A stretch of DNA of 64,000 bases from Pseudomonadota bacterium (GCA_021325655.1 JAJPGT010000020.1:1590-65589), one strand, 5' to 3'. Numbered from the stretch's first letter, positions 1-64,000 are shown. Notes: generated by a model from the sequence alone, not told the origin. A program made the numbers and translations.

Positions 1-299
1 AAGCCGGCGCCGAGCTCCAGCAGCGAGGAGACGGTGCCGCCGACGTGGGCGCGCCCGGAGGTTGGCTGCAGCACTCCGGCCAGGATCGACAGCAGGGTGG
101 ACTTGCCCGAGCCGTTCTGGCCGATGATGCCGAAGACGCTCCCGCGCGGCACCTCGAAGCTGACGTCCCGCAGCGCCTGGACCTCGGCGACCGCGGCCCG
201 GCGCCGGCCCAGCAGCAGCTCCAGCAGCCGCTCCGTCGGCGTCCGGTACAGCCGATAGGTTTTGCAGAGGTGCTCGGCGGCGATAATCGGGGTGGACAT
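1..299 (-). CDS. wzt: Polysaccharide ABC transporter ATP-binding subunit (N-terminal part; runs off the window edge)
   Basis: Manual translation from ATG 299 (not in ORF track): MSTPIIAAEHLCKTYRLY...ALRDVSFEVPRGSVFGIIGQNGSGKSTLL...SSLLELGAG. Walker A plus the Wzt/TagH LLELGAG motif; follows the permease. Confidence 0.9.
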   Translation of the reverse strand, partial: MSTPIIAAEHLCKTYRLYRTPTERLLELLLGRRRAAVAEVQALRDVSFEVPRGSVFGIIGQNGSGKSTLLSILAGVLQPTSGRAHVGGTVSSLLELGAG

Positions 300-301
300 G
301 G

Positions 302-1144
302 CTACAGCACGTCCGGGAAGCCGGGCCGCAGCCGGCCGAAGATCCACAGGCTCAGCGCCAGCAGCCCGGCCCCGACCAGGTAGGCCGCGAGCAGCGGGCT
401 GGGCGGGGGCAGCTCGCCGAGCAGCAGCACCGAGCGGTAGCCGCTCACCAGCCAGGCGAGCGGGTTGACCGCCAGCAGCCAGCGCAGGCGCTCCGGCACC
501 GCGCTCTCCGGGTAGAAGATGGGGGTGAGCAGGAACCAGCCGGTGAGCGCCAGCCCGACGAGCTGGGCCAGGTCGCGCAGGTACACCCCGAGCGCGGCGG
601 CCAGCACGTTCAGCCCGGCGGAGAGCAGGAGCTGGGGCAGCAGCAGCAGCGGTAGCAGCAGCGCCGTCCAGCTCAGCCGGTGCAGCAGCGCTGCCCCGAG
701 CACCACCAGCAGCAGCGCCGGGAGCTGTCCGACCAGCGCCGCCACGGTGAGCCCGAGTGGGAAGACGTGCGAGCGCACTGCCGTCTTTTTCACCAGGTTG
801 GCGTTGGCGACGATGGCGCTGGTGGCGCCGGAGAGGCTCTCGCTGAGCATGGTGAATGGGACGAGCCCACAGAACACGAACAGCGCGAAGTCGGCGGTGG
901 TGCCGCCGGCGAAGCGGACGTTCAGCACCCCGGAGAAGACGATCCCATAGATCAGCAGCAGCGCCAGCGGGTACAGCAGCGTCCAGAGCGCCCCGAACGT
1001 CGAGCCGCGATAGCGGGTCTCCAGCGTGCGCTGGGCCAGCGACCACACCAGCCAGCCCTCGCGTAGCAGTCCCTGGACGCTCGGCACAGTCGCGCTCCCC
1101 CGGGTCCACGGCAGTTGTCCGGCCGCGGGCCGCTTCGGGGCCAT
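302..1144 (-). CDS. wzm: Polysaccharide ABC transporter permease
   Basis: RYRGSTFGALWTLLYPL, YLRDL, LTPIFYP and NPLAW motifs of ABC-2/Wzm; hydrophobic helices; start placed at ATG 1144 (MAPKRP). Confidence 0.9.
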   Translation of the reverse strand: MAPKRPAAGQLPWTRGSATVPSVQGLLREGWLVWSLAQRTLETRYRGSTFGALWTLLYPLALLLIYGIVFSGVLNVRFAGGTTADFALFVFCGLVPFTMLSESLSGATSAIVANANLVKKTAVRSHVFPLGLTVAALVGQLPALLLVVLGAALLHRLSWTALLLPLLLLPQLLLSAGLNVLAAALGVYLRDLAQLVGLALTGWFLLTPIFYPESAVPERLRWLLAVNPLAWLVSGYRSVLLLGELPPPSPLLAAYLVGAGLLALSLWIFGRLRPGFPDVL

Positions 1145-1145
1145 T

Positions 1146-2834
1146 TTAGATGTAGCCGAGGTCCGCGAGCCGCTGCGCGACGGCCTCCTGCTCCTGCGGG
1201 GTGTACTCGTCGCTGCCACCGGCCTGGTCGGCGGCCTCACTGCCAGCCGGGACAGGCACGGCCGTCTCCGCCTTGGCCGGACCGAAGATCGGCGGCGCCG
1301 GGCGCGCCCGGGCCGACCGGTCGGCGATCAGCGCCACCGCCGCGCCCAGCTCCAGCGCCTCGCGCGCCGAGCGTGCGGTGACGATCGGGCGCTCCTCGAA
1401 CGGGTCGTCCAGCAGGTCGTACCGAGCCACCCGCGGCTGGCGGGCCACTGCCTCTGCCCCGCAGTGGAAGTCGGCGAGCTGCTGGCGGCTCAGCGCCCCG
1501 CGCTCCAGCAGCTTCGTCTCGCGGGCGAGCTGCGCCGGGGAGGGGCGATGCCCCCAGAGGGCGACGAAGAGCTGCTGGACGAACTCGCTATTTGACAGGT
1601 CCGGGCGGTTCGCCGCGAGCAGCCCCTCGAGCTGCCCGCGCACGACCACCTTGCAGGTCGGGGTGCGCAGCATGCGCTCTTTGGGATACCAGCGGCGAGC
1701 CGGCATCGGGAGCACGATCTCGTTCAGCCAGCTCGCGCCCTCCGGCGCTGCGCCGTCTGCCCGGCCCGCGTCGTCGGCGACCGTGTCGGCCGCCCACCAC
1801 TCGGCGTAACCCAGGCTGTCGCCCTCGCTGCGCTCCCGCCGCAGCAGCGGCCCCAGCGAGCGGCCCTCGAAACAGCCGTGGTCCACCAGGCCCGCCAGGT
1901 CCAGCAGGGTCGGGGCGACGTCCGCCAGCGAGACCTGCTGGTCGAGTCGGCCGGGCTGCGCCCGGCCGGGGGCGTAGAGCAGCAGCGGCACCCGCACCAC
2001 CTCCTCGATGAGCGGGCCCCAGTGCTCGAACTGCCCCTCCGCCTCGCCTTCGCCGTGGTCGGCCAGCAGCGCCAGCACGCCGTCCCGCAGTAGCCCCAGT
2101 TTGTCGAAGGCATCCAGGAAGCGAGCCAGCCGGCCGCGGTCGAACTTCTCAACCCCGCGCAGATAGTAGGGCAGGAACAGCGCTGCCGGCTTCTTGCCCC
2201 CTGGAAGCTGCTGCACCAGGTCGCGGAACAAGCGATGCGGCTCGGCCTGTCGGTTCAGCCCGCGAAGCTGGTACAGTTCGGCGATCTCGTCCACCATCTC
2301 CAGGAAGTCGTCCGCGTCGCCCGGCCCGAGCGGCCCCTCGGGCAGCAGGTAGGGATCGTGCACGTCGAACACGTGGACGAACGCCAGCGTCGGGCCGGTC
2401 CGCGCCGCCTCGCCTAGCGCCTGCAGGAAACGGTCGTCCTCGCCCGGGCCGAACGTCGCCTGGAAGCCCGCGAACAGCCCCAGCGGCTTGAACAGCTCGG
2501 GGGTATCGGTGATGGCCAGAGTGGTGTAGCCGGCGGCGCGCAGCAGGGTGGCGAGCGTGGGGGTGCCGGGAATCAGCCGTGTCTTGTAGAAGGCGCGGAC
2601 ACCGCTGGAGGGCGGGTACAGCCCGGTGAGCAGGCTGGCGTGGGCCGGGGTGGTGTAGCTGGCGACGCTGACCGCCTGGGTGAAGCAGGCCGCTCCGGCC
2701 GCCAGGCGGTCCAGGTTGGGGGTGCGGACCGCGTCGCCCAGCCCGTAGCGGTCCAGATAGCGACGGTCCGGCTGATAGCCCACGCAGTCGAAGCGCAGGG
2801 TGTCGACCGAGAATAGGACGATGCTCGGCGGCAT
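1146..2834 (-). CDS. Sulfatase-like hydrolase/transferase (alkaline phosphatase superfamily), Thr nucleophile
   Basis: SVDTLRFD, YTTPAHASLLTG, HVFDVHDPY, ADHGE, VRVPLL, DVAPTLLDL motifs and the C-terminal RLADLGY. Confidence 0.85.
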   Translation of the reverse strand: MPPSIVLFSVDTLRFDCVGYQPDRRYLDRYGLGDAVRTPNLDRLAAGAACFTQAVSVASYTTPAHASLLTGLYPPSSGVRAFYKTRLIPGTPTLATLLRAAGYTTLAITDTPELFKPLGLFAGFQATFGPGEDDRFLQALGEAARTGPTLAFVHVFDVHDPYLLPEGPLGPGDADDFLEMVDEIAELYQLRGLNRQAEPHRLFRDLVQQLPGGKKPAALFLPYYLRGVEKFDRGRLARFLDAFDKLGLLRDGVLALLADHGEGEAEGQFEHWGPLIEEVVRVPLLLYAPGRAQPGRLDQQVSLADVAPTLLDLAGLVDHGCFEGRSLGPLLRRERSEGDSLGYAEWWAADTVADDAGRADGAAPEGASWLNEIVLPMPARRWYPKERMLRTPTCKVVVRGQLEGLLAANRPDLSNSEFVQQLFVALWGHRPSPAQLARETKLLERGALSRQQLADFHCGAEAVARQPRVARYDLLDDPFEERPIVTARSAREALELGAAVALIADRSARARPAPPIFGPAKAETAVPVPAGSEAADQAGGSDEYTPQEQEAVAQRLADLGYI

Positions 2835-2856
2835 GGCGCTCTGGTGGCTCCTCCGC

Positions 2857-3954
2857 TCAGCCGCCCTGCGGCGCTGGCTGGCTGGCGCCGGGCGCCGCCA
2901 GCAGCGAGCGGCGCGTCCGGCGGGCGCTGCTCACGTACGTTGCCGCCTCCGGCTCGCCGGGGCGCGGCGCGCCGAGATCGATCTCTACCGCGTGGAACCC
3001 GGCGGCAAGCAGCAGCGCCCGGGTCCGGTCGGGGTGCAGTAGCCGCTTCGGAAGCCCTCCCAGGCTCAGCATCTCCCGCAGCGCGGCCAGCGAGGCCGGC
3101 TGGTACAGCTCCAGCACCAGGTGCCCGCCCTCGCGCACCACCCGGTGCGACTCCCGCAGCAGGTCGAACAGCGCCGCGTCGGAAAGCTGCTCCGGCAGGT
3201 GGCTGGAGACGACGCCATCCACCGATTCGTCACCGAGGGTGCGCAGGAACTGGACTGGATCAGCGTTGGCCACCGCGAAGCCCTGCTCGCGGCAGTACTG
3301 CGCCAGCGCCGGGTCCGGCTCCACCGCCTGCACCGCCAGCGTGCCACTGGCCGCGCGCAGGAAGTCGCCAAAGCCCGCCCCAAGCGCCACCACCCGGGCG
3401 CAGCCGCGCAGGTGCTCGAGCAGGCGCTGGGCGCGCGCTGCCGCCTGCTCGTCGGCCTCGTGGATCGCCGCCAGCGCGTGCACGGCCAGCGGCAGCTCCT
3501 GCGCCGGAGGCTCTGCCGCAGCAGGTCGGGCAGGAGCTAGCTGGCTCGCTGCCCGCAGCCGCCCGGCGAGCAGCATCAGCTCGCGCTGCCAGACGTTCGC
3601 GGCGCGCTGCATCCGCTCCAGCTCCGCCTCGAGGCGCTGCACCGCCTGCTGAGCCGCGTCCTGCCCCCGCTCCACCTCGGCCCGCGCCTCGGCAAGCTCG
3701 GCCCGCAGCGTCCGCAGCTCCTCGCGCTGCGCCGCGAGCGCCTCGCGCAGTTCGTGGATGCTGCGGACGATGTCGCCTTCGTCCGAAAGCACCCGCCAGA
3801 GCGACTGGAAATGCTGGTTGAAGCTGTCCGCCTGCGCCTTGAGCGTGTCGATCTCTTGGCGGAGCGATGCCGACTCTGCCCGCAGCAACACCGCTTCACT
3901 CTCCAGGGCGCGCAGCCGCTGTCTGCTCTCTGAGCCGAGGAATCCGCCGAGCAC
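2857..3954 (-). CDS. Coiled-coil + class I SAM methyltransferase, glycan-locus associated
   Basis: N-terminal heptad-rich stretch; C-terminal RVVALGAGFGDFL, SVDGVVSSHLPEQL, HRVVREGGHLVLE. Confidence 0.75.
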   Translation of the reverse strand: MLGGFLGSESRQRLRALESEAVLLRAESASLRQEIDTLKAQADSFNQHFQSLWRVLSDEGDIVRSIHELREALAAQREELRTLRAELAEARAEVERGQDAAQQAVQRLEAELERMQRAANVWQRELMLLAGRLRAASQLAPARPAAAEPPAQELPLAVHALAAIHEADEQAAARAQRLLEHLRGCARVVALGAGFGDFLRAASGTLAVQAVEPDPALAQYCREQGFAVANADPVQFLRTLGDESVDGVVSSHLPEQLSDAALFDLLRESHRVVREGGHLVLELYQPASLAALREMLSLGGLPKRLLHPDRTRALLLAAGFHAVEIDLGAPRPGEPEAATYVSSARRTRRSLLAAPGASQPAPQGG

Positions 3955-4188
3955 ACTGGCACCTCGCCGCGGTCCCCGCTCGGTCGCACAACGCCTGCAC
4001 GCTCGTTCCGTGCTCGGATGGCAGGCCAGCGCACGCTCCGAAGGACCGGTCCTGTCTGCCCACCCGCCCCGATCCTGGGATCGGGCACGGCTCCTGCCCT
4101 CCGCCGGCGGAAGTGTACACCATTATCTGGAGCACGGTTGCGGCGGGAGGTGGGCGGCGGGCGCAGCGTGCCTTAGAATGCTGCGCTC

Positions 4189-5574
4189 ATGCGTGTGCTG
4201 CACGTTACGCATGCCCTTGCCCCGGACTCGATCGGCGGCGTCGAACTGCACCTGCGCGACCTGCTCGCGCATCAGGCGCGCCGCCACGAGCTGCTGGTGC
4301 TCGCGCGCACAGGCGAGCCCTCGTCCCCGGACTACTCGGTCCGCGACGAGACACGAGACGGGCTGCCGACGCGGCTGGTGGTGAACACCTACGCCGCCGT
4401 CTGGCAGGCAGGCTTCGAGCGCACCTATCGCGACCCGGCGATCGAAGCGGTGCTGGCGCGGACACTGGAGGAGTTCCGGCCGGACGTGGTCCACCTGCAC
4501 CATCTGATCACGCTTTCCTGCGACCTGCCGGCGGTCGTCCGCCGCGCTGGCGTGCCCTGCGTGCTGACGCTGTACGACTACTGGCCGCTGTGCCACCGGG
4601 GCAACCTGGTGGACTGGCGAGGGCAGCAGTGCAGTGGCCCGGAGGACGCCAGGTGCGCCACCTGCGTCGCCGAGCAGCTCGTCTGCGCCGGCGCGGCGCC
4701 GCTCGGCGGCCGGCTGCTGGCGCGGGCGCGGACCCAGCCCTGGTTCGGCCGGGTCCGAGCGCTGGCCGCCCCGCTGGCCCGTGTGGCGCTCGGCCACGTC
4801 GCGCAGCGGGGCCCGGCCGAGATCGCCCGGCGCCAGGCGGCGCTCCGCCAGGGCGTGCTGGCGGCCGACCTCGTCCTCGCCCCGACTCGGGCGCTGCGCG
4901 CCTGGTACCTGGCTCACGGGTATCCGGCCGAGCGCATCACCCACAGCCCGCTCGGCCTGCCGCCGCTGGCGGCCTGTCCCCGCCGGGTGCGTGGCCCAGG
5001 CGAGGGCCCGCGGTTGGGCTACGTCGGCCGGCTCACGCCGATCAAAGGGCTGCACGTGCTGCTGGCCGCGCTGCGCCAGCTTCCGCCGCGGGGCTACACG
5101 CTGCGAGTGTTCGGCCGCTGGCACGACGACCCCACCTGGCCGAGCTACCGCCACGATCTCGAGCGCCTGGCCGCGGGGCTGCCGGTCCGCTTCGAAGGTC
5201 CCTTCCCCGCGGGCGGGATCGCCGACGTCTTTGCGGAGCTGGACCTGCTGGTGCTTCCCTCGGTCTGCCAGGAGAACGCGCCGCTGGTGATCCAGGAGGC
5301 GAAGCTGGCCGGCCTGCCGGTGCTGGGCTCGGACGTGAGCGGGCTGGCGGAGATCGTGACACCAGGGCGCGACGGCTGGCTGTTCCCGCTGGGTGACAGC
5401 GTCGCGCTCGCGGAGCGGCTGCGCGAGGTGATCGAGCAGCCGGCGCGGCTCGACGCGCTGTCGCCTGATGCCGCCAGCGTGCGCTCGCTGGACGACCAGG
5501 CGCGGGAGCTGGACGCTCACTACGCTCGGCTGGCCGGGCGGTGGGTGGCGCCGGCGCCGGTCGAGGGGTGTTAG
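4189..5574 (+). CDS. Glycosyltransferase family 4 (GT-B)
   Basis: MRVLHV...GGVE, FRPDVVHLHH, TLYDYWPLC, YVGRLTPIKG, ENAPLVIQEA (EX7E), SDVSGLAEIV. Confidence 0.9.
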   Translation: MRVLHVTHALAPDSIGGVELHLRDLLAHQARRHELLVLARTGEPSSPDYSVRDETRDGLPTRLVVNTYAAVWQAGFERTYRDPAIEAVLARTLEEFRPDVVHLHHLITLSCDLPAVVRRAGVPCVLTLYDYWPLCHRGNLVDWRGQQCSGPEDARCATCVAEQLVCAGAAPLGGRLLARARTQPWFGRVRALAAPLARVALGHVAQRGPAEIARRQAALRQGVLAADLVLAPTRALRAWYLAHGYPAERITHSPLGLPPLAACPRRVRGPGEGPRLGYVGRLTPIKGLHVLLAALRQLPPRGYTLRVFGRWHDDPTWPSYRHDLERLAAGLPVRFEGPFPAGGIADVFAELDLLVLPSVCQENAPLVIQEAKLAGLPVLGSDVSGLAEIVTPGRDGWLFPLGDSVALAERLREVIEQPARLDALSPDAASVRSLDDQARELDAHYARLAGRWVAPAPVEGC

Positions 5575-6575
5575 CCCAGCGCCGTCCCGGGCGCCAGAGG
5601 CTCGGCGCGGGCGAGCGCGCGCAGCGCCCGCCGCACTCCTTCCCGGAGTGGGACGCGCGGCTGCCAGCCGAGCGTGGCGCGGATGCGGCTAACGTCGGCA
5701 ACGAAGTCGCCAGTCTCCACCGCCAGCGCCAGCTCCGGCCAGGGCACCAGCTCCACCCGCCCCGCGCCCGCCTCCTCCACCACCAGGCGGGCGAAATCGA
5801 TCAGCGCGATGCCCTCGCCGCTCCCCACGTTGTACACCGCACCCTCGGAGGTGGCGGCCAGCCCGGCCAGCGCCAGCGCCTCGACCACGTCATCGATGTA
5901 GACGTAGTCGCGGATCTGGCGGCCGTCGCCGTAGACTGGCAGGCTCTGCCCTGCCGCCGCGAGCTGGATGAAGCGGTTGGCAACCCCAAAGTCGCGGCCG
6001 ACGGACGACAGGTGCGCCCCGAAGGGGATGGTGATACGCAGCACGGTGGTGGCGAGGCCAAAGACTCGGGCATAGTTCCGGTGGTGCAGCTCCGCCGCCA
6101 GCTTGTGGACGCCGTAGGGGTTGAGCGGCGCCAGCGGTGCGTCCTCCGGCACCGGGAGCCGCGTGGCGCGGCCGTACTGGAGCCGCGAGCCGGGGAACAC
6201 CACCCGGGCGGTCGGGGCGTGCAGCCGAGCCGCCTCCAGCACCGCCAGCGCCCCGATGACGTTCACCAGCGCGTCGATCGCCGGCTCACGGGTGGAGGCG
6301 ATGCTGCCGGAGCGGCCGGCGAGGTTGAAGATCACCTCCTGGCTGTGGACCGCCTGGACGATCGTGCTCGGCTCGCGCACGTCGCAGACGATCCGCCGCA
6401 CCCGCTCGGACGCTGGCAGCAGGTAGGGGAAGCTGTGCTCGGTCGTCGCCGCCAGCGTCAGCCGGGCACCGCACGCCGCCAGCGCTCGGCTCAGGTGCCG
6501 GCCCAAAAAACCGGCCGCGCCGAGGATCAGCACCGGCCGATCCTGGTACCAGCTCCGCCAGTCGAGCGCGCTCAT
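5571..6575 (-). CDS. NAD-dependent nucleotide-sugar epimerase/dehydratase (SDR)
   Basis: GAAGFLG, YGVHK (YxxxK), GDGRQIRDYVYIDD. Confidence 0.9.
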   Translation of the reverse strand: MSALDWRSWYQDRPVLILGAAGFLGRHLSRALAACGARLTLAATTEHSFPYLLPASERVRRIVCDVREPSTIVQAVHSQEVIFNLAGRSGSIASTREPAIDALVNVIGALAVLEAARLHAPTARVVFPGSRLQYGRATRLPVPEDAPLAPLNPYGVHKLAAELHHRNYARVFGLATTVLRITIPFGAHLSSVGRDFGVANRFIQLAAAGQSLPVYGDGRQIRDYVYIDDVVEALALAGLAATSEGAVYNVGSGEGIALIDFARLVVEEAGAGRVELVPWPELALAVETGDFVADVSRIRATLGWQPRVPLREGVRRALRALARAEPLAPGTALG

Positions 6576-7480
6576 ACCGCCGCGCGCTCGGCCAGCGCCG
6601 CCGCGAGCGTCTCCCGCAACGAGTCGACCAGGGCGCGGCTGGCCCGCCAGCCCATCTCCCGCTCGATCCGCCGCGGGTCGCCCCGCACCACTGCCACCTC
6701 CGGCCGCTCCGCCGTCTGGCCTTGCGCCTCGATCTCGACCGGACCGCCGTACAGCCGGCAGAGCATGTCGAGCACGGCGCGCATCGAGATGCTCTGGCCG
6801 GAGCAGACGTTGTACGCCCGGCCGGGCCGACCGCGCTCGGCCAGGGCGAGCAGCGCCGCGGCGGCGTCCCGCGCGTCCACGAAGTCCCGTTCGGCCTCCA
6901 GCCGGCCGACGCGCACCCGCCCCGCCGCGGCGAGCTGCGCCACGACCGCGCCGACGAACGTCGTCTCCGGCTCGCCAGGCCCGGTCACGTTGAACACGCG
7001 CGCCGCGACAACGGGCAGGCCGTGCAGGCGCTGCACCTGGAAGCCGAGCATCTCCGCCCAGCTCTTGGTCAGGCCATAGGGGCCGAGCGGGCGGAACGGC
7101 TGCTCCTCACGCACCGGCAGCTCCCCGGGCTCCAGCGCCCCGTATTGCGCCGCCGAGCCGACCAGCAGCACCCGCGGCGGCCGCTGCCAGCGCCGGCAGG
7201 CCTCCAGCAGCGCTTCGGTCGCCGCGACGTTGGCCTGGTAGAGCGCGGCCAGATCGCCGGTGCGCGCCGCGGCCAGGTGGATCACCAGGTCCGCCTCGTG
7301 CCCGGCGAGCGCCTCACGGGTGGCAGCCGCGTCGCGCAGGTCGACCACCAGGCTCGCCACCCCGGGCACGTGGCCTGGCCGGCGGCCCAGGCCGATGACC
7401 TCGTCGCCGCGCCTCAGCAGCAGCGCGGTGAGGTGGCGGCCGAGGAAGCCCTGATAGCCCGTTACCAGGACGCGCGCCAC
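6572..7480 (-). CDS. NAD-dependent epimerase/reductase, GDP-4-keto-6-deoxymannose reductase (Rmd)-like
   Basis: VTGYQGFLG, GSAAQYG, YGLTK, RVFNVTGPG, ERDFVDARD, YNVCSG. Confidence 0.8.
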   Translation of the reverse strand: MARVLVTGYQGFLGRHLTALLLRRGDEVIGLGRRPGHVPGVASLVVDLRDAAATREALAGHEADLVIHLAAARTGDLAALYQANVAATEALLEACRRWQRPPRVLLVGSAAQYGALEPGELPVREEQPFRPLGPYGLTKSWAEMLGFQVQRLHGLPVVAARVFNVTGPGEPETTFVGAVVAQLAAAGRVRVGRLEAERDFVDARDAAAALLALAERGRPGRAYNVCSGQSISMRAVLDMLCRLYGGPVEIEAQGQTAERPEVAVVRGDPRRIEREMGWRASRALVDSLRETLAAALAERAAV

Positions 7481-7503
7481 GCCGGGGCCTCCTGGCGCCG
7501 CAT

Positions 7504-8211
7504 CTATTCCGGCAGGAAGAGGTGGCGGTCACGCTCGAAGACGTCGACCGCCTGGCTGTAGTCGTCGTGCCGGCCGATATCCAGCCAGTGGCCGTCGAAC
7601 AGGTACGCCGCCACGCGCCGCTTCCGCCCCATCAGCCCGCGCATCAGGTCCGGCAGGTCCATGTGCTCGCCCGGCACCATTCCGGCGATCGCCTCAGGCT
7701 CCAGCACGTAGATGCCCGTGCTCACCGCCAGCTCCAGCGTCGGCTTCTCGTCATAGGCCGTCAGCGTCTGGCGCTCGTCGAGCGTCAGCACCCCGAAGTC
7801 AATGGTGTACCGCTTGCGGTAGACCCCGATCGTCGCGGCGGCGCCCTGGGCATGGTGGAAGCGCACCATGTCGCCGAAGTTCAGCGTCGTCAGGACGTCG
7901 CCATTCATCACCAGGAACGTCTCGTTCAGATCCGGGATCAGCGCCAGGGGGCCGGCGGTGCCGAGCGGCGTCTCTTCCAGCGAGTAGCTCACCCGGGCGC
8001 CGAGCCGCCGGCCGTCACCGATCACCGCCTGGATCAGGCTGGAGAGATAGCCGACCGCCAGGACGATGTCGTCGATCCCGTGGCCAACGAGCTGGCGGAT
8101 AACGACCTCCAGAATCGGCAGGTCCCCGATCGGCATCAAGGGCTTCGGCAGAATCGTCGTGTACGGCTGCAGCCGCGTCCCGCGGCCGCCAGCCAGGATC
8201 ACCGCGCGCAC
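7504..8211 (-). CDS. Sugar-phosphate nucleotidyltransferase
   Basis: LAGGRGTRLQPYT..LPKPL, EETPLGTAG, VMNGD, WLDIG. Confidence 0.92.
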   Translation of the reverse strand: MRAVILAGGRGTRLQPYTTILPKPLMPIGDLPILEVVIRQLVGHGIDDIVLAVGYLSSLIQAVIGDGRRLGARVSYSLEETPLGTAGPLALIPDLNETFLVMNGDVLTTLNFGDMVRFHHAQGAAATIGVYRKRYTIDFGVLTLDERQTLTAYDEKPTLELAVSTGIYVLEPEAIAGMVPGEHMDLPDLMRGLMGRKRRVAAYLFDGHWLDIGRHDDYSQAVDVFERDRHLFLPE

Positions 8212-8226
8212 CCCACCTCTGCCTTC

Positions 8227-9216
8227 CTAGACCGCGTACTGCTCCGGGCGGTAGCGGTGCGCCTCGGCCCGCACCCACTCGATCACGCGCTCCAGCCCCT
8301 GCTCGAACGGCACGGTCGGCCGCCAGCCCAGCACGCGCTCGGCGAGCGAGGCGTCTGCCACCAGCCGCTCCACCTCGCTGGTCGGGGGCCGCTGCCGCTC
8401 GGCCTGCACCTCGACCTGGAGCCGCTTCCCGAGCAGCCGCCCGACCAGCTCCACGACCTCGCCGACCGCGAGGTCGCGCCCGGTCCCCAGGTTCACCGTC
8501 AGTCCCACCGCGCCGGGCGCCTCCGCCGCGGCCAGCATCCCGGCCACGGTGTCCGTGACGTAGGTCCAGTCCCGCCGCGCCTCCAGGTTGCCCAGGCGGA
8601 CACGATCGCCGGCCAGCGCCTGGCTGACAATCGTCGGAATCACCGCCCGGGCGGACTGCCGCGGCCCGAAGGCGTTGAACGGCCGCACCAGCGCCACCGG
8701 CAGCCCGTAGGTCAGGTGAAACGCCTCGGCCAGCTTGTCCGCGCCGAGCTTGCTCGCAGCATAGGGCGACTGCACGTGTAGCGGGTGCGTCTCGTCCATC
8801 GGGACGCGGGTGGCGGTGCCATAGACCTCGCTGGAGGAGACGTGCACCAGCCGGGCGACGTCCTGATCGCGAGCGGCGAGCAGCACGTTCAGCGTCCCCA
8901 GGACGTTCGTCTCCACCACCTCGCGTGGGTGGCGGTAGGAGTAGGGGATGGCGATCAGCGCGCCGAGGTGGAACACCAGCTCCGCCCCGGCCATCGCCTG
9001 CCGCACCGCCTCGGCGTCGCGCAGGTCGCCCGCGACAATCTGGATCTCCCGCTGCAGCGCCGGCTCCAGCGCCGCCAGGAGCCCCACGTCGCCACGGGAG
9101 TTGTAGCGGACGAACGCGGTGACCGTCGCCCCATCATGAACCAGGCGCTCCACCAGGTGGCTACCAATGAACCCGCCGGCGCCAGTGACCAGCGCCCGGC
9201 GGCCCTGAACCGTCAT
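8227..9216 (-). CDS. NAD-dependent nucleotide-sugar 4,6-dehydratase/epimerase (LegB-like SDR)
   Basis: VTGAGGFIGSHL, ALIAIPYSY, SSSEVYGTA, QSPYAASK, RPFNAFGPRQSARAVIPTI; start at MTVQG. Confidence 0.88.
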   Translation of the reverse strand: MTVQGRRALVTGAGGFIGSHLVERLVHDGATVTAFVRYNSRGDVGLLAALEPALQREIQIVAGDLRDAEAVRQAMAGAELVFHLGALIAIPYSYRHPREVVETNVLGTLNVLLAARDQDVARLVHVSSSEVYGTATRVPMDETHPLHVQSPYAASKLGADKLAEAFHLTYGLPVALVRPFNAFGPRQSARAVIPTIVSQALAGDRVRLGNLEARRDWTYVTDTVAGMLAAAEAPGAVGLTVNLGTGRDLAVGEVVELVGRLLGKRLQVEVQAERQRPPTSEVERLVADASLAERVLGWRPTVPFEQGLERVIEWVRAEAHRYRPEQYAV

Positions 9217-9264
9217 GCTTCCCCGCACAGCGAACCCGCACCCCATTGGAGCGCGGCGGACAGC

Positions 9265-9270
9265 AGTATA
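9265..9270 (-). promoter_or_regulatory. Putative -10 element for the nucleotide-sugar operon
   Basis: TATACT on the minus strand ~50 nt upstream of the 9216 start; no clear -35. Confidence 0.4.
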
Positions 9271-9329
9271 GGTCTGGGCCCAGGCGCCCGGCTACACACG
9301 CGACAGGGAGGAAGGGCGCGCTGACCGGG

Positions 9330-9641
9330 CTACGACTCGTCGGGGGGCAGCGGGGCGGGGGCGCGGAAGTCGTCGCTCAAGCGGGAGACCATCTCCATGG
9401 TGCGCCAGGCCCCGTTGATCAGGCTCTCCGCCTCGGCCACGGCCAGCTCCCAGCGGCCGTCGCCGTCGCGGGCTAGCTCCCAGCAGCGGCTCTGGACATG
9501 CTGCCCGAGCTCGGCCGCCAGGCAGGCGAGCAGGAAGGTACCACCTCGGAAGTCCACCGTTTCGGACGAGGCGACGAGCTGATCGACCAGCCGCGCTGCC
9601 AGCGCGCGCGCCTGCGCTTCCAGAGCTTCCCGCCGTCCCAT
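9330..9641 (-). CDS. Small hypothetical protein
   Basis: ATG 9641 preceded by GGAGG; helical-looking 103-aa product with no recognised motif. Confidence 0.6.
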   Translation of the reverse strand: MGRREALEAQARALAARLVDQLVASSETVDFRGGTFLLACLAAELGQHVQSRCWELARDGDGRWELAVAEAESLINGAWRTMEMVSRLSDDFRAPAPLPPDES

Positions 9642-9693
9642 GCGCGCCTCCGTGGGGCATTGTGCCACAGTGGGCGGGCGTCGAGGGCCACGG

Positions 9694-11850
9694 CTACTCG
9701 GTCCAGGCGACGAGCTGGGGCGGCCCGGGCGCCCAGCGCGCCCCAGGAATCTCCGCCAGGTGCCGGTAGTGGTCCTCCACCTCGTTGTTGGGGTCGACCC
9801 GGGTGTACCAGGCGTACTTGGCGAGCCGCTGCTCGCGGGTCATGTAGCCGTAGTGCTTGAGCCGCACCGGCAGGTCGCGCGTGGCGCCGACCAGGCCCTG
9901 GGGGACGTTGCCGCAGTGGAAGTTGCCGCCGTACCCAGTCGGGACGAAGCGCAGCCGGCGCAGCGGCTGCCCGCGCAGGCGAAAGAAGGAGGGCCGGGCG
10001 AACTGGCCGTAGATGCCGTCCACCCGGATCTGCTCCGGCGTGTCCCAGACGTAGGCGACGCGCAGCCGGTACGCGGCCACGTCCTGGCCCTGCTCCGCCG
10101 CCTGGCGGAGTAGCTCGGGGCCGCTGCGCTCCAGCACCTCGTCGCCGTCGATCCAGAGCACCCACTCTGGGCTCAGCGCGATGATGCGTTGCAGCAGGAA
10201 GTTCTTGTCGCGCGCCTCGTCCAGCCCCTGGAACGGGGAGGGGATGACGGTCACCTGCTCGCCGAAGGCGGCGCAGATCGCCGCGGTGTCGTCGGTGGAG
10301 TGGTCGTCGAGCACCAGCACCCGGCCGCACAGCGGGAGGACGCGGGCGATCACCTCGTGGATGTGGGCCGCCTCGTTCTTCACCCGTAGCGCGGCGAGGA
10401 AGCGCGGGTCGCTGAGCGAGGCGCGGGCGGCCGGGGGGCTGCCCTCCGGCCAGCGCCAGCGCCAGAGCGTGCAGGAGGGGTCGTACTTCGGCCAGGGGCG
10501 CTGCCAGCCGCGCCGGATGTACTCCTCCGAGTACGAGCGCCAGGGCTCGCACGGGATGCGGTCTAGCAGGAACACCGGGAGGGCCGGGATGATCCAGCCG
10601 CGCACCAGCCGCTCGCCCTGGGCCATCTGCCACTCCTCCAGCCCGAACCACCTGTTGTAGGGTGTCGGACGGCTGCGGGCGAAGGCGCTGCGGCGGTATA
10701 GCCCCAGGCCGGAGATGAACGGGGCCGGGCTGTAGCTGCGGGGCAGGCTCGGGTCGTCGGCGTGGGGGTTCATCGCCTCGATCCCCAGCAGCGCCAGCTC
10801 CGGGTGGCGGTCCAGCACGTCCAGGCTCTGGCGAAGCCAGCCGGGCGGGAGCATCGCGTCGTTGTCGGTCTTGACCAGGATCGGGGCGCTGGCGGATTCG
10901 ATCCAGTGGCGCATCGCAGCGACGGGCGAGCCGAAGCGGGTGCGGACGAAGCGCGCCGGGGCCGGGACGCGAGCGACGGCCGCCTCCAGCCAGGCGTCGG
11001 TACCGTCCTCCGAGCCGTCGTCGTAGATAGACAGCCGCTGCACGGACTGCCAGTCGGTCGTCTCTAGCAGTGTGGTGAACGTCTCGCGGGTGAACTCCAG
11101 CCGGTTGCGCGCCAGGTAGAGCAGGTCCACGCGCCGCTCCCCGTCCATGGGCGTTCTCTCCTCCTGCTTCGCGGCCCACGCCTGGCGGCCGTCCCACTTG
11201 GCCCGGTACAGCCGGCGGTTCTGCTCGAACAGCGCCAGCAGGTCCGGCCGGGTGCGGAAGGTAGATGGCAGCGCCCCGTCGTGATCCACGACGCAGCCAT
11301 CCCACACCCCTAGCCGCAGCCCGGCGGCGAGCACGCGGGCGCAATAGTCGTTGTCCTCCCAGCCATAGCCGGTAAACCGCTCGTCCAGCGGCCCGACCTG
11401 CTGGTAGACTTCCCAGGGCAGGTAGACACAGACGAAGGCGAGCAGCCGTGGCTCCGGGCGGAAACGCGGCACCCGCGAGGCGAGCTGTCGCGGGTTGCCC
11501 ACCACCCCGCGCACGCCGGCCGAGAGGATACCGAGCCCCGGCTGGCGCCCCGCCTGCTCCGCCAGCAGCGACAGCCCGCGCGATGTCAGCAGCCGGGCGT
11601 CATCGTTGAGCAGGACGACGTCGGTACCCGCGGCGCCAATGCCCAGGTTGGCATTGCGGGCATAGACGAACGGCTTCGCCCCGTGCACCCAGCGCACACC
11701 CGGGAGCTGCGGCTCCGCCTCCGCCCGGGCGCCGTCGTCCACTACCAGGATCCGCTCCGGCGGCAGCTCCGGCTCGTGGGCCAGTACCGACCGGACGCAG
11801 GGGACCAGGTTGGCGGCCCGAGCAGAGAGGATGACGACCGAGAACGTCAC
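9694..11850 (-). CDS. Triple GT2 (GT-A) glycosyltransferase fusion
   Basis: GTG 11850 overlaps the upstream TGA. Domain 1: VVDDG, LLNDD, GWEDND. Domain 2: IYDDGSEDGT, KTDND. Domain 3: VKNEA, LDDHSTDDT, WIDGDE, LKHYGY. Confidence 0.85.
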   Translation of the reverse strand: MTFSVVILSARAANLVPCVRSVLAHEPELPPERILVVDDGARAEAEPQLPGVRWVHGAKPFVYARNANLGIGAAGTDVVLLNDDARLLTSRGLSLLAEQAGRQPGLGILSAGVRGVVGNPRQLASRVPRFRPEPRLLAFVCVYLPWEVYQQVGPLDERFTGYGWEDNDYCARVLAAGLRLGVWDGCVVDHDGALPSTFRTRPDLLALFEQNRRLYRAKWDGRQAWAAKQEERTPMDGERRVDLLYLARNRLEFTRETFTTLLETTDWQSVQRLSIYDDGSEDGTDAWLEAAVARVPAPARFVRTRFGSPVAAMRHWIESASAPILVKTDNDAMLPPGWLRQSLDVLDRHPELALLGIEAMNPHADDPSLPRSYSPAPFISGLGLYRRSAFARSRPTPYNRWFGLEEWQMAQGERLVRGWIIPALPVFLLDRIPCEPWRSYSEEYIRRGWQRPWPKYDPSCTLWRWRWPEGSPPAARASLSDPRFLAALRVKNEAAHIHEVIARVLPLCGRVLVLDDHSTDDTAAICAAFGEQVTVIPSPFQGLDEARDKNFLLQRIIALSPEWVLWIDGDEVLERSGPELLRQAAEQGQDVAAYRLRVAYVWDTPEQIRVDGIYGQFARPSFFRLRGQPLRRLRFVPTGYGGNFHCGNVPQGLVGATRDLPVRLKHYGYMTREQRLAKYAWYTRVDPNNEVEDHYRHLAEIPGARWAPGPPQLVAWTE

Positions 11851-13007
11851 GGCTTGACCGCCTGGAGCAGGATCGTCAGCCGCGGCCCATCTACGGTGCG
11901 GTCGATCCGCTCGCGCAGGGTACGGAACTTGGCCCGGATGCCGTAGTAGCTGGCGAACCGCTCGCGGTAGGGGTTGCCGGCTTCGTAGTACAGGAAGCTG
12001 CGGCGGTTCCAGAACGAGACGTGCGTCGGGTCTTGCCAGGCGCCAGGCCCATCGGTAGTTGGGACGGCGATCTCGACGGTGCCGCCCGGCGCCAGCACCC
12101 GCCAGAGCTCGTTCATGGTGTGGATCTTGTCCGGCAGATGCTCGACGATGTCCCAGGCACGGACGTGCTCCACCGAGTCGTCCAGCCAGGGCCAGGGCTC
12201 GCGCAGGTCCACCACCTCGGTGCTCGGCCCGGGGACGATGTCCACGTTCAGGTAGCCATCCAGTGGCGCATCGCAGCTCCCGAGATTCAGTTTCATCGGC
12301 CCTCCTCGTAGCGCCGGTTGCGCTGGCGCCAGCTCGTCCCAAGCATCCTCGCCCACGATCGCCCGCAGGTCGCCCGGCCAGCGCGACCAGTACGGGCCGC
12401 GCAGCCGCTTCGGGTAGGTGTTGCCGGGGTGGATCAGCGCGACGTAGAGCGTCAGGTCCTCCAGCGTCGCCACCCGCGCCCGCGGCCGGGCCCAGACGAA
12501 GCGGCTGTCCTCGCCCACCTGCACAGAAGGAAACGGCGATCGGCACCATGATTCGCGCCGGTACAGCAGCGAGCCGCCGATCAGCACCGGGCGCGGCCCG
12601 GCCGGGTACGCGTACAGCCAGGTCTCGCCTGTGCCCAGGTGGTGGAACAGCATCCTCCGCTGCCCGCACAGCTCGGCATCGGCCCGCAGCAGCGCCTGCA
12701 CCTGGGTGCTGATTCGGCGCGAGGCCATCCAGTCGTCGTCGTCCCAGTGCAGGATCAGCTCGCCGCGACTGTGCTCCACGCACCGGTTGCGCTTCGCCCC
12801 CACGGTCTGGCGTCCCTCCAACCGGACGTAGCGCAGTCGCGGGTCCTCGGGCACGAGATCGGCGATCGGGTCCGCGCCGTCGTCCACGATCACCAGCTCG
12901 CGCGGCTCGTAGTCCTGGGCCAGAAAGCGGCGGATCGCCTGTGGGACGAACGGGCGCCGGTCGGCGGTCGGCATGATGCAGGAGACGAGCGGGCGGGTGG
13001 CGGACAT
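11847..13007 (-). CDS. GT2 glycosyltransferase fused to a class I SAM methyltransferase
   Basis: PLVSCIMPT, IVDDG, VGAKRN, HWDDDDW, VGED; then MKLNLGSC...GYLNVD...DIVEHL...ELWRVLAPGG...WQDPTH. Confidence 0.88.
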   Translation of the reverse strand: MSATRPLVSCIMPTADRRPFVPQAIRRFLAQDYEPRELVIVDDGADPIADLVPEDPRLRYVRLEGRQTVGAKRNRCVEHSRGELILHWDDDDWMASRRISTQVQALLRADAELCGQRRMLFHHLGTGETWLYAYPAGPRPVLIGGSLLYRRESWCRSPFPSVQVGEDSRFVWARPRARVATLEDLTLYVALIHPGNTYPKRLRGPYWSRWPGDLRAIVGEDAWDELAPAQPALRGGPMKLNLGSCDAPLDGYLNVDIVPGPSTEVVDLREPWPWLDDSVEHVRAWDIVEHLPDKIHTMNELWRVLAPGGTVEIAVPTTDGPGAWQDPTHVSFWNRRSFLYYEAGNPYRERFASYYGIRAKFRTLRERIDRTVDGPRLTILLQAVKP

Positions 13008-16000
13008 CAGAAGAACTCCAGCAGGTGGCCCTCACGGAGCGCACGCTCCAGCCGCGCCAGTGCCTCCTCCGCGGTGATCCCCTTGCTCTGCAGGGCGGTG
13101 CGCACCCAGGGCCGAGAGAGCACACCCCGCATCATGCTTTCGATCGCCGGCTGGCTGGAGAGCGCGTCGCGGCTAATGACCCAGCGCAATTGGCTGAAGC
13201 TCGTCTCGGCGTGGAGCACGACGTCGCGGGCGAACTCGTCCGCAGCGGCCTCCGCCGGGGCGCCGCCAAACCCCAGCCAGTACTTGAACTCGTAGGAGAT
13301 CCCGCCAGCGTACAGGTCGTAAACGCGGCTGCGCCCGGCGACGGAGACGGGGTGCTCGAACGCGGTGATCGCTCCGACGTTCCGCACCGTGACGTAGTTG
13401 AGCGTGAGGCTGGCGCCCATGGTCGTGCTCTCGCCGGCCGCCAGCCCGCTGATCAGCCGCTCCAGGTGGATGTTCGCGCCGTAGACCCGCTCGGCCTGGC
13501 CGAGCGCCTTGAACACATTGAGCGCCGCCTCATGGCTGCTGGAGAAAGCGCGATAGATGCCGCTGATCTTGGCCGCAGCATCCGGGCCGTGGAGCCGGGA
13601 GATGGCCGCGATCCCATCGGCCAGGTCCGGCGAAACCGCGCGTAGCGCCGCCGGGTTGGCCAGCGCCCAGCGGGCGAACAGGTTACCGCGCAGCCCCACG
13701 GTGCCGGTCGCTTGCAGCACCCGCTCAGCGGCGGGCAGCGTAGTGATCCGGGCGGCGACCTCGTCCAGCAGCCCAGGAATATGCTGCCCGCCGCGTTCGA
13801 ACCCCTCCAGCAGCACGTTCGCCGCCCGGGAGGCGGTGGACTGGCGCGCGACGCGGGCGAGCAGCTCCTCGCTGAGGGTGATGTTCTCGCGCGCGACCGT
13901 CTCGTACAGGCCGCGGCTGACGCGGTTGAGCACGGCCGGCAGGTCGCTGACCCGCGCCAGGCTGGGGCCGAGCTGCGCGGCCAACTGGTTGATCCCCTGC
14001 GCCGCCTCGGCCGACTCGCTCGCGGTGGTGGCGATGAAGCGCAGCTCGCCATCGGTCGCCCCGCGCAGCGCCGCGCGCAGCTCGGCCGAGAGCTGCACCA
14101 GCCCGCCAAGTTGCGCAACAGTCAGGAAGGTGTGGCTGAACTCGCGCTGCACTCCCTGCAGCGTTTCGCTCAACTGCCTGGCGTAGGTGCGGCCCAGCAG
14201 CTCGGCCAGCCCGGCGATGGAGCGGCCGCCCTGCGTGGTGCCCTGCATCAGCCGGCGGTAGGCCTCGCTGGCGCTGCGGGCGCGTTGGACGAAGGCGGCT
14301 AGCTCCTCGCTGACCTCGACGCCCTCGCGGCCGAGCTGGGCGAGCACCCCCTCCTCCGCCTGGTTCAGCACGTACAGCAGATGGCCGGGACGCAGCTTGC
14401 CCTGGAGCTTGTTGATCCCGGCCGCCACCTCCTCCGAGCGCGCCGCCCAGAGCGCCACGCGCTCGACCAGGATCGGCTGATCGGCGCCGGTTTGCTTCAG
14501 CACCGCCAGCACCTCGGGGGTCAGGCGCCGCAGCCCAATCAGGTGCTGCTCAGTCAGCTCCACCCCGGCGAAGAACTCCTGTGCCGCTCGCAGGTCCGTC
14601 GTCGCGAAGCTCGCGGCGATCGCGGTGCGCTCCGCCACCGGGAGGCGCTGGAGCATCAGCTCGAAGACGTGGCGCGCCTGCTGGATCTGCGCCGCGGTCA
14701 GCCGACCCTCGCGGAGCGCGTCGCCGAGCGTGTCGACGACCCGCAGCGTCGCCCGCTCGCTCTGGAAGACGCCCGCAGCGAGCATCAAGCGCTGCGCCTC
14801 GGCCCGGGCCAGGCCGGCGCTGGTCAGGCTGGCGACGCCCTCGGAGAAGGCGGCGGTTCCACGGACGACGCGAGCGCCAGTGCGCAGGACCGGCACGACG
14901 CTGAGCAGCACGGTGAGGCCGACCAGGCCCTTCTCCCAGCCGCTCATCTCGTCCCAGTGCTCGTAGGCGTGCTTCACCGCCAGGCCCGCCTGGGCCAGGG
15001 CATAGAGCGGGCCGATGATCGGGATGAAGCTGATCCCGACGTCCAGCACGATCTGCGCGATCGGCACCCAGGGAGCGGCCGAGACGCCCGCGTAGGCGAA
15101 GGGGTAGACGCGCAGGTAGTTCTGGATGTCGGAGATCGGGACCATGTAGTAGAAGTCCCGACCGACCCGCTTCCGGCTGACGTAGGCGAAGACGCCGTCC
15201 TGGGTGTAGTAGGTGAAGTTCAGCGGCCGGCCATACTCCTTGTTCGGCTCGAAGATGCCTCCGGTGAGGCCGAGGATCGTCAGCGGCCGCAGGTTGCCCC
15301 CCTGGAGCAGGGTGCGGAAGGCCTCTTCCCCGATCTCGTACGAGGGCGGCAGCGGCAGCTCCAGCTCATCGGGGCTGGGCGCGCGGGGCTGCGGCGGCGC
15401 GGTGACCGTCTGGGTGATCCAGACCAGCCCGCGTCGATTGGCGCGCAGCGCCCGCAGCTCGTCGATCCCCGCGCCTTGCGCGATCAGGGGGATGACCGTA
15501 GGTGTCGTCCCGGTTCCTAGGTCGATGACGTCCTCGGGTCGGTAGTTGCCGTCCGGTCCCCAGCGGTAGAGGTAGAACCCGGCGTCGGCCGTGTTGATCG
15601 TGGAGGGGTAGACGAACGTGCCCCGCCCCAGCACTTCGACCTCCGTCCGGTCCTCCTTGACAGTGGCCCACAGGGTCACCTGGTCGAGATCCGGCGCGAG
15701 CTGGGGGAAGAGGAGCCGGGCGTTCGCGGCCGCCTGCTGTAGCGGGCTGGGGGCGGTCGTCGTTGGCGCCTGCCGCTGGATCACGGCGCGAGCAGGTGCG
15801 CCGCGGCGGGCAAACTGCTGGACCACGTGGGTCAGCTCGTGGGCCAGTAGCCGCCGGCCGGCGCTGGTCTCGGGGGCAAGCTGGCCGGCGCCGAAGACCA
15901 GGTGCGGGCCAACAGCGAAGGCACGGGCGTTCAGGCTGCGGGCCGCGGCATTGGCCTGGGCATCAGCGTGCAGCCGCACCGGGCCGAAGTCCTGCCCGAA

Positions 16001-16399
16001 ATGCGCCTCCATCTCGGCTCGCACCCCGGCGGGTAGGGGTCGCCCACCGCCGAGCCCCTGGATGACCGCGTGAGCTGCCGCGGGTAGGGGCGGCCCGAGC
16101 AGCCGGCTGGGGCGGACGGCCGGGCGCCCGGTGCCTGGCGGCTCAGCGCGCGCGGGCGCCGGCGTGACTGCCTCGGCGACCCGGTCCGCCTCCTGTTCCG
16201 CCTCGTCGCCCGGCTGGCTCACCGCCAGCTTGGGCTGAAGGTGCCCCGCGGCTAGCAGGTTGGAGGGCAGGCCATCGCCCCAGGGAGTGGTCCAGGCTGG
16301 CGGGCGGGCGGGTGCGGCGGCGCGCGCTGCCGCCGGCTGTGTCTCAGCCCCCCGGGGTGTTGGGGTTCGCGCGTGGCTCCGGTCTGCGACCGCGTACAT
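13007..16399 (-). CDS. DUF4157 (eCIS core) cargo protein, polymorphic toxin-like, with a putative C-terminal PD-(D/E)xK nuclease
   Basis: [22 protein letters not shown]; [15 protein letters not shown]...ARAFAVG...[12 protein letters not shown]; hydrophobic [10 protein letters not shown] segment; C-terminal FEHPV...VYDL...YEFKYW. Confidence 0.85.
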
Positions 16400-16520
16400 G
16401 GTGCTACCCGCCCGACCGGGCGCTCAGGAGCGCCGGGCGTGCGGCAGGCCGAACCACGCTCCGGCTGGCGACGCCCGCACTGGATCCCTGGCCCACCATC
16501 CCCTCATCCCCTCCGGGCTG

Positions 16521-17591
16521 CTAGACGGCGACCATCCCGCCGCGGCGCTCGAACGGCACCCGGGCGCAGCCTTCGCCGGCCCGCACCCGTTCTACCCGCG
16601 CCCGGAAGCTGGCGCTGCGCGCCAGGCGATCGGCGATCATCTGCAGGAAGCTGGCGCGAATGGAGTCCCAGAGGAACTGCGCAACGCTCATCAGGTACGT
16701 CTCGCGGTCGACGCCGGCCGGCTGCTGGGCAATGATCTGCGCGAACGCCCTGTTCCCCTGGTACTGGATCAGGTAGTTCAGCAGGATGCGCGGGCGGTCG
16801 TACTCCCCAACACCAGCCAGGCAGGCCCAGGTCTCCTCCTCCCGCACGGGCCGGATCATAAGGGCCTCGATCGCCCACTGGATCTGTGGGGTAACGTTGA
16901 AGGTAAAGCTGGTCGGCGTGCCACCGCCCGCGCCACCGCCGGGCGTCTGCCGCTGGACGCTCGCCGGGCCGTGTCCTTGCTGCACCACGTGCGCGAGCTC
17001 GTGGGCGAGCAGCCGCTGTCCGGCGCCCGTCTGGGGCGCGTACTGGCCCGAGCCAAAGACGATATCCGGCCCCACGGTGTAGGCCAGCGCCCCGATCGAG
17101 CGCGCCGCCTGGGCGGCGGCGGGGTCGGCGTGTACCCGTACCGCCCCGAAGTCTGCACCAAAGCGCGGCTCGAAGAAGCGCCGCACCCCGGCAGGCAAGG
17201 GCTGGCCCTGACCGACCTCGGTGGCAGCGCGCGGTACCAGCGCGGGAGTGTGCCCGCACGCCAGGCACTCCCCGCTGGGCCCGGTCGGGCTGCCCGGGCA
17301 GCGCTGGACCACCGATAGCGCGGGCTGCGCTGCCGAGGGATCCACCTGCCGCGTGACTTGCTCGGCGACCCGCTCCGCCTCGAGTTCGGCAGGATCACCT
17401 GGCTGGCTGACCGCCAGGTGTGGCTGGACGTGCCGCACGATCGGGAAAAGAGCAGCGGGCGGATGGTCGCCCCAGGCGGCCGCCCAGCCCGGTGACCGGG
17501 CTGGGGCATACCCGTGGGCGGGCGCTGGCATGGCCTGGTGCTCGCGCTCTGGCCGCTCCGGGGTGCGCATCCGCTGGATCATGACGTACAT
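16521..17591 (-). CDS. DUF4157 (eCIS core) cargo protein with a short unknown C-terminal domain
   Basis: [25 protein letters not shown]...ECLAC, FFEPRFGADFGAVRVH, LLAHELAHVVQQ. Confidence 0.88.
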   Translation of the reverse strand: MYVMIQRMRTPERPEREHQAMPAPAHGYAPARSPGWAAAWGDHPPAALFPIVRHVQPHLAVSQPGDPAELEAERVAEQVTRQVDPSAAQPALSVVQRCPGSPTGPSGECLACGHTPALVPRAATEVGQGQPLPAGVRRFFEPRFGADFGAVRVHADPAAAQAARSIGALAYTVGPDIVFGSGQYAPQTGAGQRLLAHELAHVVQQGHGPASVQRQTPGGGAGGGTPTSFTFNVTPQIQWAIEALMIRPVREEETWACLAGVGEYDRPRILLNYLIQYQGNRAFAQIIAQQPAGVDRETYLMSVAQFLWDSIRASFLQMIADRLARSASFRARVERVRAGEGCARVPFERRGGMVAV

Positions 17592-17607
17592 CTCGTCCCT
17601 CCTGCCC

Positions 17608-19782
17608 CTAGCTTAGCGCGACCACAAGCTGGCGCAGCCGGCCGAGATGGCCGCTGCCGGGCGCTTCGGCACGCAGCGGGCAGGCGGCGCCAGCGCGGCG
17701 GTATTCGCGGCGCACCGCGGCGTCCAGGTGGACGTCGCCGACCGGGACAGCATCCTGCAGCGCCAGCAGCGTGGCCTGAAGCGCGGCGTTACGGATCTGG
17801 CCGCCGTTCAGGGCACAGCGGCCAGCGACCTCCTCCAGGAAGGCGAAGCTGATTGCGTTCGGGGAGGGCAAGTGGGAGTGCCAGATCTGCCAGCGCTCCA
17901 GCGGCCCGGGCGGAATGAATTCGACGATAGTGTCCAGCCGGCGCAGGAAAGCCGGGTCGATGCGCTGGCCGGCGTTGGTGGTGACGATGACGATCCCCTC
18001 GTAACTCTCCAGCCGCTGAAGCAGATAGTTGGTTTCCAGGTTGGCGTAGCGGTCGTTGGCGGTGCGCACCTCGGTACGGCTGGCCATCAGCGCGTCGCCC
18101 TCGTCCAGCAGCAGCACCACGTCCAGCTCCTCCGCCCGCGACAGCACCTGGTTCAGGTTGCGCTCCGTCTCCCCGATGTACTTGTTCACCACCGCCGCCA
18201 GGTCCACGCGGTAGATGTCCATCTCCAGCTCCGCCGCCAGCGCCCGCGCCGCCAGCGTCTTGCCAGTACCGCTCGGGCCACTGAACAGCGCCCGCACCCC
18301 GCGGTTGAGCTGGCGCTCGAAGGCCGGGCCGGCCCGGTCGCGCAGCGTCTCCCGCTCGCGGACGCGCGCTTCTAGCGCCTCTAACTCGTGGGCAGTGGCG
18401 CTGCCGACCACCAGGTCAGACCAGCCACGGGCCGGCTCCAGCGGGGTGGCGAGCGTCTCCAGCGCCTGGCGGTTCAGCGCCCGGGTCGCCTGATGCACGT
18501 CGGCCACGGTCAGCGCCGGGCGGCCGTCGAGGGCGGCGATCGCCGCGGCGATGGCGGCGGCGCGGCTGATGTGCCCGCCGGTCAGCAGGAAGCGCCTGGC
18601 GATCTCATCCAGCTCCCCTGGAGCGATCGGGGCGCCGGACGCTTCCCAGAACTGCCGCCGGGCGGGGCGGTCGGGCGGCGGGAGCGAGAGGCTGAGCGCC
18701 CGCTCCAGCAGCGGCCCGCGCAGGCCACCGCTCTGCCCGAGGGTGATGCCGACTGGCCCGGCGTAGCCGGGCAGCGCCGGCAGCTCCAGCGTCTCGCCGG
18801 GGCCAGGATCGCCGCGCAGGACCGGCATCGCTCCGAGCACGGTGGCGAGCGGCCCGAGCAGCCGCCAGGAGGGATCGGTGGACGAGACGCCTTCGGCGAG
18901 CAGCACGTCCCGCCCCAAAACGCGGGCGATGGAGCCCAGCAGGGTGCGCCGCCCGCTCCCGGCCATCCCGCGCAGCACAATGGTCCGCACCTGGCCGCTT
19001 TCCAGCAGCCAGGGGAGCTGGGCCGCTCGCTCACGCAGCGCTGGCGGCAGGATCAGGTCGGCGAGATCCGGGAAGCCGCTGGCAGCCTGGCGCATCAGCC
19101 CGGGCGCCGGGGAGGGGGCAGGGTGGCCGCGCAGGGCGTCCCAGAGCGCTGCTGGGGGACGCAGCAGCCACTCGCCGCGGGGACCCTCGCGGTTCTCAGC
19201 CAGCAGCAGCCCCTGGTCGAGCAGCGGCTGGCAGAGCGGCCACAGGTCGCCGGGCGGCTCGCCCGGCTCGGCCAGCAGCCAGCCGAGCAGGCCCAGGCAG
19301 GGCCGGCGCGCGGCCAGCGGCTCCTGGAGCGCCGCGAACAGCGCCCCGAAGCGGATATCCTCCTCCACCAGCCCGGCGGCGAGCAGCAGTCGGACCTGGG
19401 CGCGCTCGAGCTCCAGGTCGTCCTCGACGGCGCTCAGCGGCAGGTGCCCGCCGGCCTGGGCCTGCCAGCGGTCGATCTGCTCCTCCCACCAGGCGAGCTG
19501 CAGTACCGGTGGGGGCTCGCAACCCTGCAGGCGGATGAGGGTGGCGCGATAGCCATCCAGGAAGGGGAAGCGGGCGGAGACGCTGTCGGACTCCTCGCCC
19601 TCCAGCCGGTCCAGCAGCCGGCCGAGCCCGTGCAGCAGGCGCGCCTCTGTGCCGGCTCCACCGCCAAGTCCGAGGTTGGCGAGCAGGCGCGCCACGACGG
19701 CGAACAGGTGCAGCCGGAAGTGCCCGGCGGCACCGGGCGGCAGCTCGGCCAGGGTCGCGGCCGGCCGCCCGTCAGCGTCCAT
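17608..19782 (-). CDS. eCIS AAA+ ATPase (Afp15/Pvc15-like)
   Basis: Degenerate first Walker A (GMAGSGRRT); active module GPSGTGKT, VVNKYIGETERNL, LLLDEGD, DRYANLETNYLLQRLE, AFLRR; start at ATG 19782. Confidence 0.93.
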   Translation of the reverse strand: MDADGRPAATLAELPPGAAGHFRLHLFAVVARLLANLGLGGGAGTEARLLHGLGRLLDRLEGEESDSVSARFPFLDGYRATLIRLQGCEPPPVLQLAWWEEQIDRWQAQAGGHLPLSAVEDDLELERAQVRLLLAAGLVEEDIRFGALFAALQEPLAARRPCLGLLGWLLAEPGEPPGDLWPLCQPLLDQGLLLAENREGPRGEWLLRPPAALWDALRGHPAPSPAPGLMRQAASGFPDLADLILPPALRERAAQLPWLLESGQVRTIVLRGMAGSGRRTLLGSIARVLGRDVLLAEGVSSTDPSWRLLGPLATVLGAMPVLRGDPGPGETLELPALPGYAGPVGITLGQSGGLRGPLLERALSLSLPPPDRPARRQFWEASGAPIAPGELDEIARRFLLTGGHISRAAAIAAAIAALDGRPALTVADVHQATRALNRQALETLATPLEPARGWSDLVVGSATAHELEALEARVRERETLRDRAGPAFERQLNRGVRALFSGPSGTGKTLAARALAAELEMDIYRVDLAAVVNKYIGETERNLNQVLSRAEELDVVLLLDEGDALMASRTEVRTANDRYANLETNYLLQRLESYEGIVIVTTNAGQRIDPAFLRRLDTIVEFIPPGPLERWQIWHSHLPSPNAISFAFLEEVAGRCALNGGQIRNAALQATLLALQDAVPVGDVHLDAAVRREYRRAGAACPLRAEAPGSGHLGRLRQLVVALS

Positions 19783-21757
19783 CGATGCCCCCTTCCAGGT
19801 AATGGAACAGGACGATCCGCCTGAGATCGGGCACCCAGCCCGGGTCGCAGTCCAGCCCGGCCCGCCGGATTGGCACCGAGACCTCGTCCAGTGGCAGGGC
19901 CAGATCGACATGGGTGCGGGAGCACTGCACGCGCCCGCGCCGTCGCAGCAGGTCCGCGATCCGCACATCGGCCTCGGACTCGTCCGCGCCGAGCGCCCGC
20001 CCCAGCAGCCAGCGGACGAAACCGAGCGCCCGTGCCAGCCACCAGCAGGCGGCGGGAGCGAGTGCGCGCGCCGCCACGGGATGCAGCGGGAGGAGCGGCG
20101 CGGGTACGCCGGGCCACCAGTGAACGTTCAGCCCTACCGCTCGGTATGCCTCGACCTCCACCCGCGCAAGCTCGCGCCACGGCCTGCCGCAGCAGGGCAC
20201 GTCCGCGACCAGGAACCCGGCTTGGGCATCGCACAGCCGCAGCCGCGCCCCCCTCTGGCCGGCGACCCATTCCGCCTCCGCGAGGCTCCAACGTCGGAGC
20301 CAGGCCACGGGGAGGCGGAAGGCGCTGGCGCGCGGCAGGCCTCGCCCGATCGCGGCCCCCGGGCTCCGTCCATCCAGCTCCGCCAGCACCGCCCAGAGCG
20401 GGTCCGCCGCCAGCGGCACGCCGGCCGGCCCGAGCAGCGCCCGGGTGAAGGCTTCGACCAGCGCCCAACCCCCCAGGTGCGCCGCCAGCGGCGGCTCCGC
20501 CTCCCAACCGGCCGGCAGGTCAAGCCAGCGCAGCAGAGTCACCAGGAACAGCGCCCCGCCCAGCGCGGTCGGCACCCCCGCCCAGCGCTCCCCCGGATCG
20601 GCTACCGTCGGTTCTGCGTGGGCAGCGCCACGGTCCTCAGCGGCCTCGCGAGCAGCCCCGCTGCTCGCGGCGCGCGGCGCCGTGGGGCTCGCGCCCGCGG
20701 CCCGGGGCGGGGACGGGGCGGCGCGGCGCGGCTGATCAGGAGGCGCCGGCCGCCCGGTCGCTGGCGCCCGTGTCTCGGCCTGGGCCAGCCAGGCGGCGGC
20801 GCGGGCGGCGAACGGAGCGCTGCGCGCGAGCGCGGGCGCGTGGGCCAGCGCCAGCGCCAGGCCAAGCAGGTACTCGGCACGCGGCGGCAGGTCTACCACA
20901 CCCGGCGGCAGCCAGCGTTGCCAGGGCGCAGCCGCCCAGCGCTCGTCTGTAACGCTCTCTGACCTCCTGGCGCCCACATCCCGCTCTGCGCCTCCTGCCG
21001 AGAGCGAGGTGGAGGACCGGCGTTCGAGCTCCGCTCCACGCCTCGGCTGGGTGCCTGTCCCTTGTGTCCGGACGCCGGGAAGCAGCGCCCCGCCGATCCC
21101 CAGTGGCGCCGCTCCGCCATCCCTTCCCCGCGCCGTCTCGCCCGGGCGCAAGGTGGTTCCGCTGGCGCTATCCAGCATCCCGAACGCGGCCTCCAGCGCC
21201 CGGGTGACGGCCTGCACCTCGCCTGGCCCCAGCAGCCGTGCCGCCGCGACCACCTCGGTGGAAGAGAGCTCGAGCAGCGCCGCGGGCAGGAACGCAGCGT
21301 CCGCCTGCCAGGCAGCGGCGAGCGTCGGGCCGGGCGCTGTGGCGACGCCACGCAGGAGCTGCCGCCAGTACCAGCGGCCGGTGGCGCGGCCGGCGAGCAG
21401 GTCGCGGGTGAGGCAGGCGAGCAGCTCGGCGCGGTCGAGGAACAGGACGCTGGCGGCGCCGTCTGCCCGCTGCCCGCGCGCTGGGCGGGCAGCGGCGTGG
21501 TACAGCGCGTCGATCTGGCTGCGCACCTGCTCGCCCCAGCCGCGCGGGGCGCGGACCGCCTCCGGCAGCGGGGCCGGGCCGCGCAGGGTCCGCACCACCA
21601 GCACCGCCCCCGGCGGCATGCCCGCCGGGGGCAGCTCCAGCCCGCCCAGAAGCCGCTCCAGCCGCAGCCGCAGCGCCAGCGGGTCGAGGTCTCGCGCCAG
21701 CGCGGCGTCCGCCCACACTGCCAGCCGCCCCACCATCGGCCGCTCCGCCAGGCTCAT
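19772..21757 (-). CDS. eCIS-associated protein, possible tape measure (Afp14-position)
   Basis: Sits directly upstream of the ATPase; Ala/Pro-rich middle; C-terminal IRRAGLDCDPGWVPDLRRIVLFHY. Confidence 0.55.
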   Translation of the reverse strand: MSLAERPMVGRLAVWADAALARDLDPLALRLRLERLLGGLELPPAGMPPGAVLVVRTLRGPAPLPEAVRAPRGWGEQVRSQIDALYHAAARPARGQRADGAASVLFLDRAELLACLTRDLLAGRATGRWYWRQLLRGVATAPGPTLAAAWQADAAFLPAALLELSSTEVVAAARLLGPGEVQAVTRALEAAFGMLDSASGTTLRPGETARGRDGGAAPLGIGGALLPGVRTQGTGTQPRRGAELERRSSTSLSAGGAERDVGARRSESVTDERWAAAPWQRWLPPGVVDLPPRAEYLLGLALALAHAPALARSAPFAARAAAWLAQAETRAPATGRPAPPDQPRRAAPSPPRAAGASPTAPRAASSGAAREAAEDRGAAHAEPTVADPGERWAGVPTALGGALFLVTLLRWLDLPAGWEAEPPLAAHLGGWALVEAFTRALLGPAGVPLAADPLWAVLAELDGRSPGAAIGRGLPRASAFRLPVAWLRRWSLAEAEWVAGQRGARLRLCDAQAGFLVADVPCCGRPWRELARVEVEAYRAVGLNVHWWPGVPAPLLPLHPVAARALAPAACWWLARALGFVRWLLGRALGADESEADVRIADLLRRRGRVQCSRTHVDLALPLDEVSVPIRRAGLDCDPGWVPDLRRIVLFHYLEGGIDGR

Positions 21758-21764
21758 CGCCCTG

Positions 21765-23051
21765 CTACCTCAGCTCCAGCGAGATCCACTCGGTAGCACT
21801 GAACCGCTTGGTGAACAGCACGTAGGGCTGGGCATGATGATCCAGCAGGTTCTCTTTGACCAGGTACAGGTTGACGAGTGACGCGTTCGGCTTGTCTCGT
21901 TCGAGGCGGATCGCCTCGTCGTGCCAGGACTGGTTGACCAGGAAGTCGACCGAGTCGTGGTCCAGCACCCCGATGCGGTCTGGGAACCCCTCGAAGAAGA
22001 CCTCAAGGTCGAACCCTTTGCTGAGCGACCGCTTCTTCGCCAGCAGGATGGCGATCTGCCGCTCGCCCGAGCCAGCCTGGCGCACCCGGGCGAACAGCGC
22101 GCTGGTGGTAATCGGCAGCAGCCCGGCGGGCGGCAGGAAGGGGAACACGAGCGAGCCAACCGCCTTCGCCGCCCGGCCGCTCTCGACCAGCTCCCCGGCC
22201 TGCTGCTGAAACTGAAGAAAACGCGCCTGCGCCTCGGCCACGCGCTTGTCGCTCAGCAGCCCGCTCCAGGCGTCCAGCGCAGAGGGGCGGGTGAGCCGTC
22301 GCCGCGCCGACCAGCCGTCCACGAAGTCGAGGGCGCTGCCGGTCCAGAAGAACACCGCCAGCGGCAGGTCGCAGCCAGTCAGGTCGGAGCCGAGCTGGTC
22401 CAGCCCACCGTAGCGGTCGTCGAAGCTGAACGGATCGACGGCGAGCTTCCGCAGCGCCTCGCTCCCGAAGCACCAGTGGGCCAGCAGATTGCGGCGATTG
22501 TCGCCGGTGACGCCGCTGGTCGGGAAGCCGACCAGCGGGATCGCTTTGAACTGGAGCCCCTCGACCTCCCACTTGCCGGTGCAGCTCGCCGGACTGGTGC
22601 TGCCAGCGGACGCCTGGAGTGGGGCGAGGCCGTCGAGCTGCGAGGCCGGCAGCGCGGTGAGCAGGTAGGCCCCGCTGGGAATGGACGTGCTGCTATTCCC
22701 GGCGCTGAAGTCGCAGCGGGCGAAGCGCCCGGCGTCGTCCTGGGGGGCGGCGCCAGGCGCGATGCTGGCGAGCGGCAGGGTGACCGGGCTGGCCAGCCGG
22801 ATCGGGTCGCCGTTGCGGTTCAGCCCGAGCCCGGCCGTCACTTGCAGGCTGGTAGCGCTGCTCGGGGCGGTGGAGACGAGCAGCCCATCGATCACACCCG
22901 GCCCGGCGGCCCGACCCAGCCAGGCGAGGCGGGCGAGAGTGGCGTCGCGGTCCGCCTTCAGGTCCTCCGCCGCCAGGAGCCGCCCGTTGACGTAGTGCGG
23001 GGCACGCAAACCCTGGTCGAAGCTGCTGCCAAGGAGCTGGACCGCGCTCAT
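21765..23051 (-). CDS. eCIS structural hypothetical protein (fibre/baseplate-associated?)
   Basis: N-terminal HYVNGRLLAAEDL...GPGVIDGLLV...VTAGLGLNRNGDPI, a pattern typical of tail-associated proteins. Confidence 0.6.
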   Translation of the reverse strand: MSAVQLLGSSFDQGLRAPHYVNGRLLAAEDLKADRDATLARLAWLGRAAGPGVIDGLLVSTAPSSATSLQVTAGLGLNRNGDPIRLASPVTLPLASIAPGAAPQDDAGRFARCDFSAGNSSTSIPSGAYLLTALPASQLDGLAPLQASAGSTSPASCTGKWEVEGLQFKAIPLVGFPTSGVTGDNRRNLLAHWCFGSEALRKLAVDPFSFDDRYGGLDQLGSDLTGCDLPLAVFFWTGSALDFVDGWSARRRLTRPSALDAWSGLLSDKRVAEAQARFLQFQQQAGELVESGRAAKAVGSLVFPFLPPAGLLPITTSALFARVRQAGSGERQIAILLAKKRSLSKGFDLEVFFEGFPDRIGVLDHDSVDFLVNQSWHDEAIRLERDKPNASLVNLYLVKENLLDHHAQPYVLFTKRFSATEWISLELR

Positions 23052-24943
23052 TGCCCGCCTCCCGCGACTCGGGCGTAGGCTACCAGGAACTTCCCGCCGG
23101 TGTTCCCGACGAAGCTGGCCCGGTGCTGCTGGATGAAGGCGCTCAGAACCGTATCCTGGCCATTCACCGCCTGGATGGGCAGGTCCATGGTGAACAGGAA
23201 GCGCAGGTAGGGGGAGTTCTTGGCCTTCTTCCAGTCCGCCAGGTTCAGGCTCACCCGGAACACATTGTGCTGGAGCATGGTCACTGCGGTGACCCGGATG
23301 TTCGCCAGGCTGTTGCCGAACGGCCCGTTCGTCTCCGCTAGAACACGCAGGACCTGCCGGAAGACGTTGGGATCTTCCAGCTTCTGGCTCACCCGGAACG
23401 CCTCGTCCTCGCCCTCCAGCGCCAGGTGGAACCAGAGCTCGAGCAGGCCCTCGCCGACGCTCAGCGTGGTGATCGTCACGAATGGGCGCGGCGGGATGCG
23501 GAGGATGAGCTTGATGACCTCTTCCTCGGTCAGCCCGGGCTGCGGCGCTGGCGGCGGGAGGTCCACCTCGTAGAACGCCTCGATCGTGTTCAGCCCGTCG
23601 TAGCCGAGGTACACCGAGGGCTGCGTGGCGAGCACGTCGGCCAGGGTGACGGCGTCGCTGCCGACGCTGATCTGGTCGGTGTCGAAGGCGAACTCCAGGA
23701 GCTCATCGTCGACCAGTATCTCGTGCTGGGGGGTGAGATCCCAGAGGAAGGAGAAGGGGCCGCCGCGCGGGCTGGCGCTGAAGGTGATTGGCAGCGCGAG
23801 GTCGCGCCGGGCGGTGAGCGCGGGGCCGAGCTTGACCGGCTGGTCGGTATGGAACCAGGCGGTGAGCCGCGTCCCGGCCGCGTCCTGCACGGTGTTGAAG
23901 GTGACGAACTCGGCCGGCGGGCGCTCTGGCGGAGGCGGCGCCGCCACCACCTCCCCGCCGCCGAGGAGCAGCAGCTCCTGGATGAGCTGGGTGTGCAGCA
24001 GGTAGGGGCAACCGTCGTCCACGGGCGGATCGAACGCGCTGATGCGCGGGGCGCTGGGATCAAACGGGGTGGCGAGGGTGACGTCGAGCCGGGCCAGCAG
24101 AATGCCCGCCTCGGGCAGGGTGGCGCCCGGGCCACTGCTCGGGTCGATCAGGTCTGGGGCGATCTGAGGGCGGACGTCGGTCGCCCAGACAGTAAAGATG
24201 CGATCCAGCGCCTCGCGGCCCGTCTCCAGCGGAAGCTGGAAGCCGCCGGAGGGCGGCGAGCCGATGAGCCCGGCGCAGGGGTCTGGCCCGGCCAGTTCGC
24301 GGACCTGCTGGATAATCGCCGGCTCGTCGGAATCGAGTGGATCCAGCCCGGCGACGAAGTGGACCTCGGCCATCAGGCGGGCGAAGCAGCGCACCGCGTC
24401 CCAGGCCGGCATCGCCGGCGGGGTCCAGCGCAGCTCGATGTTGTAGGCGTCGCGGATCCGCGACGGCGCCTGCGTCGCTTCGCTGCTGCTGCACGGCTGG
24501 CCGGGGATCGGCACCAGCGCTTCGGGGCACTCGTCGTAGCTGGCCACGACGTAGACGCTCAGCCGGCCGGCGGGATCCAGGTGGCCGGCGACGACCCCGG
24601 GCTGCTTGCGCTCCTGCGCCGCCAGCCAGGCACCCAGCCGGGCGCACTGGTCGTAGCGGACGACGACCGGGCGGCCCCACTGGTCGATCCCCATCCCGCG
24701 GCTGACGGTTACCTGCACGTCGTCGGCGCTGCCGCTCGGCCGGGCGAGCGTGACGTCCAGGCCGAAGACAGTTCCGTAGCCGTGCAGCGCGCGGTTGTGC
24801 AGGTACTCCTTCTCGCGGAAGTACAGGTCTTCCTGGCGGAACTCGTCGACGCCCAGGACGAGACCGAACTCGTAGTTCACGCGCAGGTCGGGGCTCAGCG
24901 TTCCGTTGGCTGGGGAGACGCAGCGCTGGTTGACATCATTCAT
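23048..24943 (-). CDS. eCIS structural hypothetical protein (fibre/baseplate-associated?)
   Basis: ATG 24943 with AGGAG RBS; RVNYEFGLVLGVDEFRQE...LHGYGTVFGLDV...VSRGMGIDQWGRPV. Confidence 0.6.
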   Translation of the reverse strand: MNDVNQRCVSPANGTLSPDLRVNYEFGLVLGVDEFRQEDLYFREKEYLHNRALHGYGTVFGLDVTLARPSGSADDVQVTVSRGMGIDQWGRPVVVRYDQCARLGAWLAAQERKQPGVVAGHLDPAGRLSVYVVASYDECPEALVPIPGQPCSSSEATQAPSRIRDAYNIELRWTPPAMPAWDAVRCFARLMAEVHFVAGLDPLDSDEPAIIQQVRELAGPDPCAGLIGSPPSGGFQLPLETGREALDRIFTVWATDVRPQIAPDLIDPSSGPGATLPEAGILLARLDVTLATPFDPSAPRISAFDPPVDDGCPYLLHTQLIQELLLLGGGEVVAAPPPPERPPAEFVTFNTVQDAAGTRLTAWFHTDQPVKLGPALTARRDLALPITFSASPRGGPFSFLWDLTPQHEILVDDELLEFAFDTDQISVGSDAVTLADVLATQPSVYLGYDGLNTIEAFYEVDLPPPAPQPGLTEEEVIKLILRIPPRPFVTITTLSVGEGLLELWFHLALEGEDEAFRVSQKLEDPNVFRQVLRVLAETNGPFGNSLANIRVTAVTMLQHNVFRVSLNLADWKKAKNSPYLRFLFTMDLPIQAVNGQDTVLSAFIQQHRASFVGNTGGKFLVAYARVAGGGQ

Positions 24944-24995
24944 CGTCGGTCTCTCCTGTACAGGTAGCTGCGGCGTCTGGCATCGTCCCTCGCTC

Positions 24996-27527
24996 TCACA
25001 GGGCCGGCAGGTCGCCCAGGCGGTCGCGGTCGAGCACCAGCCGGTCCGCGATGTCGAACGGGTACGGGGCCTCCAGGTAGGCTTCGGGCAGGTAGGATTC
25101 GCCGAGCCGGAACGGGGCGAAGCGGCTGCTCTCGCCGAGACGGGTGTCCAGCCCAAGGCGCGCCTCGCCGACCCGGAACAGGTCCCAGAACCGCTTCAGC
25201 TCGTAGGCGGTGTGGGCCGGCTTCTCCAGCCGGACGAGCCGCTCCACCATGTCGCGCTCCTCGTCCGACAGGTCGTGCGGCACCAGCACGGTGAACCAGT
25301 GCGCGCTCGCCGCCACGTCGTGGCGGGTGAGCGCGCGGAATGTCTGGCTGCCGGTGTCGGTCGGGTCGCCATACGCCAGCCCGCCGACGCCGCGGGTACG
25401 GAACCGCTCGACGATCCGCACCCGGCCGGCGTCCCGCGCCAGCGGCGGCAGCAGACTCTCGTCCACCCGGCAATCCAGGTACAGCCGCAGCGCCGCTTCC
25501 ACCCCGGACAGAGTGCCCCGCCAGCGGAAGAGCTGGTCGGCGTGGCGGATGAAGAATCGGCGGCGGCGCTCGTCCCAGAGCGGGTCCAGCGCCAGCCCGA
25601 ACCAGCAGGCGAGCCAGTCGAGCGCCTCCGGCGGGGCGGTGTCCGGGCTGAACAGCGCGGCGACGTGCTCGATCCTGTCTTCCAGGTCGGTGTAGAAGCC
25701 CTCCACGTTCGCCAGCCAGCGCTCCAGGAACGAGGCGGAGACCGGCTCTTCGCGGTAGATCGCCGGCAGGTAGTGCTCGGAGTACGAGAAGCGCGGGTAC
25801 CAGGCGCGCAGCGCCCGCAGCAGCGGGGTGGAACGGCCGGTTCCGAGCAGCGTCACCTCGAGCTGCAGGTAGCGTCCGCGCACTCCCTGGAACAGGAATT
25901 CCCAGGTGCCGGTGCGCTCCGGGAACGGCTGGGCGCCAGCGCGTAGGTCTGCCCAGGGGTTGTAGAAGGGGATCTCGGACCCGCCACCGCGCAGGTAGGG
26001 CGTGGGCTGCGGAAGCCAGGAGGTCTGCGCCAGAAAGTCCGGCTCGTCGGCGGCGCGGGCACGGACGGTGATGGCGGTGCCGACCGGGATCTGCGCGTCG
26101 AGGAAGAGCCGATGCCAGACACAACCCGGCAGCCCGCCGTCGAACGGCTGGCCCTGCCGGTCGGGCCGGAAGTCGGTCGGGGTGGTGAAGACGGCGCGGC
26201 CGGCGTAGCGGCACTCGGTCAGCACCGCCAGCGGCACCCAGCGCTCGCCAACGTCGTAATACGCCTGTCCGTCCGCGGCCACCAGCGCCTTCGCCCCCCA
26301 GCGGCGCAGCGGCAGGAACTCGTGGCGGTCGGCCAGCGTGCGCGCCTGATGGTCGAGCGTGAAGGCGAACGCCTGGTCGCCGTTGCGCTCAGCGACGTAG
26401 ATCGTCCGCGTTGGTGGTTTGGCTAGGCTGGACGAGCCGGCGACGGCGGCCAGCGCTGCCTGGTCGCGGCAGCCGCAGTTCCCCCTATGGCGCGGCGCGG
26501 CCTGAGGCTCGCCGGTCTCGACGTAGGCGAAGTCGTGGCCGGCGACGGAGAACAGCGTCATCTCGCCCGCTTCCGAGCGCGGGTCGGCCGCTTCGACCGC
26601 GTCCTCGAGCGAGTACGTGGCGACCAGATCGCCCGCCTGGTACTCGTAGATGATCGAGTAGGGACGGGCGGGGTCGGTGTCCAGGATCAGCGCGCTGCCC
26701 TGCGGCCCGGACTCGATGCTGACCGGCGAGAGCGGTAGCTCGGCCGGCGAGCCGCCGGCCAGCGGGTACCCCCAGGGGTGGGCCGCGCCGCGCACCACAT
26801 TCGTCGGTGCCCCGGCCTGGCGCGGCTGGAACAGCGCCGGCTGGTCCGGATCGACCTCCGCCAGGAGCCGGAAATCGGCGTCGAGCGCCCAGTAGGTGAG
26901 GTTATCGCGGTCGAGCACGAGCACCCCGCCGTCCGGGGTCGGCGCCAGGTCCCAGGGAAGGAACGGGACGTCGTCCGGCCAGCGCAGCAGCAGCGGGCCT
27001 CCGCCACGGTGCAGGTCGAACACCAGTAGCCCGTGGCGGGTCACGTCGCCGACCACCAGGTAGTGGCGGGTGGTGACCACCAGGCCGCGCAGCAGCAGCG
27101 TGGGCGGCGCCGGCTCCAGGCACGGGGCGAACGTGGTGGCGTCGGCCAGGATGCAGCGGCGGGCCAGATCGGCGCTGCTCCACCACTGCGCCACGCGGCG
27201 GGTGCCGGCCGGAAGCCAGCGGATACTGCTCTCGGAGGGGTCGATCCAGTACCAGGTGCCGTAGCGGTCGCGCCCGGCCCCACGCCGACGGGCGAGGTCG
27301 AGCGGCCGGGCGGGACGAGCGTGGCGGAAGATCGGAATCTGCTGCGCCAGCCGCAGGCTGCCGCTGGCGACGTGCCACTCGAGCGGGACGTGCGGGTTGC
27401 GCTCGGGGGAATCGGTAAGCAGGTCGCGCAGCGGCACGCTGGCGCCGTCGTCCAGGACGAGCTGGCTGCCGCGCCAGTCGTCCAGGCCGTACAGTAAATG
27501 GTACCGGGTGCCGTTGACGTCTGCCAC
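24996..27527 (-). CDS. Phage tail protein I-like (baseplate wedge) domain protein with a large N-terminal extension
   Basis: C-terminal YLPAIYRE..FLERWLANVEG..ALDWLACWFG..RWRGTLSG..EKPAHT (P2 gpI-like). Confidence 0.8.
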   Translation of the reverse strand: MADVNGTRYHLLYGLDDWRGSQLVLDDGASVPLRDLLTDSPERNPHVPLEWHVASGSLRLAQQIPIFRHARPARPLDLARRRGAGRDRYGTWYWIDPSESSIRWLPAGTRRVAQWWSSADLARRCILADATTFAPCLEPAPPTLLLRGLVVTTRHYLVVGDVTRHGLLVFDLHRGGGPLLLRWPDDVPFLPWDLAPTPDGGVLVLDRDNLTYWALDADFRLLAEVDPDQPALFQPRQAGAPTNVVRGAAHPWGYPLAGGSPAELPLSPVSIESGPQGSALILDTDPARPYSIIYEYQAGDLVATYSLEDAVEAADPRSEAGEMTLFSVAGHDFAYVETGEPQAAPRHRGNCGCRDQAALAAVAGSSSLAKPPTRTIYVAERNGDQAFAFTLDHQARTLADRHEFLPLRRWGAKALVAADGQAYYDVGERWVPLAVLTECRYAGRAVFTTPTDFRPDRQGQPFDGGLPGCVWHRLFLDAQIPVGTAITVRARAADEPDFLAQTSWLPQPTPYLRGGGSEIPFYNPWADLRAGAQPFPERTGTWEFLFQGVRGRYLQLEVTLLGTGRSTPLLRALRAWYPRFSYSEHYLPAIYREEPVSASFLERWLANVEGFYTDLEDRIEHVAALFSPDTAPPEALDWLACWFGLALDPLWDERRRRFFIRHADQLFRWRGTLSGVEAALRLYLDCRVDESLLPPLARDAGRVRIVERFRTRGVGGLAYGDPTDTGSQTFRALTRHDVAASAHWFTVLVPHDLSDEERDMVERLVRLEKPAHTAYELKRFWDLFRVGEARLGLDTRLGESSRFAPFRLGESYLPEAYLEAPYPFDIADRLVLDRDRLGDLPAL

Positions 27528-27538
27528 GCTCCGCCTCG

Positions 27539-29890
27539 CTAGCACTGCTTCGGAAGAACCGGGACCGGGACCGTCGTGGACGGGGTGGCCGCCCGTGGCC
27601 CGAGCAGCTCGGCCGGGTCCTCAGCCGCCCCCTCGCGAACGCTGATCGCCACCAGCCGCGGGAGCTGTAGCCCGGCCAGCGGGATCCGATCGGCGTCGGT
27701 CAGGGTCACGCCGTCGCTGGAAAGGCTCGCCAGCCGCACCGAGTCCACGTACCGAACCCCGATCACCCGCGTCGCCACCGCTTCCAGGTCGCGGTCACGC
27801 ACCTCGGTCCCCAACGGCCAGCCGGTCCCGCGCGGCGGAGCACAGGGAGCGGTGGGAGCCGCCGTCGGGTCGCAGACCGCATCCAGGTCCGGGGCACCGG
27901 GGATCGGCGGGCCGCCGACCAGCGGGGAGAGATACACGCGCAGCGCCGCCTCCACGTTGCGCCGAACCAGTTCACGCACCTGGCCAGGGGCGGTGGTGAT
28001 CCCCACCGTGACCCAGATCGAGACGTACTCCGGGCCGCGGACGAAGATCTCGGTAGTGAGCAGCCGGCGCGGGTCGAGCCAGGCGCAGACTGCCTCCAGG
28101 AAGAGCCGATCCGGCACCGGGGCCTCCGGCTGGCGGGCATCGTGGCGCGGGATCACCATCACGGTCACCGTGCCCGGGGCGGTCTGCGGCGGGCCGGTCG
28201 GCGAGAAGAGGTCCGGGTTGAACAGCGGGAGCACCTCGACTCGGCCGACGTCGACGCCCGGGGTGCGGAGCGTCAGATCGCGGAAGTCGCTCGCGGTTAC
28301 CAGCCGGTCGCGGTGTTTCAGGTAGCGGGGGATGTTGCGCTCGCCGTCCGCGGCCGTCTCACCGGCGTCCGCGCCCCAGGTCGGGACCGGGTTCTCGACC
28401 TTGAAGCCGCCCGGCAGCGCCGCGCTCTTGTTCAGCGCGCCGATCCCGACGTTACCGGCCGGCCCACCCCCGTACTCGTAGCTGACCCGGATCGCCTGTC
28501 CCAGCGGTGGGCGCATCCCGCGCAGCCCACTGCCGAAGCTGACCAGGCCGGCCTCGGGATCGACCGCGTAGACTTTATCGCGCGGTCCGGCCGCGAATAG
28601 GTCGTCGGTGCGGGTCCACGCCTCCCAGGTGCCATCGGTGCTCTGGATCTCGAGCCGGAAGGTGTCGCGCAGCGCGCCCGTCTCGGGGTCCGGGATGGCC
28701 TCCAGGATAACCGGGGTGTTGGCAACCTTGAACACCTGGTCGGGCGCCCCGGTGCCGATCCCCAGCCGCTCGCGGTTGACCGGCAGCGCCTGGATCACCC
28801 GCGCGGCATTGGCCCCCACCCAGGAGACGCGGGCGCTCTGCCTCAGCGCCGGCGAGCCACCCGCGGCGTCCCCGTTCGCCGCGGGTTCGGGCAGCCGGAT
28901 GCGGATCCAGGTAGCGATGCGCTGCGCCAGGCTGGCGTCCTCGACCAGCGGGGGGTAGTCGCCGCTGCCCTCCTCGCCCGGGTCGAAGTCCCACAGGACA
29001 AGCGCGTCATATGACGGCAGCGTGACCTGGACGATTCCGGCCTCGTCCAGCACAGCCTCACCGTACTCCACAGGCAGGCGGGTGTAGTGGGCCGGGGCGA
29101 GCGTGTCCATGATGGTCGGGTCGGGGGCGGCGATCTCGAAGATCAGCCCGGAGGCGTTCTCCTGTGGGCTGGTCCAGTTCGCCGGCTCCAGCACCTTCTC
29201 CTGGCAGCTCGGGGCTGGGTAAATGCCCAGGGTGAGTGTCTGGTCGGCGATCGCCGCCCGCACCGTGTCCAACGGGACGTTCGGCGGCCCGACCAGCGCT
29301 ACCCAGAGCGAGCGGTCGATGGTGCCGTTGACACCGTCGGCCAGGTCGACCACCGGTGGCTCCTTGCCGGTCTGCGGCGGATCGAGCGGGGTGGAGGTGT
29401 AGAACTGCAACTGGTCGCCGGCCTGGTCCAGCAGCGGCGCATAGACTGTCTGGTACTGCTGCCGGGTGGCGTCGTCCAGGTCCGGGGTGGGTCGCTTGTA
29501 GAAGACGGCAGCGGTGACAGGGAGGATGCACACTCCGGTGCGGGTGATGAATGGCACCTTGCCGGCTCGTAGCTCCACCCCGGCGTCCAGCGGGTAGGGC
29601 TGAACCGGGCCGCGCTCGTTGCGGAACGCCACCAGCCCGCGGGCGGGCATCGCCGGCTGGAGCGGGATGTTCAGCAGCTTCAGGAACGCGAGCCGGTTCG
29701 CCTCCGGGATACGGTTGCTGCGGTACAGCAGGTTGTCGGTCATGAAGGCGAACAACTGCACCAGGGTGATGCCCGGGTCGCTGTCGTTGAGGTTGGTCCA
29801 CTCCGGGGTGTGGACCGGGATGCGCGCCTTCGCCTCCGCGAAGAGCTGCTCGAAGGAGCGGTCGTCGAGCTGGGGGACTTGCAGCGGCAT
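27539..29890 (-). CDS. Baseplate J-like assembly protein (Afp11-like)
   Basis: PQLDDRSFEQL..RIPVHTPEWTNLNDSDPGITLVQLFA, FGSGLRGMRPP, YGGGPAGNV, RLVTASDF. Confidence 0.92.
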   Translation of the reverse strand: MPLQVPQLDDRSFEQLFAEAKARIPVHTPEWTNLNDSDPGITLVQLFAFMTDNLLYRSNRIPEANRLAFLKLLNIPLQPAMPARGLVAFRNERGPVQPYPLDAGVELRAGKVPFITRTGVCILPVTAAVFYKRPTPDLDDATRQQYQTVYAPLLDQAGDQLQFYTSTPLDPPQTGKEPPVVDLADGVNGTIDRSLWVALVGPPNVPLDTVRAAIADQTLTLGIYPAPSCQEKVLEPANWTSPQENASGLIFEIAAPDPTIMDTLAPAHYTRLPVEYGEAVLDEAGIVQVTLPSYDALVLWDFDPGEEGSGDYPPLVEDASLAQRIATWIRIRLPEPAANGDAAGGSPALRQSARVSWVGANAARVIQALPVNRERLGIGTGAPDQVFKVANTPVILEAIPDPETGALRDTFRLEIQSTDGTWEAWTRTDDLFAAGPRDKVYAVDPEAGLVSFGSGLRGMRPPLGQAIRVSYEYGGGPAGNVGIGALNKSAALPGGFKVENPVPTWGADAGETAADGERNIPRYLKHRDRLVTASDFRDLTLRTPGVDVGRVEVLPLFNPDLFSPTGPPQTAPGTVTVMVIPRHDARQPEAPVPDRLFLEAVCAWLDPRRLLTTEIFVRGPEYVSIWVTVGITTAPGQVRELVRRNVEAALRVYLSPLVGGPPIPGAPDLDAVCDPTAAPTAPCAPPRGTGWPLGTEVRDRDLEAVATRVIGVRYVDSVRLASLSSDGVTLTDADRIPLAGLQLPRLVAISVREGAAEDPAELLGPRAATPSTTVPVPVLPKQC

Positions 29891-29901
29891 CGCGGCTCCT
29901 C

Positions 29902-30297
29902 TCAGGCGCTCAACGCGACTGTCAGGCTGACGCGCTCCGGCTGCCGGGTGGCGATCAGCGTGTAGGCGATGGTAATGTCCACCGCTCGCGCGTCGGCCGG
30001 GTTGGTCGCCACCCGCACGTCGTCCAGCGCGATCCGTGGCTCCCAGCGGCTCAGCGCCCGCTTGACCTCTTCCTGGATCAGCCGCAGGGTGGCGACGCCG
30101 TTCGGTTCGAACAGGTAGCGGTCCAGGCCACAGCCGAAGTCCGGCCGCAGCAGCCGCTCGCCGGGCCGGGTGCGCAGGATGATGCAGATCGCTTCCCGCA
30201 CGTTCGGCTCACCACTGGACCACGCCATGTGGCCATCCGCCCCCACCCGCAGCGGGAACGCCACCCCCTGCCCGTACAGCGCGCCGTTGGTCGGCAT
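29902..30297 (-). CDS. GPW/gp25 baseplate protein (Afp9-like)
   Basis: GVAFPL, ILRTRPGERLLRPDFGCGL, ALSRWEPRI. Confidence 0.93.
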   Translation of the reverse strand: MPTNGALYGQGVAFPLRVGADGHMAWSSGEPNVREAICIILRTRPGERLLRPDFGCGLDRYLFEPNGVATLRLIQEEVKRALSRWEPRIALDDVRVATNPADARAVDITIAYTLIATRQPERVSLTVALSA

Positions 30298-30310
30298 TCG
30301 TCGCTCCTCC

Positions 30311-31996
30311 CTACTTCTTGACCGGGATCGGGAAGCAGATCCTCAGGAATGCCAGCCACCAGAAGATGAAGTTGAACGCGATCAGGAAGATGAACAGCAC
30401 GATGAACGCAACCATGGTGATGATCTGGATCGAGAAGGAGCAGATCATCCCGAGCTGCCACTCTGCCCCGGCGCTCAGCCCGCCGCCATCCAGCATCCCC
30501 TTGTTCACTCGGTCCATCAGGCTGCGCAGGTCCGGCGGTGTCTCCATCGCCACCCCGCGCTTGAACTTCCGCAGGTCCTTGATGCTGGGCAGCTCGATCC
30601 GCACCTTGCGGGCGGGAGCATCCGGGTCGAGCGCCTTGGCGAAGACGAACGGGGCGCTCGGCTCGCTCAAGACTGGCTGGCAGGGCGGGTGCTCGTACAC
30701 CAGCCGGATGACGTAGGTGTCCGCGTTCGGATCGTCGGCCGGCGGGTCCGCTTTGATCAGCCCCTGCAGCTCGTCGGGCACCTGGACCGCCGTGGCGCCT
30801 TCCTGGATCGCGTCGCGGATCAGGTGGTAGAGCGTGTCGCCGATCTGGCTGGCGGCCAGGAACGGGGCGCTGCTGGCGTTGGTGTTGCTCGGCCGGCCGA
30901 GGGAGATGCGCGCTGGCGAGGCGGCCGGGTCCGTGCGGAACGCCTCCCGGACGTCGAAGCTGCCCGGATCCGGGTTCACTCCGACCGCCAACGGCTCGCC
31001 GCGCACCAGCGGTGCGTAGGGCTGGAGCTGCGCCAGGGCCGCGGCCAGGCTCAGGCTGTCGTTGTTGACCCGCACGTCGCGCAGCGCCGCCAGCAGCGCC
31101 GTCTTGCCTGTGCCCTGCACCGTGCCGGTGGCGCTCAGCGCGGCCTGGTAGACATCGGGCAGGGTGCGCTGGAGGTAGTCGCCGAGGTCCAGCAGCAGGA
31201 ACAGCGATGCCTGCTGGAGCTGGTCCGCGGTGAGGTTCCTGTCCGCGGAGCCGGCGGGGTAGGCGCTGCCGGTGATCGGGTCGATGTACAGTGCCCGCCA
31301 GGGGCGGAGCACCCGTGCCTCCAGCTCGCTCAGCCGGGGGTCAGGCTCACCGGTCAGGCCAGAGCCGGCGGGCGGCGGGGGCACACTGGCGAGAGTGGCG
31401 ACGGGGTCAGCCACCGGGGTCAGATACTGCTCGCGGCTGGCGACCGAGACGTAGCCGTAGTAGATCGCCCGGCACTCGGGCCGGGCGAGCGCTGCCTGGG
31501 CCGCGGGCAGCAGCGGCGGCGAGATGCAGACGCTGGCCGAGTGCAGCGGGAAGCGCTCCTCGCCATCCAGCAGTGCGTCCGCGGACGCCGCCTGCCAGCC
31601 TCGATTCGCCCCGTCCTCCACCCAGCCCTCTTCATTGGCGCTCCTGCCGCGCCGGCGCCGCAGCACGAACGAGGTGCTCTCGCCGTCCTGTCGGGCGACG
31701 CGTCGGTCGGGAAAGCCGAGCTGGCGGCAGACCAGCGAGCCGGTGACCAGGTAGTAGCGGGCGTGCAGCGGCTGGAACAGCTTGTAGGCGCCGCCCACCG
31801 TCGCCGCCGGCGCCTTCTGGCCCAGGTCGGCCGGGGTCTGGCCGGGGAGCTTGCCGCCCACCAGGTCCAGGAAGTCGGGCAGGAAGCGGTCGCCTTCCAG
31901 CTCGACCAGCCAGGGCTGGTCGAAGGCGAGCGTGGTGTCGGGCCAGAGCGCGGCCGGCTTGGCCCAGCGGATGGCGGGCGCGTGTCCGTTTCTCAC
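30311..31996 (-). CDS. Hypothetical eCIS protein with a long C-terminal hydrophobic (transmembrane-like) segment
   Basis: GTG 31996 overlaps the gpV stop; ends MICSFSIQIITMVAFIVLFIFLIAFNFIFWWLAFLRICFPIPVKK. Confidence 0.75.
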   Translation of the reverse strand: MRNGHAPAIRWAKPAALWPDTTLAFDQPWLVELEGDRFLPDFLDLVGGKLPGQTPADLGQKAPAATVGGAYKLFQPLHARYYLVTGSLVCRQLGFPDRRVARQDGESTSFVLRRRRGRSANEEGWVEDGANRGWQAASADALLDGEERFPLHSASVCISPPLLPAAQAALARPECRAIYYGYVSVASREQYLTPVADPVATLASVPPPPAGSGLTGEPDPRLSELEARVLRPWRALYIDPITGSAYPAGSADRNLTADQLQQASLFLLLDLGDYLQRTLPDVYQAALSATGTVQGTGKTALLAALRDVRVNNDSLSLAAALAQLQPYAPLVRGEPLAVGVNPDPGSFDVREAFRTDPAASPARISLGRPSNTNASSAPFLAASQIGDTLYHLIRDAIQEGATAVQVPDELQGLIKADPPADDPNADTYVIRLVYEHPPCQPVLSEPSAPFVFAKALDPDAPARKVRIELPSIKDLRKFKRGVAMETPPDLRSLMDRVNKGMLDGGGLSAGAEWQLGMICSFSIQIITMVAFIVLFIFLIAFNFIFWWLAFLRICFPIPVKK

Positions 31997-32700
31997 CAGA
32001 CGTTCCCCACCCCCGGCGTGTAGCTGGCGCTCACCACCGAGTTGGTGATCAGCGTGCTGCACTGCACTACGCCACTGAAGCTGGACATCGCCGCGTCGAC
32101 CGTCACCATCCCGGCGCTGATCTGGGCGGTGGCCGCCTGGACCTTCACCTGGGCACTGGCGGTGACGGTAATCCCCTGCGCCTCTAGCTTGACGCTGTTG
32201 CCGCTGGCGTCCTGGGCGACGATCGAGGGCGGGGTGTCGCTCAGCACGATCGACTGGCCGCCGGGCGTCTCTAGCCGCAGCTTCACCGCGCCGTCGGTGT
32301 CGTCCAGAGTGACGCGGACGCCAGCGCGGGAGAGGATCGTCTTGAGGGAGTTCCTGCCGGCGTCGTCCATCTGCTCCGGCGGGGCGTCCTGGCCGTTCCA
32401 GAGCGCCCCGATGACGTAGGGGCGGCGCGGGTTGCCCCCTTCGAAGGCGACGAGCACCTCGTCGTTCACGTCCGGGACGAACCAGGTGCCCCGATTGTTG
32501 CCGGCCATCAGCGTGGCGATCCGAGCCCAGGTCTCGTAGCTGCCCCCGCCCGGGTCGGGCGACCAGGGCAGCTTCACCTTCACCCGCCCCTGGTTGTCCG
32601 GATCGACCAGATCGCTGACGACCGCCGGGTACACCCCGTAGAACAGGCCGCCCGGCCCGGTCGCCGCACGCTCCAGGTCCAGTTCACCGAGCGTCAGCAT
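31993..32700 (-). CDS. Baseplate assembly protein V / spike (gp5 OB-fold; C-terminal half of split VgrG)
   Basis: YGVYPAVV, DPDNQGRVKVKLPW, WARIA, FVPDVNDEVLVAFEGGNPRRPYVIGALWN. Confidence 0.92.
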   Translation of the reverse strand: MLTLGELDLERAATGPGGLFYGVYPAVVSDLVDPDNQGRVKVKLPWSPDPGGGSYETWARIATLMAGNNRGTWFVPDVNDEVLVAFEGGNPRRPYVIGALWNGQDAPPEQMDDAGRNSLKTILSRAGVRVTLDDTDGAVKLRLETPGGQSIVLSDTPPSIVAQDASGNSVKLEAQGITVTASAQVKVQAATAQISAGMVTVDAAMSSFSGVVQCSTLITNSVVSASYTPGVGNVW

Positions 32701-32709
32701 CGCTCCCCC

Positions 32710-33789
32710 TCAGCTCCGCGGCCGGCCCAGGCCGGGCCGCTCAACCTCGATCTCCGTGCGGTAGCCGTTGGTCTCGTCATAGCTGTGACGCACCCGGGCG
32801 ATGTAGTAGCGGCCGTTGAACAGGTCGCCCAGGCCGGACAGGCTCACCGTCGTCCCGACCCGCAGGCGCGGGTCGCCATCCGCCAGACCGGTCCCGGTGA
32901 CGAAGCGGCGCGCCCGCTCGCGGTAGCGCGCCTGCGCCAGGCTGCGCGCCTCCTCGCTCGTCAGCGGGATGGTGTGGACAACCCGTTCCTTGCGCGCCGC
33001 GAACGCCTGCTCCAGGATGCTCGTTCCGCCGACGTCGCCGTTCAGTTCAGCGCCGATCGCGCTGGAGTCCCCAGTCTCCTCGATCGCCTCCTTGGCCGCC
33101 ACGTCCCAGCCGCTCACCCCGACCTCGCTGCACTGGTGCGCCAGATCGGCGCGGACGCGGAAGGCGATCAGCCCGGCTCCGTAGCGCAGCTCCACCGTCT
33201 CGCCGTCGCGCTCTGGCCGCGCCTTTGCGTATAGGGTCGTTCCATCCAGCCACAGCTCGGCGTTGGCCGCCCGGGCGCGCTCGCGCAGGAAGGCCAGGTC
33301 GCTCTGGTTCACCTGGGCCAGCACCTTGTACGTCGGGCCGCTCACCGAGAGCTGAGGTGTCAGGCTGTGCTCGGAGGCGATCTGGTTCATTACGTCCTCG
33401 TCCGAGACGTCCTCGAAGCTACGGGTACGTCGCGTCATTCGCAGGTCCTGCAGCCGGTCCTCAGCCAGCGCGACGATGCGCGCCCCGCCGTCTGGCGGAT
33501 ACTCCGCCTCCAGCGCGCTGATCCGCCCGGAGAACACCGTCCGCGCCCGATCGCCGGCGCCGAGCTCGACCGCCAGCGTCTTGCCAAACTCGAGCTGGTT
33601 GCGGCGGAAGTACAGGTAGTCGCTCCCGCCGGACCCCAGACCGTAGTTGTTGAAGGCGACCTCGCAGTGGAACAGCCCCTCGGTCGTCTCCTCCACCAGC
33701 AGCGACACCACGTCGGCGCTGAGGCCGTCGCTCGGCTGGCCGTCGATCGAGATCCGTGGCTGCGAGACGTAGGCGCTCGGGACAGGCAT
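32710..33789 (-). CDS. Phage late control D / VgrG hub (gp27-like; Afp8 N-part)
   Basis: FSGRISALE, AEDRLQDLR, QVNQSDLAFLRERA, GWDV, GLGDLFNGRYYI, GYRTEIE. Confidence 0.9.
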   Translation of the reverse strand: MPVPSAYVSQPRISIDGQPSDGLSADVVSLLVEETTEGLFHCEVAFNNYGLGSGGSDYLYFRRNQLEFGKTLAVELGAGDRARTVFSGRISALEAEYPPDGGARIVALAEDRLQDLRMTRRTRSFEDVSDEDVMNQIASEHSLTPQLSVSGPTYKVLAQVNQSDLAFLRERARAANAELWLDGTTLYAKARPERDGETVELRYGAGLIAFRVRADLAHQCSEVGVSGWDVAAKEAIEETGDSSAIGAELNGDVGGTSILEQAFAARKERVVHTIPLTSEEARSLAQARYRERARRFVTGTGLADGDPRLRVGTTVSLSGLGDLFNGRYYIARVRHSYDETNGYRTEIEVERPGLGRPRS

Positions 33790-33806
33790 CGGCGACGCTC
33801 CTCCGG

Positions 33807-33986
33807 TCAGTCCGCCCGCAGGCGGGCGTGGCGCGCTTCGAGGTGCCACAGCAGCCGCAGCAGGTCATCCGGGCGGGGCGGCGCGGGTGGTGCGACCTCC
33901 GCGGGTGGGCGCGTCTCCTGGCCGCCAGCGCTGGTCTCGGCCTGGCGATTCACCAGGACCTCGAAGTCATTGATGATGATTGGCAT
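33807..33986 (-). CDS. Small 59-aa eCIS protein (Afp6-position), missed by the ORF track
   Basis: AAAGGAG RBS, then MPIIINDFEVLVNRQAETSAGGQETRPPAEVAPPAPPRPDDLLRLLWHLEARHARLRAD*; fills the gap between the LysM and gpD genes. Confidence 0.75.
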   Translation of the reverse strand: MPIIINDFEVLVNRQAETSAGGQETRPPAEVAPPAPPRPDDLLRLLWHLEARHARLRAD

Positions 33987-34022
33987 GTCGCTCCTTTCGT
34001 GCTCCGGGCCAGTGGAGCCCGC

Positions 34023-34805
34023 TTAGCCCAGCGACGCCGACGCGGAGGCCGAGGCCCGAGCGTTCAGGTCGATCACCGCGCCGGCGTCCAGCAGCCGCGG
34101 GTTGTCGATCCCGTTGGCGGCCGCCACTGCCTTCCAGGAGGCGCCGATGCCGGCCCGGGCGGCCAGACTCTGGAGCGAGTCGCCGGCCTGGGCCAGTGTG
34201 AGCGGGGTGGTGCCGACCGCGGCACCCACGCTCACCCCGGCGGACAGCCCGGCGCTCAGGCCGATGCCGGCCGACAGCCCAGCGCTGAACCCGAGGCCCG
34301 CGCTCGCCCCGGCCCCGCCGAGTCCGCCGCCGTCGCTCTCCGGCGCGGGCGGCTCGACCTGGGCCATGGTGAAGGTCACCGTGGAGCGCAGCGGCTTGCC
34401 GTCGGCGGAGAACAGGTCGATCGTCTCATCCATGGATTGCACCGTGCCGAGGAAGACGAAGGTGCCCCAGTGAAAGCGGACCCAGGGCACGTCCGGGTTG
34501 CCATTCTTGTCCTTCTTGGGCGGGGTGATCATCTCGACGATCTGGTAGGTGGTGTTGCGCACGTCCTCGCCGGTGGTGCTGGTGTCGAACAGCAGCTCCA
34601 TTGCCAGGGTGGAGGTCGAGCCGGTGCGCTGGAGCGTCTGGCCCTGCTGTGCGGCCGCGTCGCCGCTCGTCTGCGTTCCCACCGCGCCCAGCGTCTGGTA
34701 GTGCAGCCGCAGCGTCTGCGGGTTGAAGTGCACCACCAGCGACGCCCCTTCGGCCCGCGTCGTCTTGTCGATCACGGTCAGCGTCGCCCGCCCCTCGTCT
34801 GCCAT
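34023..34805 (-). CDS. CIS tube initiator / LysM protein (Afp7-like)
   Basis: VHFNPQTL, LAMELLFDT, PWVRFHWGTFVFLGTV, FSADGKPLRS; C-terminal GDSLQSLA..WKAVAAANGIDNPRLL. Confidence 0.88.
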   Translation of the reverse strand: MADEGRATLTVIDKTTRAEGASLVVHFNPQTLRLHYQTLGAVGTQTSGDAAAQQGQTLQRTGSTSTLAMELLFDTSTTGEDVRNTTYQIVEMITPPKKDKNGNPDVPWVRFHWGTFVFLGTVQSMDETIDLFSADGKPLRSTVTFTMAQVEPPAPESDGGGLGGAGASAGLGFSAGLSAGIGLSAGLSAGVSVGAAVGTTPLTLAQAGDSLQSLAARAGIGASWKAVAAANGIDNPRLLDAGAVIDLNARASASASASLG

Positions 34806-34814
34806 CGTCCACTC

Positions 34815-35447
34815 CTACCCCAGGCTCAGTCCGGCGCTCCCGCTCGCGCTGGCGCCCAGGCTGCCGCTGAGCCCGAAGCCGCCGCTGACGCTCGCCCCGG
34901 CGCTCACGCCTGCACTGACGCTCAGCCCGGCGCTGATCCCGATTCCAAAGCCAGCCCCGGCCTGGCCGGCCGGGCGGACGTCGAGCTGGGCGTAGGCGAG
35001 CTGCAGCTCTTCGATCGCCACCAGCCCCTCCCTGGCGTTCAGCGACGGGCCGCGCAGCTTCACTGGGAAGCAGTCCTTCAGCACAAAGGTGAGGCGCGGG
35101 GTGCCGTCGGCGTCCCACATCGTCACCTGCCCCTGGGCGGTGGCGAGCCGGCCGGGGGTGGCGGCAGCGACGAACCAGCTCCACAGGTCCAGGTTGGCGG
35201 TCATCCCGCGCTTCAGCGAGAGCTGGCTGTAGCTGGCCGGCCCGACCCGGTGGATCTGCTCACGGTTGTTGCCGCCTTCGCGCACCGTTTTCGGCTCGAT
35301 GGTCATCTCCAGCCCATCGCACTCGGCGAAGGCAGCGTTGCAGACGGGGTTCGTCACCCCCTCGGGCGGATCGTCCAGATCCAGGACCACCTCGAAGCGG
35401 AAGGTGGTGAACGGGGGATCGACCGTTTCGAACGCGGGATTGGGCAC
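34815..35447 (-). CDS. Tail tube protein 2 (T4 gp19-like; Afp5-like) with a Gly/Ala/Ser-rich C-terminal tail
   Basis: FAECDGLE, VREGGNN, LSLKRGMT, FPVKLRGPSLNA, AIEELQLAY. Confidence 0.9.
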   Translation of the reverse strand: MPNPAFETVDPPFTTFRFEVVLDLDDPPEGVTNPVCNAAFAECDGLEMTIEPKTVREGGNNREQIHRVGPASYSQLSLKRGMTANLDLWSWFVAAATPGRLATAQGQVTMWDADGTPRLTFVLKDCFPVKLRGPSLNAREGLVAIEELQLAYAQLDVRPAGQAGAGFGIGISAGLSVSAGVSAGASVSGGFGLSGSLGASASGSAGLSLG

Positions 35448-35450
35448 GGC

Positions 35451-38168
35451 TCACCTCTCCACGACGCTCAGCAGGCCCTCGCCGGCCCGCAGCAGAATCA
35501 CGGTGATGAACTCGATCGGCAGCGTTGGGGCGACCTTGAGCGCGATCAGGAACCGGCCATTGTCGACGTCGTTCGGGGTGTTTAGCCCGTCGTCGGCCAC
35601 GACCTGGAAGGCGGCCAGCGCCCCACGCCCGGCAAGCGCCCGCAGCGTGTTCTCGAAGCTCGCCTGCACCCGCTGCCGAAAGCGCTCGTTGTTGGGTTCG
35701 AAGACGTAGCGGAGGCCCCGGCGCAGCGCCAGCTTGCGCAGGAAGATCAGCAGCCGCCGCGCGGAGACCTGGACGAGCTGCAGGTCCGGGCTGAGCGTGT
35801 GGGCGCTGAGCGGGCTGAAGCGCCCCGGCTCCTGGCGGAGCAGGTTCACCCGAGCGTCAAACAGCGCCGCCCGCTCGCCCTCGGGCACTGACGGGATCAG
35901 CCCGACCACGCCGCGCAGGGCGACATTCGCCGGGGCCACCCAGGCGCCGCGGGCTAGCTCGCGGGCGGCGATCAGGCCGCAGACCGCCCCATCCGGCGGG
36001 CTGGGGCGGAGTGGCGCCAGCTCGGGCGTCAGCGGCTCCGGGCCGAGCGGCCAGGGATAGTACAGCGCGGCGTAGCTCAGTGCGGCATCGTCCAGGAAGC
36101 TGCCGGCTCCGGCCAGCCGCTGCCGCCAATCGAGCACCGCCCGGGTGTCGAAATGAGCCGGCAGGCTCAACACCGCCAGCGTGTCCGCCCGGGCGGCGCA
36201 GAGCCGCACCAGCGCCCGCTGCGTGGCGAGGAGCTGCTCCAGTTCGGCGCGACCATAGCGGGCCGGCTCGACCAGCACCGGCAGCGCCGCGAACTGGTGC
36301 TGGATGTCCGCCTCCTCGTCCGGCTCGGCCTCGGGCGCCGGGAGCAGCGCCACTGGCCCGCTGCAGTGCGCCTCGGTGGGGAGCCAGCGCGGCAGCGCGG
36401 CCGGTGGCTGCGGTGGAATGCAGTCCATGAAGCAGGACCAATCACGCGACGGGGCGGGCGGGGCCGGCGGCTCGGGCTCCGGTGCGAGCGGCTCCGGCGG
36501 TCCCCAGGGGCGGTGAACGACGTCCGGGAGCGCGATCAGCGCCACCTCCTCCACGGGCGCCAGACTGTGCAGCTTGAGCAACGGCGAAGGCGGATTGCTC
36601 AGGTACAGCAGCTCCTCGGCCGCGCCGAGCACGGTGCTGGTGCCGAGATCGGCCAGACGCGGATCGAGGAACAGGCTGACCGGGTCGAAGCTGTCCAGCC
36701 CGTCGCTGCCGGGCACCCGGGGCGGATCGGGCCGCGTCTCGCCGAGCGGGAGCGGCCCACTGAACTGGTCCGGGCTCGGCAGCGCGGACATCCCGAGCGG
36801 GAGATAGAGCGGCAGCGCGCCCGCTGGCGTCACCTGGAAAGGCGCGCCCAGTCGCGCCGAGCGCGGCAACTTTGCCGCGTCCGTGCCCAATGCCAGCTCG
36901 CCAGGGTCGCTGCCCAGGCAGTCGATCCAGGAGCGGCCGGCGGCGCTGCTGCCCGCCCCGACGGACAGGCCGGACATCTCGGCAGCGGAGCCGGCTGCGG
37001 GTGCCGCGCAGAAGCGCAGGTCGGACCACACCTCCAGCGTATCGACCCCCTCGCAAACGAACAGGTCGAACCGCAGCCGGTCCGCCTCGACCGGGTCGCC
37101 CATGGGATCGGCAGCCGCCTCCCAGAGCGGCGACTGTCCGGTGACGCGCCGGGTGAAGCTATCGAGCGGCGAGCCAGGCAGCCAGGCCTCCAGCGGGGAG
37201 CCCGGCGTCGACTGCTGCGCGACTTCGGCAACGGGCAGTAGCAGCGTCCGGGCGGCGAAGAGCGGCGAGCCGACCTCCTCGCAGGTAATCCGCAGCAGGT
37301 CACCAACGCGCACCGGGGCGCCGGCCGGCAGGTCGAGCGCCAGGCGTCCGCCCGCCACCGGCTCCAGCCCGGAGAGCGGGGCACCGAGCGGCTCCCAGCC
37401 GCCCGTTCCGAGCCGCTCGACCTCGAGCGGGAGCGGGAGCGGGTCCGGCAGCCCGGCCTCCAACGCCAGCGTCGCCCCCGCCGCGACCGCGCTCACGGGC
37501 AGTCCCTGCACGGTGCTCGCCGCCAGCCCCCGCGCCCGCACCTGCGCCACCGGGAACAGGAGCAGCGGACGCGCCGGGCCCGGGAAGCGCAGCCGGAGCA
37601 GGTCGCCGGGGAGGAGCGCATCAGCGCTGGATAGGTCCAGGTCGATCTCGGCCGGCGCTCCCTCCACCACGTCGGCGGGGCGGTAGGCGTCCGGTCCGGG
37701 GGCGATGCGGATCGGCAGCGCTTCGAGCTGGGTTCCGACGCGCACTGCCGCGGACCAGCGCCCGACAGAGGCCGCGGGGACAATGGTTGGACGCAGCTCC
37801 AGCGGCCCGGCGGCCGGGTCCCAGGCGACCAAGCCGGGGAGGCGGAACTGGTTGGCGCCAGCGGTCTCGCCCGCCACCCGCACCATGTAGCAGCGGCGGC
37901 CGCCGTTGTCAAAGAACGCCTGCACCGCGGCCGGCAGGTTGGCATACACCGGACGGCCGCCGTCGCGGGCGAGCAGCAGGTCTCCGCCGAAGACGGCGCG
38001 ATACTGGCCCGGGTCCTCCACCGCCACCGGTGTGTCGAGCGGACCGCGCTCGGCGAAGCCGACGAACGCCGCCACGTCGAGCCGCAGCGGCTCCTCGGCA
38101 GGCGGGAGCGCGGTCTCACAGACCACACCCGGCAGTCGGCCCCGGAACGTCAGCGGGGAAAGCACCAC
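35451..38168 (-). CDS. Tail sheath protein 2 (large, insertion-rich)
   Basis: LPGVVCE, DVAAFVGFAERGP, AVQAFFDNGGRRCYMVRV; C-terminal YAALYYPW, APANVAL, RRLL, VFEPN, IEFITV. Confidence 0.9.
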   Translation of the reverse strand: MVLSPLTFRGRLPGVVCETALPPAEEPLRLDVAAFVGFAERGPLDTPVAVEDPGQYRAVFGGDLLLARDGGRPVYANLPAAVQAFFDNGGRRCYMVRVAGETAGANQFRLPGLVAWDPAAGPLELRPTIVPAASVGRWSAAVRVGTQLEALPIRIAPGPDAYRPADVVEGAPAEIDLDLSSADALLPGDLLRLRFPGPARPLLLFPVAQVRARGLAASTVQGLPVSAVAAGATLALEAGLPDPLPLPLEVERLGTGGWEPLGAPLSGLEPVAGGRLALDLPAGAPVRVGDLLRITCEEVGSPLFAARTLLLPVAEVAQQSTPGSPLEAWLPGSPLDSFTRRVTGQSPLWEAAADPMGDPVEADRLRFDLFVCEGVDTLEVWSDLRFCAAPAAGSAAEMSGLSVGAGSSAAGRSWIDCLGSDPGELALGTDAAKLPRSARLGAPFQVTPAGALPLYLPLGMSALPSPDQFSGPLPLGETRPDPPRVPGSDGLDSFDPVSLFLDPRLADLGTSTVLGAAEELLYLSNPPSPLLKLHSLAPVEEVALIALPDVVHRPWGPPEPLAPEPEPPAPPAPSRDWSCFMDCIPPQPPAALPRWLPTEAHCSGPVALLPAPEAEPDEEADIQHQFAALPVLVEPARYGRAELEQLLATQRALVRLCAARADTLAVLSLPAHFDTRAVLDWRQRLAGAGSFLDDAALSYAALYYPWPLGPEPLTPELAPLRPSPPDGAVCGLIAARELARGAWVAPANVALRGVVGLIPSVPEGERAALFDARVNLLRQEPGRFSPLSAHTLSPDLQLVQVSARRLLIFLRKLALRRGLRYVFEPNNERFRQRVQASFENTLRALAGRGALAAFQVVADDGLNTPNDVDNGRFLIALKVAPTLPIEFITVILLRAGEGLLSVVER

Positions 38169-38178
38169 CCGGCGGCTC

Positions 38179-38634
38179 CTACTCGATGGTCAGGTCTTCG
38201 CAGACCAGCACCAGCTCCTCGATCGCGACGTCGGTGCCGCCCTTGGCGTTGAGCGAGGGGCCGGTCCACTTGGTCGGGCGGGCGTTGGTGAGCCGCCAGG
38301 TCATCACCGTGTTCTGCCCGGCCTCGTCGCGGAGCTGGATCGTGACGCTGCGTCGGGCCGACTGGTCACCCTCGCGCACCGCCTTGATCCACTCGTACAG
38401 GTCGGTCGCCCCGATCAGCCCGCGCTTCAGGGTGATGTCGCCGACCTTGTAGATGCCGTTGATCTTGCGGACGTGGTTGACCGCCTCGTTGCCGTTGCGG
38501 TACTCGGCGGTGGTCACTTCCATGTTCAGCCCGCTCACCTCCTGGAAACCGGCCCGGACGCTGGCGGTGTCGCCGGTGCCCAGGTCCACCAGGAAGTTGA
38601 AGCTGCCGTAGGGGTTGGCGCGTTCCGTCGCCAT
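38179..38634 (-). CDS. Tail tube protein 1 (T4 gp19-like; Afp1-like)
   Basis: NPYGSFNFLV, AGFQEVSGL, EYRNGNE, ITLKRGLIG, PTKWTGPSLNAKG, VAIEELVL. Confidence 0.95.
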   Translation of the reverse strand: MATERANPYGSFNFLVDLGTGDTASVRAGFQEVSGLNMEVTTAEYRNGNEAVNHVRKINGIYKVGDITLKRGLIGATDLYEWIKAVREGDQSARRSVTIQLRDEAGQNTVMTWRLTNARPTKWTGPSLNAKGGTDVAIEELVLVCEDLTIE

Positions 38635-38659
38635 CGCGGCTCCTCCATCCTTCGAGCGC

Positions 38660-40714
<2,055 letters not shown>

Positions 40715-40789
40715 CTGGCTGCCTCCCGTTTCGTTCGTCGGCTCGCGCGAGCGCTCTCCCAGCCCGGCGGCGCGTGCTCCCTGTGCTGC

Positions 40790-41731
40790 CTACGCGGCGT
40801 CGATCAGCAGCTCCGATCGCTGGTCGGTCGCTACCACCAGCTCCCGACCGAGCCGAAGCGGGCGGACGACCGAGCTACCTGGCTGGGTGGGCGTGTCGTA
40901 CACCCGGGCACTCCTTTGCTCCAGGATGGAGCGGACGTCTGGTGGGTCGCGCGGATCGAGACCCGGCACCCGTCGCTGGTGCGCCGGCTCGTAGAACACC
41001 TGGACACTGATGGGCCAGGTAAGCTGGTCGAACGGCAGCGCCCCATGCGGCGGCGAGCCCGCCAGGGGCGGCAGAGTGGCGGCGTAGGGTAGGAACAGCG
41101 CGAACATCCCGCGCGCGTCCGCCAGCGCGGCGTAGGTCACGCCGTCGGTGCTGGCCGTCACCAGCGCCCAGCCGGCCGCTGCCCCGGCCTGTCCGGACGG
41201 ATCCCGCTCGGCGACCTGGCCGCGCACCGCCGCCAGCCCGGAGGGTACCGGCCGGGCCGGACTGGAGAACAGCGGAACCTCCAGGAGCTGCTCGCGCGGA
41301 AGACAGAGCAGCAGCACCTGGGGCAGGAAGCGCCCGGCCTGGTCCTCCACCCGCACGACAAAGTTGGCCGCGGGCGTCAGCGCCTCCGCGCCAACCAGCC
41401 GCCGCAGCGTCCCCAGCTCCAGCAGCTCCTCGGGCGTCGGCTCGAAGCCCTCGAACGGCGAGCCGCCGCCGCACCAGGCACTCGCCTCCCGCTCCCCGCG
41501 CACGTAGGGCTCCAGCCCCGGCAGGGTCCGGAAGCCGTAGATGCCCGAGACCGGCGAGCGGAGCGCCAGCATGGGTCGACCGACGCCGACAACCTCGCCA
41601 ACCACGATCTCGAGCGGCCGCGCTGTGACGACCAGGCCGTCGGTCACCGGGACGCCGCGGCTCAGGTCAATAAAGCGCACTCCCAGCGGGGCGCGGAGCA
41701 GGATCGACTCCAGCGGGACGACCCGCAGCAT
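40790..41731 (-). CDS. eCIS-associated hypothetical protein (beta-sandwich/carboxypeptidase-regulatory-like)
   Basis: ATG 41731 overlaps the Pvc16 stop; PLGVRFID, SGIYGF, LFSSPARP, ADARGMFALFLPY. Confidence 0.65.
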   Translation of the reverse strand: MLRVVPLESILLRAPLGVRFIDLSRGVPVTDGLVVTARPLEIVVGEVVGVGRPMLALRSPVSGIYGFRTLPGLEPYVRGEREASAWCGGGSPFEGFEPTPEELLELGTLRRLVGAEALTPAANFVVRVEDQAGRFLPQVLLLCLPREQLLEVPLFSSPARPVPSGLAAVRGQVAERDPSGQAGAAAGWALVTASTDGVTYAALADARGMFALFLPYAATLPPLAGSPPHGALPFDQLTWPISVQVFYEPAHQRRVPGLDPRDPPDVRSILEQRSARVYDTPTQPGSSVVRPLRLGRELVVATDQRSELLIDAA

Positions 41732-42324
41732 CAGCCGCCCTCCTTCAGCACCCCGAAGTCGAGCCGGCGACTGAGCACCGGCGCCGCGCTCGGCAGCTCG
41801 AGCAGCGACTCGATCCGCACTACCCGGGCGACGTAGGGCACCGAGATCTGGAAATCGGTCGGGAGCACGTCCCAGATGCGGAACAGCTCCTCGTTGCTGA
41901 GCTGGCCGGCGACGATCTCCACCGTCTCGTCCGGAGCGAACACGTCGGCGGCCAGACTGTTCAGGAGCGCGGCCGGCAGGATGGGCGTATCCTCCAGCGT
42001 TCGCATCATCCAGCCCAGAATCTCCTGCTCCAGCGAGGCCTCCTTGGCCCAGGGGGTGAGCAGCAGGTGCAGGTCGAGCGGAAGCTGCGTTCGTCGCGCC
42101 ACCCCGTTCGGGCCGACACTGCTGGGAGGTGTGCGCTGCACGCCGTTGACGAGCACGCGGTACAGGAACAGCGATACTCCGGTGTCCATCGGGGTGGCGA
42201 AGTGCCTGGAGCGATACACCTTGAACTGCAGCTCGGTGTTGTCGAACAGCTCCGGCTGCCAGGCCTGCTGCAGCAGACGAATCACCGCCTCGCACGTCGC
42301 CCCCACCGCACGGAAGGTCGCCAC
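41731..42324 (-). CDS. Pvc16/DUF4255 tail terminator/cap protein (Afp16-like)
   Basis: VSLFLYRV, LPLDLHLLLTPW, ILGWMMRTLEDTPIL, LFRIW, SVPYVARVV. Confidence 0.9.
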   Translation of the reverse strand: MATFRAVGATCEAVIRLLQQAWQPELFDNTELQFKVYRSRHFATPMDTGVSLFLYRVLVNGVQRTPPSSVGPNGVARRTQLPLDLHLLLTPWAKEASLEQEILGWMMRTLEDTPILPAALLNSLAADVFAPDETVEIVAGQLSNEELFRIWDVLPTDFQISVPYVARVVRIESLLELPSAAPVLSRRLDFGVLKEGG

Positions 42325-42350
42325 AGCCGCTTCGCTCTCCCCGTACCCGT

Positions 42351-42611
42351 CTACTCGGTCGCAGTGCTGAGGCGGAGTAACGCCTCGAACAGCGCCTGAT
42401 TGCTCTGGATCGGAAAGGTTCCGCCATCAGGGAGCAGGCGCAACTGGCCCCGACTGCCGGGGATCTCTGACTCGTGCTCGAGCGTGAGCACGAACCGTTG
42501 CTTCGGCAGGACAAGCGCCTGGCTCGTTTCGACATTCGCAACCCGCAGCAGGCCGCTGGTGGGATCGTCCAGGGGCAAGATGCTGATCAGCAGCGCGATC
42601 CGTCTTGGCAC
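42351..42611 (-). CDS. Small hypothetical protein, first gene of the eCIS operon
   Basis: Globular-looking ~86 aa ORF lying between the SARP-type promoter and Pvc16; start uncertain (GTG 42611 or 42638). Confidence 0.6.
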   Translation of the reverse strand: MPRRIALLISILPLDDPTSGLLRVANVETSQALVLPKQRFVLTLEHESEIPGSRGQLRLLPDGGTFPIQSNQALFEALLRLSTATE

Positions 42612-42651
42612 TCCACGTCCCGCACGTGTACTCCGCACCAGCGCCGCGGCC

Positions 42652-42703
42652 AGGGTACGCGGCGGACTCCGCGCCGGCTCAGCCCGGGCTCACCCGCGGC
42701 TCA
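42652..42703 (-). promoter_or_regulatory. SARP-type activator-dependent promoter of the eCIS operon
   Basis: + strand GGCTCA at 42676, 42687 and 42698 plus degenerate GACTCC at 42665 (exact 11-bp period); minus-strand -10 TACCCT at 42657-42652. Confidence 0.7.
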
Positions 42704-42783
42704 ACGGAGACAGCCAGCCCGCCGGCTGGCCAAAAGGGGATGGCCGCCGACGCGAGAGACCGGCGTCTGGGGACGGGGCAGCG

Positions 42784-43761
42784 TTACAGGCGGATCGCCA
42801 CCTCGGCCGGCAGCTCGGTGTCGTCGCGGATCGCCTGGTAGAGCCGTTCGGTGAGCTGGGAGGGGCGCACGCCCAGCTCGGTCTGGAGCAAGCGGGCGCA
42901 GGCCTCGTACTGGCGCAGCGCGCAGGCGCGCTGCCCGAGCGCGTAGTGGGTCCGCATCAGATGGCGGTGCGCCCGCTCGCGAAGCTGGTCCAGCTCCAGG
43001 ATCTGCTGGGCGTAGTCGATCACCGTGCCCAGCTCGCTGGCCTGCGCCGCCAGCTCGCAGAGCACAACCAGCGCGTTCATCCGCCGCTCAGCGAAATGTG
43101 CCCGCGGCAGGTGGCTCCACTCGACGTATGGAGTGTCCGCGAGATAGTCGCCCTGGTACAGCGCCAGCGCCGCGACAAAGGCCGCCACCGCTCCGTCCGC
43201 GTCGCGCTGGGCCAGGCAGTGGCGTCCCTGCTGATAGTGCGCGTCGAACAGCGCCGCGTCGGTCACTAGGCACCCGGCGGCGATCGCGTAGCGCTCGTTC
43301 TCACACTGCACCACGCTCGTCGGCGCGCCGGCCGGATCTAGCAGCCCACGGAGGGCGCTCACCGCCACGTGGAGTCGATGGATCGCCCGTTGCGGCTCCG
43401 CCTCGGGCCAGAGCAGTTCGATCAGCTCGTCGCGCGGGACCAGTATCCCCACTCGCGCCGCCAGGTAGCAGCAGAGCTGGACTACGGAACTGTTCTGCCC
43501 GAGCGGCAGCGGCTCCTCCCCGCGGAACAGGGCGAAGCGCCCGAAATACCGGGCATACAACGGCGCCGGTGTCTCCGGCCGAGCGGCCACCCCCGCGCCC
43601 TCCGCCCGCCCAGCAGAAGGGGCGGAAACATGGCGAAGCTGATCACACAGCTCGGCGATGCTCCGCCGCAGCGCCGAGAGCTCCGAGACGAGGCGCTCAC
43701 AGGGACTTGCCACGGGACAGGGCAGGAGAACGAAGGCTGGGTTGTGGGTATCTGGCTGCAT
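42784..43761 (-). CDS. SARP-family (winged helix + BTAD) transcriptional activator
   Basis: FGRFAL, VPRDELIELLWPE, LHVAVSALRGLL, ALALYQGDYL, RERAHRHLM, ALRQYE..LQTELGVRPS..TERLY. Confidence 0.92.
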   Translation of the reverse strand: MQPDTHNPAFVLLPCPVASPCERLVSELSALRRSIAELCDQLRHVSAPSAGRAEGAGVAARPETPAPLYARYFGRFALFRGEEPLPLGQNSSVVQLCCYLAARVGILVPRDELIELLWPEAEPQRAIHRLHVAVSALRGLLDPAGAPTSVVQCENERYAIAAGCLVTDAALFDAHYQQGRHCLAQRDADGAVAAFVAALALYQGDYLADTPYVEWSHLPRAHFAERRMNALVVLCELAAQASELGTVIDYAQQILELDQLRERAHRHLMRTHYALGQRACALRQYEACARLLQTELGVRPSQLTERLYQAIRDDTELPAEVAIRL

Positions 43762-43875
43762 GGGCCTCTCCGCAGCCGTCTATCAGCAGGCCAGAGGACG
43801 CTCCGTCCTCGCCAGTCTCCCTCCCGGGAGCGTTAACGTAGCAGTGGCCAGCGGCCGGGCGGCCATGGCCGCCCC

Positions 43876-43904
43876 ATGGTGCAGATTGAGCCCAGCTTTG
43901 TCAA
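43876..43904 (-). promoter_or_regulatory. Putative sigma70-type promoter of the SARP gene
   Basis: Minus strand TTGACA-17 nt-CACCAT, ~115 nt upstream of the ATG at 43761. Confidence 0.5.
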
Positions 43905-44046
43905 GGCTGAGACCGCCAGAACCCCGCGAGCGAGCCTCCCGCGCCGCTCTGCGCGCCGCTCACGCCGCGCCGTGGCACAGCGGGTACATGACCTGTCACT
44001 TGAACCCCTGGTTCGCCTCCTGCCCGGACCTGGTGGCGCCACCGGG

Positions 44047-46113
44047 TCAGGGGCTCGGTGCGGCGGTCCCGGCGGCCACGCCGAGCTCGCCCTCCAGGAT
44101 GTAGCGCCGCGGCGAGGCCAGCAGCTCCCGGCCGGCCAGGTAGCCCTCGTAGATGGCGTGGTCCAGCTTCCGGGGCGCCAAACAGTCCCCGATCCGGTGC
44201 AACTCGGGCACCCGCCCCTTGAGCGCCAGGTACAGCGCGTCGTTCGCCATCTGGCCGGTGGCAAGGACGATGGTGTCTACGTTGTCCAGTGTCGTCTCGG
44301 CGCCGGTGTACAGGTTGTACAGCGTCACGCTCCGGCCCTGGATCGCCCTGGCCCACAGGTTGAGCCGATAGGCGAGCCCTTTGCCAAACAGCCGGCGGTA
44401 CAGGATGCCCTGGTCGAGTGTGGCGGCGGTGGCGGGGAACAGGGCGGTGAAGCGGGTCACCACCTCCACACGCTTGCCACGGTCGAGCAGCACCTCGGCC
44501 GCGCCGGCGGCGTACCGCCCGCCATCGTCATCCAGCACCAGCACCCGCTCGCCAACGGGGCGGGTCTCCTGGAGCACGTCCCACCCGGTGAGCACGTTGT
44601 CCTGATCCACGCCGGGCAGCCGCGTGACGAGCGGGGCGACGCTGGAGAAGCCGGTCCGGGCCGGGAGGGAGCCGGTGGCGACGATGACGCCGTCGGGGTG
44701 CAGGGCGCACACCAGCTCGGCGGTCGCAGTGGTGTTGAGCCGCACGTCCACCTCGAGCTTGCGTAGCTGTGTCTCCAGGTCGCGCACGATCCAGCCGAAC
44801 GCCTCGCGGCCAGGCGTCTTGACGATCAGGTTGACCTGGCCGCCCAGCCGATCCGTCTGCTCCAGCAGGGTGACCCGGTGGCCGCGCCGGGCCAGCGTCT
44901 CCGCCGCCTTCAGCCCGGCCGGCCCGCCGCCGACCACCACCCAGGAGCGGGGCGACGGCGTGGGGAGCAGCGGGCCGCCGAAACGCTGCTCTCGACCCGC
45001 GGCCGGGTTGACGGTGCAGGCCATGGGCAGCCCCCGGCCGGTGCGGCTAACACAGCCCTGGTTGCCGCGGATGCAGTGGTAGATCTCATCCTCCCGCCCC
45101 TCGCGCACCTTGTTCGGGAACTCCGGATCGGCGATCTGTGCCCGGGTGATCGCCACCATATCTGCCTGGCCCGCGGTAAGGATCTGCTCAGCCTGAGCGG
45201 CATCCTTGATACCGCCCACGGCGAACACCGGCAGCCGCGTGACGGCCGCTTTCACCCGGGCGATCAGCTCCAGCAGCCAGCCGTCCGGCGTGTCCGCGGG
45301 GGCGATCGCCAGCGCCAGGCCGTCGTGGTAGCCACCAACGGTGACGTTCACGTAGTCGATCCGGGTCGTCGCTTCCAGCGCGGCGGCGAGCCGGGCGGCG
45401 TCCTCGACGGTGAGCCCGCCCTCGACGCCGTCGGCCAGCGGGAGCCGCACCCCGACTACGAAGTCATCGCCCACGCGCTGGCGCACGGTCTCGATGACTG
45501 CTCGTGGAAAGCGGAGGCGGTTGTCGAACGACCCGCCGTACTCGTCCGTTCGCTGGTTGTAGAGCGGGGAGAGGAACTGGTGCAGCAGGTAGCCGTGGGC
45601 GAGGTGGACCTCCACCCCGTCGAAGCCTCCCTCGCGCGCAAGCGTGGCGGACAACCCCCACCAGGCGGCGACCTCGCGTAGGTCCTCCGGCTCCATCACT
45701 TTGGGGCTCTCGCTGAACAGTGGCGACCGCACCGCGGACGGCCCCAGGAGGTAGCGGAGGTCGTCGGCGGCGTCGCTGGACCCGTTGACGCCCACGTGGT
45801 TGAGCTGGGCGATGATGAACGCCCCGTGCGTGTGGACTGCCGCGGTCATGCGGCGATCAAACGGGATGGTGCGCCGCAGGTAGCCGCGTGGAAACGCCGG
45901 GGCGGCGACGCTGGAGGTGGGGTGGACGAGCCGGTTGCCGGTGATCAGCAGCGCCGCGCCACCCCGGGCGCGCTCCACGTGGTAGGCCAGGTCCCGCTCC
46001 GTGTCCAGCCCCTCGTGGGCGAAGTGCTTGGTGTGCGCGGTCTGCAGGAAGCGGTTGCGCACAGTCAGGCGACCGATGCGTAGCGGACTGAACAGGTGCG
46101 GATACGCGGTCAT
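44047..46113 (-). CDS. FMN/FAD/Fe-S oxidoreductase, OYE / 2,4-dienoyl-CoA reductase (FadH)-like
   Basis: YPHLFSPLRIG, GFDGVEVHLAHGYLLHQFLSP, NQRTDEYGGS, CIRGNQGC, VVGGGPAG, IGDCLAPR. Confidence 0.9.
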   Translation of the reverse strand: MTAYPHLFSPLRIGRLTVRNRFLQTAHTKHFAHEGLDTERDLAYHVERARGGAALLITGNRLVHPTSSVAAPAFPRGYLRRTIPFDRRMTAAVHTHGAFIIAQLNHVGVNGSSDAADDLRYLLGPSAVRSPLFSESPKVMEPEDLREVAAWWGLSATLAREGGFDGVEVHLAHGYLLHQFLSPLYNQRTDEYGGSFDNRLRFPRAVIETVRQRVGDDFVVGVRLPLADGVEGGLTVEDAARLAAALEATTRIDYVNVTVGGYHDGLALAIAPADTPDGWLLELIARVKAAVTRLPVFAVGGIKDAAQAEQILTAGQADMVAITRAQIADPEFPNKVREGREDEIYHCIRGNQGCVSRTGRGLPMACTVNPAAGREQRFGGPLLPTPSPRSWVVVGGGPAGLKAAETLARRGHRVTLLEQTDRLGGQVNLIVKTPGREAFGWIVRDLETQLRKLEVDVRLNTTATAELVCALHPDGVIVATGSLPARTGFSSVAPLVTRLPGVDQDNVLTGWDVLQETRPVGERVLVLDDDGGRYAAGAAEVLLDRGKRVEVVTRFTALFPATAATLDQGILYRRLFGKGLAYRLNLWARAIQGRSVTLYNLYTGAETTLDNVDTIVLATGQMANDALYLALKGRVPELHRIGDCLAPRKLDHAIYEGYLAGRELLASPRRYILEGELGVAAGTAAPSP

Positions 46114-46233
46114 GAGCCTTCCCCCTGCTCCAGAATGGCCGGCGCGGCCGGGCGTCAGAGACTGCCAGGGTACCGGACCAGGCCGCGGCGGTGCAGTCGC
46201 ACCGGTATCCGCGGCTGCGGCCGCCGGGCGCGA

Positions 46234-46262
46234 TTGACACCTGCCGGCCCGGGCGCTACCCT
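46234..46262 (+). promoter_or_regulatory. Sigma70-type promoter upstream of the nucleoside phosphorylase gene
   Basis: TTGACA (46234-39), 17 nt, TACCCT (46257-62). Confidence 0.65.
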
Positions 46263-46309
46263 TGCCGCCATCCCGCGGCCGAGCCAGGCTCCGCGCAGGG
46301 AGTGTAGAG

Positions 46310-47146
46310 ATGACCCAGGCGGCAGACGCTCCCACCGACGAGTCCGGGCGCCAGTACCACATCCGGCTGAAGGCGGGCGATCTGCCCGGCTACGTGCTGA
46401 TCCCGGGCGATCCGGGGCGGGTGGACCGCATCGGCCAGGACTGGGAGACGTACGAGGAGCTGGCGTTCTACCGCGAGTACAAGTCGGCGCGCGGGACGTA
46501 CCAGGGGGTGCCGGTTGGGGCAGTGTCGACCGGGATCGGGATGGGCAGCGCTGAGATCGGGCTGCAGGAGCTGCGGGTTATCGGGACCCACACGGTCATC
46601 AAGGTCGGGACGACAGGGGCGCTGGCGCCGAACATCGGCTGCGGCGACCTGATCATCCCGGTCGCAGGCATGCGCCGCGATGGCGTCTCCCCAATGTACG
46701 CTCCGCTGGAGTTCCCCGCCTTCGCCCACCCGGAGGTGTTCCTGGCGCTGATCGAGGCCTGCCAGCGGCTCGGCTACACCTACCACGTGGGGCTCGTGTG
46801 TAGCTCAGGCTCGTTCTATCTTGGGCAGGGGCGGCCCGTGGCCGGGGGATACACCCAGTCGTGGCGGGAGCCGGAGACGCTGATCGCCGACCTCCGGGCG
46901 CTGCGCGTGACCAACTTCGACATGGAGTCGGCCGGCATCATGGTACTCGGCCATTGCCTGGGGATGCGTGCCGGCAGCGTCGTCTCGGTGATGGCGAATC
47001 GCACCACCAATGAATGGGGCGACAACGGCGGGGAGCGCCGCGCCTGCCGGGTCGGCTCCGAGGCAGTGAAGATCCTCACCGAGTGGGACGAGCGCAAGCG
47101 GCAGGCCGGCGTCCCGATCGTCTTCCCGTCGCTGTTCTCCGGGTAG
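46310..47146 (+). CDS. udp: Uridine phosphorylase-like nucleoside phosphorylase
   Basis: QYHIRL, LIPGDPGRV, STGIGMGS, GTTGAL, FYLGQGR, NFDMES. Confidence 0.8.
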   Translation: MTQAADAPTDESGRQYHIRLKAGDLPGYVLIPGDPGRVDRIGQDWETYEELAFYREYKSARGTYQGVPVGAVSTGIGMGSAEIGLQELRVIGTHTVIKVGTTGALAPNIGCGDLIIPVAGMRRDGVSPMYAPLEFPAFAHPEVFLALIEACQRLGYTYHVGLVCSSGSFYLGQGRPVAGGYTQSWREPETLIADLRALRVTNFDMESAGIMVLGHCLGMRAGSVVSVMANRTTNEWGDNGGERRACRVGSEAVKILTEWDERKRQAGVPIVFPSLFSG

Positions 47147-47166
47147 GGAGGTCGGGCGGATCGCCG

Positions 47167-48366
47167 CTAGCTCAGCCTTCGGCCCGGGGTGAACCGCACC
47201 GGCAGCCGTACCCGGCCCTTGACAATCCCGATGCTCTCCGGTTCCTCCACGCCCTCCTCGAGGATCTGGTAGTCGGGTAGGCGGCGGAGCACCTCTTCGA
47301 GCATGATCCGCATCTCGCTTCGGGCCAGCCCGGCGCCCAGGCAGCGGTGCGCCCCGATGCCGAAGGTCATGTGCCGGTTCGGGAAGCGGTCCAGGATTAC
47401 CCGGTCGGGCTGGGGGAAGGCAGCCCCGTCGCGATTCGCCGAGGCCCAGAGCATAAACACCGTCTCCCCGGCCTTGATCGGCTGGCCGCCGACCACGCAG
47501 TCGCGGGTGACGGTGCGGGCGAAGCCCTGGACCGGCGCCTCGTAGCGCAGCAGCTCGTCGATCGCCGTCGGCAGCAGCTCCGGCCGGCGGATCAGCTCCT
47601 GCCGCGCCTCGGGGTGGCGGTGCAGGTACAGCAGCGCGTTGCTCGTGGAGGCCATGGTGGTGTCCATCCCGCCGAAGATGACCATCATCACCAGCGCCTG
47701 GACCTCTTCCGGCCCGATCTCTCCCTGCGCCTCCGCTCGCAGCAGGTCGGAGATCAGGTCGTCCCGTGGCTGTGCGCGCCGGGCCTGGATCTGCGCCGCG
47801 ACGCGCTCGCCCAGCTCTTGAATCCGGAGCAGCGCTTCGCCGTGCAAGGGGTTGTCGGGGTGGGTGTAGCTATTAGTGTGGATCGGCTCGGCGTAGTCGT
47901 GCCACTCCTCCAGCGGCAGGCCGATCAACCGCAGGGTGGTCATCGCCGGCACCGGATTGGTCAGCTCCAGCACCAGGTCGCAGGTCCCCCGCTCGATGAA
48001 CGTGTCGATCTGCCGGGTGGTGAAGGCGCGGATCTCTGGCTCGAGCGCCTCGACCGCGCGGGGGCTGAAGTACGGCATGAGCAGCCGCCGGTACAGGCCG
48101 AGCGCGGGCGGATCGGACTGCAGCGGGATCAGCTTCCCCACATTGGTCGGCGGGACCACCACCTCTCGATTCGACGAGAACGTCTCGTCGTCCCGCGCCA
48201 CCTCGAAGACATCGGCGTAGCGCGACAGGACCCAGAAACCGCCGTAGGCATCGCTGTAGGCGACCGGGCAGCGTGCCCGCAGCTCGGCGTAGACGCTCCA
48301 CGGATCCCGAGCGAACTCCCGGGTGTGGTGGTCGAAGTGGTACGACGGGCGCTGCTCCGGCATCAC
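47167..48366 (-). CDS. Cytochrome P450
   Basis: GGMDTT (I-helix), ELLR (ExxR), FGIGAHRCLG heme-binding motif. Confidence 0.95.
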   Translation of the reverse strand: MMPEQRPSYHFDHHTREFARDPWSVYAELRARCPVAYSDAYGGFWVLSRYADVFEVARDDETFSSNREVVVPPTNVGKLIPLQSDPPALGLYRRLLMPYFSPRAVEALEPEIRAFTTRQIDTFIERGTCDLVLELTNPVPAMTTLRLIGLPLEEWHDYAEPIHTNSYTHPDNPLHGEALLRIQELGERVAAQIQARRAQPRDDLISDLLRAEAQGEIGPEEVQALVMMVIFGGMDTTMASTSNALLYLHRHPEARQELIRRPELLPTAIDELLRYEAPVQGFARTVTRDCVVGGQPIKAGETVFMLWASANRDGAAFPQPDRVILDRFPNRHMTFGIGAHRCLGAGLARSEMRIMLEEVLRRLPDYQILEEGVEEPESIGIVKGRVRLPVRFTPGRRLS

Positions 48367-48596
48367 TCCTCCTGGCCCGACTGATGCTCGGCGCCGGTGT
48401 CCTCCTCCAGGCGGATCGCCTGCTCCGGACAGCCCTGCTCGGCGTTTCGGGCGCTCTGCGCCAGCTCCGGCGGGATGGCGTCCAGCAGCACGACGGCGCG
48501 GCCGTCGTCCTCGTTGACGTCGAAGACCGCCGGCGCGACGCGCCGGCAGACGGCATGGCCCTGACAGACGGCGAGATCTACCCGAGCCCGCAGCAT
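48363..48596 (-). CDS. Ferredoxin (3Fe-4S type, P450 partner)
   Basis: CQGHAVC...APAVF...GCPEQAI; overlaps the P450 start; AGGAGG RBS. Confidence 0.9.
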   Translation of the reverse strand: MLRARVDLAVCQGHAVCRRVAPAVFDVNEDDGRAVVLLDAIPPELAQSARNAEQGCPEQAIRLEEDTGAEHQSGQEE

Positions 48597-48787
48597 CGGT
48601 TTCCCTCCTCCTTGCTGGGCGCGTGGCCTCGGCCAGTCCATGCCAGGCACACCACCAGGAGCCGCGAGCCGTGGCCAGGCGTCTGTGTGGGTACTACACC
48701 TGGCGCACCGCTGTCAACAGCCCACGGCACGGATCGGAAGAGACGTCCGGGGCACCACCGGCCACCTCCCAGGGCAGCCGCGGCATC

Positions 48788-49945
48788 TCAGCCGACCAGC
48801 AGCCCGATGCTGGCGGTGTAGCCGTGCAGGAACAAGCGGCCCCCTACGGGCCCGATCTCGCCGTTGCAGAACAGCCCTGCCACCGGCAGGGGGCCGAAGC
48901 GGGCCTGCACGCTGCGGGCGTCGTGGCTCGGCTCCCCGAACAGGCCCACGCCGCGGCCGTTGCAGGCGCACAGCAGCGCCGCGAGCGGGGCGGCGGACCC
49001 GAGCTGCTCGGCCGCGGAGGCGAGCATCGCCTGGAGCTCCTCGTCAGCCGAGGCGCGATCGCGGAGCTGAAACTGCACTGTCTGGCCGACGCTGAGGTGC
49101 GCCCCCACGGCGAGGACGCCCTGCTCGGGGTCCCCGCCCAGGATGTTGCGGACCAGGAAGTCGCCCTGCCGGAACGTCTCCCGGTACTCGTCCATCGCCA
49201 CGCCGAGGAACAGGTTGCCGCGCACCCGCCGCTGCACCTGGGCCGGCAGCTCGCGGACCGTTTCGACCAACACCTCGAAGGCCGGGCGGCCGCCGATCTG
49301 CTCCAGGAAGTGCCCAGTCGCCGCGGTCACGGTCCAGGGGCGCCCAATGGGGGTGCAGCCCTGGGAGACGACCGCGTACAGGCGGACTGGTCCGACGAAC
49401 CCAACGCCCACCGCGCCCTCATCGTACACCTGGCTGTTGAGAAACACGAAGGTCTGCCGCGCGCCGAAGTCGCCGCTGGCCAGCCCACCGACGACTGTGG
49501 TGCGCGGGTAATCGCGCTGGAGCCGGGCGAGGAGCACGTCGCCGTCGAGGTGGAACGGATCGGCGAAGACGAGCCAGCCGCTGGGCGATTCTTCTGGCTC
49601 TCCAAAGCGGGTGCCTGCCTCCAGCTCCTGCTGAGTGATACGGGCGCTGATCAAGCGCGTCCCGGGCAGGGCGAGACGCAGCAACGACAGCGCTGGCTCT
49701 CCTTCCACCTCGGTACCGGTGCCGATGACGCCCTGGCCGCTGCAGCCGACCAGCACGCTCGCGCCGGTTTCACGGAACGCCGCGGGGACGAGGCGTTCAA
49801 GCGACGCACCGTAGGCAGCGGAGGCGAACAGCAGCGCCAGGTCTGTTGGCGGCGCGCCCGGCTCCCGCGTCTGCGCCAGCGCCCGTTCCAGCGCGCGCTC
49901 GGCGTCGTCATCTCTTACCACCGCGGAGCGTGCCCAGGCTGCCAT
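48788..49945 (-). CDS. FIST N/C domain protein
   Basis: VGCSGQGVIG, VVGGLASG, VSQGCTPIG, FLVRNILG, CNGRG, GLFCNGEIGP, HGYT. Confidence 0.9.
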   Translation of the reverse strand: MAAWARSAVVRDDDAERALERALAQTREPGAPPTDLALLFASAAYGASLERLVPAAFRETGASVLVGCSGQGVIGTGTEVEGEPALSLLRLALPGTRLISARITQQELEAGTRFGEPEESPSGWLVFADPFHLDGDVLLARLQRDYPRTTVVGGLASGDFGARQTFVFLNSQVYDEGAVGVGFVGPVRLYAVVSQGCTPIGRPWTVTAATGHFLEQIGGRPAFEVLVETVRELPAQVQRRVRGNLFLGVAMDEYRETFRQGDFLVRNILGGDPEQGVLAVGAHLSVGQTVQFQLRDRASADEELQAMLASAAEQLGSAAPLAALLCACNGRGVGLFGEPSHDARSVQARFGPLPVAGLFCNGEIGPVGGRLFLHGYTASIGLLVG

Positions 49946-50113
49946 GTCGCATCCACGCTGCACGGGACCACGATCAAGTCGCGGTCCGCGAGGATTGTAG
50001 CCCGAACCGTTCAGCGGCGGTCAGTCGCCGGCCGCTGGGAAGCGGTTGGACCCGCTGCCTGGAGGACCTCGGTCCATTCTCGCCGTGGAGCCCGGATATG
50101 GCAGAATGTCCCC

Positions 50114-51025
50114 GTGATCAAGGTACACGCCCTCCCTGAATTGCGTTCACCGGTCCTCCTCTGCGCGTTCAACGGGTGGTCCGACGGCTCGTTCGCCAGC
50201 AGCGGGGCGCTCAGCTTCCTGCTGGCCAAGTGGAATACGCAGAAGTTCGCTGAGGTCGACGCGGAGACGATCTATGTTTACACCACGACCCGGCCGACGT
50301 CGCTGATCGTCGGCCCGGGCGAGCGGACACTGCGCTGGCCGGAGCTGGCGTTTCACGCGCTGCATCTGCCGCACGCCGACCGCGACCTGGTGTTGCTGCT
50401 CGGTCCGGAGCCCGACCTGCGCTGGCGCGGCTGCGCCGACACCGTCGCCCAGTTCGCGCAGCGGCTCGGCGCCAGCCTGGTGCTCACGCTCGGCTGCTTT
50501 TTGGCCACGGTGTCGCACCGCGGCCCGGTGCCGCTGGTGGGCCTGAGCAGCGACCCGGAGCTACGGCGGCGTCTGGAGCGCATCGGCGCCGGCCCCACGG
50601 ATTACCAGGGCCCGACGGCGTTCACCACCGCGCTGGTCGACGCGGCGGCGCGGGCGGGCCTGCGCGCCGCGGGCATCTGGGCGGCCGCGCCGGCGTACCT
50701 GCAGGGTGGGAGCAACCCCAAGATCGCGGCGGCGCTCCTGCGCGCGGTCGAGGCGCTGCTTGGCGTCGAGCTGGGCGTGGCCGAGCTGGAGACGGCCGGC
50801 CGCGACCTGGAGCAGCGGGTGGATGAGGCGCTGGGCGCCCGGCCCGATCTGCAGCAGTTCGTCAGCAACCTGAGCAGTGGGGGGACGACCAGCCCGACGC
50901 CTCAGACGCCTCAGGAGAACGAGCCGGAGGTGCGCGAGCTGCCGTCGCCCAAGGAGTTCCTCGCCGACATGGAGAACTTTCTGCGCGGGCTTCAGCGCAA
51001 GGGGCCCGACGGCGGTGAGCATTAG
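50114..51025 (+). CDS. PAC2 family (proteasome assembly chaperone-like) protein
   Basis: PVLLCAFNGWSDG, LGPEPDLRW, YQGPT, WAAAPAY, NPKIAAALL; only the 3' part of the 800-aa track ORF is plausible. Confidence 0.85.
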   Translation: MIKVHALPELRSPVLLCAFNGWSDGSFASSGALSFLLAKWNTQKFAEVDAETIYVYTTTRPTSLIVGPGERTLRWPELAFHALHLPHADRDLVLLLGPEPDLRWRGCADTVAQFAQRLGASLVLTLGCFLATVSHRGPVPLVGLSSDPELRRRLERIGAGPTDYQGPTAFTTALVDAAARAGLRAAGIWAAAPAYLQGGSNPKIAAALLRAVEALLGVELGVAELETAGRDLEQRVDEALGARPDLQQFVSNLSSGGTTSPTPQTPQENEPEVRELPSPKEFLADMENFLRGLQRKGPDGGEH

Positions 51026-51150
51026 GGCCTGGAGCAGCCCGCGCACCGGAGTTGTCCCGATGGCGGCGCATCCCGGGTGCTGCCCCCTCCCCGCCCGGCC
51101 GAGCGAGCGGTCCGCCGGGAGCACCCAGTCCAAGTTCAGCGGCGTTCGCC

Positions 51151-53580
51151 GTGACCACTGAGCCGCGCCGCCTCAACGCGTCCGCCGCCAGCGATCGCCC
51201 CGACCAGCGCGAGGCGCCCGCGCCGCCGCCGGCCCAGCTTGAGGCGGTGATCGAGCGGATCACCTACCAGTCCGAGGAGACGGGCTACACCGTGGCCCGG
51301 GTGGTCGACAACCGCAACCGGCTGATCACCGTGGTCGGCAACCTGCTTGGCGCCACCCCCGGGGAGTCGGTGCGCCTGGAAGGCCGCTGGACCGTCCACC
51401 CCAAGCACGGGCGGCAGTTCGAGGTGCAGCGCTTTCGGCTGACGCTGCCAGCCACTGCGCACGGGGTGGAGAAATACCTCGGCTCGGGCCTGGTCCGCGG
51501 CGTCGGCCCCGTCTCGGCGAAGCGGATCGTCGAGCACCTGGGCGCGGAGACGCTGGAGATTATCGACTCACACCCGGAGCGGCTGCTGGACGTGCCAGGG
51601 ATCGGCCCGGTGCGGCTGCGGGCGATCACCAGCGCCTGGGCGGAGCAGCGCTCGATTCGCGAGGTGATGGTCGCGCTGCAGGACGTCGGCGTCTCGCCGG
51701 CGCTCGGGGTGCGCATCTACAAACGCTACGGCGACCTGGCCCTGAACGTGGTGCAGAACGAGCCCTACCGGCTCGCCCGCGAGGTGTGGGGCATCGGCTT
51801 CAAAACGGCCGACAAAGTGGCGCGGGAGCAGGGCGTGGCCTACGACGCGCCGAGCCGGGTCGCGGCCGGCGTCCGCTACGCTCTGTCGCAGGCGGCCGAC
51901 GAAGAAGGACACTGCTACCTGCCGCGCGAGGAGCTAGGGGAGCGCGCCCGCGAGCTGCTCGGCGTGGAGCAGGAGGCCATCGATCGAGCGGTGGACGAGC
52001 TGATGATCACTGAGGAGGTGCTCGTCGAGACGCTGGAGGACGGCAGCGAGGCGATCTACCTGGCGCCCTTCCGCCACGCCGAGGTCGGCGTGGCCCACCG
52101 CGTGCGCCTGCTCCGCGACGCCCGCCTGGATCGCCTGGCGGAGTTCGCCACAGTGGACTGGGACCGGGCGCTGGATTGGCTCCGCGGCGAGACCGGCCTG
52201 GAGCTGGCGCCGGAGCAACGGGCAGCGGTAGTCACTGCGCTCACCCAGAAGGTGTCGATCCTCACCGGCGGTCCCGGCACCGGCAAGAGCACGACAGTGC
52301 GGAGCGTGGTCGAGCTGGCGCGGGCGAAGCGGAAGCGGGTGTTGCTCCTCGCCCCCACCGGGCGCGCCGCCAAGCGGCTGGCGGAGCTGGCTCACGCTCC
52401 GGCGCACACCATTCACCGCTTCCTCAAGCTCCGCCCCGGCGCGCAGGCGGCGTTCAACGAGACCCAACCGCTAGAAGCGGACCTGGTGGTGATCGACGAG
52501 ACGTCGATGCTAGACCTGATCCTGGCCAATACCCTGTTCAAGGCGATCGCTCCCGGCACCCACGTGCTCCTGGTCGGCGACACCGACCAGCTTCCCAGCG
52601 TTGGCCCCGGCAGCGTCCTGGCAGACCTGATCAAGAGCGAGGCGGTGCCGGTGATCCGCCTGGAGCGCATCTTCCGCCAGGCGGAGTCCAGCCAGATCGT
52701 CCAGAACGCGCACCGCATCAACCGCGGCGAGCCGCTGCCCTGGACGAATCGGCCCGACGGCGATTGCTTCGTCTTCACCGCGCGCACCCCCGAGGCGGCC
52801 GCAGATCTGGTGGTGGAGATCGTCCGCGACCGCATCCCCCGCCGCTTCGGGATCCCGCCCAGCGACATTCTGGTGCTGAGCCCGATGCACAAGGGGCTGG
52901 CAGGGGTGGGGCTGCTGAACGAGCGGCTGCAAGAGGCGCTCAACCCGCCCGGCCCGGGCCGGGCCGAGGTGCGAGCCGCCGGGCGGCTGTTCCGTGTCGG
53001 CGACCGCGTCATCATGACCCAGAACGACTACGAGCGCGAGGTGTTCAACGGCGACTTCGGAACCGTGGTCGCGGTGGATCATGAGGCCCGCGCGCTGCGG
53101 CTGGCGATGGACGACGGGCGGGAGGTGACCTTCGACTTCCTGGAGCTGGACGAGCTGCAGCTCGCCTACGCGCTCACCATCCACAAGGCGCAGGGGAGCG
53201 AGTTCCGCGCCTGCGTGCTGGTGCTGCTCACCAGCCACTACGTGATGCTCGCCCGCAACCTCCTGTATACCGCGCTGACGCGGGCGCGTCGGCTGGCGGT
53301 GCTGGTCGGCCAGCCCGCCGCGGCGGCAATCGCGGTCCGCAACGACCGGGTGGCGCGGCGCTACACCGGGCTGGCGCGCCGACTGGCGGGGTCCCCACGC
53401 GACGGGTCGCGTGGGGTGCCACTGGCGGAGGCGGTGTCGCGGGCTGAATCGACATCCGCTGGTGTAACCTACGAGCCGATCCCGCGGCGCACCAGGCCCC
53501 GGCCCAGGCTTCCGGAGCCGATCGAGGCGACCCTTGCGCACGGCGAAGCCGAGCCCGCGGCTGGCCCAGGAGCGCCCTGA
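51151..53580 (+). CDS. recD2: ATP-dependent RecD2-like DNA helicase
   Basis: HPKHGRQF, KYLGSGLVRGVG, GIGFKTAD, GGPGTGKS, APTGRAAKRL, DETSM, GDTDQLPSVG, AYALTIHKAQGSE; start approximate. Confidence 0.93.
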   Translation: MTTEPRRLNASAASDRPDQREAPAPPPAQLEAVIERITYQSEETGYTVARVVDNRNRLITVVGNLLGATPGESVRLEGRWTVHPKHGRQFEVQRFRLTLPATAHGVEKYLGSGLVRGVGPVSAKRIVEHLGAETLEIIDSHPERLLDVPGIGPVRLRAITSAWAEQRSIREVMVALQDVGVSPALGVRIYKRYGDLALNVVQNEPYRLAREVWGIGFKTADKVAREQGVAYDAPSRVAAGVRYALSQAADEEGHCYLPREELGERARELLGVEQEAIDRAVDELMITEEVLVETLEDGSEAIYLAPFRHAEVGVAHRVRLLRDARLDRLAEFATVDWDRALDWLRGETGLELAPEQRAAVVTALTQKVSILTGGPGTGKSTTVRSVVELARAKRKRVLLLAPTGRAAKRLAELAHAPAHTIHRFLKLRPGAQAAFNETQPLEADLVVIDETSMLDLILANTLFKAIAPGTHVLLVGDTDQLPSVGPGSVLADLIKSEAVPVIRLERIFRQAESSQIVQNAHRINRGEPLPWTNRPDGDCFVFTARTPEAAADLVVEIVRDRIPRRFGIPPSDILVLSPMHKGLAGVGLLNERLQEALNPPGPGRAEVRAAGRLFRVGDRVIMTQNDYEREVFNGDFGTVVAVDHEARALRLAMDDGREVTFDFLELDELQLAYALTIHKAQGSEFRACVLVLLTSHYVMLARNLLYTALTRARRLAVLVGQPAAAAIAVRNDRVARRYTGLARRLAGSPRDGSRGVPLAEAVSRAESTSAGVTYEPIPRRTRPRPRLPEPIEATLAHGEAEPAAGPGAP

Positions 53581-53638
53581 GTCAGGCGCCTGGGATCCGC
53601 CTGGGGCGTATTCCTGCGAGTGGGAGGCGTGATCCGCC

Positions 53639-54397
53639 ATGACCGAGCCCGCTGATTCAGCCGGTGTCGTCGCGCTCATCGGCGCCGGCGAGTTCCTGCC
53701 CAGCATGAAGCCGGTCGATCGCTCCCTGCTGGCGTTCACCCCCCCGATCCGGTCGCGGCCGCGGGTGGCGATCCTCCCTACCGCCTCGGCCGAAGACCGC
53801 CCCGGGACGTTCGAGCGCTGGGGCGAGATGGGCCGCGCGCACTTCGAGTCGCTCGGGACCGAGCCCGTGGTCGTCCCGATCCGAACTACCGCCGATGCCC
53901 ACGATCCGGCGCTCCTCGATTTGCTCCAGGACCGCGACCTGTACTACTTCTCCGGCGGGCTGCCCGACCTGCTGGTGGACGTGCTCCTCGGCAGCCCGGC
54001 CTGGGCAGCGATCGTCGCGGCGCACCGTCACGGCGCGGTGGTGGCCGGGTGCAGCGCCGGGGCGATGGCCTTCGGCCTGGCGACCCTGACGATCCGGGAC
54101 ACGCTGGCCGGCCGTGAGCCGCGCTGGGTGCCGGCGCTGGCCCTAGTTGCCGACCTGTGCGTCTTTCCCCACTTCGACCAGATCCACCGCTTCGCGAGCC
54201 CCGAGCAGGTCGCCGCCTACGTCGCCTCGGCGCCAGCGGCGGCGACCGTGGTGGGCATCGACGAAGAGGTCGCCCTGGTAGGCCGGCAGGGAAGCTGGTC
54301 GGTCCACGGGCGACAGGGCGGGGCGGTGACCATTCTGCACCGCTCAGGCGCGACGAGCCGCGCCCCGGTCGGCGCCTCGCTCTCCCTCGCCCCGTAA
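53639..54397 (+). CDS. Peptidase S51 / cyanophycinase-like protein
   Basis: ILPTASA, YFSGG, GCSAGAM nucleophile elbow, PHFD, GIDE. Confidence 0.85.
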   Translation: MTEPADSAGVVALIGAGEFLPSMKPVDRSLLAFTPPIRSRPRVAILPTASAEDRPGTFERWGEMGRAHFESLGTEPVVVPIRTTADAHDPALLDLLQDRDLYYFSGGLPDLLVDVLLGSPAWAAIVAAHRHGAVVAGCSAGAMAFGLATLTIRDTLAGREPRWVPALALVADLCVFPHFDQIHRFASPEQVAAYVASAPAAATVVGIDEEVALVGRQGSWSVHGRQGGAVTILHRSGATSRAPVGASLSLAP

Positions 54398-54423
54398 GGT
54401 CTGCTATCAGGGGGATGTGCTGC

Positions 54424-56070
54424 ATGGCGTCCCGCTCCGCGCCTGTGCTTGACGTCTCGGCTGGAGCCGAGACGCAGCTTCGATCCCGCCGCGCTCTGCT
54501 CGCCGGCCTCCGCGCCGAACTGCTCGGCGTGATCGCGCTCGCCCTGCTGGCAGGAGTGGTCCGCTACCCATACCTCTGGCTGGAGCCGCGGATCACCGAC
54601 GAGTGGCGCGAAGCGCAGCGGGGCCTGCTCATCGCGCAAGGACACGGGTTTCCCGCCACCAACGTCGCCCCCTACATCGGCGCGCTCTGGAACTACCTCC
54701 TGGCGATCGCCTACCTGATCCTCGGCGACGATCTGCGCGTCCCGCGCCTGGTGGCGATGCTGCTCGGCGCCCTGACCGTGGTCCCGACGTACCTGCTCGG
54801 GCGGGAGCTCGGGGGCAGGCTGGTGGCGTTGCTCGCGGCGCTGCTGATGGTCACCTCGCCGGTGCACGTGCTCACCAACAGCCACATCGCCTGGTCCAAC
54901 TGCATCACGCCGCTCTTTACCACCGCCGGGCTCTGGCTGCTGGTCGGCGCGGCGCGGCGCGCGGACGGCCGCTGGCTGGCGCTGAGCGGCCTGGCGTTCG
55001 GCCTGGCGTTTCAGACACATCCTACCGCGCTCGCGGTGCTGCCCGGGGCGCTGCTGTACCTCTGGCAGCGCGGGCGCCCCCTGCTGCGCGGCATCTGGCT
55101 GCCGCTCGCCGGGGCGCTGTTTCTGGTCGCGAGCCTCAACGTCGTCGTCTTCATCACCGCTTATCCCGCCGATTTCTTCGGCTCGATCCAGTCGCGGCAG
55201 GAGGATTACAATCGCCGCGCCCCGCCCACCTTTGTCCAGCGTTACTGGACCAACGCCGGCTATCTCTGGCTCTCCCTGGGCCGGCTCCCGAGCGGGGCGG
55301 TGCTGACCGACAACAACTGGGCGCACATCCTGGCGCACCCGCTCATCTGGCTCTACGCCGGCGCTCTTGGCGCTGGTGCTGTGCTCTCCGCCCGGCGGGG
55401 CCAGCCGCTCGCCGCGGACGTCGCCGCCCCGGCTCTGGTCCTGCTGCCGCTGTTTCAGCCGGGGTCCTACTACCCTGTGCCCGATGGTCGCTACGCAATG
55501 CCGCTGCTACCAGTGCTCTACGCCAGCCTGGCCTACGCGCTCACCCGGCCGAGCACGCAAGCAGCGACACCACTCCCCGCGCGTCCCTCCTCCCCGCTTC
55601 GCCCACTGTGGGCGCAGGAAGGGCTGCTGAGGCGCCTCCTGCCAGGAGGCCGGCTCGCCGCACTGCTCATCCTCGCCCTGGCGCTCATCCCGCTCGGGCC
55701 GATCCGCGCCTACTATGCCGCCGACGCCGAGCGGCGCGCGGTGTACAGCCGGCTCTGGGAGACGCTGCTGCTGGTGCAGCAGACTATGCCGCGCCACGCC
55801 ACAGTGCTGCTGGACGAGAATCTGAAGGCGATCATCGACGAGAACAACACCGAGAAGCGCACCGAGTCGCTGCTCGACATGGCCGGGTTCGACGCCCGGT
55901 ATCAGCTCATCGACCCAGCGGACCCTGCCGTGGCCATCTCCGACCGCCACGCGGTGTACCTGCTCACCTGCCAGACCTACCAGGCCGGGCGGCGCACCCT
56001 TGGACTGGTCCCGCTCGACGCCGGCGCGCCGGATGACTGCCAGGTGCTGCGCGCCGCCCGCCTGCCGTGA
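54424..56070 (+). CDS. GT-C membrane glycosyltransferase (ArnT/PMT, GT39/83-like)
   Basis: TDE motif after the first TM helix, YIGALWNY, many TM segments, GLAFQTHP, GRYAMPLLP. Confidence 0.75.
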   Translation: MASRSAPVLDVSAGAETQLRSRRALLAGLRAELLGVIALALLAGVVRYPYLWLEPRITDEWREAQRGLLIAQGHGFPATNVAPYIGALWNYLLAIAYLILGDDLRVPRLVAMLLGALTVVPTYLLGRELGGRLVALLAALLMVTSPVHVLTNSHIAWSNCITPLFTTAGLWLLVGAARRADGRWLALSGLAFGLAFQTHPTALAVLPGALLYLWQRGRPLLRGIWLPLAGALFLVASLNVVVFITAYPADFFGSIQSRQEDYNRRAPPTFVQRYWTNAGYLWLSLGRLPSGAVLTDNNWAHILAHPLIWLYAGALGAGAVLSARRGQPLAADVAAPALVLLPLFQPGSYYPVPDGRYAMPLLPVLYASLAYALTRPSTQAATPLPARPSSPLRPLWAQEGLLRRLLPGGRLAALLILALALIPLGPIRAYYAADAERRAVYSRLWETLLLVQQTMPRHATVLLDENLKAIIDENNTEKRTESLLDMAGFDARYQLIDPADPAVAISDRHAVYLLTCQTYQAGRRTLGLVPLDAGAPDDCQVLRAARLP

Positions 56071-56122
56071 CGGCGGCCGGCCGGCCGCCGGTACAATCCG
56101 GCGCAGGCCGGAAGGAGCGAGG

Positions 56123-57283
56123 ATGGACTTTTCCAGGGACGAGAACCACGAGGCGATCCGCGCTGCGGTGCGCGACATCTGCGCCCGCTTCCCCGATAGC
56201 TACTGGCGCCAGCTCGATCGCGCCTCCGCGTACCCTGAGCAGTTCGTCCGCGCCCTCACCGAGGCCGGCTGGCTCGCGGCGCTGATCCCCGAGGAGTACG
56301 GCGGGGCGGGGCTTGGCATCACCGAGGCGAGCATCATCCTGGATGAGATCAATCGCTCCGGCGGCAACTCCGGCGCCTGCCACGCGCAGATGTACATCAT
56401 GGGCACGCTGCTCCGACACGGCAGCGAAAGGCAGAAGCGGGAGTATCTGCCACGCATCGCCAGTGGCGAGTTGCGGCTCCAGGCCTTTGGAGTGACCGAG
56501 CCGAACGCCGGGTCCGAGACGACGCGCATCCAGACCACCGCGGTCCGCAAAGGCGATCGCTACATTGTCAATGGCCAGAAGGTATTCATCTCACGAGTGC
56601 AGCACTCGGACCTGATGCTGCTCCTGGCGCGCACCACCCCCTATGAGCAGCTTGCCGACAAGACGCGGGGGCTCTCGCTGTTCCTGGTCGACCTGCGCCG
56701 CGCTGGCACGGCGATCACGGTGCGCCCGCTGGAGATGATGATCAACCACGCCACGACCGAGCTGTTCATCACCGACCTAGAGATCCCGGCGGAGAACCTG
56801 ATCGGCGAGGAAGGGATGGGCTTCCGCTACATCCTGGACGGCTGGAACGCGGAGCGTATCCTGATCGCCGCCGAGTGCATTGGCGACGGCCGCTGGTTCA
56901 TCGACCGCGCCTCCAGGTACGCCCGCGAGCGGGTGGTCTTCGGCCGGCCGATCGGCGCCAACCAGGGTGTGCAGTTCCCGATCGCCCAGGCCTATGGCCA
57001 CGTGGAAGCGGCGGACCTGGTGCGCTACAAAGCGGCCTGGCTGTTCGACCGGGGCGAGCAGTGCGGCGCGGAGGCGAACCTGGCCAAGCTGCTCGCCTCG
57101 GAGGCCTCCTGGGAAGCAGCCAACGTCTGCCTCACCGTCCACGGCGGCTACGGCCTGGCAGTGGAGTACGACGTCGAGCGCAAGTTCCGCGAGACCCGCC
57201 TGTACACCGTCGCCCCGGTGAACAACAACCTGGTGCTGGCGTACCTCGGCCAGCACGTCCTGGGCCTGCCGCGGAGCTACTGA
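56123..57283 (+). CDS. Acyl-CoA dehydrogenase (methylsuccinyl-CoA dehydrogenase-like)
   Basis: IPEEYGGAG, FGVTEPNAGS, NGQKVFISR, NAERILIA, HGGYG, VERKFRE; GAAGGAG RBS and TACAAT at 56092. Confidence 0.9.
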   Translation: MDFSRDENHEAIRAAVRDICARFPDSYWRQLDRASAYPEQFVRALTEAGWLAALIPEEYGGAGLGITEASIILDEINRSGGNSGACHAQMYIMGTLLRHGSERQKREYLPRIASGELRLQAFGVTEPNAGSETTRIQTTAVRKGDRYIVNGQKVFISRVQHSDLMLLLARTTPYEQLADKTRGLSLFLVDLRRAGTAITVRPLEMMINHATTELFITDLEIPAENLIGEEGMGFRYILDGWNAERILIAAECIGDGRWFIDRASRYARERVVFGRPIGANQGVQFPIAQAYGHVEAADLVRYKAAWLFDRGEQCGAEANLAKLLASEASWEAANVCLTVHGGYGLAVEYDVERKFRETRLYTVAPVNNNLVLAYLGQHVLGLPRSY

Positions 57284-58479
57284 TGCCCGACTCGGCCCCC
57301 CTCCCGCTGGCCGGCCTGCGCGTCGTCGCGCTGGAGCAGGCGGTGGCCGCCCCGCTCTGCAGCCGCCACCTGGCGGATATGGGTGCCGACGTGGTGAAGG
57401 TGGAGCGGACCGACGGTGGCGACATGGCCCGGCGCTATGACAGCGTGGTGAAGGGCCTGTCCGCCTACTTCGTCTGGCTCAACCGCGGCAAGCGCTCCCT
57501 CTGCCTGGACGTCAAACACCCGCAAGGGCTCGCCATCCTGGGCCAGTTGCTGGAGCGGGCCGACGTGTTCCTCCACAACCTCGGCCCGGGCGTCATCGAG
57601 CGGCTGGGCCTCGGCTACGACGCGCTGCACCCCGCCCTCCCGCGACTGATCTGGTGCGGGATCTCGGGCTACGGCCCGGATGGCCCGTACCGCGACCGGC
57701 GCGCCTACGACCTGCTGCTCCAGGCGGAAAGCGGGGTGATGTCGCAGACCGGGACGCCCGAGGAGCCGGCCAAGGTGGGCATCTCCATCGCCGATATCGC
57801 CGCCGGCACCATCGCGTTCTCGGCGATCCTGCTGGCGCTGCTGGATCGCCAGCGCAGCGGCCAGGGGCGCCGGATCGACGTCTCGCTGCTGGATTGCCTG
57901 GCGGAGTGGATGGGCGCGCCGCTGTACCACTACCTGTATGGCAACACGATCCTGCCGCGGGGTGGGATGCGCCACAACATGATCGTCCCCTACGGCCCGT
58001 ACCGCTGCGCCGGCGGGGCGATGGTGCTGCTGGCGGTGCAGAACGAGCGCCAGTGGGAGACACTCTGCCAGGCGGTTCTGCGCCGCCCGGAGCTGCTGGA
58101 CGATCCGCGCTTCGCCAGCAACGAGCGGCGGGTGGCGCACCGGGCCATCCTGGAGCCGCTTATCGAGGCGGCGCTGGCGGACGTGACGGTCGAGGAGGCG
58201 CAGGCGCGGCTCGCCGCAGCCGACCTGCCCTACGCGCAGCTCAACGACGTGGCAGGGCTGGCGGCGCACCCGCAGCTCAAGGCGCGCGATCGCTGGCGCC
58301 AGGCCGACAGCCCGGTGGGGCCGCTGGCAGCGCTGGAGCCGCCCTTCAACCTCGGCGGCCAGCCGGCCAGGATGGGGCCGATTCCGAGCGCGGGCCAGCA
58401 CACGGAGGACGTGCTGGCCGAACTGGGCTACCCGCCCGAGGCGAGAGCAGCGCTGCGCGCCAGCGGCGCCATCGGTTGA
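57283..58479 (+). CDS. CoA-transferase family III (CaiB/BaiF)
   Basis: PLAGLRVVALEQAVAAP, LADMGADVVKVE, LNRGKRS, ISGYGPDGPY, AYDLLLQAE. Confidence 0.92.
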   Translation: MPDSAPLPLAGLRVVALEQAVAAPLCSRHLADMGADVVKVERTDGGDMARRYDSVVKGLSAYFVWLNRGKRSLCLDVKHPQGLAILGQLLERADVFLHNLGPGVIERLGLGYDALHPALPRLIWCGISGYGPDGPYRDRRAYDLLLQAESGVMSQTGTPEEPAKVGISIADIAAGTIAFSAILLALLDRQRSGQGRRIDVSLLDCLAEWMGAPLYHYLYGNTILPRGGMRHNMIVPYGPYRCAGGAMVLLAVQNERQWETLCQAVLRRPELLDDPRFASNERRVAHRAILEPLIEAALADVTVEEAQARLAAADLPYAQLNDVAGLAAHPQLKARDRWRQADSPVGPLAALEPPFNLGGQPARMGPIPSAGQHTEDVLAELGYPPEARAALRASGAIG

Positions 58480-58510
58480 GCGACAACAGTATCCAGAAGG
58501 AGCATGCCCG

Positions 58511-59022
58511 ATGACCGTCAAACCGGGGTGGGAAGGCCGGGTCTTTGAGGACTTCCAGGTTGGCGATGTCTACGTCCACCCACTCGGCCGGACTATTACG
58601 TCAACCGATAACGCCTGGTTTACCCTGCTCACGCTCAACACGAACCCGGTGCATTTCGACCACCACTACGCGGCGCAGACCGAGTTCGGCCGGCCCCTGG
58701 TGAATAGCTGCTTCACCCTGGCGCTGGTGACCGGCCTGAGCGTGCCGGACCTCAGCCAGCACGCGATGGCGAACCTCGGCTGGGACGAGGTGCGGTTACC
58801 CGCGCCGGTGTTCGAGGCGACACCATCTACGCCAGGAGCGAGGTGCTGGAGACACGGGAGTCGAAGTCGCGCCCGAACGTCGGCATCGTCCGTGTGAAGA
58901 CGACTGGCTTCAATCAGGATGGGGTCACCGTGATCGAGTACACGCGCACGATCATGGTGTATCGGCGCGGGCACGTGCCGCGGACGGCCCGCGACCGCGC
59001 GGCGCGCGGCGATCTCGGCTGA
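58511..59022 (+). pseudogene. MaoC-family dehydratase/hydratase with a 1-nt frameshift (pseudogene or sequencing error)
   Basis: GRVFEDFQVGD..GRTIT..DN..NPVHFD..LGWDEVRLPAPVFE; the expected GDTIYARSEVLETRESKSRPNVGIV... continues in another frame to TGA 59022. Confidence 0.8.
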
Positions 59023-59033
59023 GCCAGCGCAAT

Positions 59034-59063
59034 GGGGCCCCGGCGCTGAGCCGCCGGGGCCCC
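59034..59063. terminator. Strong hairpin between convergent genes (likely bidirectional terminator)
   Basis: GGGGCCCCGGCG-ctgagc-CGCCGGGGCCCC, a perfect 12-bp stem; no U-tract. Confidence 0.65.
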
Positions 59064-59081
59064 GCTCTGCGCCCTCGGGCC

Positions 59082-61421
59082 TCAGGCGCCGCGGCGCGCC
59101 TGCTGGATGAGCCGCCAGATCTTCTCTGGCCGGGCCGGGATGTCGACATGCTTGACGCCCAGCGCCCGCAGTGCGTCGCCGATCGCGTTGGCCACGGTGG
59201 GCGTGGCGGCGATGGTGCCGGCCTCGCCGATCCCCTTGACGCCCAGCGGGTTGGCCGGCGTCACTGTCACGGTGCGGTGGTTCTCCATGCGCGGCAGCAT
59301 GTCGGCTCGCACCGCGGCGTAGTCGAGCAATGAGCCGGTGAGGAGCTGGCCGGTTTCCGGGTCGTAGACGATCTCCTCGGACAGCGCCTGCGCCGCGCCC
59401 TGGGCGGCGCCACCCTGCACCTGGCCATCTACGAGCAGCGGGTTGACCACGTTGCCGCAGTCGTCCACGCTCACGTACTTCACCAGCTTCACCTCGCCCG
59501 TCTCCGGATCGACATCCACCACCGCGACGTGCGTCCCGAACGGGAAGGTGAAGTTGGGCGGATCGAACACGCGGATGGACTGCAGCCCGGGCTCCATTCC
59601 CTCCGGGATGTTCACCCCGTTGTATGCCTCACGCGCGACCTGGGCGAAGGTGAGCGACCTGCCAGGGGCGCCCTTGACCTGGAACACGCCCGCCTCGAGC
59701 TCGACGTCGTCTGGTGAGACCTCGAGCATGTGAGCGGCGATCTTCACTGCCTTGTCGCGCACATCCTGCATCGCCAGCAGCACCGCGCTGCCACCGAGCG
59801 CCAGCGAGCGGCTGCCGCCGGTGCCGTTGTTCGAGAAGGGCGTGCTGGCGGTGTCGCCGTGGTGCACGGTGATGTCCGCCACGTCGATCCCCAGCACGTC
59901 GGCGGCGACCTGTGCAAAGGCGGTTTCATGCCCCTGGCCGTGGGCGGAGGCACCGGTGAAGATGTTGACCTTGCCGCTCGGCTCTACTCGGGCGATGGCG
60001 CTCTCGAAGCCGCCGGCCCCCATGATCTTGGAAGGGCCGAAGGCGCAGATCTCGACATAGCTCGCCAGGCCAACGCCGCGGATCTTCCCCTGCTGGCGGA
60101 GCTGCTCGGCCTCCGCCTTGAGCTGCCGGTAGCCGGATAGCTCCACCGCTCGGTCCAACGCCATGGCGTAGTCGCCACTGTCATAGGTCAGGCCGATCGG
60201 GGTGGTGTAGGGGAACTCGTCCTTGCGGATGAAGTTCTTCTTGCGCACCTCCACCGGGTCCAGCCCCAGCTCATCGGCAACGGCGTCCATCATCCGCTCG
60301 AGCAGGTAGGTCGCCTCGGGGCGTCCCGCGCCACGATAGGCATCGGTGGGCACCTTGTTGGTGAGCACCCCATGCAGCTCGTAGTGGATGTCGGTGAACC
60401 GGTAGGGGCCGGTGCCCATCAGCGTGGTGAGGGTGGGAATCTCGGCGGTGCCCAGGTACAGGTAGGCGCCCAGGTCGGCCAGCAGCCGGCCTTTGAGCCC
60501 GAGCACCGTGCCGTCGCGCTTACAGGCCATGCTGATGTAGTCGATCTGGTCGCGGCCGTGCGCCATCGTCGCCAGGTTCTCCCGGCGCTCCTCCAGCCAG
60601 CGCACCGGGCGTCCGAGCTGCATCGCCAGCCAGGGGATGAGCACTTCGTCGGGATAGACGTTGCACTTGGCTCCGAAGCCGCCGCCGACCTCTGGCGCGA
60701 TCACCCGGAGCTGGTTTTCCCGCAGGCCGAGAATCTCGGCGAAGCGATGCCGCATCAGGTGCGGCGCCTGCGTCCCCAGGTAGAGCACGACGCTGCCCTC
60801 GCCGCGGCGATACTCGGCCAGCGCGGCGCGGCACTCCATTGGCAGCGCGGCCACGCGCTGGTTCACGATCCGCCGCTCCACCACGGCGTCGGCTTGGGCG
60901 AACGCGGCATCCACGTCGCCGTGTTTAACGACCTGCACGAAGCACTCGTTGGTCCCGAGCTCCTCGTGCACCAGTGGTGCGCCCGGGGAGAGCGCCGCCT
61001 CCAGATCGACCACCACCGGCAGCGGCTCGTAGTCCACCATAATGGCGTCGACGGCGTCGCGGGCGGCCGCTTGCGAATCGGCCACCACCACCGCCACCGG
61101 CTCCCCGACGAACCGTACCTTCCCTTCGGCGAGTGCCGTGCGGCGCGGGTTCTTCGCACCTTCCAGGTTCGAGGCGCCGGGCAGCGAATTCAGGTGTGGG
61201 TTGACGTCCTGGCCGGTGTAGACCGCGACGACCCCGGGCCTCGCCCGAGCGGCCGAGGTGTCGATGCTCCGGATCCGCGCGTGGGCGTACGGACTGCGGA
61301 CGAACTCTGCGTGGAGCAACCCGAACGGCTGAAGATCGCCAATGTAGGTGGCGGAGCCGGTGATCAGCCGCGGGTCCTCCACGCGCTTGACCGCCGAGCC
61401 AATGAGGCGTGCTCGTGTCAT
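59082..61421 (-). CDS. Xanthine dehydrogenase-family molybdopterin-binding subunit (form II CoxL-like)
   Basis: KRVEDPRLITG, VRSPYAHARI, VGGGFGAK, AYRGAGRPE, HGQGHET, KGIGEAG. Confidence 0.92.
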   Translation of the reverse strand: MTRARLIGSAVKRVEDPRLITGSATYIGDLQPFGLLHAEFVRSPYAHARIRSIDTSAARARPGVVAVYTGQDVNPHLNSLPGASNLEGAKNPRRTALAEGKVRFVGEPVAVVVADSQAAARDAVDAIMVDYEPLPVVVDLEAALSPGAPLVHEELGTNECFVQVVKHGDVDAAFAQADAVVERRIVNQRVAALPMECRAALAEYRRGEGSVVLYLGTQAPHLMRHRFAEILGLRENQLRVIAPEVGGGFGAKCNVYPDEVLIPWLAMQLGRPVRWLEERRENLATMAHGRDQIDYISMACKRDGTVLGLKGRLLADLGAYLYLGTAEIPTLTTLMGTGPYRFTDIHYELHGVLTNKVPTDAYRGAGRPEATYLLERMMDAVADELGLDPVEVRKKNFIRKDEFPYTTPIGLTYDSGDYAMALDRAVELSGYRQLKAEAEQLRQQGKIRGVGLASYVEICAFGPSKIMGAGGFESAIARVEPSGKVNIFTGASAHGQGHETAFAQVAADVLGIDVADITVHHGDTASTPFSNNGTGGSRSLALGGSAVLLAMQDVRDKAVKIAAHMLEVSPDDVELEAGVFQVKGAPGRSLTFAQVAREAYNGVNIPEGMEPGLQSIRVFDPPNFTFPFGTHVAVVDVDPETGEVKLVKYVSVDDCGNVVNPLLVDGQVQGGAAQGAAQALSEEIVYDPETGQLLTGSLLDYAAVRADMLPRMENHRTVTVTPANPLGVKGIGEAGTIAATPTVANAIGDALRALGVKHVDIPARPEKIWRLIQQARRGA

Positions 61422-61549
61422 CGCTTCTGTTCCTCGAGGCGTGGTTCAGCCTGGCCACTCAAGCGCAGCCGTCGGCGCGCTGCATCGTACCATGCCTCGC
61501 GCCCGGACGCGAGCAGGAGTGGGAGAGGGGAAAGCGGGCGAGCGGGGCG

Positions 61550-61876
61550 CTATTCGGGAACCGAGCGCCAGAGAAGGACGATGGCGATGATGACGCCGAG
61601 GAGCGTTCCGATCATCAGGCCTGGCTGAGCCCAGAGGCGATCGCCGACCACCGCCGTGACCGCGACGATCGCGAGCGCCCGGAACAGGAAGAACAGATAG
61701 CGCCAGCCGGGGTACAGCCGACAGCCGTTGCAGAGGTCGTACAGGCCGCGGAAGACCGTCCCGCGGACCAGCCCGTGATCCGCGCAGAAGGCTTTGCCAC
61801 ACCGCCCGCAGGCGGCCTCCGGCGGGCGGGTACACTGGCGCTGAAAGCAGGTTTTCGGCTGGGCCTGGGCAACCAT
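61550..61876 (-). CDS. Small Cys/His-rich (Zn-finger-like) membrane protein
   Basis: C-x4-C...CGRCGKAFCADH...CNGC followed by two hydrophobic helices. Confidence 0.6.
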   Translation of the reverse strand: MVAQAQPKTCFQRQCTRPPEAACGRCGKAFCADHGLVRGTVFRGLYDLCNGCRLYPGWRYLFFLFRALAIVAVTAVVGDRLWAQPGLMIGTLLGVIIAIVLLWRSVPE

Positions 61877-62235
61877 GCGGGCCTTTTTCTCCCACGAGTT
61901 TCGCGCGCTCGCGCCCTCGCGCCTCCGCCAGAAGCACCCGCTCCCACCCACGCGGCGTCTGGCCCGGCGCGCCCGCGCGAAGTACGCACAGCATAGCCTC
62001 TTGACGTGGTAGCCGCGTGTATGCCACCCTTCGTGAGCGGCGGGCTGCTCGCCGCGTCCGTTCAACCGCTGCTCATGCCAGGCCCTGTGCCCTGAGCACA
62101 CGGTCCAGGCGCACGGTACTCTTGGACGGTTGTGTGTAGTACTTATTTCCCATTGCTCGCCACTTTGTTGCATCCTACAGTGCCGAAGATACGTACTAGA
62201 TCGTGAGACGCGCCGTGACGACTGGAGCACCCACC

Positions 62236-62487
62236 ATGAAGAGCCCCAAGCGCCCCCCCAAACCCGTTCGCTGTGAAGGCTGTGGGATCCTGGTTGGCCC
62301 GGGGTACCTGTCGGAGCAGGGGTGGCCGGCTCCTGATGGCCAGGGGATCATCTGCTGGTCGTGCCGCGACTACCTCTCCAACGCCGCGAAGCGCGGCCGG
62401 GACCCGCTCCAATTGCTCAACGCCTGGCGCCGCGACCTGCGCACAGGCTTCGGGACGACCCCGTTCCTGTACAGCCGGGTCGGCTAA
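62236..62487 (+). CDS. Small CxxC...CxxC zinc-ribbon-like protein
   Basis: GGAG RBS; RCEGCGILVGPGY...ICWSC. Confidence 0.65.
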   Translation: MKSPKRPPKPVRCEGCGILVGPGYLSEQGWPAPDGQGIICWSCRDYLSNAAKRGRDPLQLLNAWRRDLRTGFGTTPFLYSRVG

Positions 62488-62623
62488 GGCACGCACTCCG
62501 GTACCACTGCCGGGGGCTCGCGCCTTCCGGACCGTCCACTCCGCGCCGATTCGTCGCGCGTTACCGCATCACGGTGTCGCGCACTCGGGCCCATTCCGCA
62601 GTAGAATGGCGGCGGGGTAGGCG

Positions 62624-62989
62624 ATGGAGCCCTCTGAGTACTGCCGGCTCGCGCTACGACGCCTCGGCGACTGGGTGCCGGGCGGCGCCGACCACGCGGC
62701 GGTTGCCGTGCTGCTGTCCCACTTCGTCCGGACGCGCCCTTCAGAGCCGTTGTTTCTGGCCAGCCTGCGAGCGCTGGCGCGCGACCCGGACAATGGCAGC
62801 CTCGCCGCGGCGGCCGTCGCCATCGCCGAAGGCTGGCGCGCGGCGAAGCAACGAGCCGCGGCGGAGGCACAGCCCATTACCCGGCGTCCGGAGGACCAGC
62901 CAGCGCCTGAAGCTGGCGGGGTTCCCGCGCAGTGGGAGACGGGCCAGAGCCGGCCGCCGCCGCGCCCGGGCTCCTGGCCGCGGCGCTGA
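62624..62989 (+). CDS. Hypothetical protein
   Basis: ATG preceded by TAGAAT and a GGGG stretch; helical N-terminal ~80 aa and a low-complexity tail. Confidence 0.45.
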   Translation: MEPSEYCRLALRRLGDWVPGGADHAAVAVLLSHFVRTRPSEPLFLASLRALARDPDNGSLAAAAVAIAEGWRAAKQRAAAEAQPITRRPEDQPAPEAGGVPAQWETGQSRPPPRPGSWPRR

Positions 62990-63024
62990 GCCTCGCTGCT
63001 CGGCCCGATCCTGCCGCCGCTCGT

Positions 63025-64000
63025 TCAAACAGGCTGCACCTCAGCCGCGCGGGGGAACACGGCGCTGATCGACTCGTGCGCGTGCAGCCGCCGCACGGTC
63101 TCGGCCAGCAGTGGTGCGACCGATACGGTGCGCAGGGTCGGAAGCTGCTTGTCGGGCGGGACCGACACGGTATCGGTGACAAGGATTTCCCGGATCGCCG
63201 GGTGCCCCAGCCGCTCGCCGATGGTCTCTGCCGGCCCGGCAAACAGGGGATGCGTCGCCACAATCGTGATCTCCGGGCGCGCGCCGGCCGCGAGCAGGGC
63301 GCGCACCGCCTGCGCCAGTGTCCCGCCAGTGGCAATGATGTCGTCAACGATCAGTGGGGCCCGCCCTTCGACCTCCCCGACCACCGCGGCTACATCCACG
63401 GCCGTGGCGCTCGAGCGGCGCTTGTGCAGGAACGCGATGGGTCGATCGCCCAGCAGGTGCGCGAACCGCTCTGCCATCTTCACCCGGCCGACGTCTGGGG
63501 CGACGATGACGCTATTCGGCCGCGGCCGGCCGGACAGCGCCTCCACCAGGAGTGGCACTGCGGTCAGATGATCCATCCCGATGTCGAAGAAGCCCTGAAT
63601 GGCCGGCACGTGCAGGTCGATGGAGACGACGCGATTGGCACCCGCCGTGGTGAGCAGATTCGCCACCAGCTTGGCGGTGATCGGCTCGCGCCCCGTGGTC
63701 TTCTTCTCCTGCCGCGAGTAGCCGTAGTACGGGATGAGGCAGGTAATCCGCCCAGCCGAGGCCCGGCGGAACGCATCGATCATGATGAGCAGCTCCATGA
63801 GATGCTCGTTCACCGGCGGGCTGGTTGACTGCACGATGTAGATGTCCTTGCCGCGGATGCTCTCCTCGATCTGGAAATGCACCTCGGAATCGGGGAACCG
63901 TCGCAGGAGGCGCCCGCCAAGCGGCAGGCCCAGCAGGTCGGCGACACTGGCTGCCAAGGCGGGGTTGGCGCTCCCGCAGTACAGTCCGATGTCCGAGTGG
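63025..64000 (-). CDS. prs: Ribose-phosphate pyrophosphokinase (start lies beyond the window edge)
   Basis: FPDSE, PYYGYSRQEKK..GREPITAKLVA, DLH, APDVG, IVDDIIATGGT; frame stays open to the window end (..IGLYCGSANPALA). Confidence 0.95.
   Translation of the reverse strand, partial: HSDIGLYCGSANPALAASVADLLGLPLGGRLLRRFPDSEVHFQIEESIRGKDIYIVQSTSPPVNEHLMELLIMIDAFRRASAGRITCLIPYYGYSRQEKKTTGREPITAKLVANLLTTAGANRVVSIDLHVPAIQGFFDIGMDHLTAVPLLVEALSGRPRPNSVIVAPDVGRVKMAERFAHLLGDRPIAFLHKRRSSATAVDVAAVVGEVEGRAPLIVDDIIATGGTLAQAVRALLAAGARPEITIVATHPLFAGPAETIGERLGHPAIREILVTDTVSVPPDKQLPTLRTVSVAPLLAETVRRLHAHESISAVFPRAAEVQPV

What the first reader, a model, noticed from the sequence alone, without database searches (positions are those of the whole stretch)
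9694..43761. Contractile injection system operon ending in a coupled glycosylation/methylation cassette: candidate self-glycosylated CIS
Seen: the last DUF4157 cargo gene overlaps the GT2-methyltransferase start (TGATG at 13005-13009), and that gene overlaps the triple-GT2 gene (GTGA at 11847-11850). Four GT2 domains and one methyltransferase are therefore translationally coupled to the CIS operon. They are not coupled to the neighbouring glycan operon, which has its own apparent -10 at 9265. None has an obvious TM or signal segment, so they look cytoplasmic. Established: some mycobacteriophages encode glycosyltransferases that glycosylate virion proteins, and canonical AFP/PVC core gene sets have no such cassette. 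Inference: the cassette builds a short, methyl-capped glycan on the particle or cargo, for shielding, stability or targeting.
Basis: partly seen in the sequence, partly recalled or inferred. Interest (0 to 1): 0.85.

Follow-up and report, generated by a model that had tools for sequence, protein, structure and literature searches.

The report
Glycosylation cassette built into injection-system operons
Two sugar-transferase genes at the end of a phage-tail-like injection operon belong to an enzyme group that is nearly always encoded inside such operons, with its nearest relatives beside phage capsid genes, so the particles may carry a sugar coat, which is not yet shown.

Summary
The sequence facts hold. 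A 21-gene minus-strand eCIS operon (43761-9694) ends in a GT2-methyltransferase gene and a triple-GT2 gene joined by TGATG and GTGA overlaps, and neither product has a TM-like segment.

Of the 80 closest genomic loci encoding the conserved N-terminal GT2 domain, 70 carry eCIS genes within 10 kb, across 13 phyla and four gene orders. In two unbiased phylum samples, 6 of 7 strong hits lie in eCIS loci. A syntenic eCIS in a same-phylum genome lacks the cassette, and only 3 of 68 and 3 of 25 eCIS-marker genomes have it, so it is an optional accessory.

The eCIS-linked domains form one starred set in the tree. The viral relatives fall outside it: the cassette sits 0.3-5.5 kb after the HK97-type capsid gene in 9 of 10 records tested.

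The cassette proteins hold only GT and methyltransferase domains. Most have no room for an N-terminal loading region, and no export genes are conserved beside them.

Best reading (about 0.5): cytoplasmic glycosylation of a particle or cargo protein. The acceptor is unknown and no glycoprotein evidence exists. I found no mention in the eCIS literature searched; supplements were closed.

The parts
42784..43761 (-). SARP/BTAD-type transcriptional activator at the head of the locus
   Evidence: Pfam BTAD 2.2e-31 and Trans_reg_C. Homologous regulators stand beside eCIS in L021, L057, L073 and G234.
40790..42541 (-). 583-aa protein of unknown family, first gene after the regulator
   Evidence: No Pfam hit. 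No BLASTP similarity to the Pvc16-like protein of L021.
38660..40714 (-). sheath protein 1 (684 aa)
   Evidence: Phage_sheath_1 1.7e-20 and Phage_sheath_1C 3e-15.
38179..38634 (-). inner tube protein 1 (151 aa)
   Evidence: Phage_T4_gp19 3.5e-38.
35451..38168 (-). second sheath-like protein (905 aa)
   Evidence: Phage_sheath_1C 5.9e-07 and Phage_sheath_1 7.1e-05. Syntenic in G234.
34815..35447 (-). tube-like protein 2 (210 aa) with a 55-aa G/A/S-rich C-terminal tail
   Evidence: Phage_T4_gp19 9.8e-27 over residues 15-155. The tail is read and is missing from the GT-less G234 homologue (n=1).
34023..34805 (-). CIS_tube + LysM protein (260 aa)
   Evidence: CIS_tube 3.3e-18 and LysM 1.2e-05.
32710..33849 (-). 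baseplate hub (gpD-like)
   Evidence: Phage_GPD 2.2e-14.
31993..32700 (-). spike OB-fold protein (VgrG/gpV-like)
   Evidence: Phage_base_V 7.7e-26.
30311..32062 (-). unknown protein (start uncertain) with two C-terminal hydrophobic segments
   Evidence: No Pfam hit. Hydropathy peaks at residues 536 and 555. Homologue in G234.
29902..30297 (-). gp25-like baseplate wedge
   Evidence: GPW_gp25 3.6e-26.
27539..29890 (-). Baseplate J-like protein
   Evidence: Baseplate_J 1e-05. 45% identical to the G234 homologue.
24996..27545 (-). P2 gpI-like baseplate protein
   Evidence: Tail_P2_I 5.4e-11.
19772..25156 (-). three genes of unknown family (unk702 23048-25156, start uncertain; unk428 21765-23051; unk661 19772-21757), conserved in related eCIS
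   Evidence: No Pfam hit. tblastn homologues in the same order in many GT-linked loci and in G234. unk661 clusters with the AAA ATPases.
17608..19968 (-). AAA+ ATPase (Afp15/Pvc15-like; start uncertain)
   Evidence: AAA 1.5e-25. 45-60% identical to ATPases of GT-linked loci.
16521..17591 (-). DUF4157/eCIS_core protein, 356 aa (putative cargo)
   Evidence: PF13699 2.9e-34 at residues 131-208.
13007..16399 (-). DUF4157/eCIS_core protein, 1130 aa (putative cargo/toxin) with a P/A/T-rich N-terminal region and two hydrophobic segments near residues 444-510
   Evidence: PF13699 1.1e-30 at residues 121-195. Sequence. Hydropathy.
11847..13007 (-). GT2-methyltransferase fusion (386 aa). Its N-terminal GT2 domain (HWDDDDW motif) is the conserved eCIS-linked 'anchor' domain
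   Evidence: Pfam. AF2 model with pLDDT 85.8. Generic GT-A neighbours. Full-length homologues 55-71% identical. Context counts.
9694..11850 (-). triple GT2 protein (718 aa), each domain with a DxD-type motif
   Evidence: Glycos_transf_2 in 3 stretches, plus Glyco_tranf_2_4 and Glyco_transf_7C. 60-68% identical homologues follow the GT2-MT gene in L025-L029 and L072. Domain-3-like GTs occur in phage cassettes.
9330..9668 (-). small ORF (112 aa from GTG, or about 100 aa from ATG 9632 behind GGAGG) of unknown function
   Evidence: Coding-type GC3 of 0.88, whereas the 122-aa frame listed by the ORF listing is non-coding-like. No Pfam hit. No homologue in other loci.
5571..9246 (-). four sugar-nucleotide genes (LegB-like 4,6-dehydratase, sugar-1-P nucleotidyltransferase, two SDR epimerase/reductases). 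Possible local donor supply; membership in the unit is undecided
   Evidence: Pfam. NCBIfam TIGR04180 at 391 bits, under the cutoff of 475. Same strand, gaps of 83 nt or less. Not conserved beside the cassette elsewhere.

Best explanation
Genes 11847-13007 and 9694-11850 are a glycan-assembly cassette of four GT-A (GT2) domains plus one SAM-methyltransferase domain. The cassette is a genuine but optional accessory module of the contractile injection system, not a stray neighbour. Its N-terminal GT2 domain belongs to a clade that is almost always encoded inside eCIS loci. The nearest relatives outside that clade sit just after the major capsid gene in tailed-phage structural modules. Most likely mechanism (inferred, not shown): the enzymes are made together with the particle in the producer's cytoplasm. 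The conserved anchor GT2 domain puts the first sugar on a protein of the particle or on its DUF4157 cargo. The variable GT domains extend it and the methyltransferase O-methylates it, so that released particles carry a methylated oligosaccharide for protection, stability or recognition. In this window the adjacent NDP-sugar 4,6-dehydratase genes may supply a 6-deoxy sugar donor.
For: SHOWN.
(1) Translational overlaps join the DUF4157 gene, the GT2-MT gene and the triple-GT2 gene.
(2) The search for related loci found 583 relatives in species-representative genomes and kept the best 80. Of these, 70 hold at least one eCIS gene within the fetched flanks, and 54 of the 59 loci of 14 kb or more do. 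The 70 rest on tblastn hits plus ORF clusters: 51 of 80 meet the stricter rule (a structural or DUF4157 tblastn hit, or a c4/c5 ORF) and 4 rest on the AAA ATPase alone.
(3) The GT occurs in four different gene orders (of 79 loci classed): after AAA/DUF4157 in 39; after the DUF6519 (eBAP5) tail-fibre gene in 14; as a ~900-aa GT2+GT1 fusion directly before the sheath gene in 7, plus L021 and L055; and convergent on the operon end in 2. The loci span 13 phyla by record titles.
(4) Unbiased samples. In 401 genomes of the window's phylum, 5 have the domain at E<=1e-25, and 3 of them are within 10 kb of the AAA gene. In 251 Acidobacteriota, 5 have it at E<=1e-20, all 5 are among the 25 eCIS_core-positive genomes, and 3 are inside eCIS loci. 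Overall 6 of the 7 hits with E<=1e-57 are eCIS-embedded.
(5) In the orthologous loci the GT genes are the best-conserved genes. Against L025, GT2-MT is 66% and triple GT 62% identical, versus 31-44% for P2_I, unk702, unk428 and unk661. Against L028 the GTs are 60 and 68%, versus AAA 49%.
(6) 63 anchor ORFs contain only GT and methyltransferase domains apart from one NPCBM: GT2 in 61, Methyltransf_23 in 12, Methyltransf_24 in 11, GT1 in 10, GT9 in 4. None has a toxin, TM or export domain.
(7) Of 138 ORFs just downstream in 54 loci, no Pfam family occurs in more than 5, and no export or lipid-carrier family is among the 25 families shown.
(8) The viral-contig scan found 592 relatives. The same order (GT2, MT, GT3x-like) recurs in phage contigs. 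L149 reads TerL, portal, S78 protease, HK97 capsid, GT2, 223 aa, GT2, GT2, then an HK97-gp10-like gene. A PF05065 capsid gene lies 0.3-5.5 kb upstream on the same strand in 9 of 10 records tested, and two of them are 100% complete with terminal repeats.
(9) In a FastTree tree, all 72 eCIS-linked domains plus 11 unlinked genomic ones form one starred set (99). All 33 viral rows fall outside it.

INFERRED from precedent. Chlorovirus PBCV-1 A064R is a GT-GT-methyltransferase acting on capsid glycans (passage read in PMC7826918). Cluster F1 mycobacteriophages Che8 and Rita carry glycans on their capsid proteins, and related phages encode GTs near the 3' end of the genome (passage read in PMC11256854).
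Against: No glycoprotein, expression or binding evidence exists, and the acceptor is unknown. No S/T-rich tract was found in any CIS protein at the threshold used. A candidate acceptor, the T/S/P-rich C-terminal tail of the tube protein in the sheath-first eCIS type, is present in 5 GT-negative genomes as well as 2 GT-positive ones, so it is not tied to the GT. The cassette is rare among eCIS: 3 of 68 AAA-positive genomes in one phylum sample and 3 of 25 eCIS_core-positive genomes in the other. It is absent from the syntenic G234 locus, so particles work without it. GT2, GT4 and GT9 enzymes are typical of lipid-linked surface glycans and are likewise soluble. The structure and sequence neighbours are polysaccharide enzymes: heparosan and chondroitin synthases, SpsA, TarP/TarS. 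In this window the cassette abuts an ABC-2 permease, a coiled-coil methyltransferase and a GT4, which looks like a cell-surface glycan cluster. 10 of the 80 loci show no eCIS gene (5 of them have 14 kb or more), as do 4 of 10 family-positive genomes in the samples. Phage capsids are absent from eCIS, so the phage acceptor cannot be the same protein.
Confidence: 0.5

Rival explanations
1. Producer-surface remodelling. The cassette extends or caps a lipid-linked cell-envelope glycan, so that the producer and its kin are not bound by their own particles (receptor masking, like phage seroconversion), or so that particles are retained or released properly.
For: The GT families and solved neighbours are polysaccharide enzymes. 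Multi-GT proteins plus a methyltransferase resemble ABC-transporter-dependent O-antigen polymerases with a methyl cap (recalled: WbdA/WbdD). The window has an ABC-2 permease, a coiled-coil methyltransferase, a GT4 and NDP-sugar genes next door. In 14 loci the GT directly follows the tail-fibre (DUF6519/eBAP5) gene, the place where receptor-related genes would be expected.
Against: No export, flippase, priming or ligase family recurs beside the GT in 54 loci. The window's neighbouring cluster has no homologue beside the cassette elsewhere. Orthologous cassettes 60-68% identical occur in Acidobacteriota and Chloroflexota, whose envelopes differ (envelope difference recalled). Four of 4 non-eCIS relatives examined are not in polysaccharide clusters. 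Phage relatives sit inside the late structural module right after the capsid gene. That is a poor place for a gene that must be expressed from a prophage.
Confidence: 0.2
2. The GT proteins are themselves cargo: effectors injected to glycosylate a target-cell molecule, as with the Afp18-like Yersinia glycosyltransferase toxin.
For: In the window and in 39 of 79 loci classed, the GT lies at the 3' end after the AAA ATPase and DUF4157 genes, where eCIS effectors are usually encoded. Published effector-picking criteria (3' position, enzymatic domain, next to DUF4157) would select it (passages in PMC8213781). A GT toxin of an eCIS is known (passage in PMC10598620).
Against: In 55 of 75 anchor ORFs the GT fold starts 30 residues or less from the longest possible N-terminus. 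That leaves no room for the disordered N-terminal loading region that AlgoCIS cargo needs (passages in bioRxiv 10.64898/2026.05.27.728243). The GT also occurs before the sheath gene, after the fibre gene or on the opposite strand. It is better conserved than the structural genes instead of being polymorphic. Up to four GT domains plus a methyltransferase indicate oligosaccharide assembly, not single-sugar toxin chemistry.
Confidence: 0.1
3. Chance adjacency. In this genome the two GT genes simply belong to the neighbouring cell-envelope glycan cluster and have no functional tie to the CIS.
For: All genes from 42541 down to 5571 are on one strand with short gaps, so the operon boundary cannot be read. 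Sugar-nucleotide and glycan genes follow directly.
Against: 70 of 80 relatives and 6 of 7 strong hits in unbiased samples are in eCIS loci with unrelated downstream genes. The six orthologous two-gene cassettes (L025-L029, L072) are all beside eCIS genes.
Confidence: 0.03

Closest known systems
Extracellular contractile injection systems (Afp, PVC, AlgoCIS and the DUF4157-bearing lineages catalogued by Chen 2019 and Geller 2021)
   Same: Sheath, gp19 tube, gp25, Baseplate_J, P2_I, VgrG/gpD spike, AAA ATPase, DUF4157 proteins at the 3' end and a BTAD regulator. BTAD regulators and 3' effectors are described in PMC8213781.
   Different: The main texts of PMC6899500, PMC8213781, PMC11297309, PMC12210884, PMC12923769, PMC10598620 and PMC8894135 mention no glycosyltransferase or methyltransferase accessory gene. 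The only glycosyltransferase mentioned is the Afp18-like toxin, via a text mention or the Jank 2015 citation in PMC10598620, PMC11297309 and PMC8894135. Here a multi-GT/MT cassette is the last gene block.
Chlorovirus PBCV-1 A064R and A111/114R (virus-encoded multidomain GTs that build capsid-protein glycans)
   Same: Several GT domains fused with a methyltransferase in one soluble protein, encoded by the particle-forming element itself (passage in PMC7826918).
   Different: Eukaryotic giant virus with N-linked glycans on Vp54. No sequence relationship was tested here, and the acceptor in eCIS is unknown.
Mycobacteriophage (cluster F1: Che8, Rita) virion glycosylation
   Same: Phage-encoded GTs decorate virion proteins with a glycan shield (passage in PMC11256854). 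Relatives of the window's cassette lie in tailed-phage structural modules.
   Different: Those GTs lie near the right genome end. The Freeman 2023 paper was not held, so details are recalled. My protein search of the phage collection listed no mycobacteriophage among its organism or host tallies; 25 of the 29 records were shown, and the best was Synechococcus phage S-CRM01 at 26.6% identity.
ABC-transporter-dependent O-antigen assembly (multidomain polymerising GTs with a methyl/phosphomethyl chain terminator, WbdA/WbdD type; recalled)
   Same: Soluble multi-GT proteins plus a methyltransferase. The window's neighbours include an ABC-2 permease and a coiled-coil methyltransferase.
   Different: No transporter, priming GT or ligase travels with the cassette in other loci.
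Afp18-like / Yersinia ruckeri glycosyltransferase toxin (eCIS effector)
   Same: A glycosyltransferase encoded at the 3' end of an eCIS locus (passage in PMC10598620).
   Different: That is a single-sugar toxin domain inside a large cargo protein. Here there are GT2 domains in tandem with a methyltransferase and no N-terminal loading region.
Phage seroconversion GTs (gtrABC type; recalled)
   Same: GT2-family enzymes carried by phage-derived elements, often near tail-fibre genes.
   Different: The Gtr proteins are membrane proteins acting via undecaprenyl-phosphate. The cassette proteins have no TM segment, and their phage relatives sit in the late head module.

Membership tests
eCIS (extracellular contractile injection system) locus | Contractile sheath and inner tube genes | tested here: met
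   Phage_sheath_1/1C in two genes, Phage_T4_gp19 in two genes, CIS_tube in one.
eCIS (extracellular contractile injection system) locus | Baseplate and spike genes (gp25, Baseplate_J, P2_I, gpD hub, VgrG OB fold) | tested here: met
eCIS (extracellular contractile injection system) locus | Afp15/Pvc15-type AAA ATPase and DUF4157/eCIS_core proteins | tested here: met
   AAA 1.5e-25. PF13699 2.9e-34 and 1.1e-30.
eCIS (extracellular contractile injection system) locus | Tail terminator/cap (Pvc16/DUF4255) | tested here: inconclusive
   No window protein hits Pvc16_N. The 583-aa first gene shows no BLASTP similarity to the L021 Pvc16-like protein.
eCIS (extracellular contractile injection system) locus | No capsid/terminase (not a prophage) and no T6SS membrane complex | tested here: inconclusive
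   None was found among the 30 window proteins scanned from 1146 to 46362. 46-64 kb was not scanned. Release of particles is not testable here.
GT2 (GT-A fold) glycosyltransferases | Glycos_transf_2 profile match, GT-A fold and DxD motif | tested here: met
   PF00535 3.2e-18 and 3.6e-26. AF2 model aligned with SpsA, TarP and heparosan synthase. DxD-type motifs in all four domains.
Class I SAM-dependent methyltransferase (C-terminal half of the 386-aa protein) | Profile match above the curated cutoff | tested here: inconclusive
   The window protein is below the Pfam cutoffs (22.9 vs 27; 18.8 vs 21.2). Homologues at 55-71% identity carry PF13489/PF08241. L025's orthologue scores 28.8 bits on PF13489.
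eCIS cargo / eCIS-associated toxin | Encoded at the 3' end next to DUF4157 genes | tested here: met
   Window order. Same order in 39 of 79 loci classed.
eCIS cargo / eCIS-associated toxin | Disordered N-terminal loading region ahead of the functional domain | tested here: not met
   The GT fold begins at about residue 5 in the window protein. The N-extension is 30 aa or less in 55 of 75 ORFs.
Particle (virion-type) glycosylation cassette | Encoded within the structural gene block of a phage-derived particle | tested here: met
   eCIS contexts. Phage head-module contexts.
Particle (virion-type) glycosylation cassette | A structural or cargo protein carries the GT-dependent glycan | not testable with these tools
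   Needs glycoproteomics of purified particles with and without the GT genes.
Cell-surface polysaccharide gene cluster | GTs travel with priming GT, flippase or ABC exporter, and ligase/polymerase | tested here: not met
   The window has an ABC-2 permease nearby. However, across 54 loci no such family is among the 25 families shown for 138 downstream ORFs.

The most novel reading that the evidence does not exclude
A phage-derived, horizontally mobile 'particle glycosylation module' exists. One clade of GT2 enzymes, usually fused to further GTs and often to a methyltransferase, was recruited from tailed-phage head modules into contractile injection systems. It now coats eCIS particles or their DUF4157 cargo with a methylated glycan in at least 13 bacterial phyla. 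That would make protein glycosylation a general, unrecognised layer of eCIS (and soil phage) biology that could set particle stability, target range or self/non-self discrimination.
Probability: 0.45. Interest if true: 0.85.

Novelty: new variant of a known kind. Interest (0 to 1): 0.72.

Why it matters
eCIS are being engineered as protein-delivery devices, and their natural targets are mostly unknown. A conserved glycosylation accessory would be a new determinant of particle surface chemistry, bearing on stability in soil, shielding and receptor interplay. It would extend phage virion glycosylation from a few mycobacteriophages to a wide set of environmental phages and phage-tail machines.

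The finding is directly testable in culturable, non-pathogenic isolates that carry the module: Roseithermus sacchariphilus MEBiC09517, Mucilaginibacter agri R11, Corallococcus terminator and Pyxidicoccus caerfyrddinensis (record titles).

Even if the glycan goes to the cell surface instead, a GT clade that tracks eCIS loci across phyla would point to a self-protection mechanism not yet described for these systems.

Tried and rejected
Transcription. No RNA holder was listed for window:8800-17600. The promoter/terminator scan and folding of three intergenic gaps gave nothing above shuffles.

Acceptor search.
- No window of 30 residues reaches 37% Ser+Thr in the CIS proteins. The exceptions are an over-extended N-terminus of unk702 and one stretch of the tube-LysM protein.
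- The T/S/P-rich C-terminal tail of the tube protein in the sheath-first eCIS type looked promising. It is present in G556, G489, G647, G459 and G538, where no GT was found at E<=1e-20, as well as in G571 and G416. I rejected it as a GT-specific feature.
- The G/A/S tail on the window's tube2 is absent from the GT-less G234 homologue. That is one pair only, so I keep it only as a lead.

Structure. Foldseek and PDB sequence searches give only generic GT-A enzymes.

Annotation errors corrected.
- The minus-strand '465-aa' and '122-aa' ORFs used as queries are non-coding frames by GC3.
- The real genes are a plus-strand GT4 (4189-5574) and a 112-aa minus-strand ORF.
- The greedy ORF caller used for the locus maps sometimes picks antisense shadows (clusters c16, c21). 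Counts therefore rest on tblastn plus ORF clusters.

Rows left out.
- The Pfam scan of anchor ORFs used 63 of 75. Twelve near-duplicates or short contigs were dropped to fit the size limit.
- The downstream scan used at most 3 ORFs per locus: 138 of 213 ORFs, from 54 loci of orders A, C, D and x.
- Trees dropped domains under 180 aa.
- Only the best 80 of 583 genomic relatives and 79 of 592 viral relatives were fetched. The association is shown only for the closest relatives and weakens below about 45% identity.

Not used: complex prediction (enzyme-substrate pairs rarely score, and I make no binding claim), the search of protein representatives, the protein-atlas search, read laying, and the metagenome scan.

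Literature. Nine searches and term look-ups in seven eCIS papers found no eCIS glycosylation cassette. Supplementary tables were closed. This includes the Pfam enrichment list of Geller 2021, which might list Glycos_transf_2.

Unpublished genomes. The description of G571 (fibre-then-GT order) rests on an unpublished genome. The tallies (G037; G251; G443) include unpublished genomes.

Full report
**What is in the window.** The window is high-GC (0.68-0.76). It lies on contig C81 of a 5.2-Mb, 111-contig assembly that has no family-level relative among the genomes held.

From 43761 down to 9694 the minus strand carries one uninterrupted gene array. By Pfam it is a complete contractile injection system, in this order:
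- a BTAD/SARP regulator;
- an unknown 583-aa protein;
- sheath, tube, a second sheath-like gene, a second tube-like gene, and a CIS_tube-LysM gene;
- gpD hub, VgrG-type OB fold, an unknown protein, gp25, Baseplate_J, and P2 gpI;
- three unknown genes;
- an AAA ATPase;
- two DUF4157/eCIS_core proteins of 356 and 1130 aa.

The assembly holds no second such locus.

**The observation.**
- The 1130-aa DUF4157 gene ends, and the 386-aa gene starts, in TGATG at 13009-13005.
- The 386-aa gene ends, and the 718-aa gene starts, in GTGA at 11850-11847.
- The 386-aa protein is a GT2 domain plus a C-terminal methyltransferase-like domain. The window copy is below Pfam cutoffs, but homologues score above them.
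- The 718-aa protein has three GT2 stretches.
- All four GT domains keep a DxD-type motif.
- Neither protein has a TM-like segment.

These parts of the finding are confirmed.

The statement that the cassette is uncoupled from the next genes is not established. The TATACT hexamer is there. However, the scans found no promoter-like site and no intergenic terminator-like site, and the gaps fold no better than shuffles. The 83-nt gap is shorter than two gaps inside the CIS array.

By GC3, two ORFs in the mechanical list are shadows:
- The true small gene after the GTs is 9330-9668 (112 aa, no family).
- The '465-aa' minus ORF is really a plus-strand GT4 at 4189-5574.

Downstream lie a LegB-like NDP-sugar 4,6-dehydratase, a nucleotidyltransferase and two SDR enzymes. 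Beyond the convergent GT4 lie a coiled-coil methyltransferase, a sulfatase-family protein and an ABC-2 permease. Taken alone, that neighbourhood looks like a cell-surface glycan cluster.

*Family size.* The 386-aa fusion has over a thousand homologues. Full-length ones are 55-71% identical, and their source names span several phyla.

*Closest relatives.* A scan of one genome per species found at least 583 loci encoding relatives of the N-terminal GT2 domain (motif HWDDDDW), and the best 80 were fetched with 10-kb flanks.
- By tblastn with the window's and a relative's CIS proteins, plus ORF clustering, 70 of the 80 have at least one eCIS gene in the flanks, including 54 of the 59 loci of 14 kb or more.
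- Of the 70, 51 meet a stricter rule (a structural or DUF4157 tblastn hit, or a c4/c5 ORF), and 4 rest on the AAA ATPase alone.
- The 10 without an eCIS gene include five short contigs.

*Gene orders.* The GT stands in four arrangements (79 loci classed):
- after AAA ATPase and DUF4157 genes, as in the window: 39 loci;
- directly after the DUF6519 gene: 14 loci. A 2026 catalogue defines DUF6519 as the eBAP5 tail-fibre anchor domain;
- as a ~900-aa GT2+GT1+GT1 fusion directly before the sheath gene: 7 loci, plus L055 and the same-order relative G022;
- convergent on the operon's end: 2 loci.

The record titles span 13 phyla. The exact two-gene cassette (GT2-MT then triple GT2, 60-68% identical) recurs in six loci of Acidobacteriota and Chloroflexota. 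All six are beside eCIS genes, and there the cassette genes are better conserved than the structural genes.

*Unbiased samples.*
- In 401 genomes of the window's own phylum, the domain occurs at E<=1e-25 in 5. Three of these (G000, G391, G207) have it within 10 kb of the AAA gene.
- In 251 Acidobacteriota it occurs at E<=1e-20 in 5. All 5 are among the 25 genomes with eCIS_core, and three (G416, G571, G640) have it inside eCIS loci.
- Taking the 7 hits with E<=1e-57, 6 are eCIS-embedded. The three weaker hits (37-43% identity) are not.

*How often eCIS carry it.* The cassette is rare among eCIS: 3 of 68 AAA-positive genomes and 3 of 25 eCIS_core-positive genomes. G234, in the same phylum, has a gene-for-gene syntenic system. 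It ends in a DUF4157-nuclease toxin, a 185-aa ORF and then a tRNA synthetase, with no GT.

*Conclusion.* The cassette is an optional accessory that belongs to eCIS. The chance-adjacency reading is contradicted.

**Relatives in phages.**
- A scan of IMG/VR found 592 relatives. In the best 79 loci there are no eCIS genes (one has a myovirus-like sheath), but the same order GT2, methyltransferase, GT3x-like recurs. Thirteen loci show a terminase upstream.
- One contig reads TerL, portal, S78 protease, HK97 capsid, GT2, 223 aa, GT2, GT2, 244 aa, and then, after one unscanned ORF, an HK97-gp10-like gene.
- In 9 of 10 viral records tested, a PF05065 capsid gene lies 0.3-5.5 kb upstream of the cassette on the same strand. 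Two of these records are complete with terminal repeats.
- A weak genomic relative (G566) also sits in a prophage, next to capsid and terminase genes.
- In a FastTree tree of 117 anchor domains, all 72 eCIS-linked rows plus 11 unlinked genomic rows form one starred set (99). All 33 viral rows fall outside it. The root is unknown, so direction is not shown.

**What does it do?**

*Against 'the GT is cargo':*
- The fold starts within 30 residues of the longest possible N-terminus in 55 of 75 ORFs. AlgoCIS cargo needs a disordered N-terminal region for loading.
- The positions before the sheath gene and after the fibre gene are not cargo positions.
- The proteins are conserved, not polymorphic.
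- They combine up to four or five GT and methyltransferase domains.

*Against 'cell-surface glycan':*
- No export, priming or ligase family recurs downstream in 54 loci.
- The window's neighbouring cluster is not conserved with the cassette.
- Non-eCIS relatives are not in polysaccharide clusters.
- The phage copies sit in the late head module.

*For particle or cargo glycosylation:* the only thing the eCIS and phage contexts share is the assembly of a released protein particle. Virus-encoded multidomain GT(-MT) enzymes that glycosylate capsid proteins are established in chloroviruses and mycobacteriophages.

*Weaknesses:*
- There is no acceptor. One candidate feature failed its test, and another rests on a single comparison.
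- There are no RNA data.
- The structural neighbours are polysaccharide enzymes.
- The cassette is dispensable for eCIS in general.

*Weights:* particle/cargo glycosylation about 0.5, surface remodelling 0.2, cargo 0.1, chance adjacency 0.03. The remainder is unassigned.

**Comparison and novelty.** The locus meets the gene-content features of an eCIS, except that no terminator/cap homologue was detected. The cassette is a GT2-family member. It fails the one cargo feature that could be tested. Whether it is a particle-glycosylation cassette cannot be tested with these tools.

Seven eCIS papers were searched by term in their main text, and nine library searches were run. They gave no description of such a cassette.

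I rate the finding a new variant of a known kind. It is of high but not top interest, because the key biochemical claim is still inference.

**Claims that rest on unpublished genomes.** The G571 locus description rests on an unpublished genome. Parts of the tallies also include unpublished genomes (G037, G251, G443).

Noticed in passing
window 35451-38168 and 34815-35447: The locus has a second, much larger sheath-like gene (905 aa) and a second tube-like gene beside the canonical pair, plus a CIS_tube-LysM gene. The same duplication is syntenic in G234. The role of the second sheath/tube pair is unexplained.
   Followed up: partly
window 34815-35447 (C-terminal 55 residues) and 34023-34805 (last 13 residues): Tube-like protein 2 ends in a G/A/S-rich low-complexity tail, and the tube-LysM protein ends in an Ala-Ser repeat. 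The GT-less G234 homologues lack both (one comparison only). This is a possible glycan acceptor or merely a linker.
   Followed up: partly
window 13007-16399, residues about 444-510: The 1130-aa DUF4157 protein has two strongly hydrophobic segments and no recognisable C-terminal toxin domain. No small immunity-like ORF follows it: the GT gene overlaps its stop instead.
   Followed up: no
window 302-5574: A likely ABC-transporter-type surface-glycan cluster: ABC-2 permease (302-1240, minus), sulfatase-family protein (1146-2834), methyltransferase with a 130-residue N-terminal coiled coil (2857-3954; reminiscent of chain-length-regulating terminators, recalled), and a plus-strand GT4 (4189-5574) convergent with the sugar-nucleotide genes.
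   Followed up: partly
window 4123-5520 (minus) and 9292-9660 (minus): Two long minus-strand ORFs in the mechanical list are antisense or out-of-frame shadows by GC3 (0.80 and 0.56, against about 0.9 for real genes). This is a caution for ORF-based reading of this 72% GC sequence.
   Followed up: yes
window 44047-46362: An Old-Yellow-Enzyme-type flavin oxidoreductase fused to a pyridine-nucleotide disulphide oxidoreductase domain lies just upstream of the regulator. A 42% identical homologue also lies near the eCIS of L062. The region 46-64 kb of the window was not annotated.
   Followed up: no
L103:9425-9973: Between the DUF4157 toxin gene and the GT gene of an Acidobacteria locus sits a GAD-like/Tdi1-type T6SS immunity protein. 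This suggests that eCIS is antibacterial and that the GT follows a toxin-immunity pair.
   Followed up: no
L105:12418-16302 (G234): The GT-less syntenic eCIS ends in a 1294-aa DUF4157 protein with a C-terminal non-specific endonuclease domain, followed by a 185-aa ORF (a likely immunity gene).
   Followed up: no
L113:11624-13101 (G566 prophage): A distant GT2 relative lies in a prophage next to an amino-acid:DNA transferase (ADDT) gene and a GNAT gene. In that phage the GT could act on DNA rather than on protein.
   Followed up: no
phage record HQ615693.1 / NC_015569.1, 81051-81968: Synechococcus myophage S-CRM01 encodes a protein matching residues 55-341 of the GT2-MT fusion (26.6% identity, E 1e-20). 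One record annotates it as a glycosyl transferase, the other as a methyltransferase.
   Followed up: no
L197-L204 (tube genes of sheath-first eCIS in Acidobacteriota): The tube proteins of this eCIS type share a conserved 15-residue T/S/P/E-rich C-terminal tail beyond the gp19 domain, whether or not a GT is present. Its function is unknown.
   Followed up: yes
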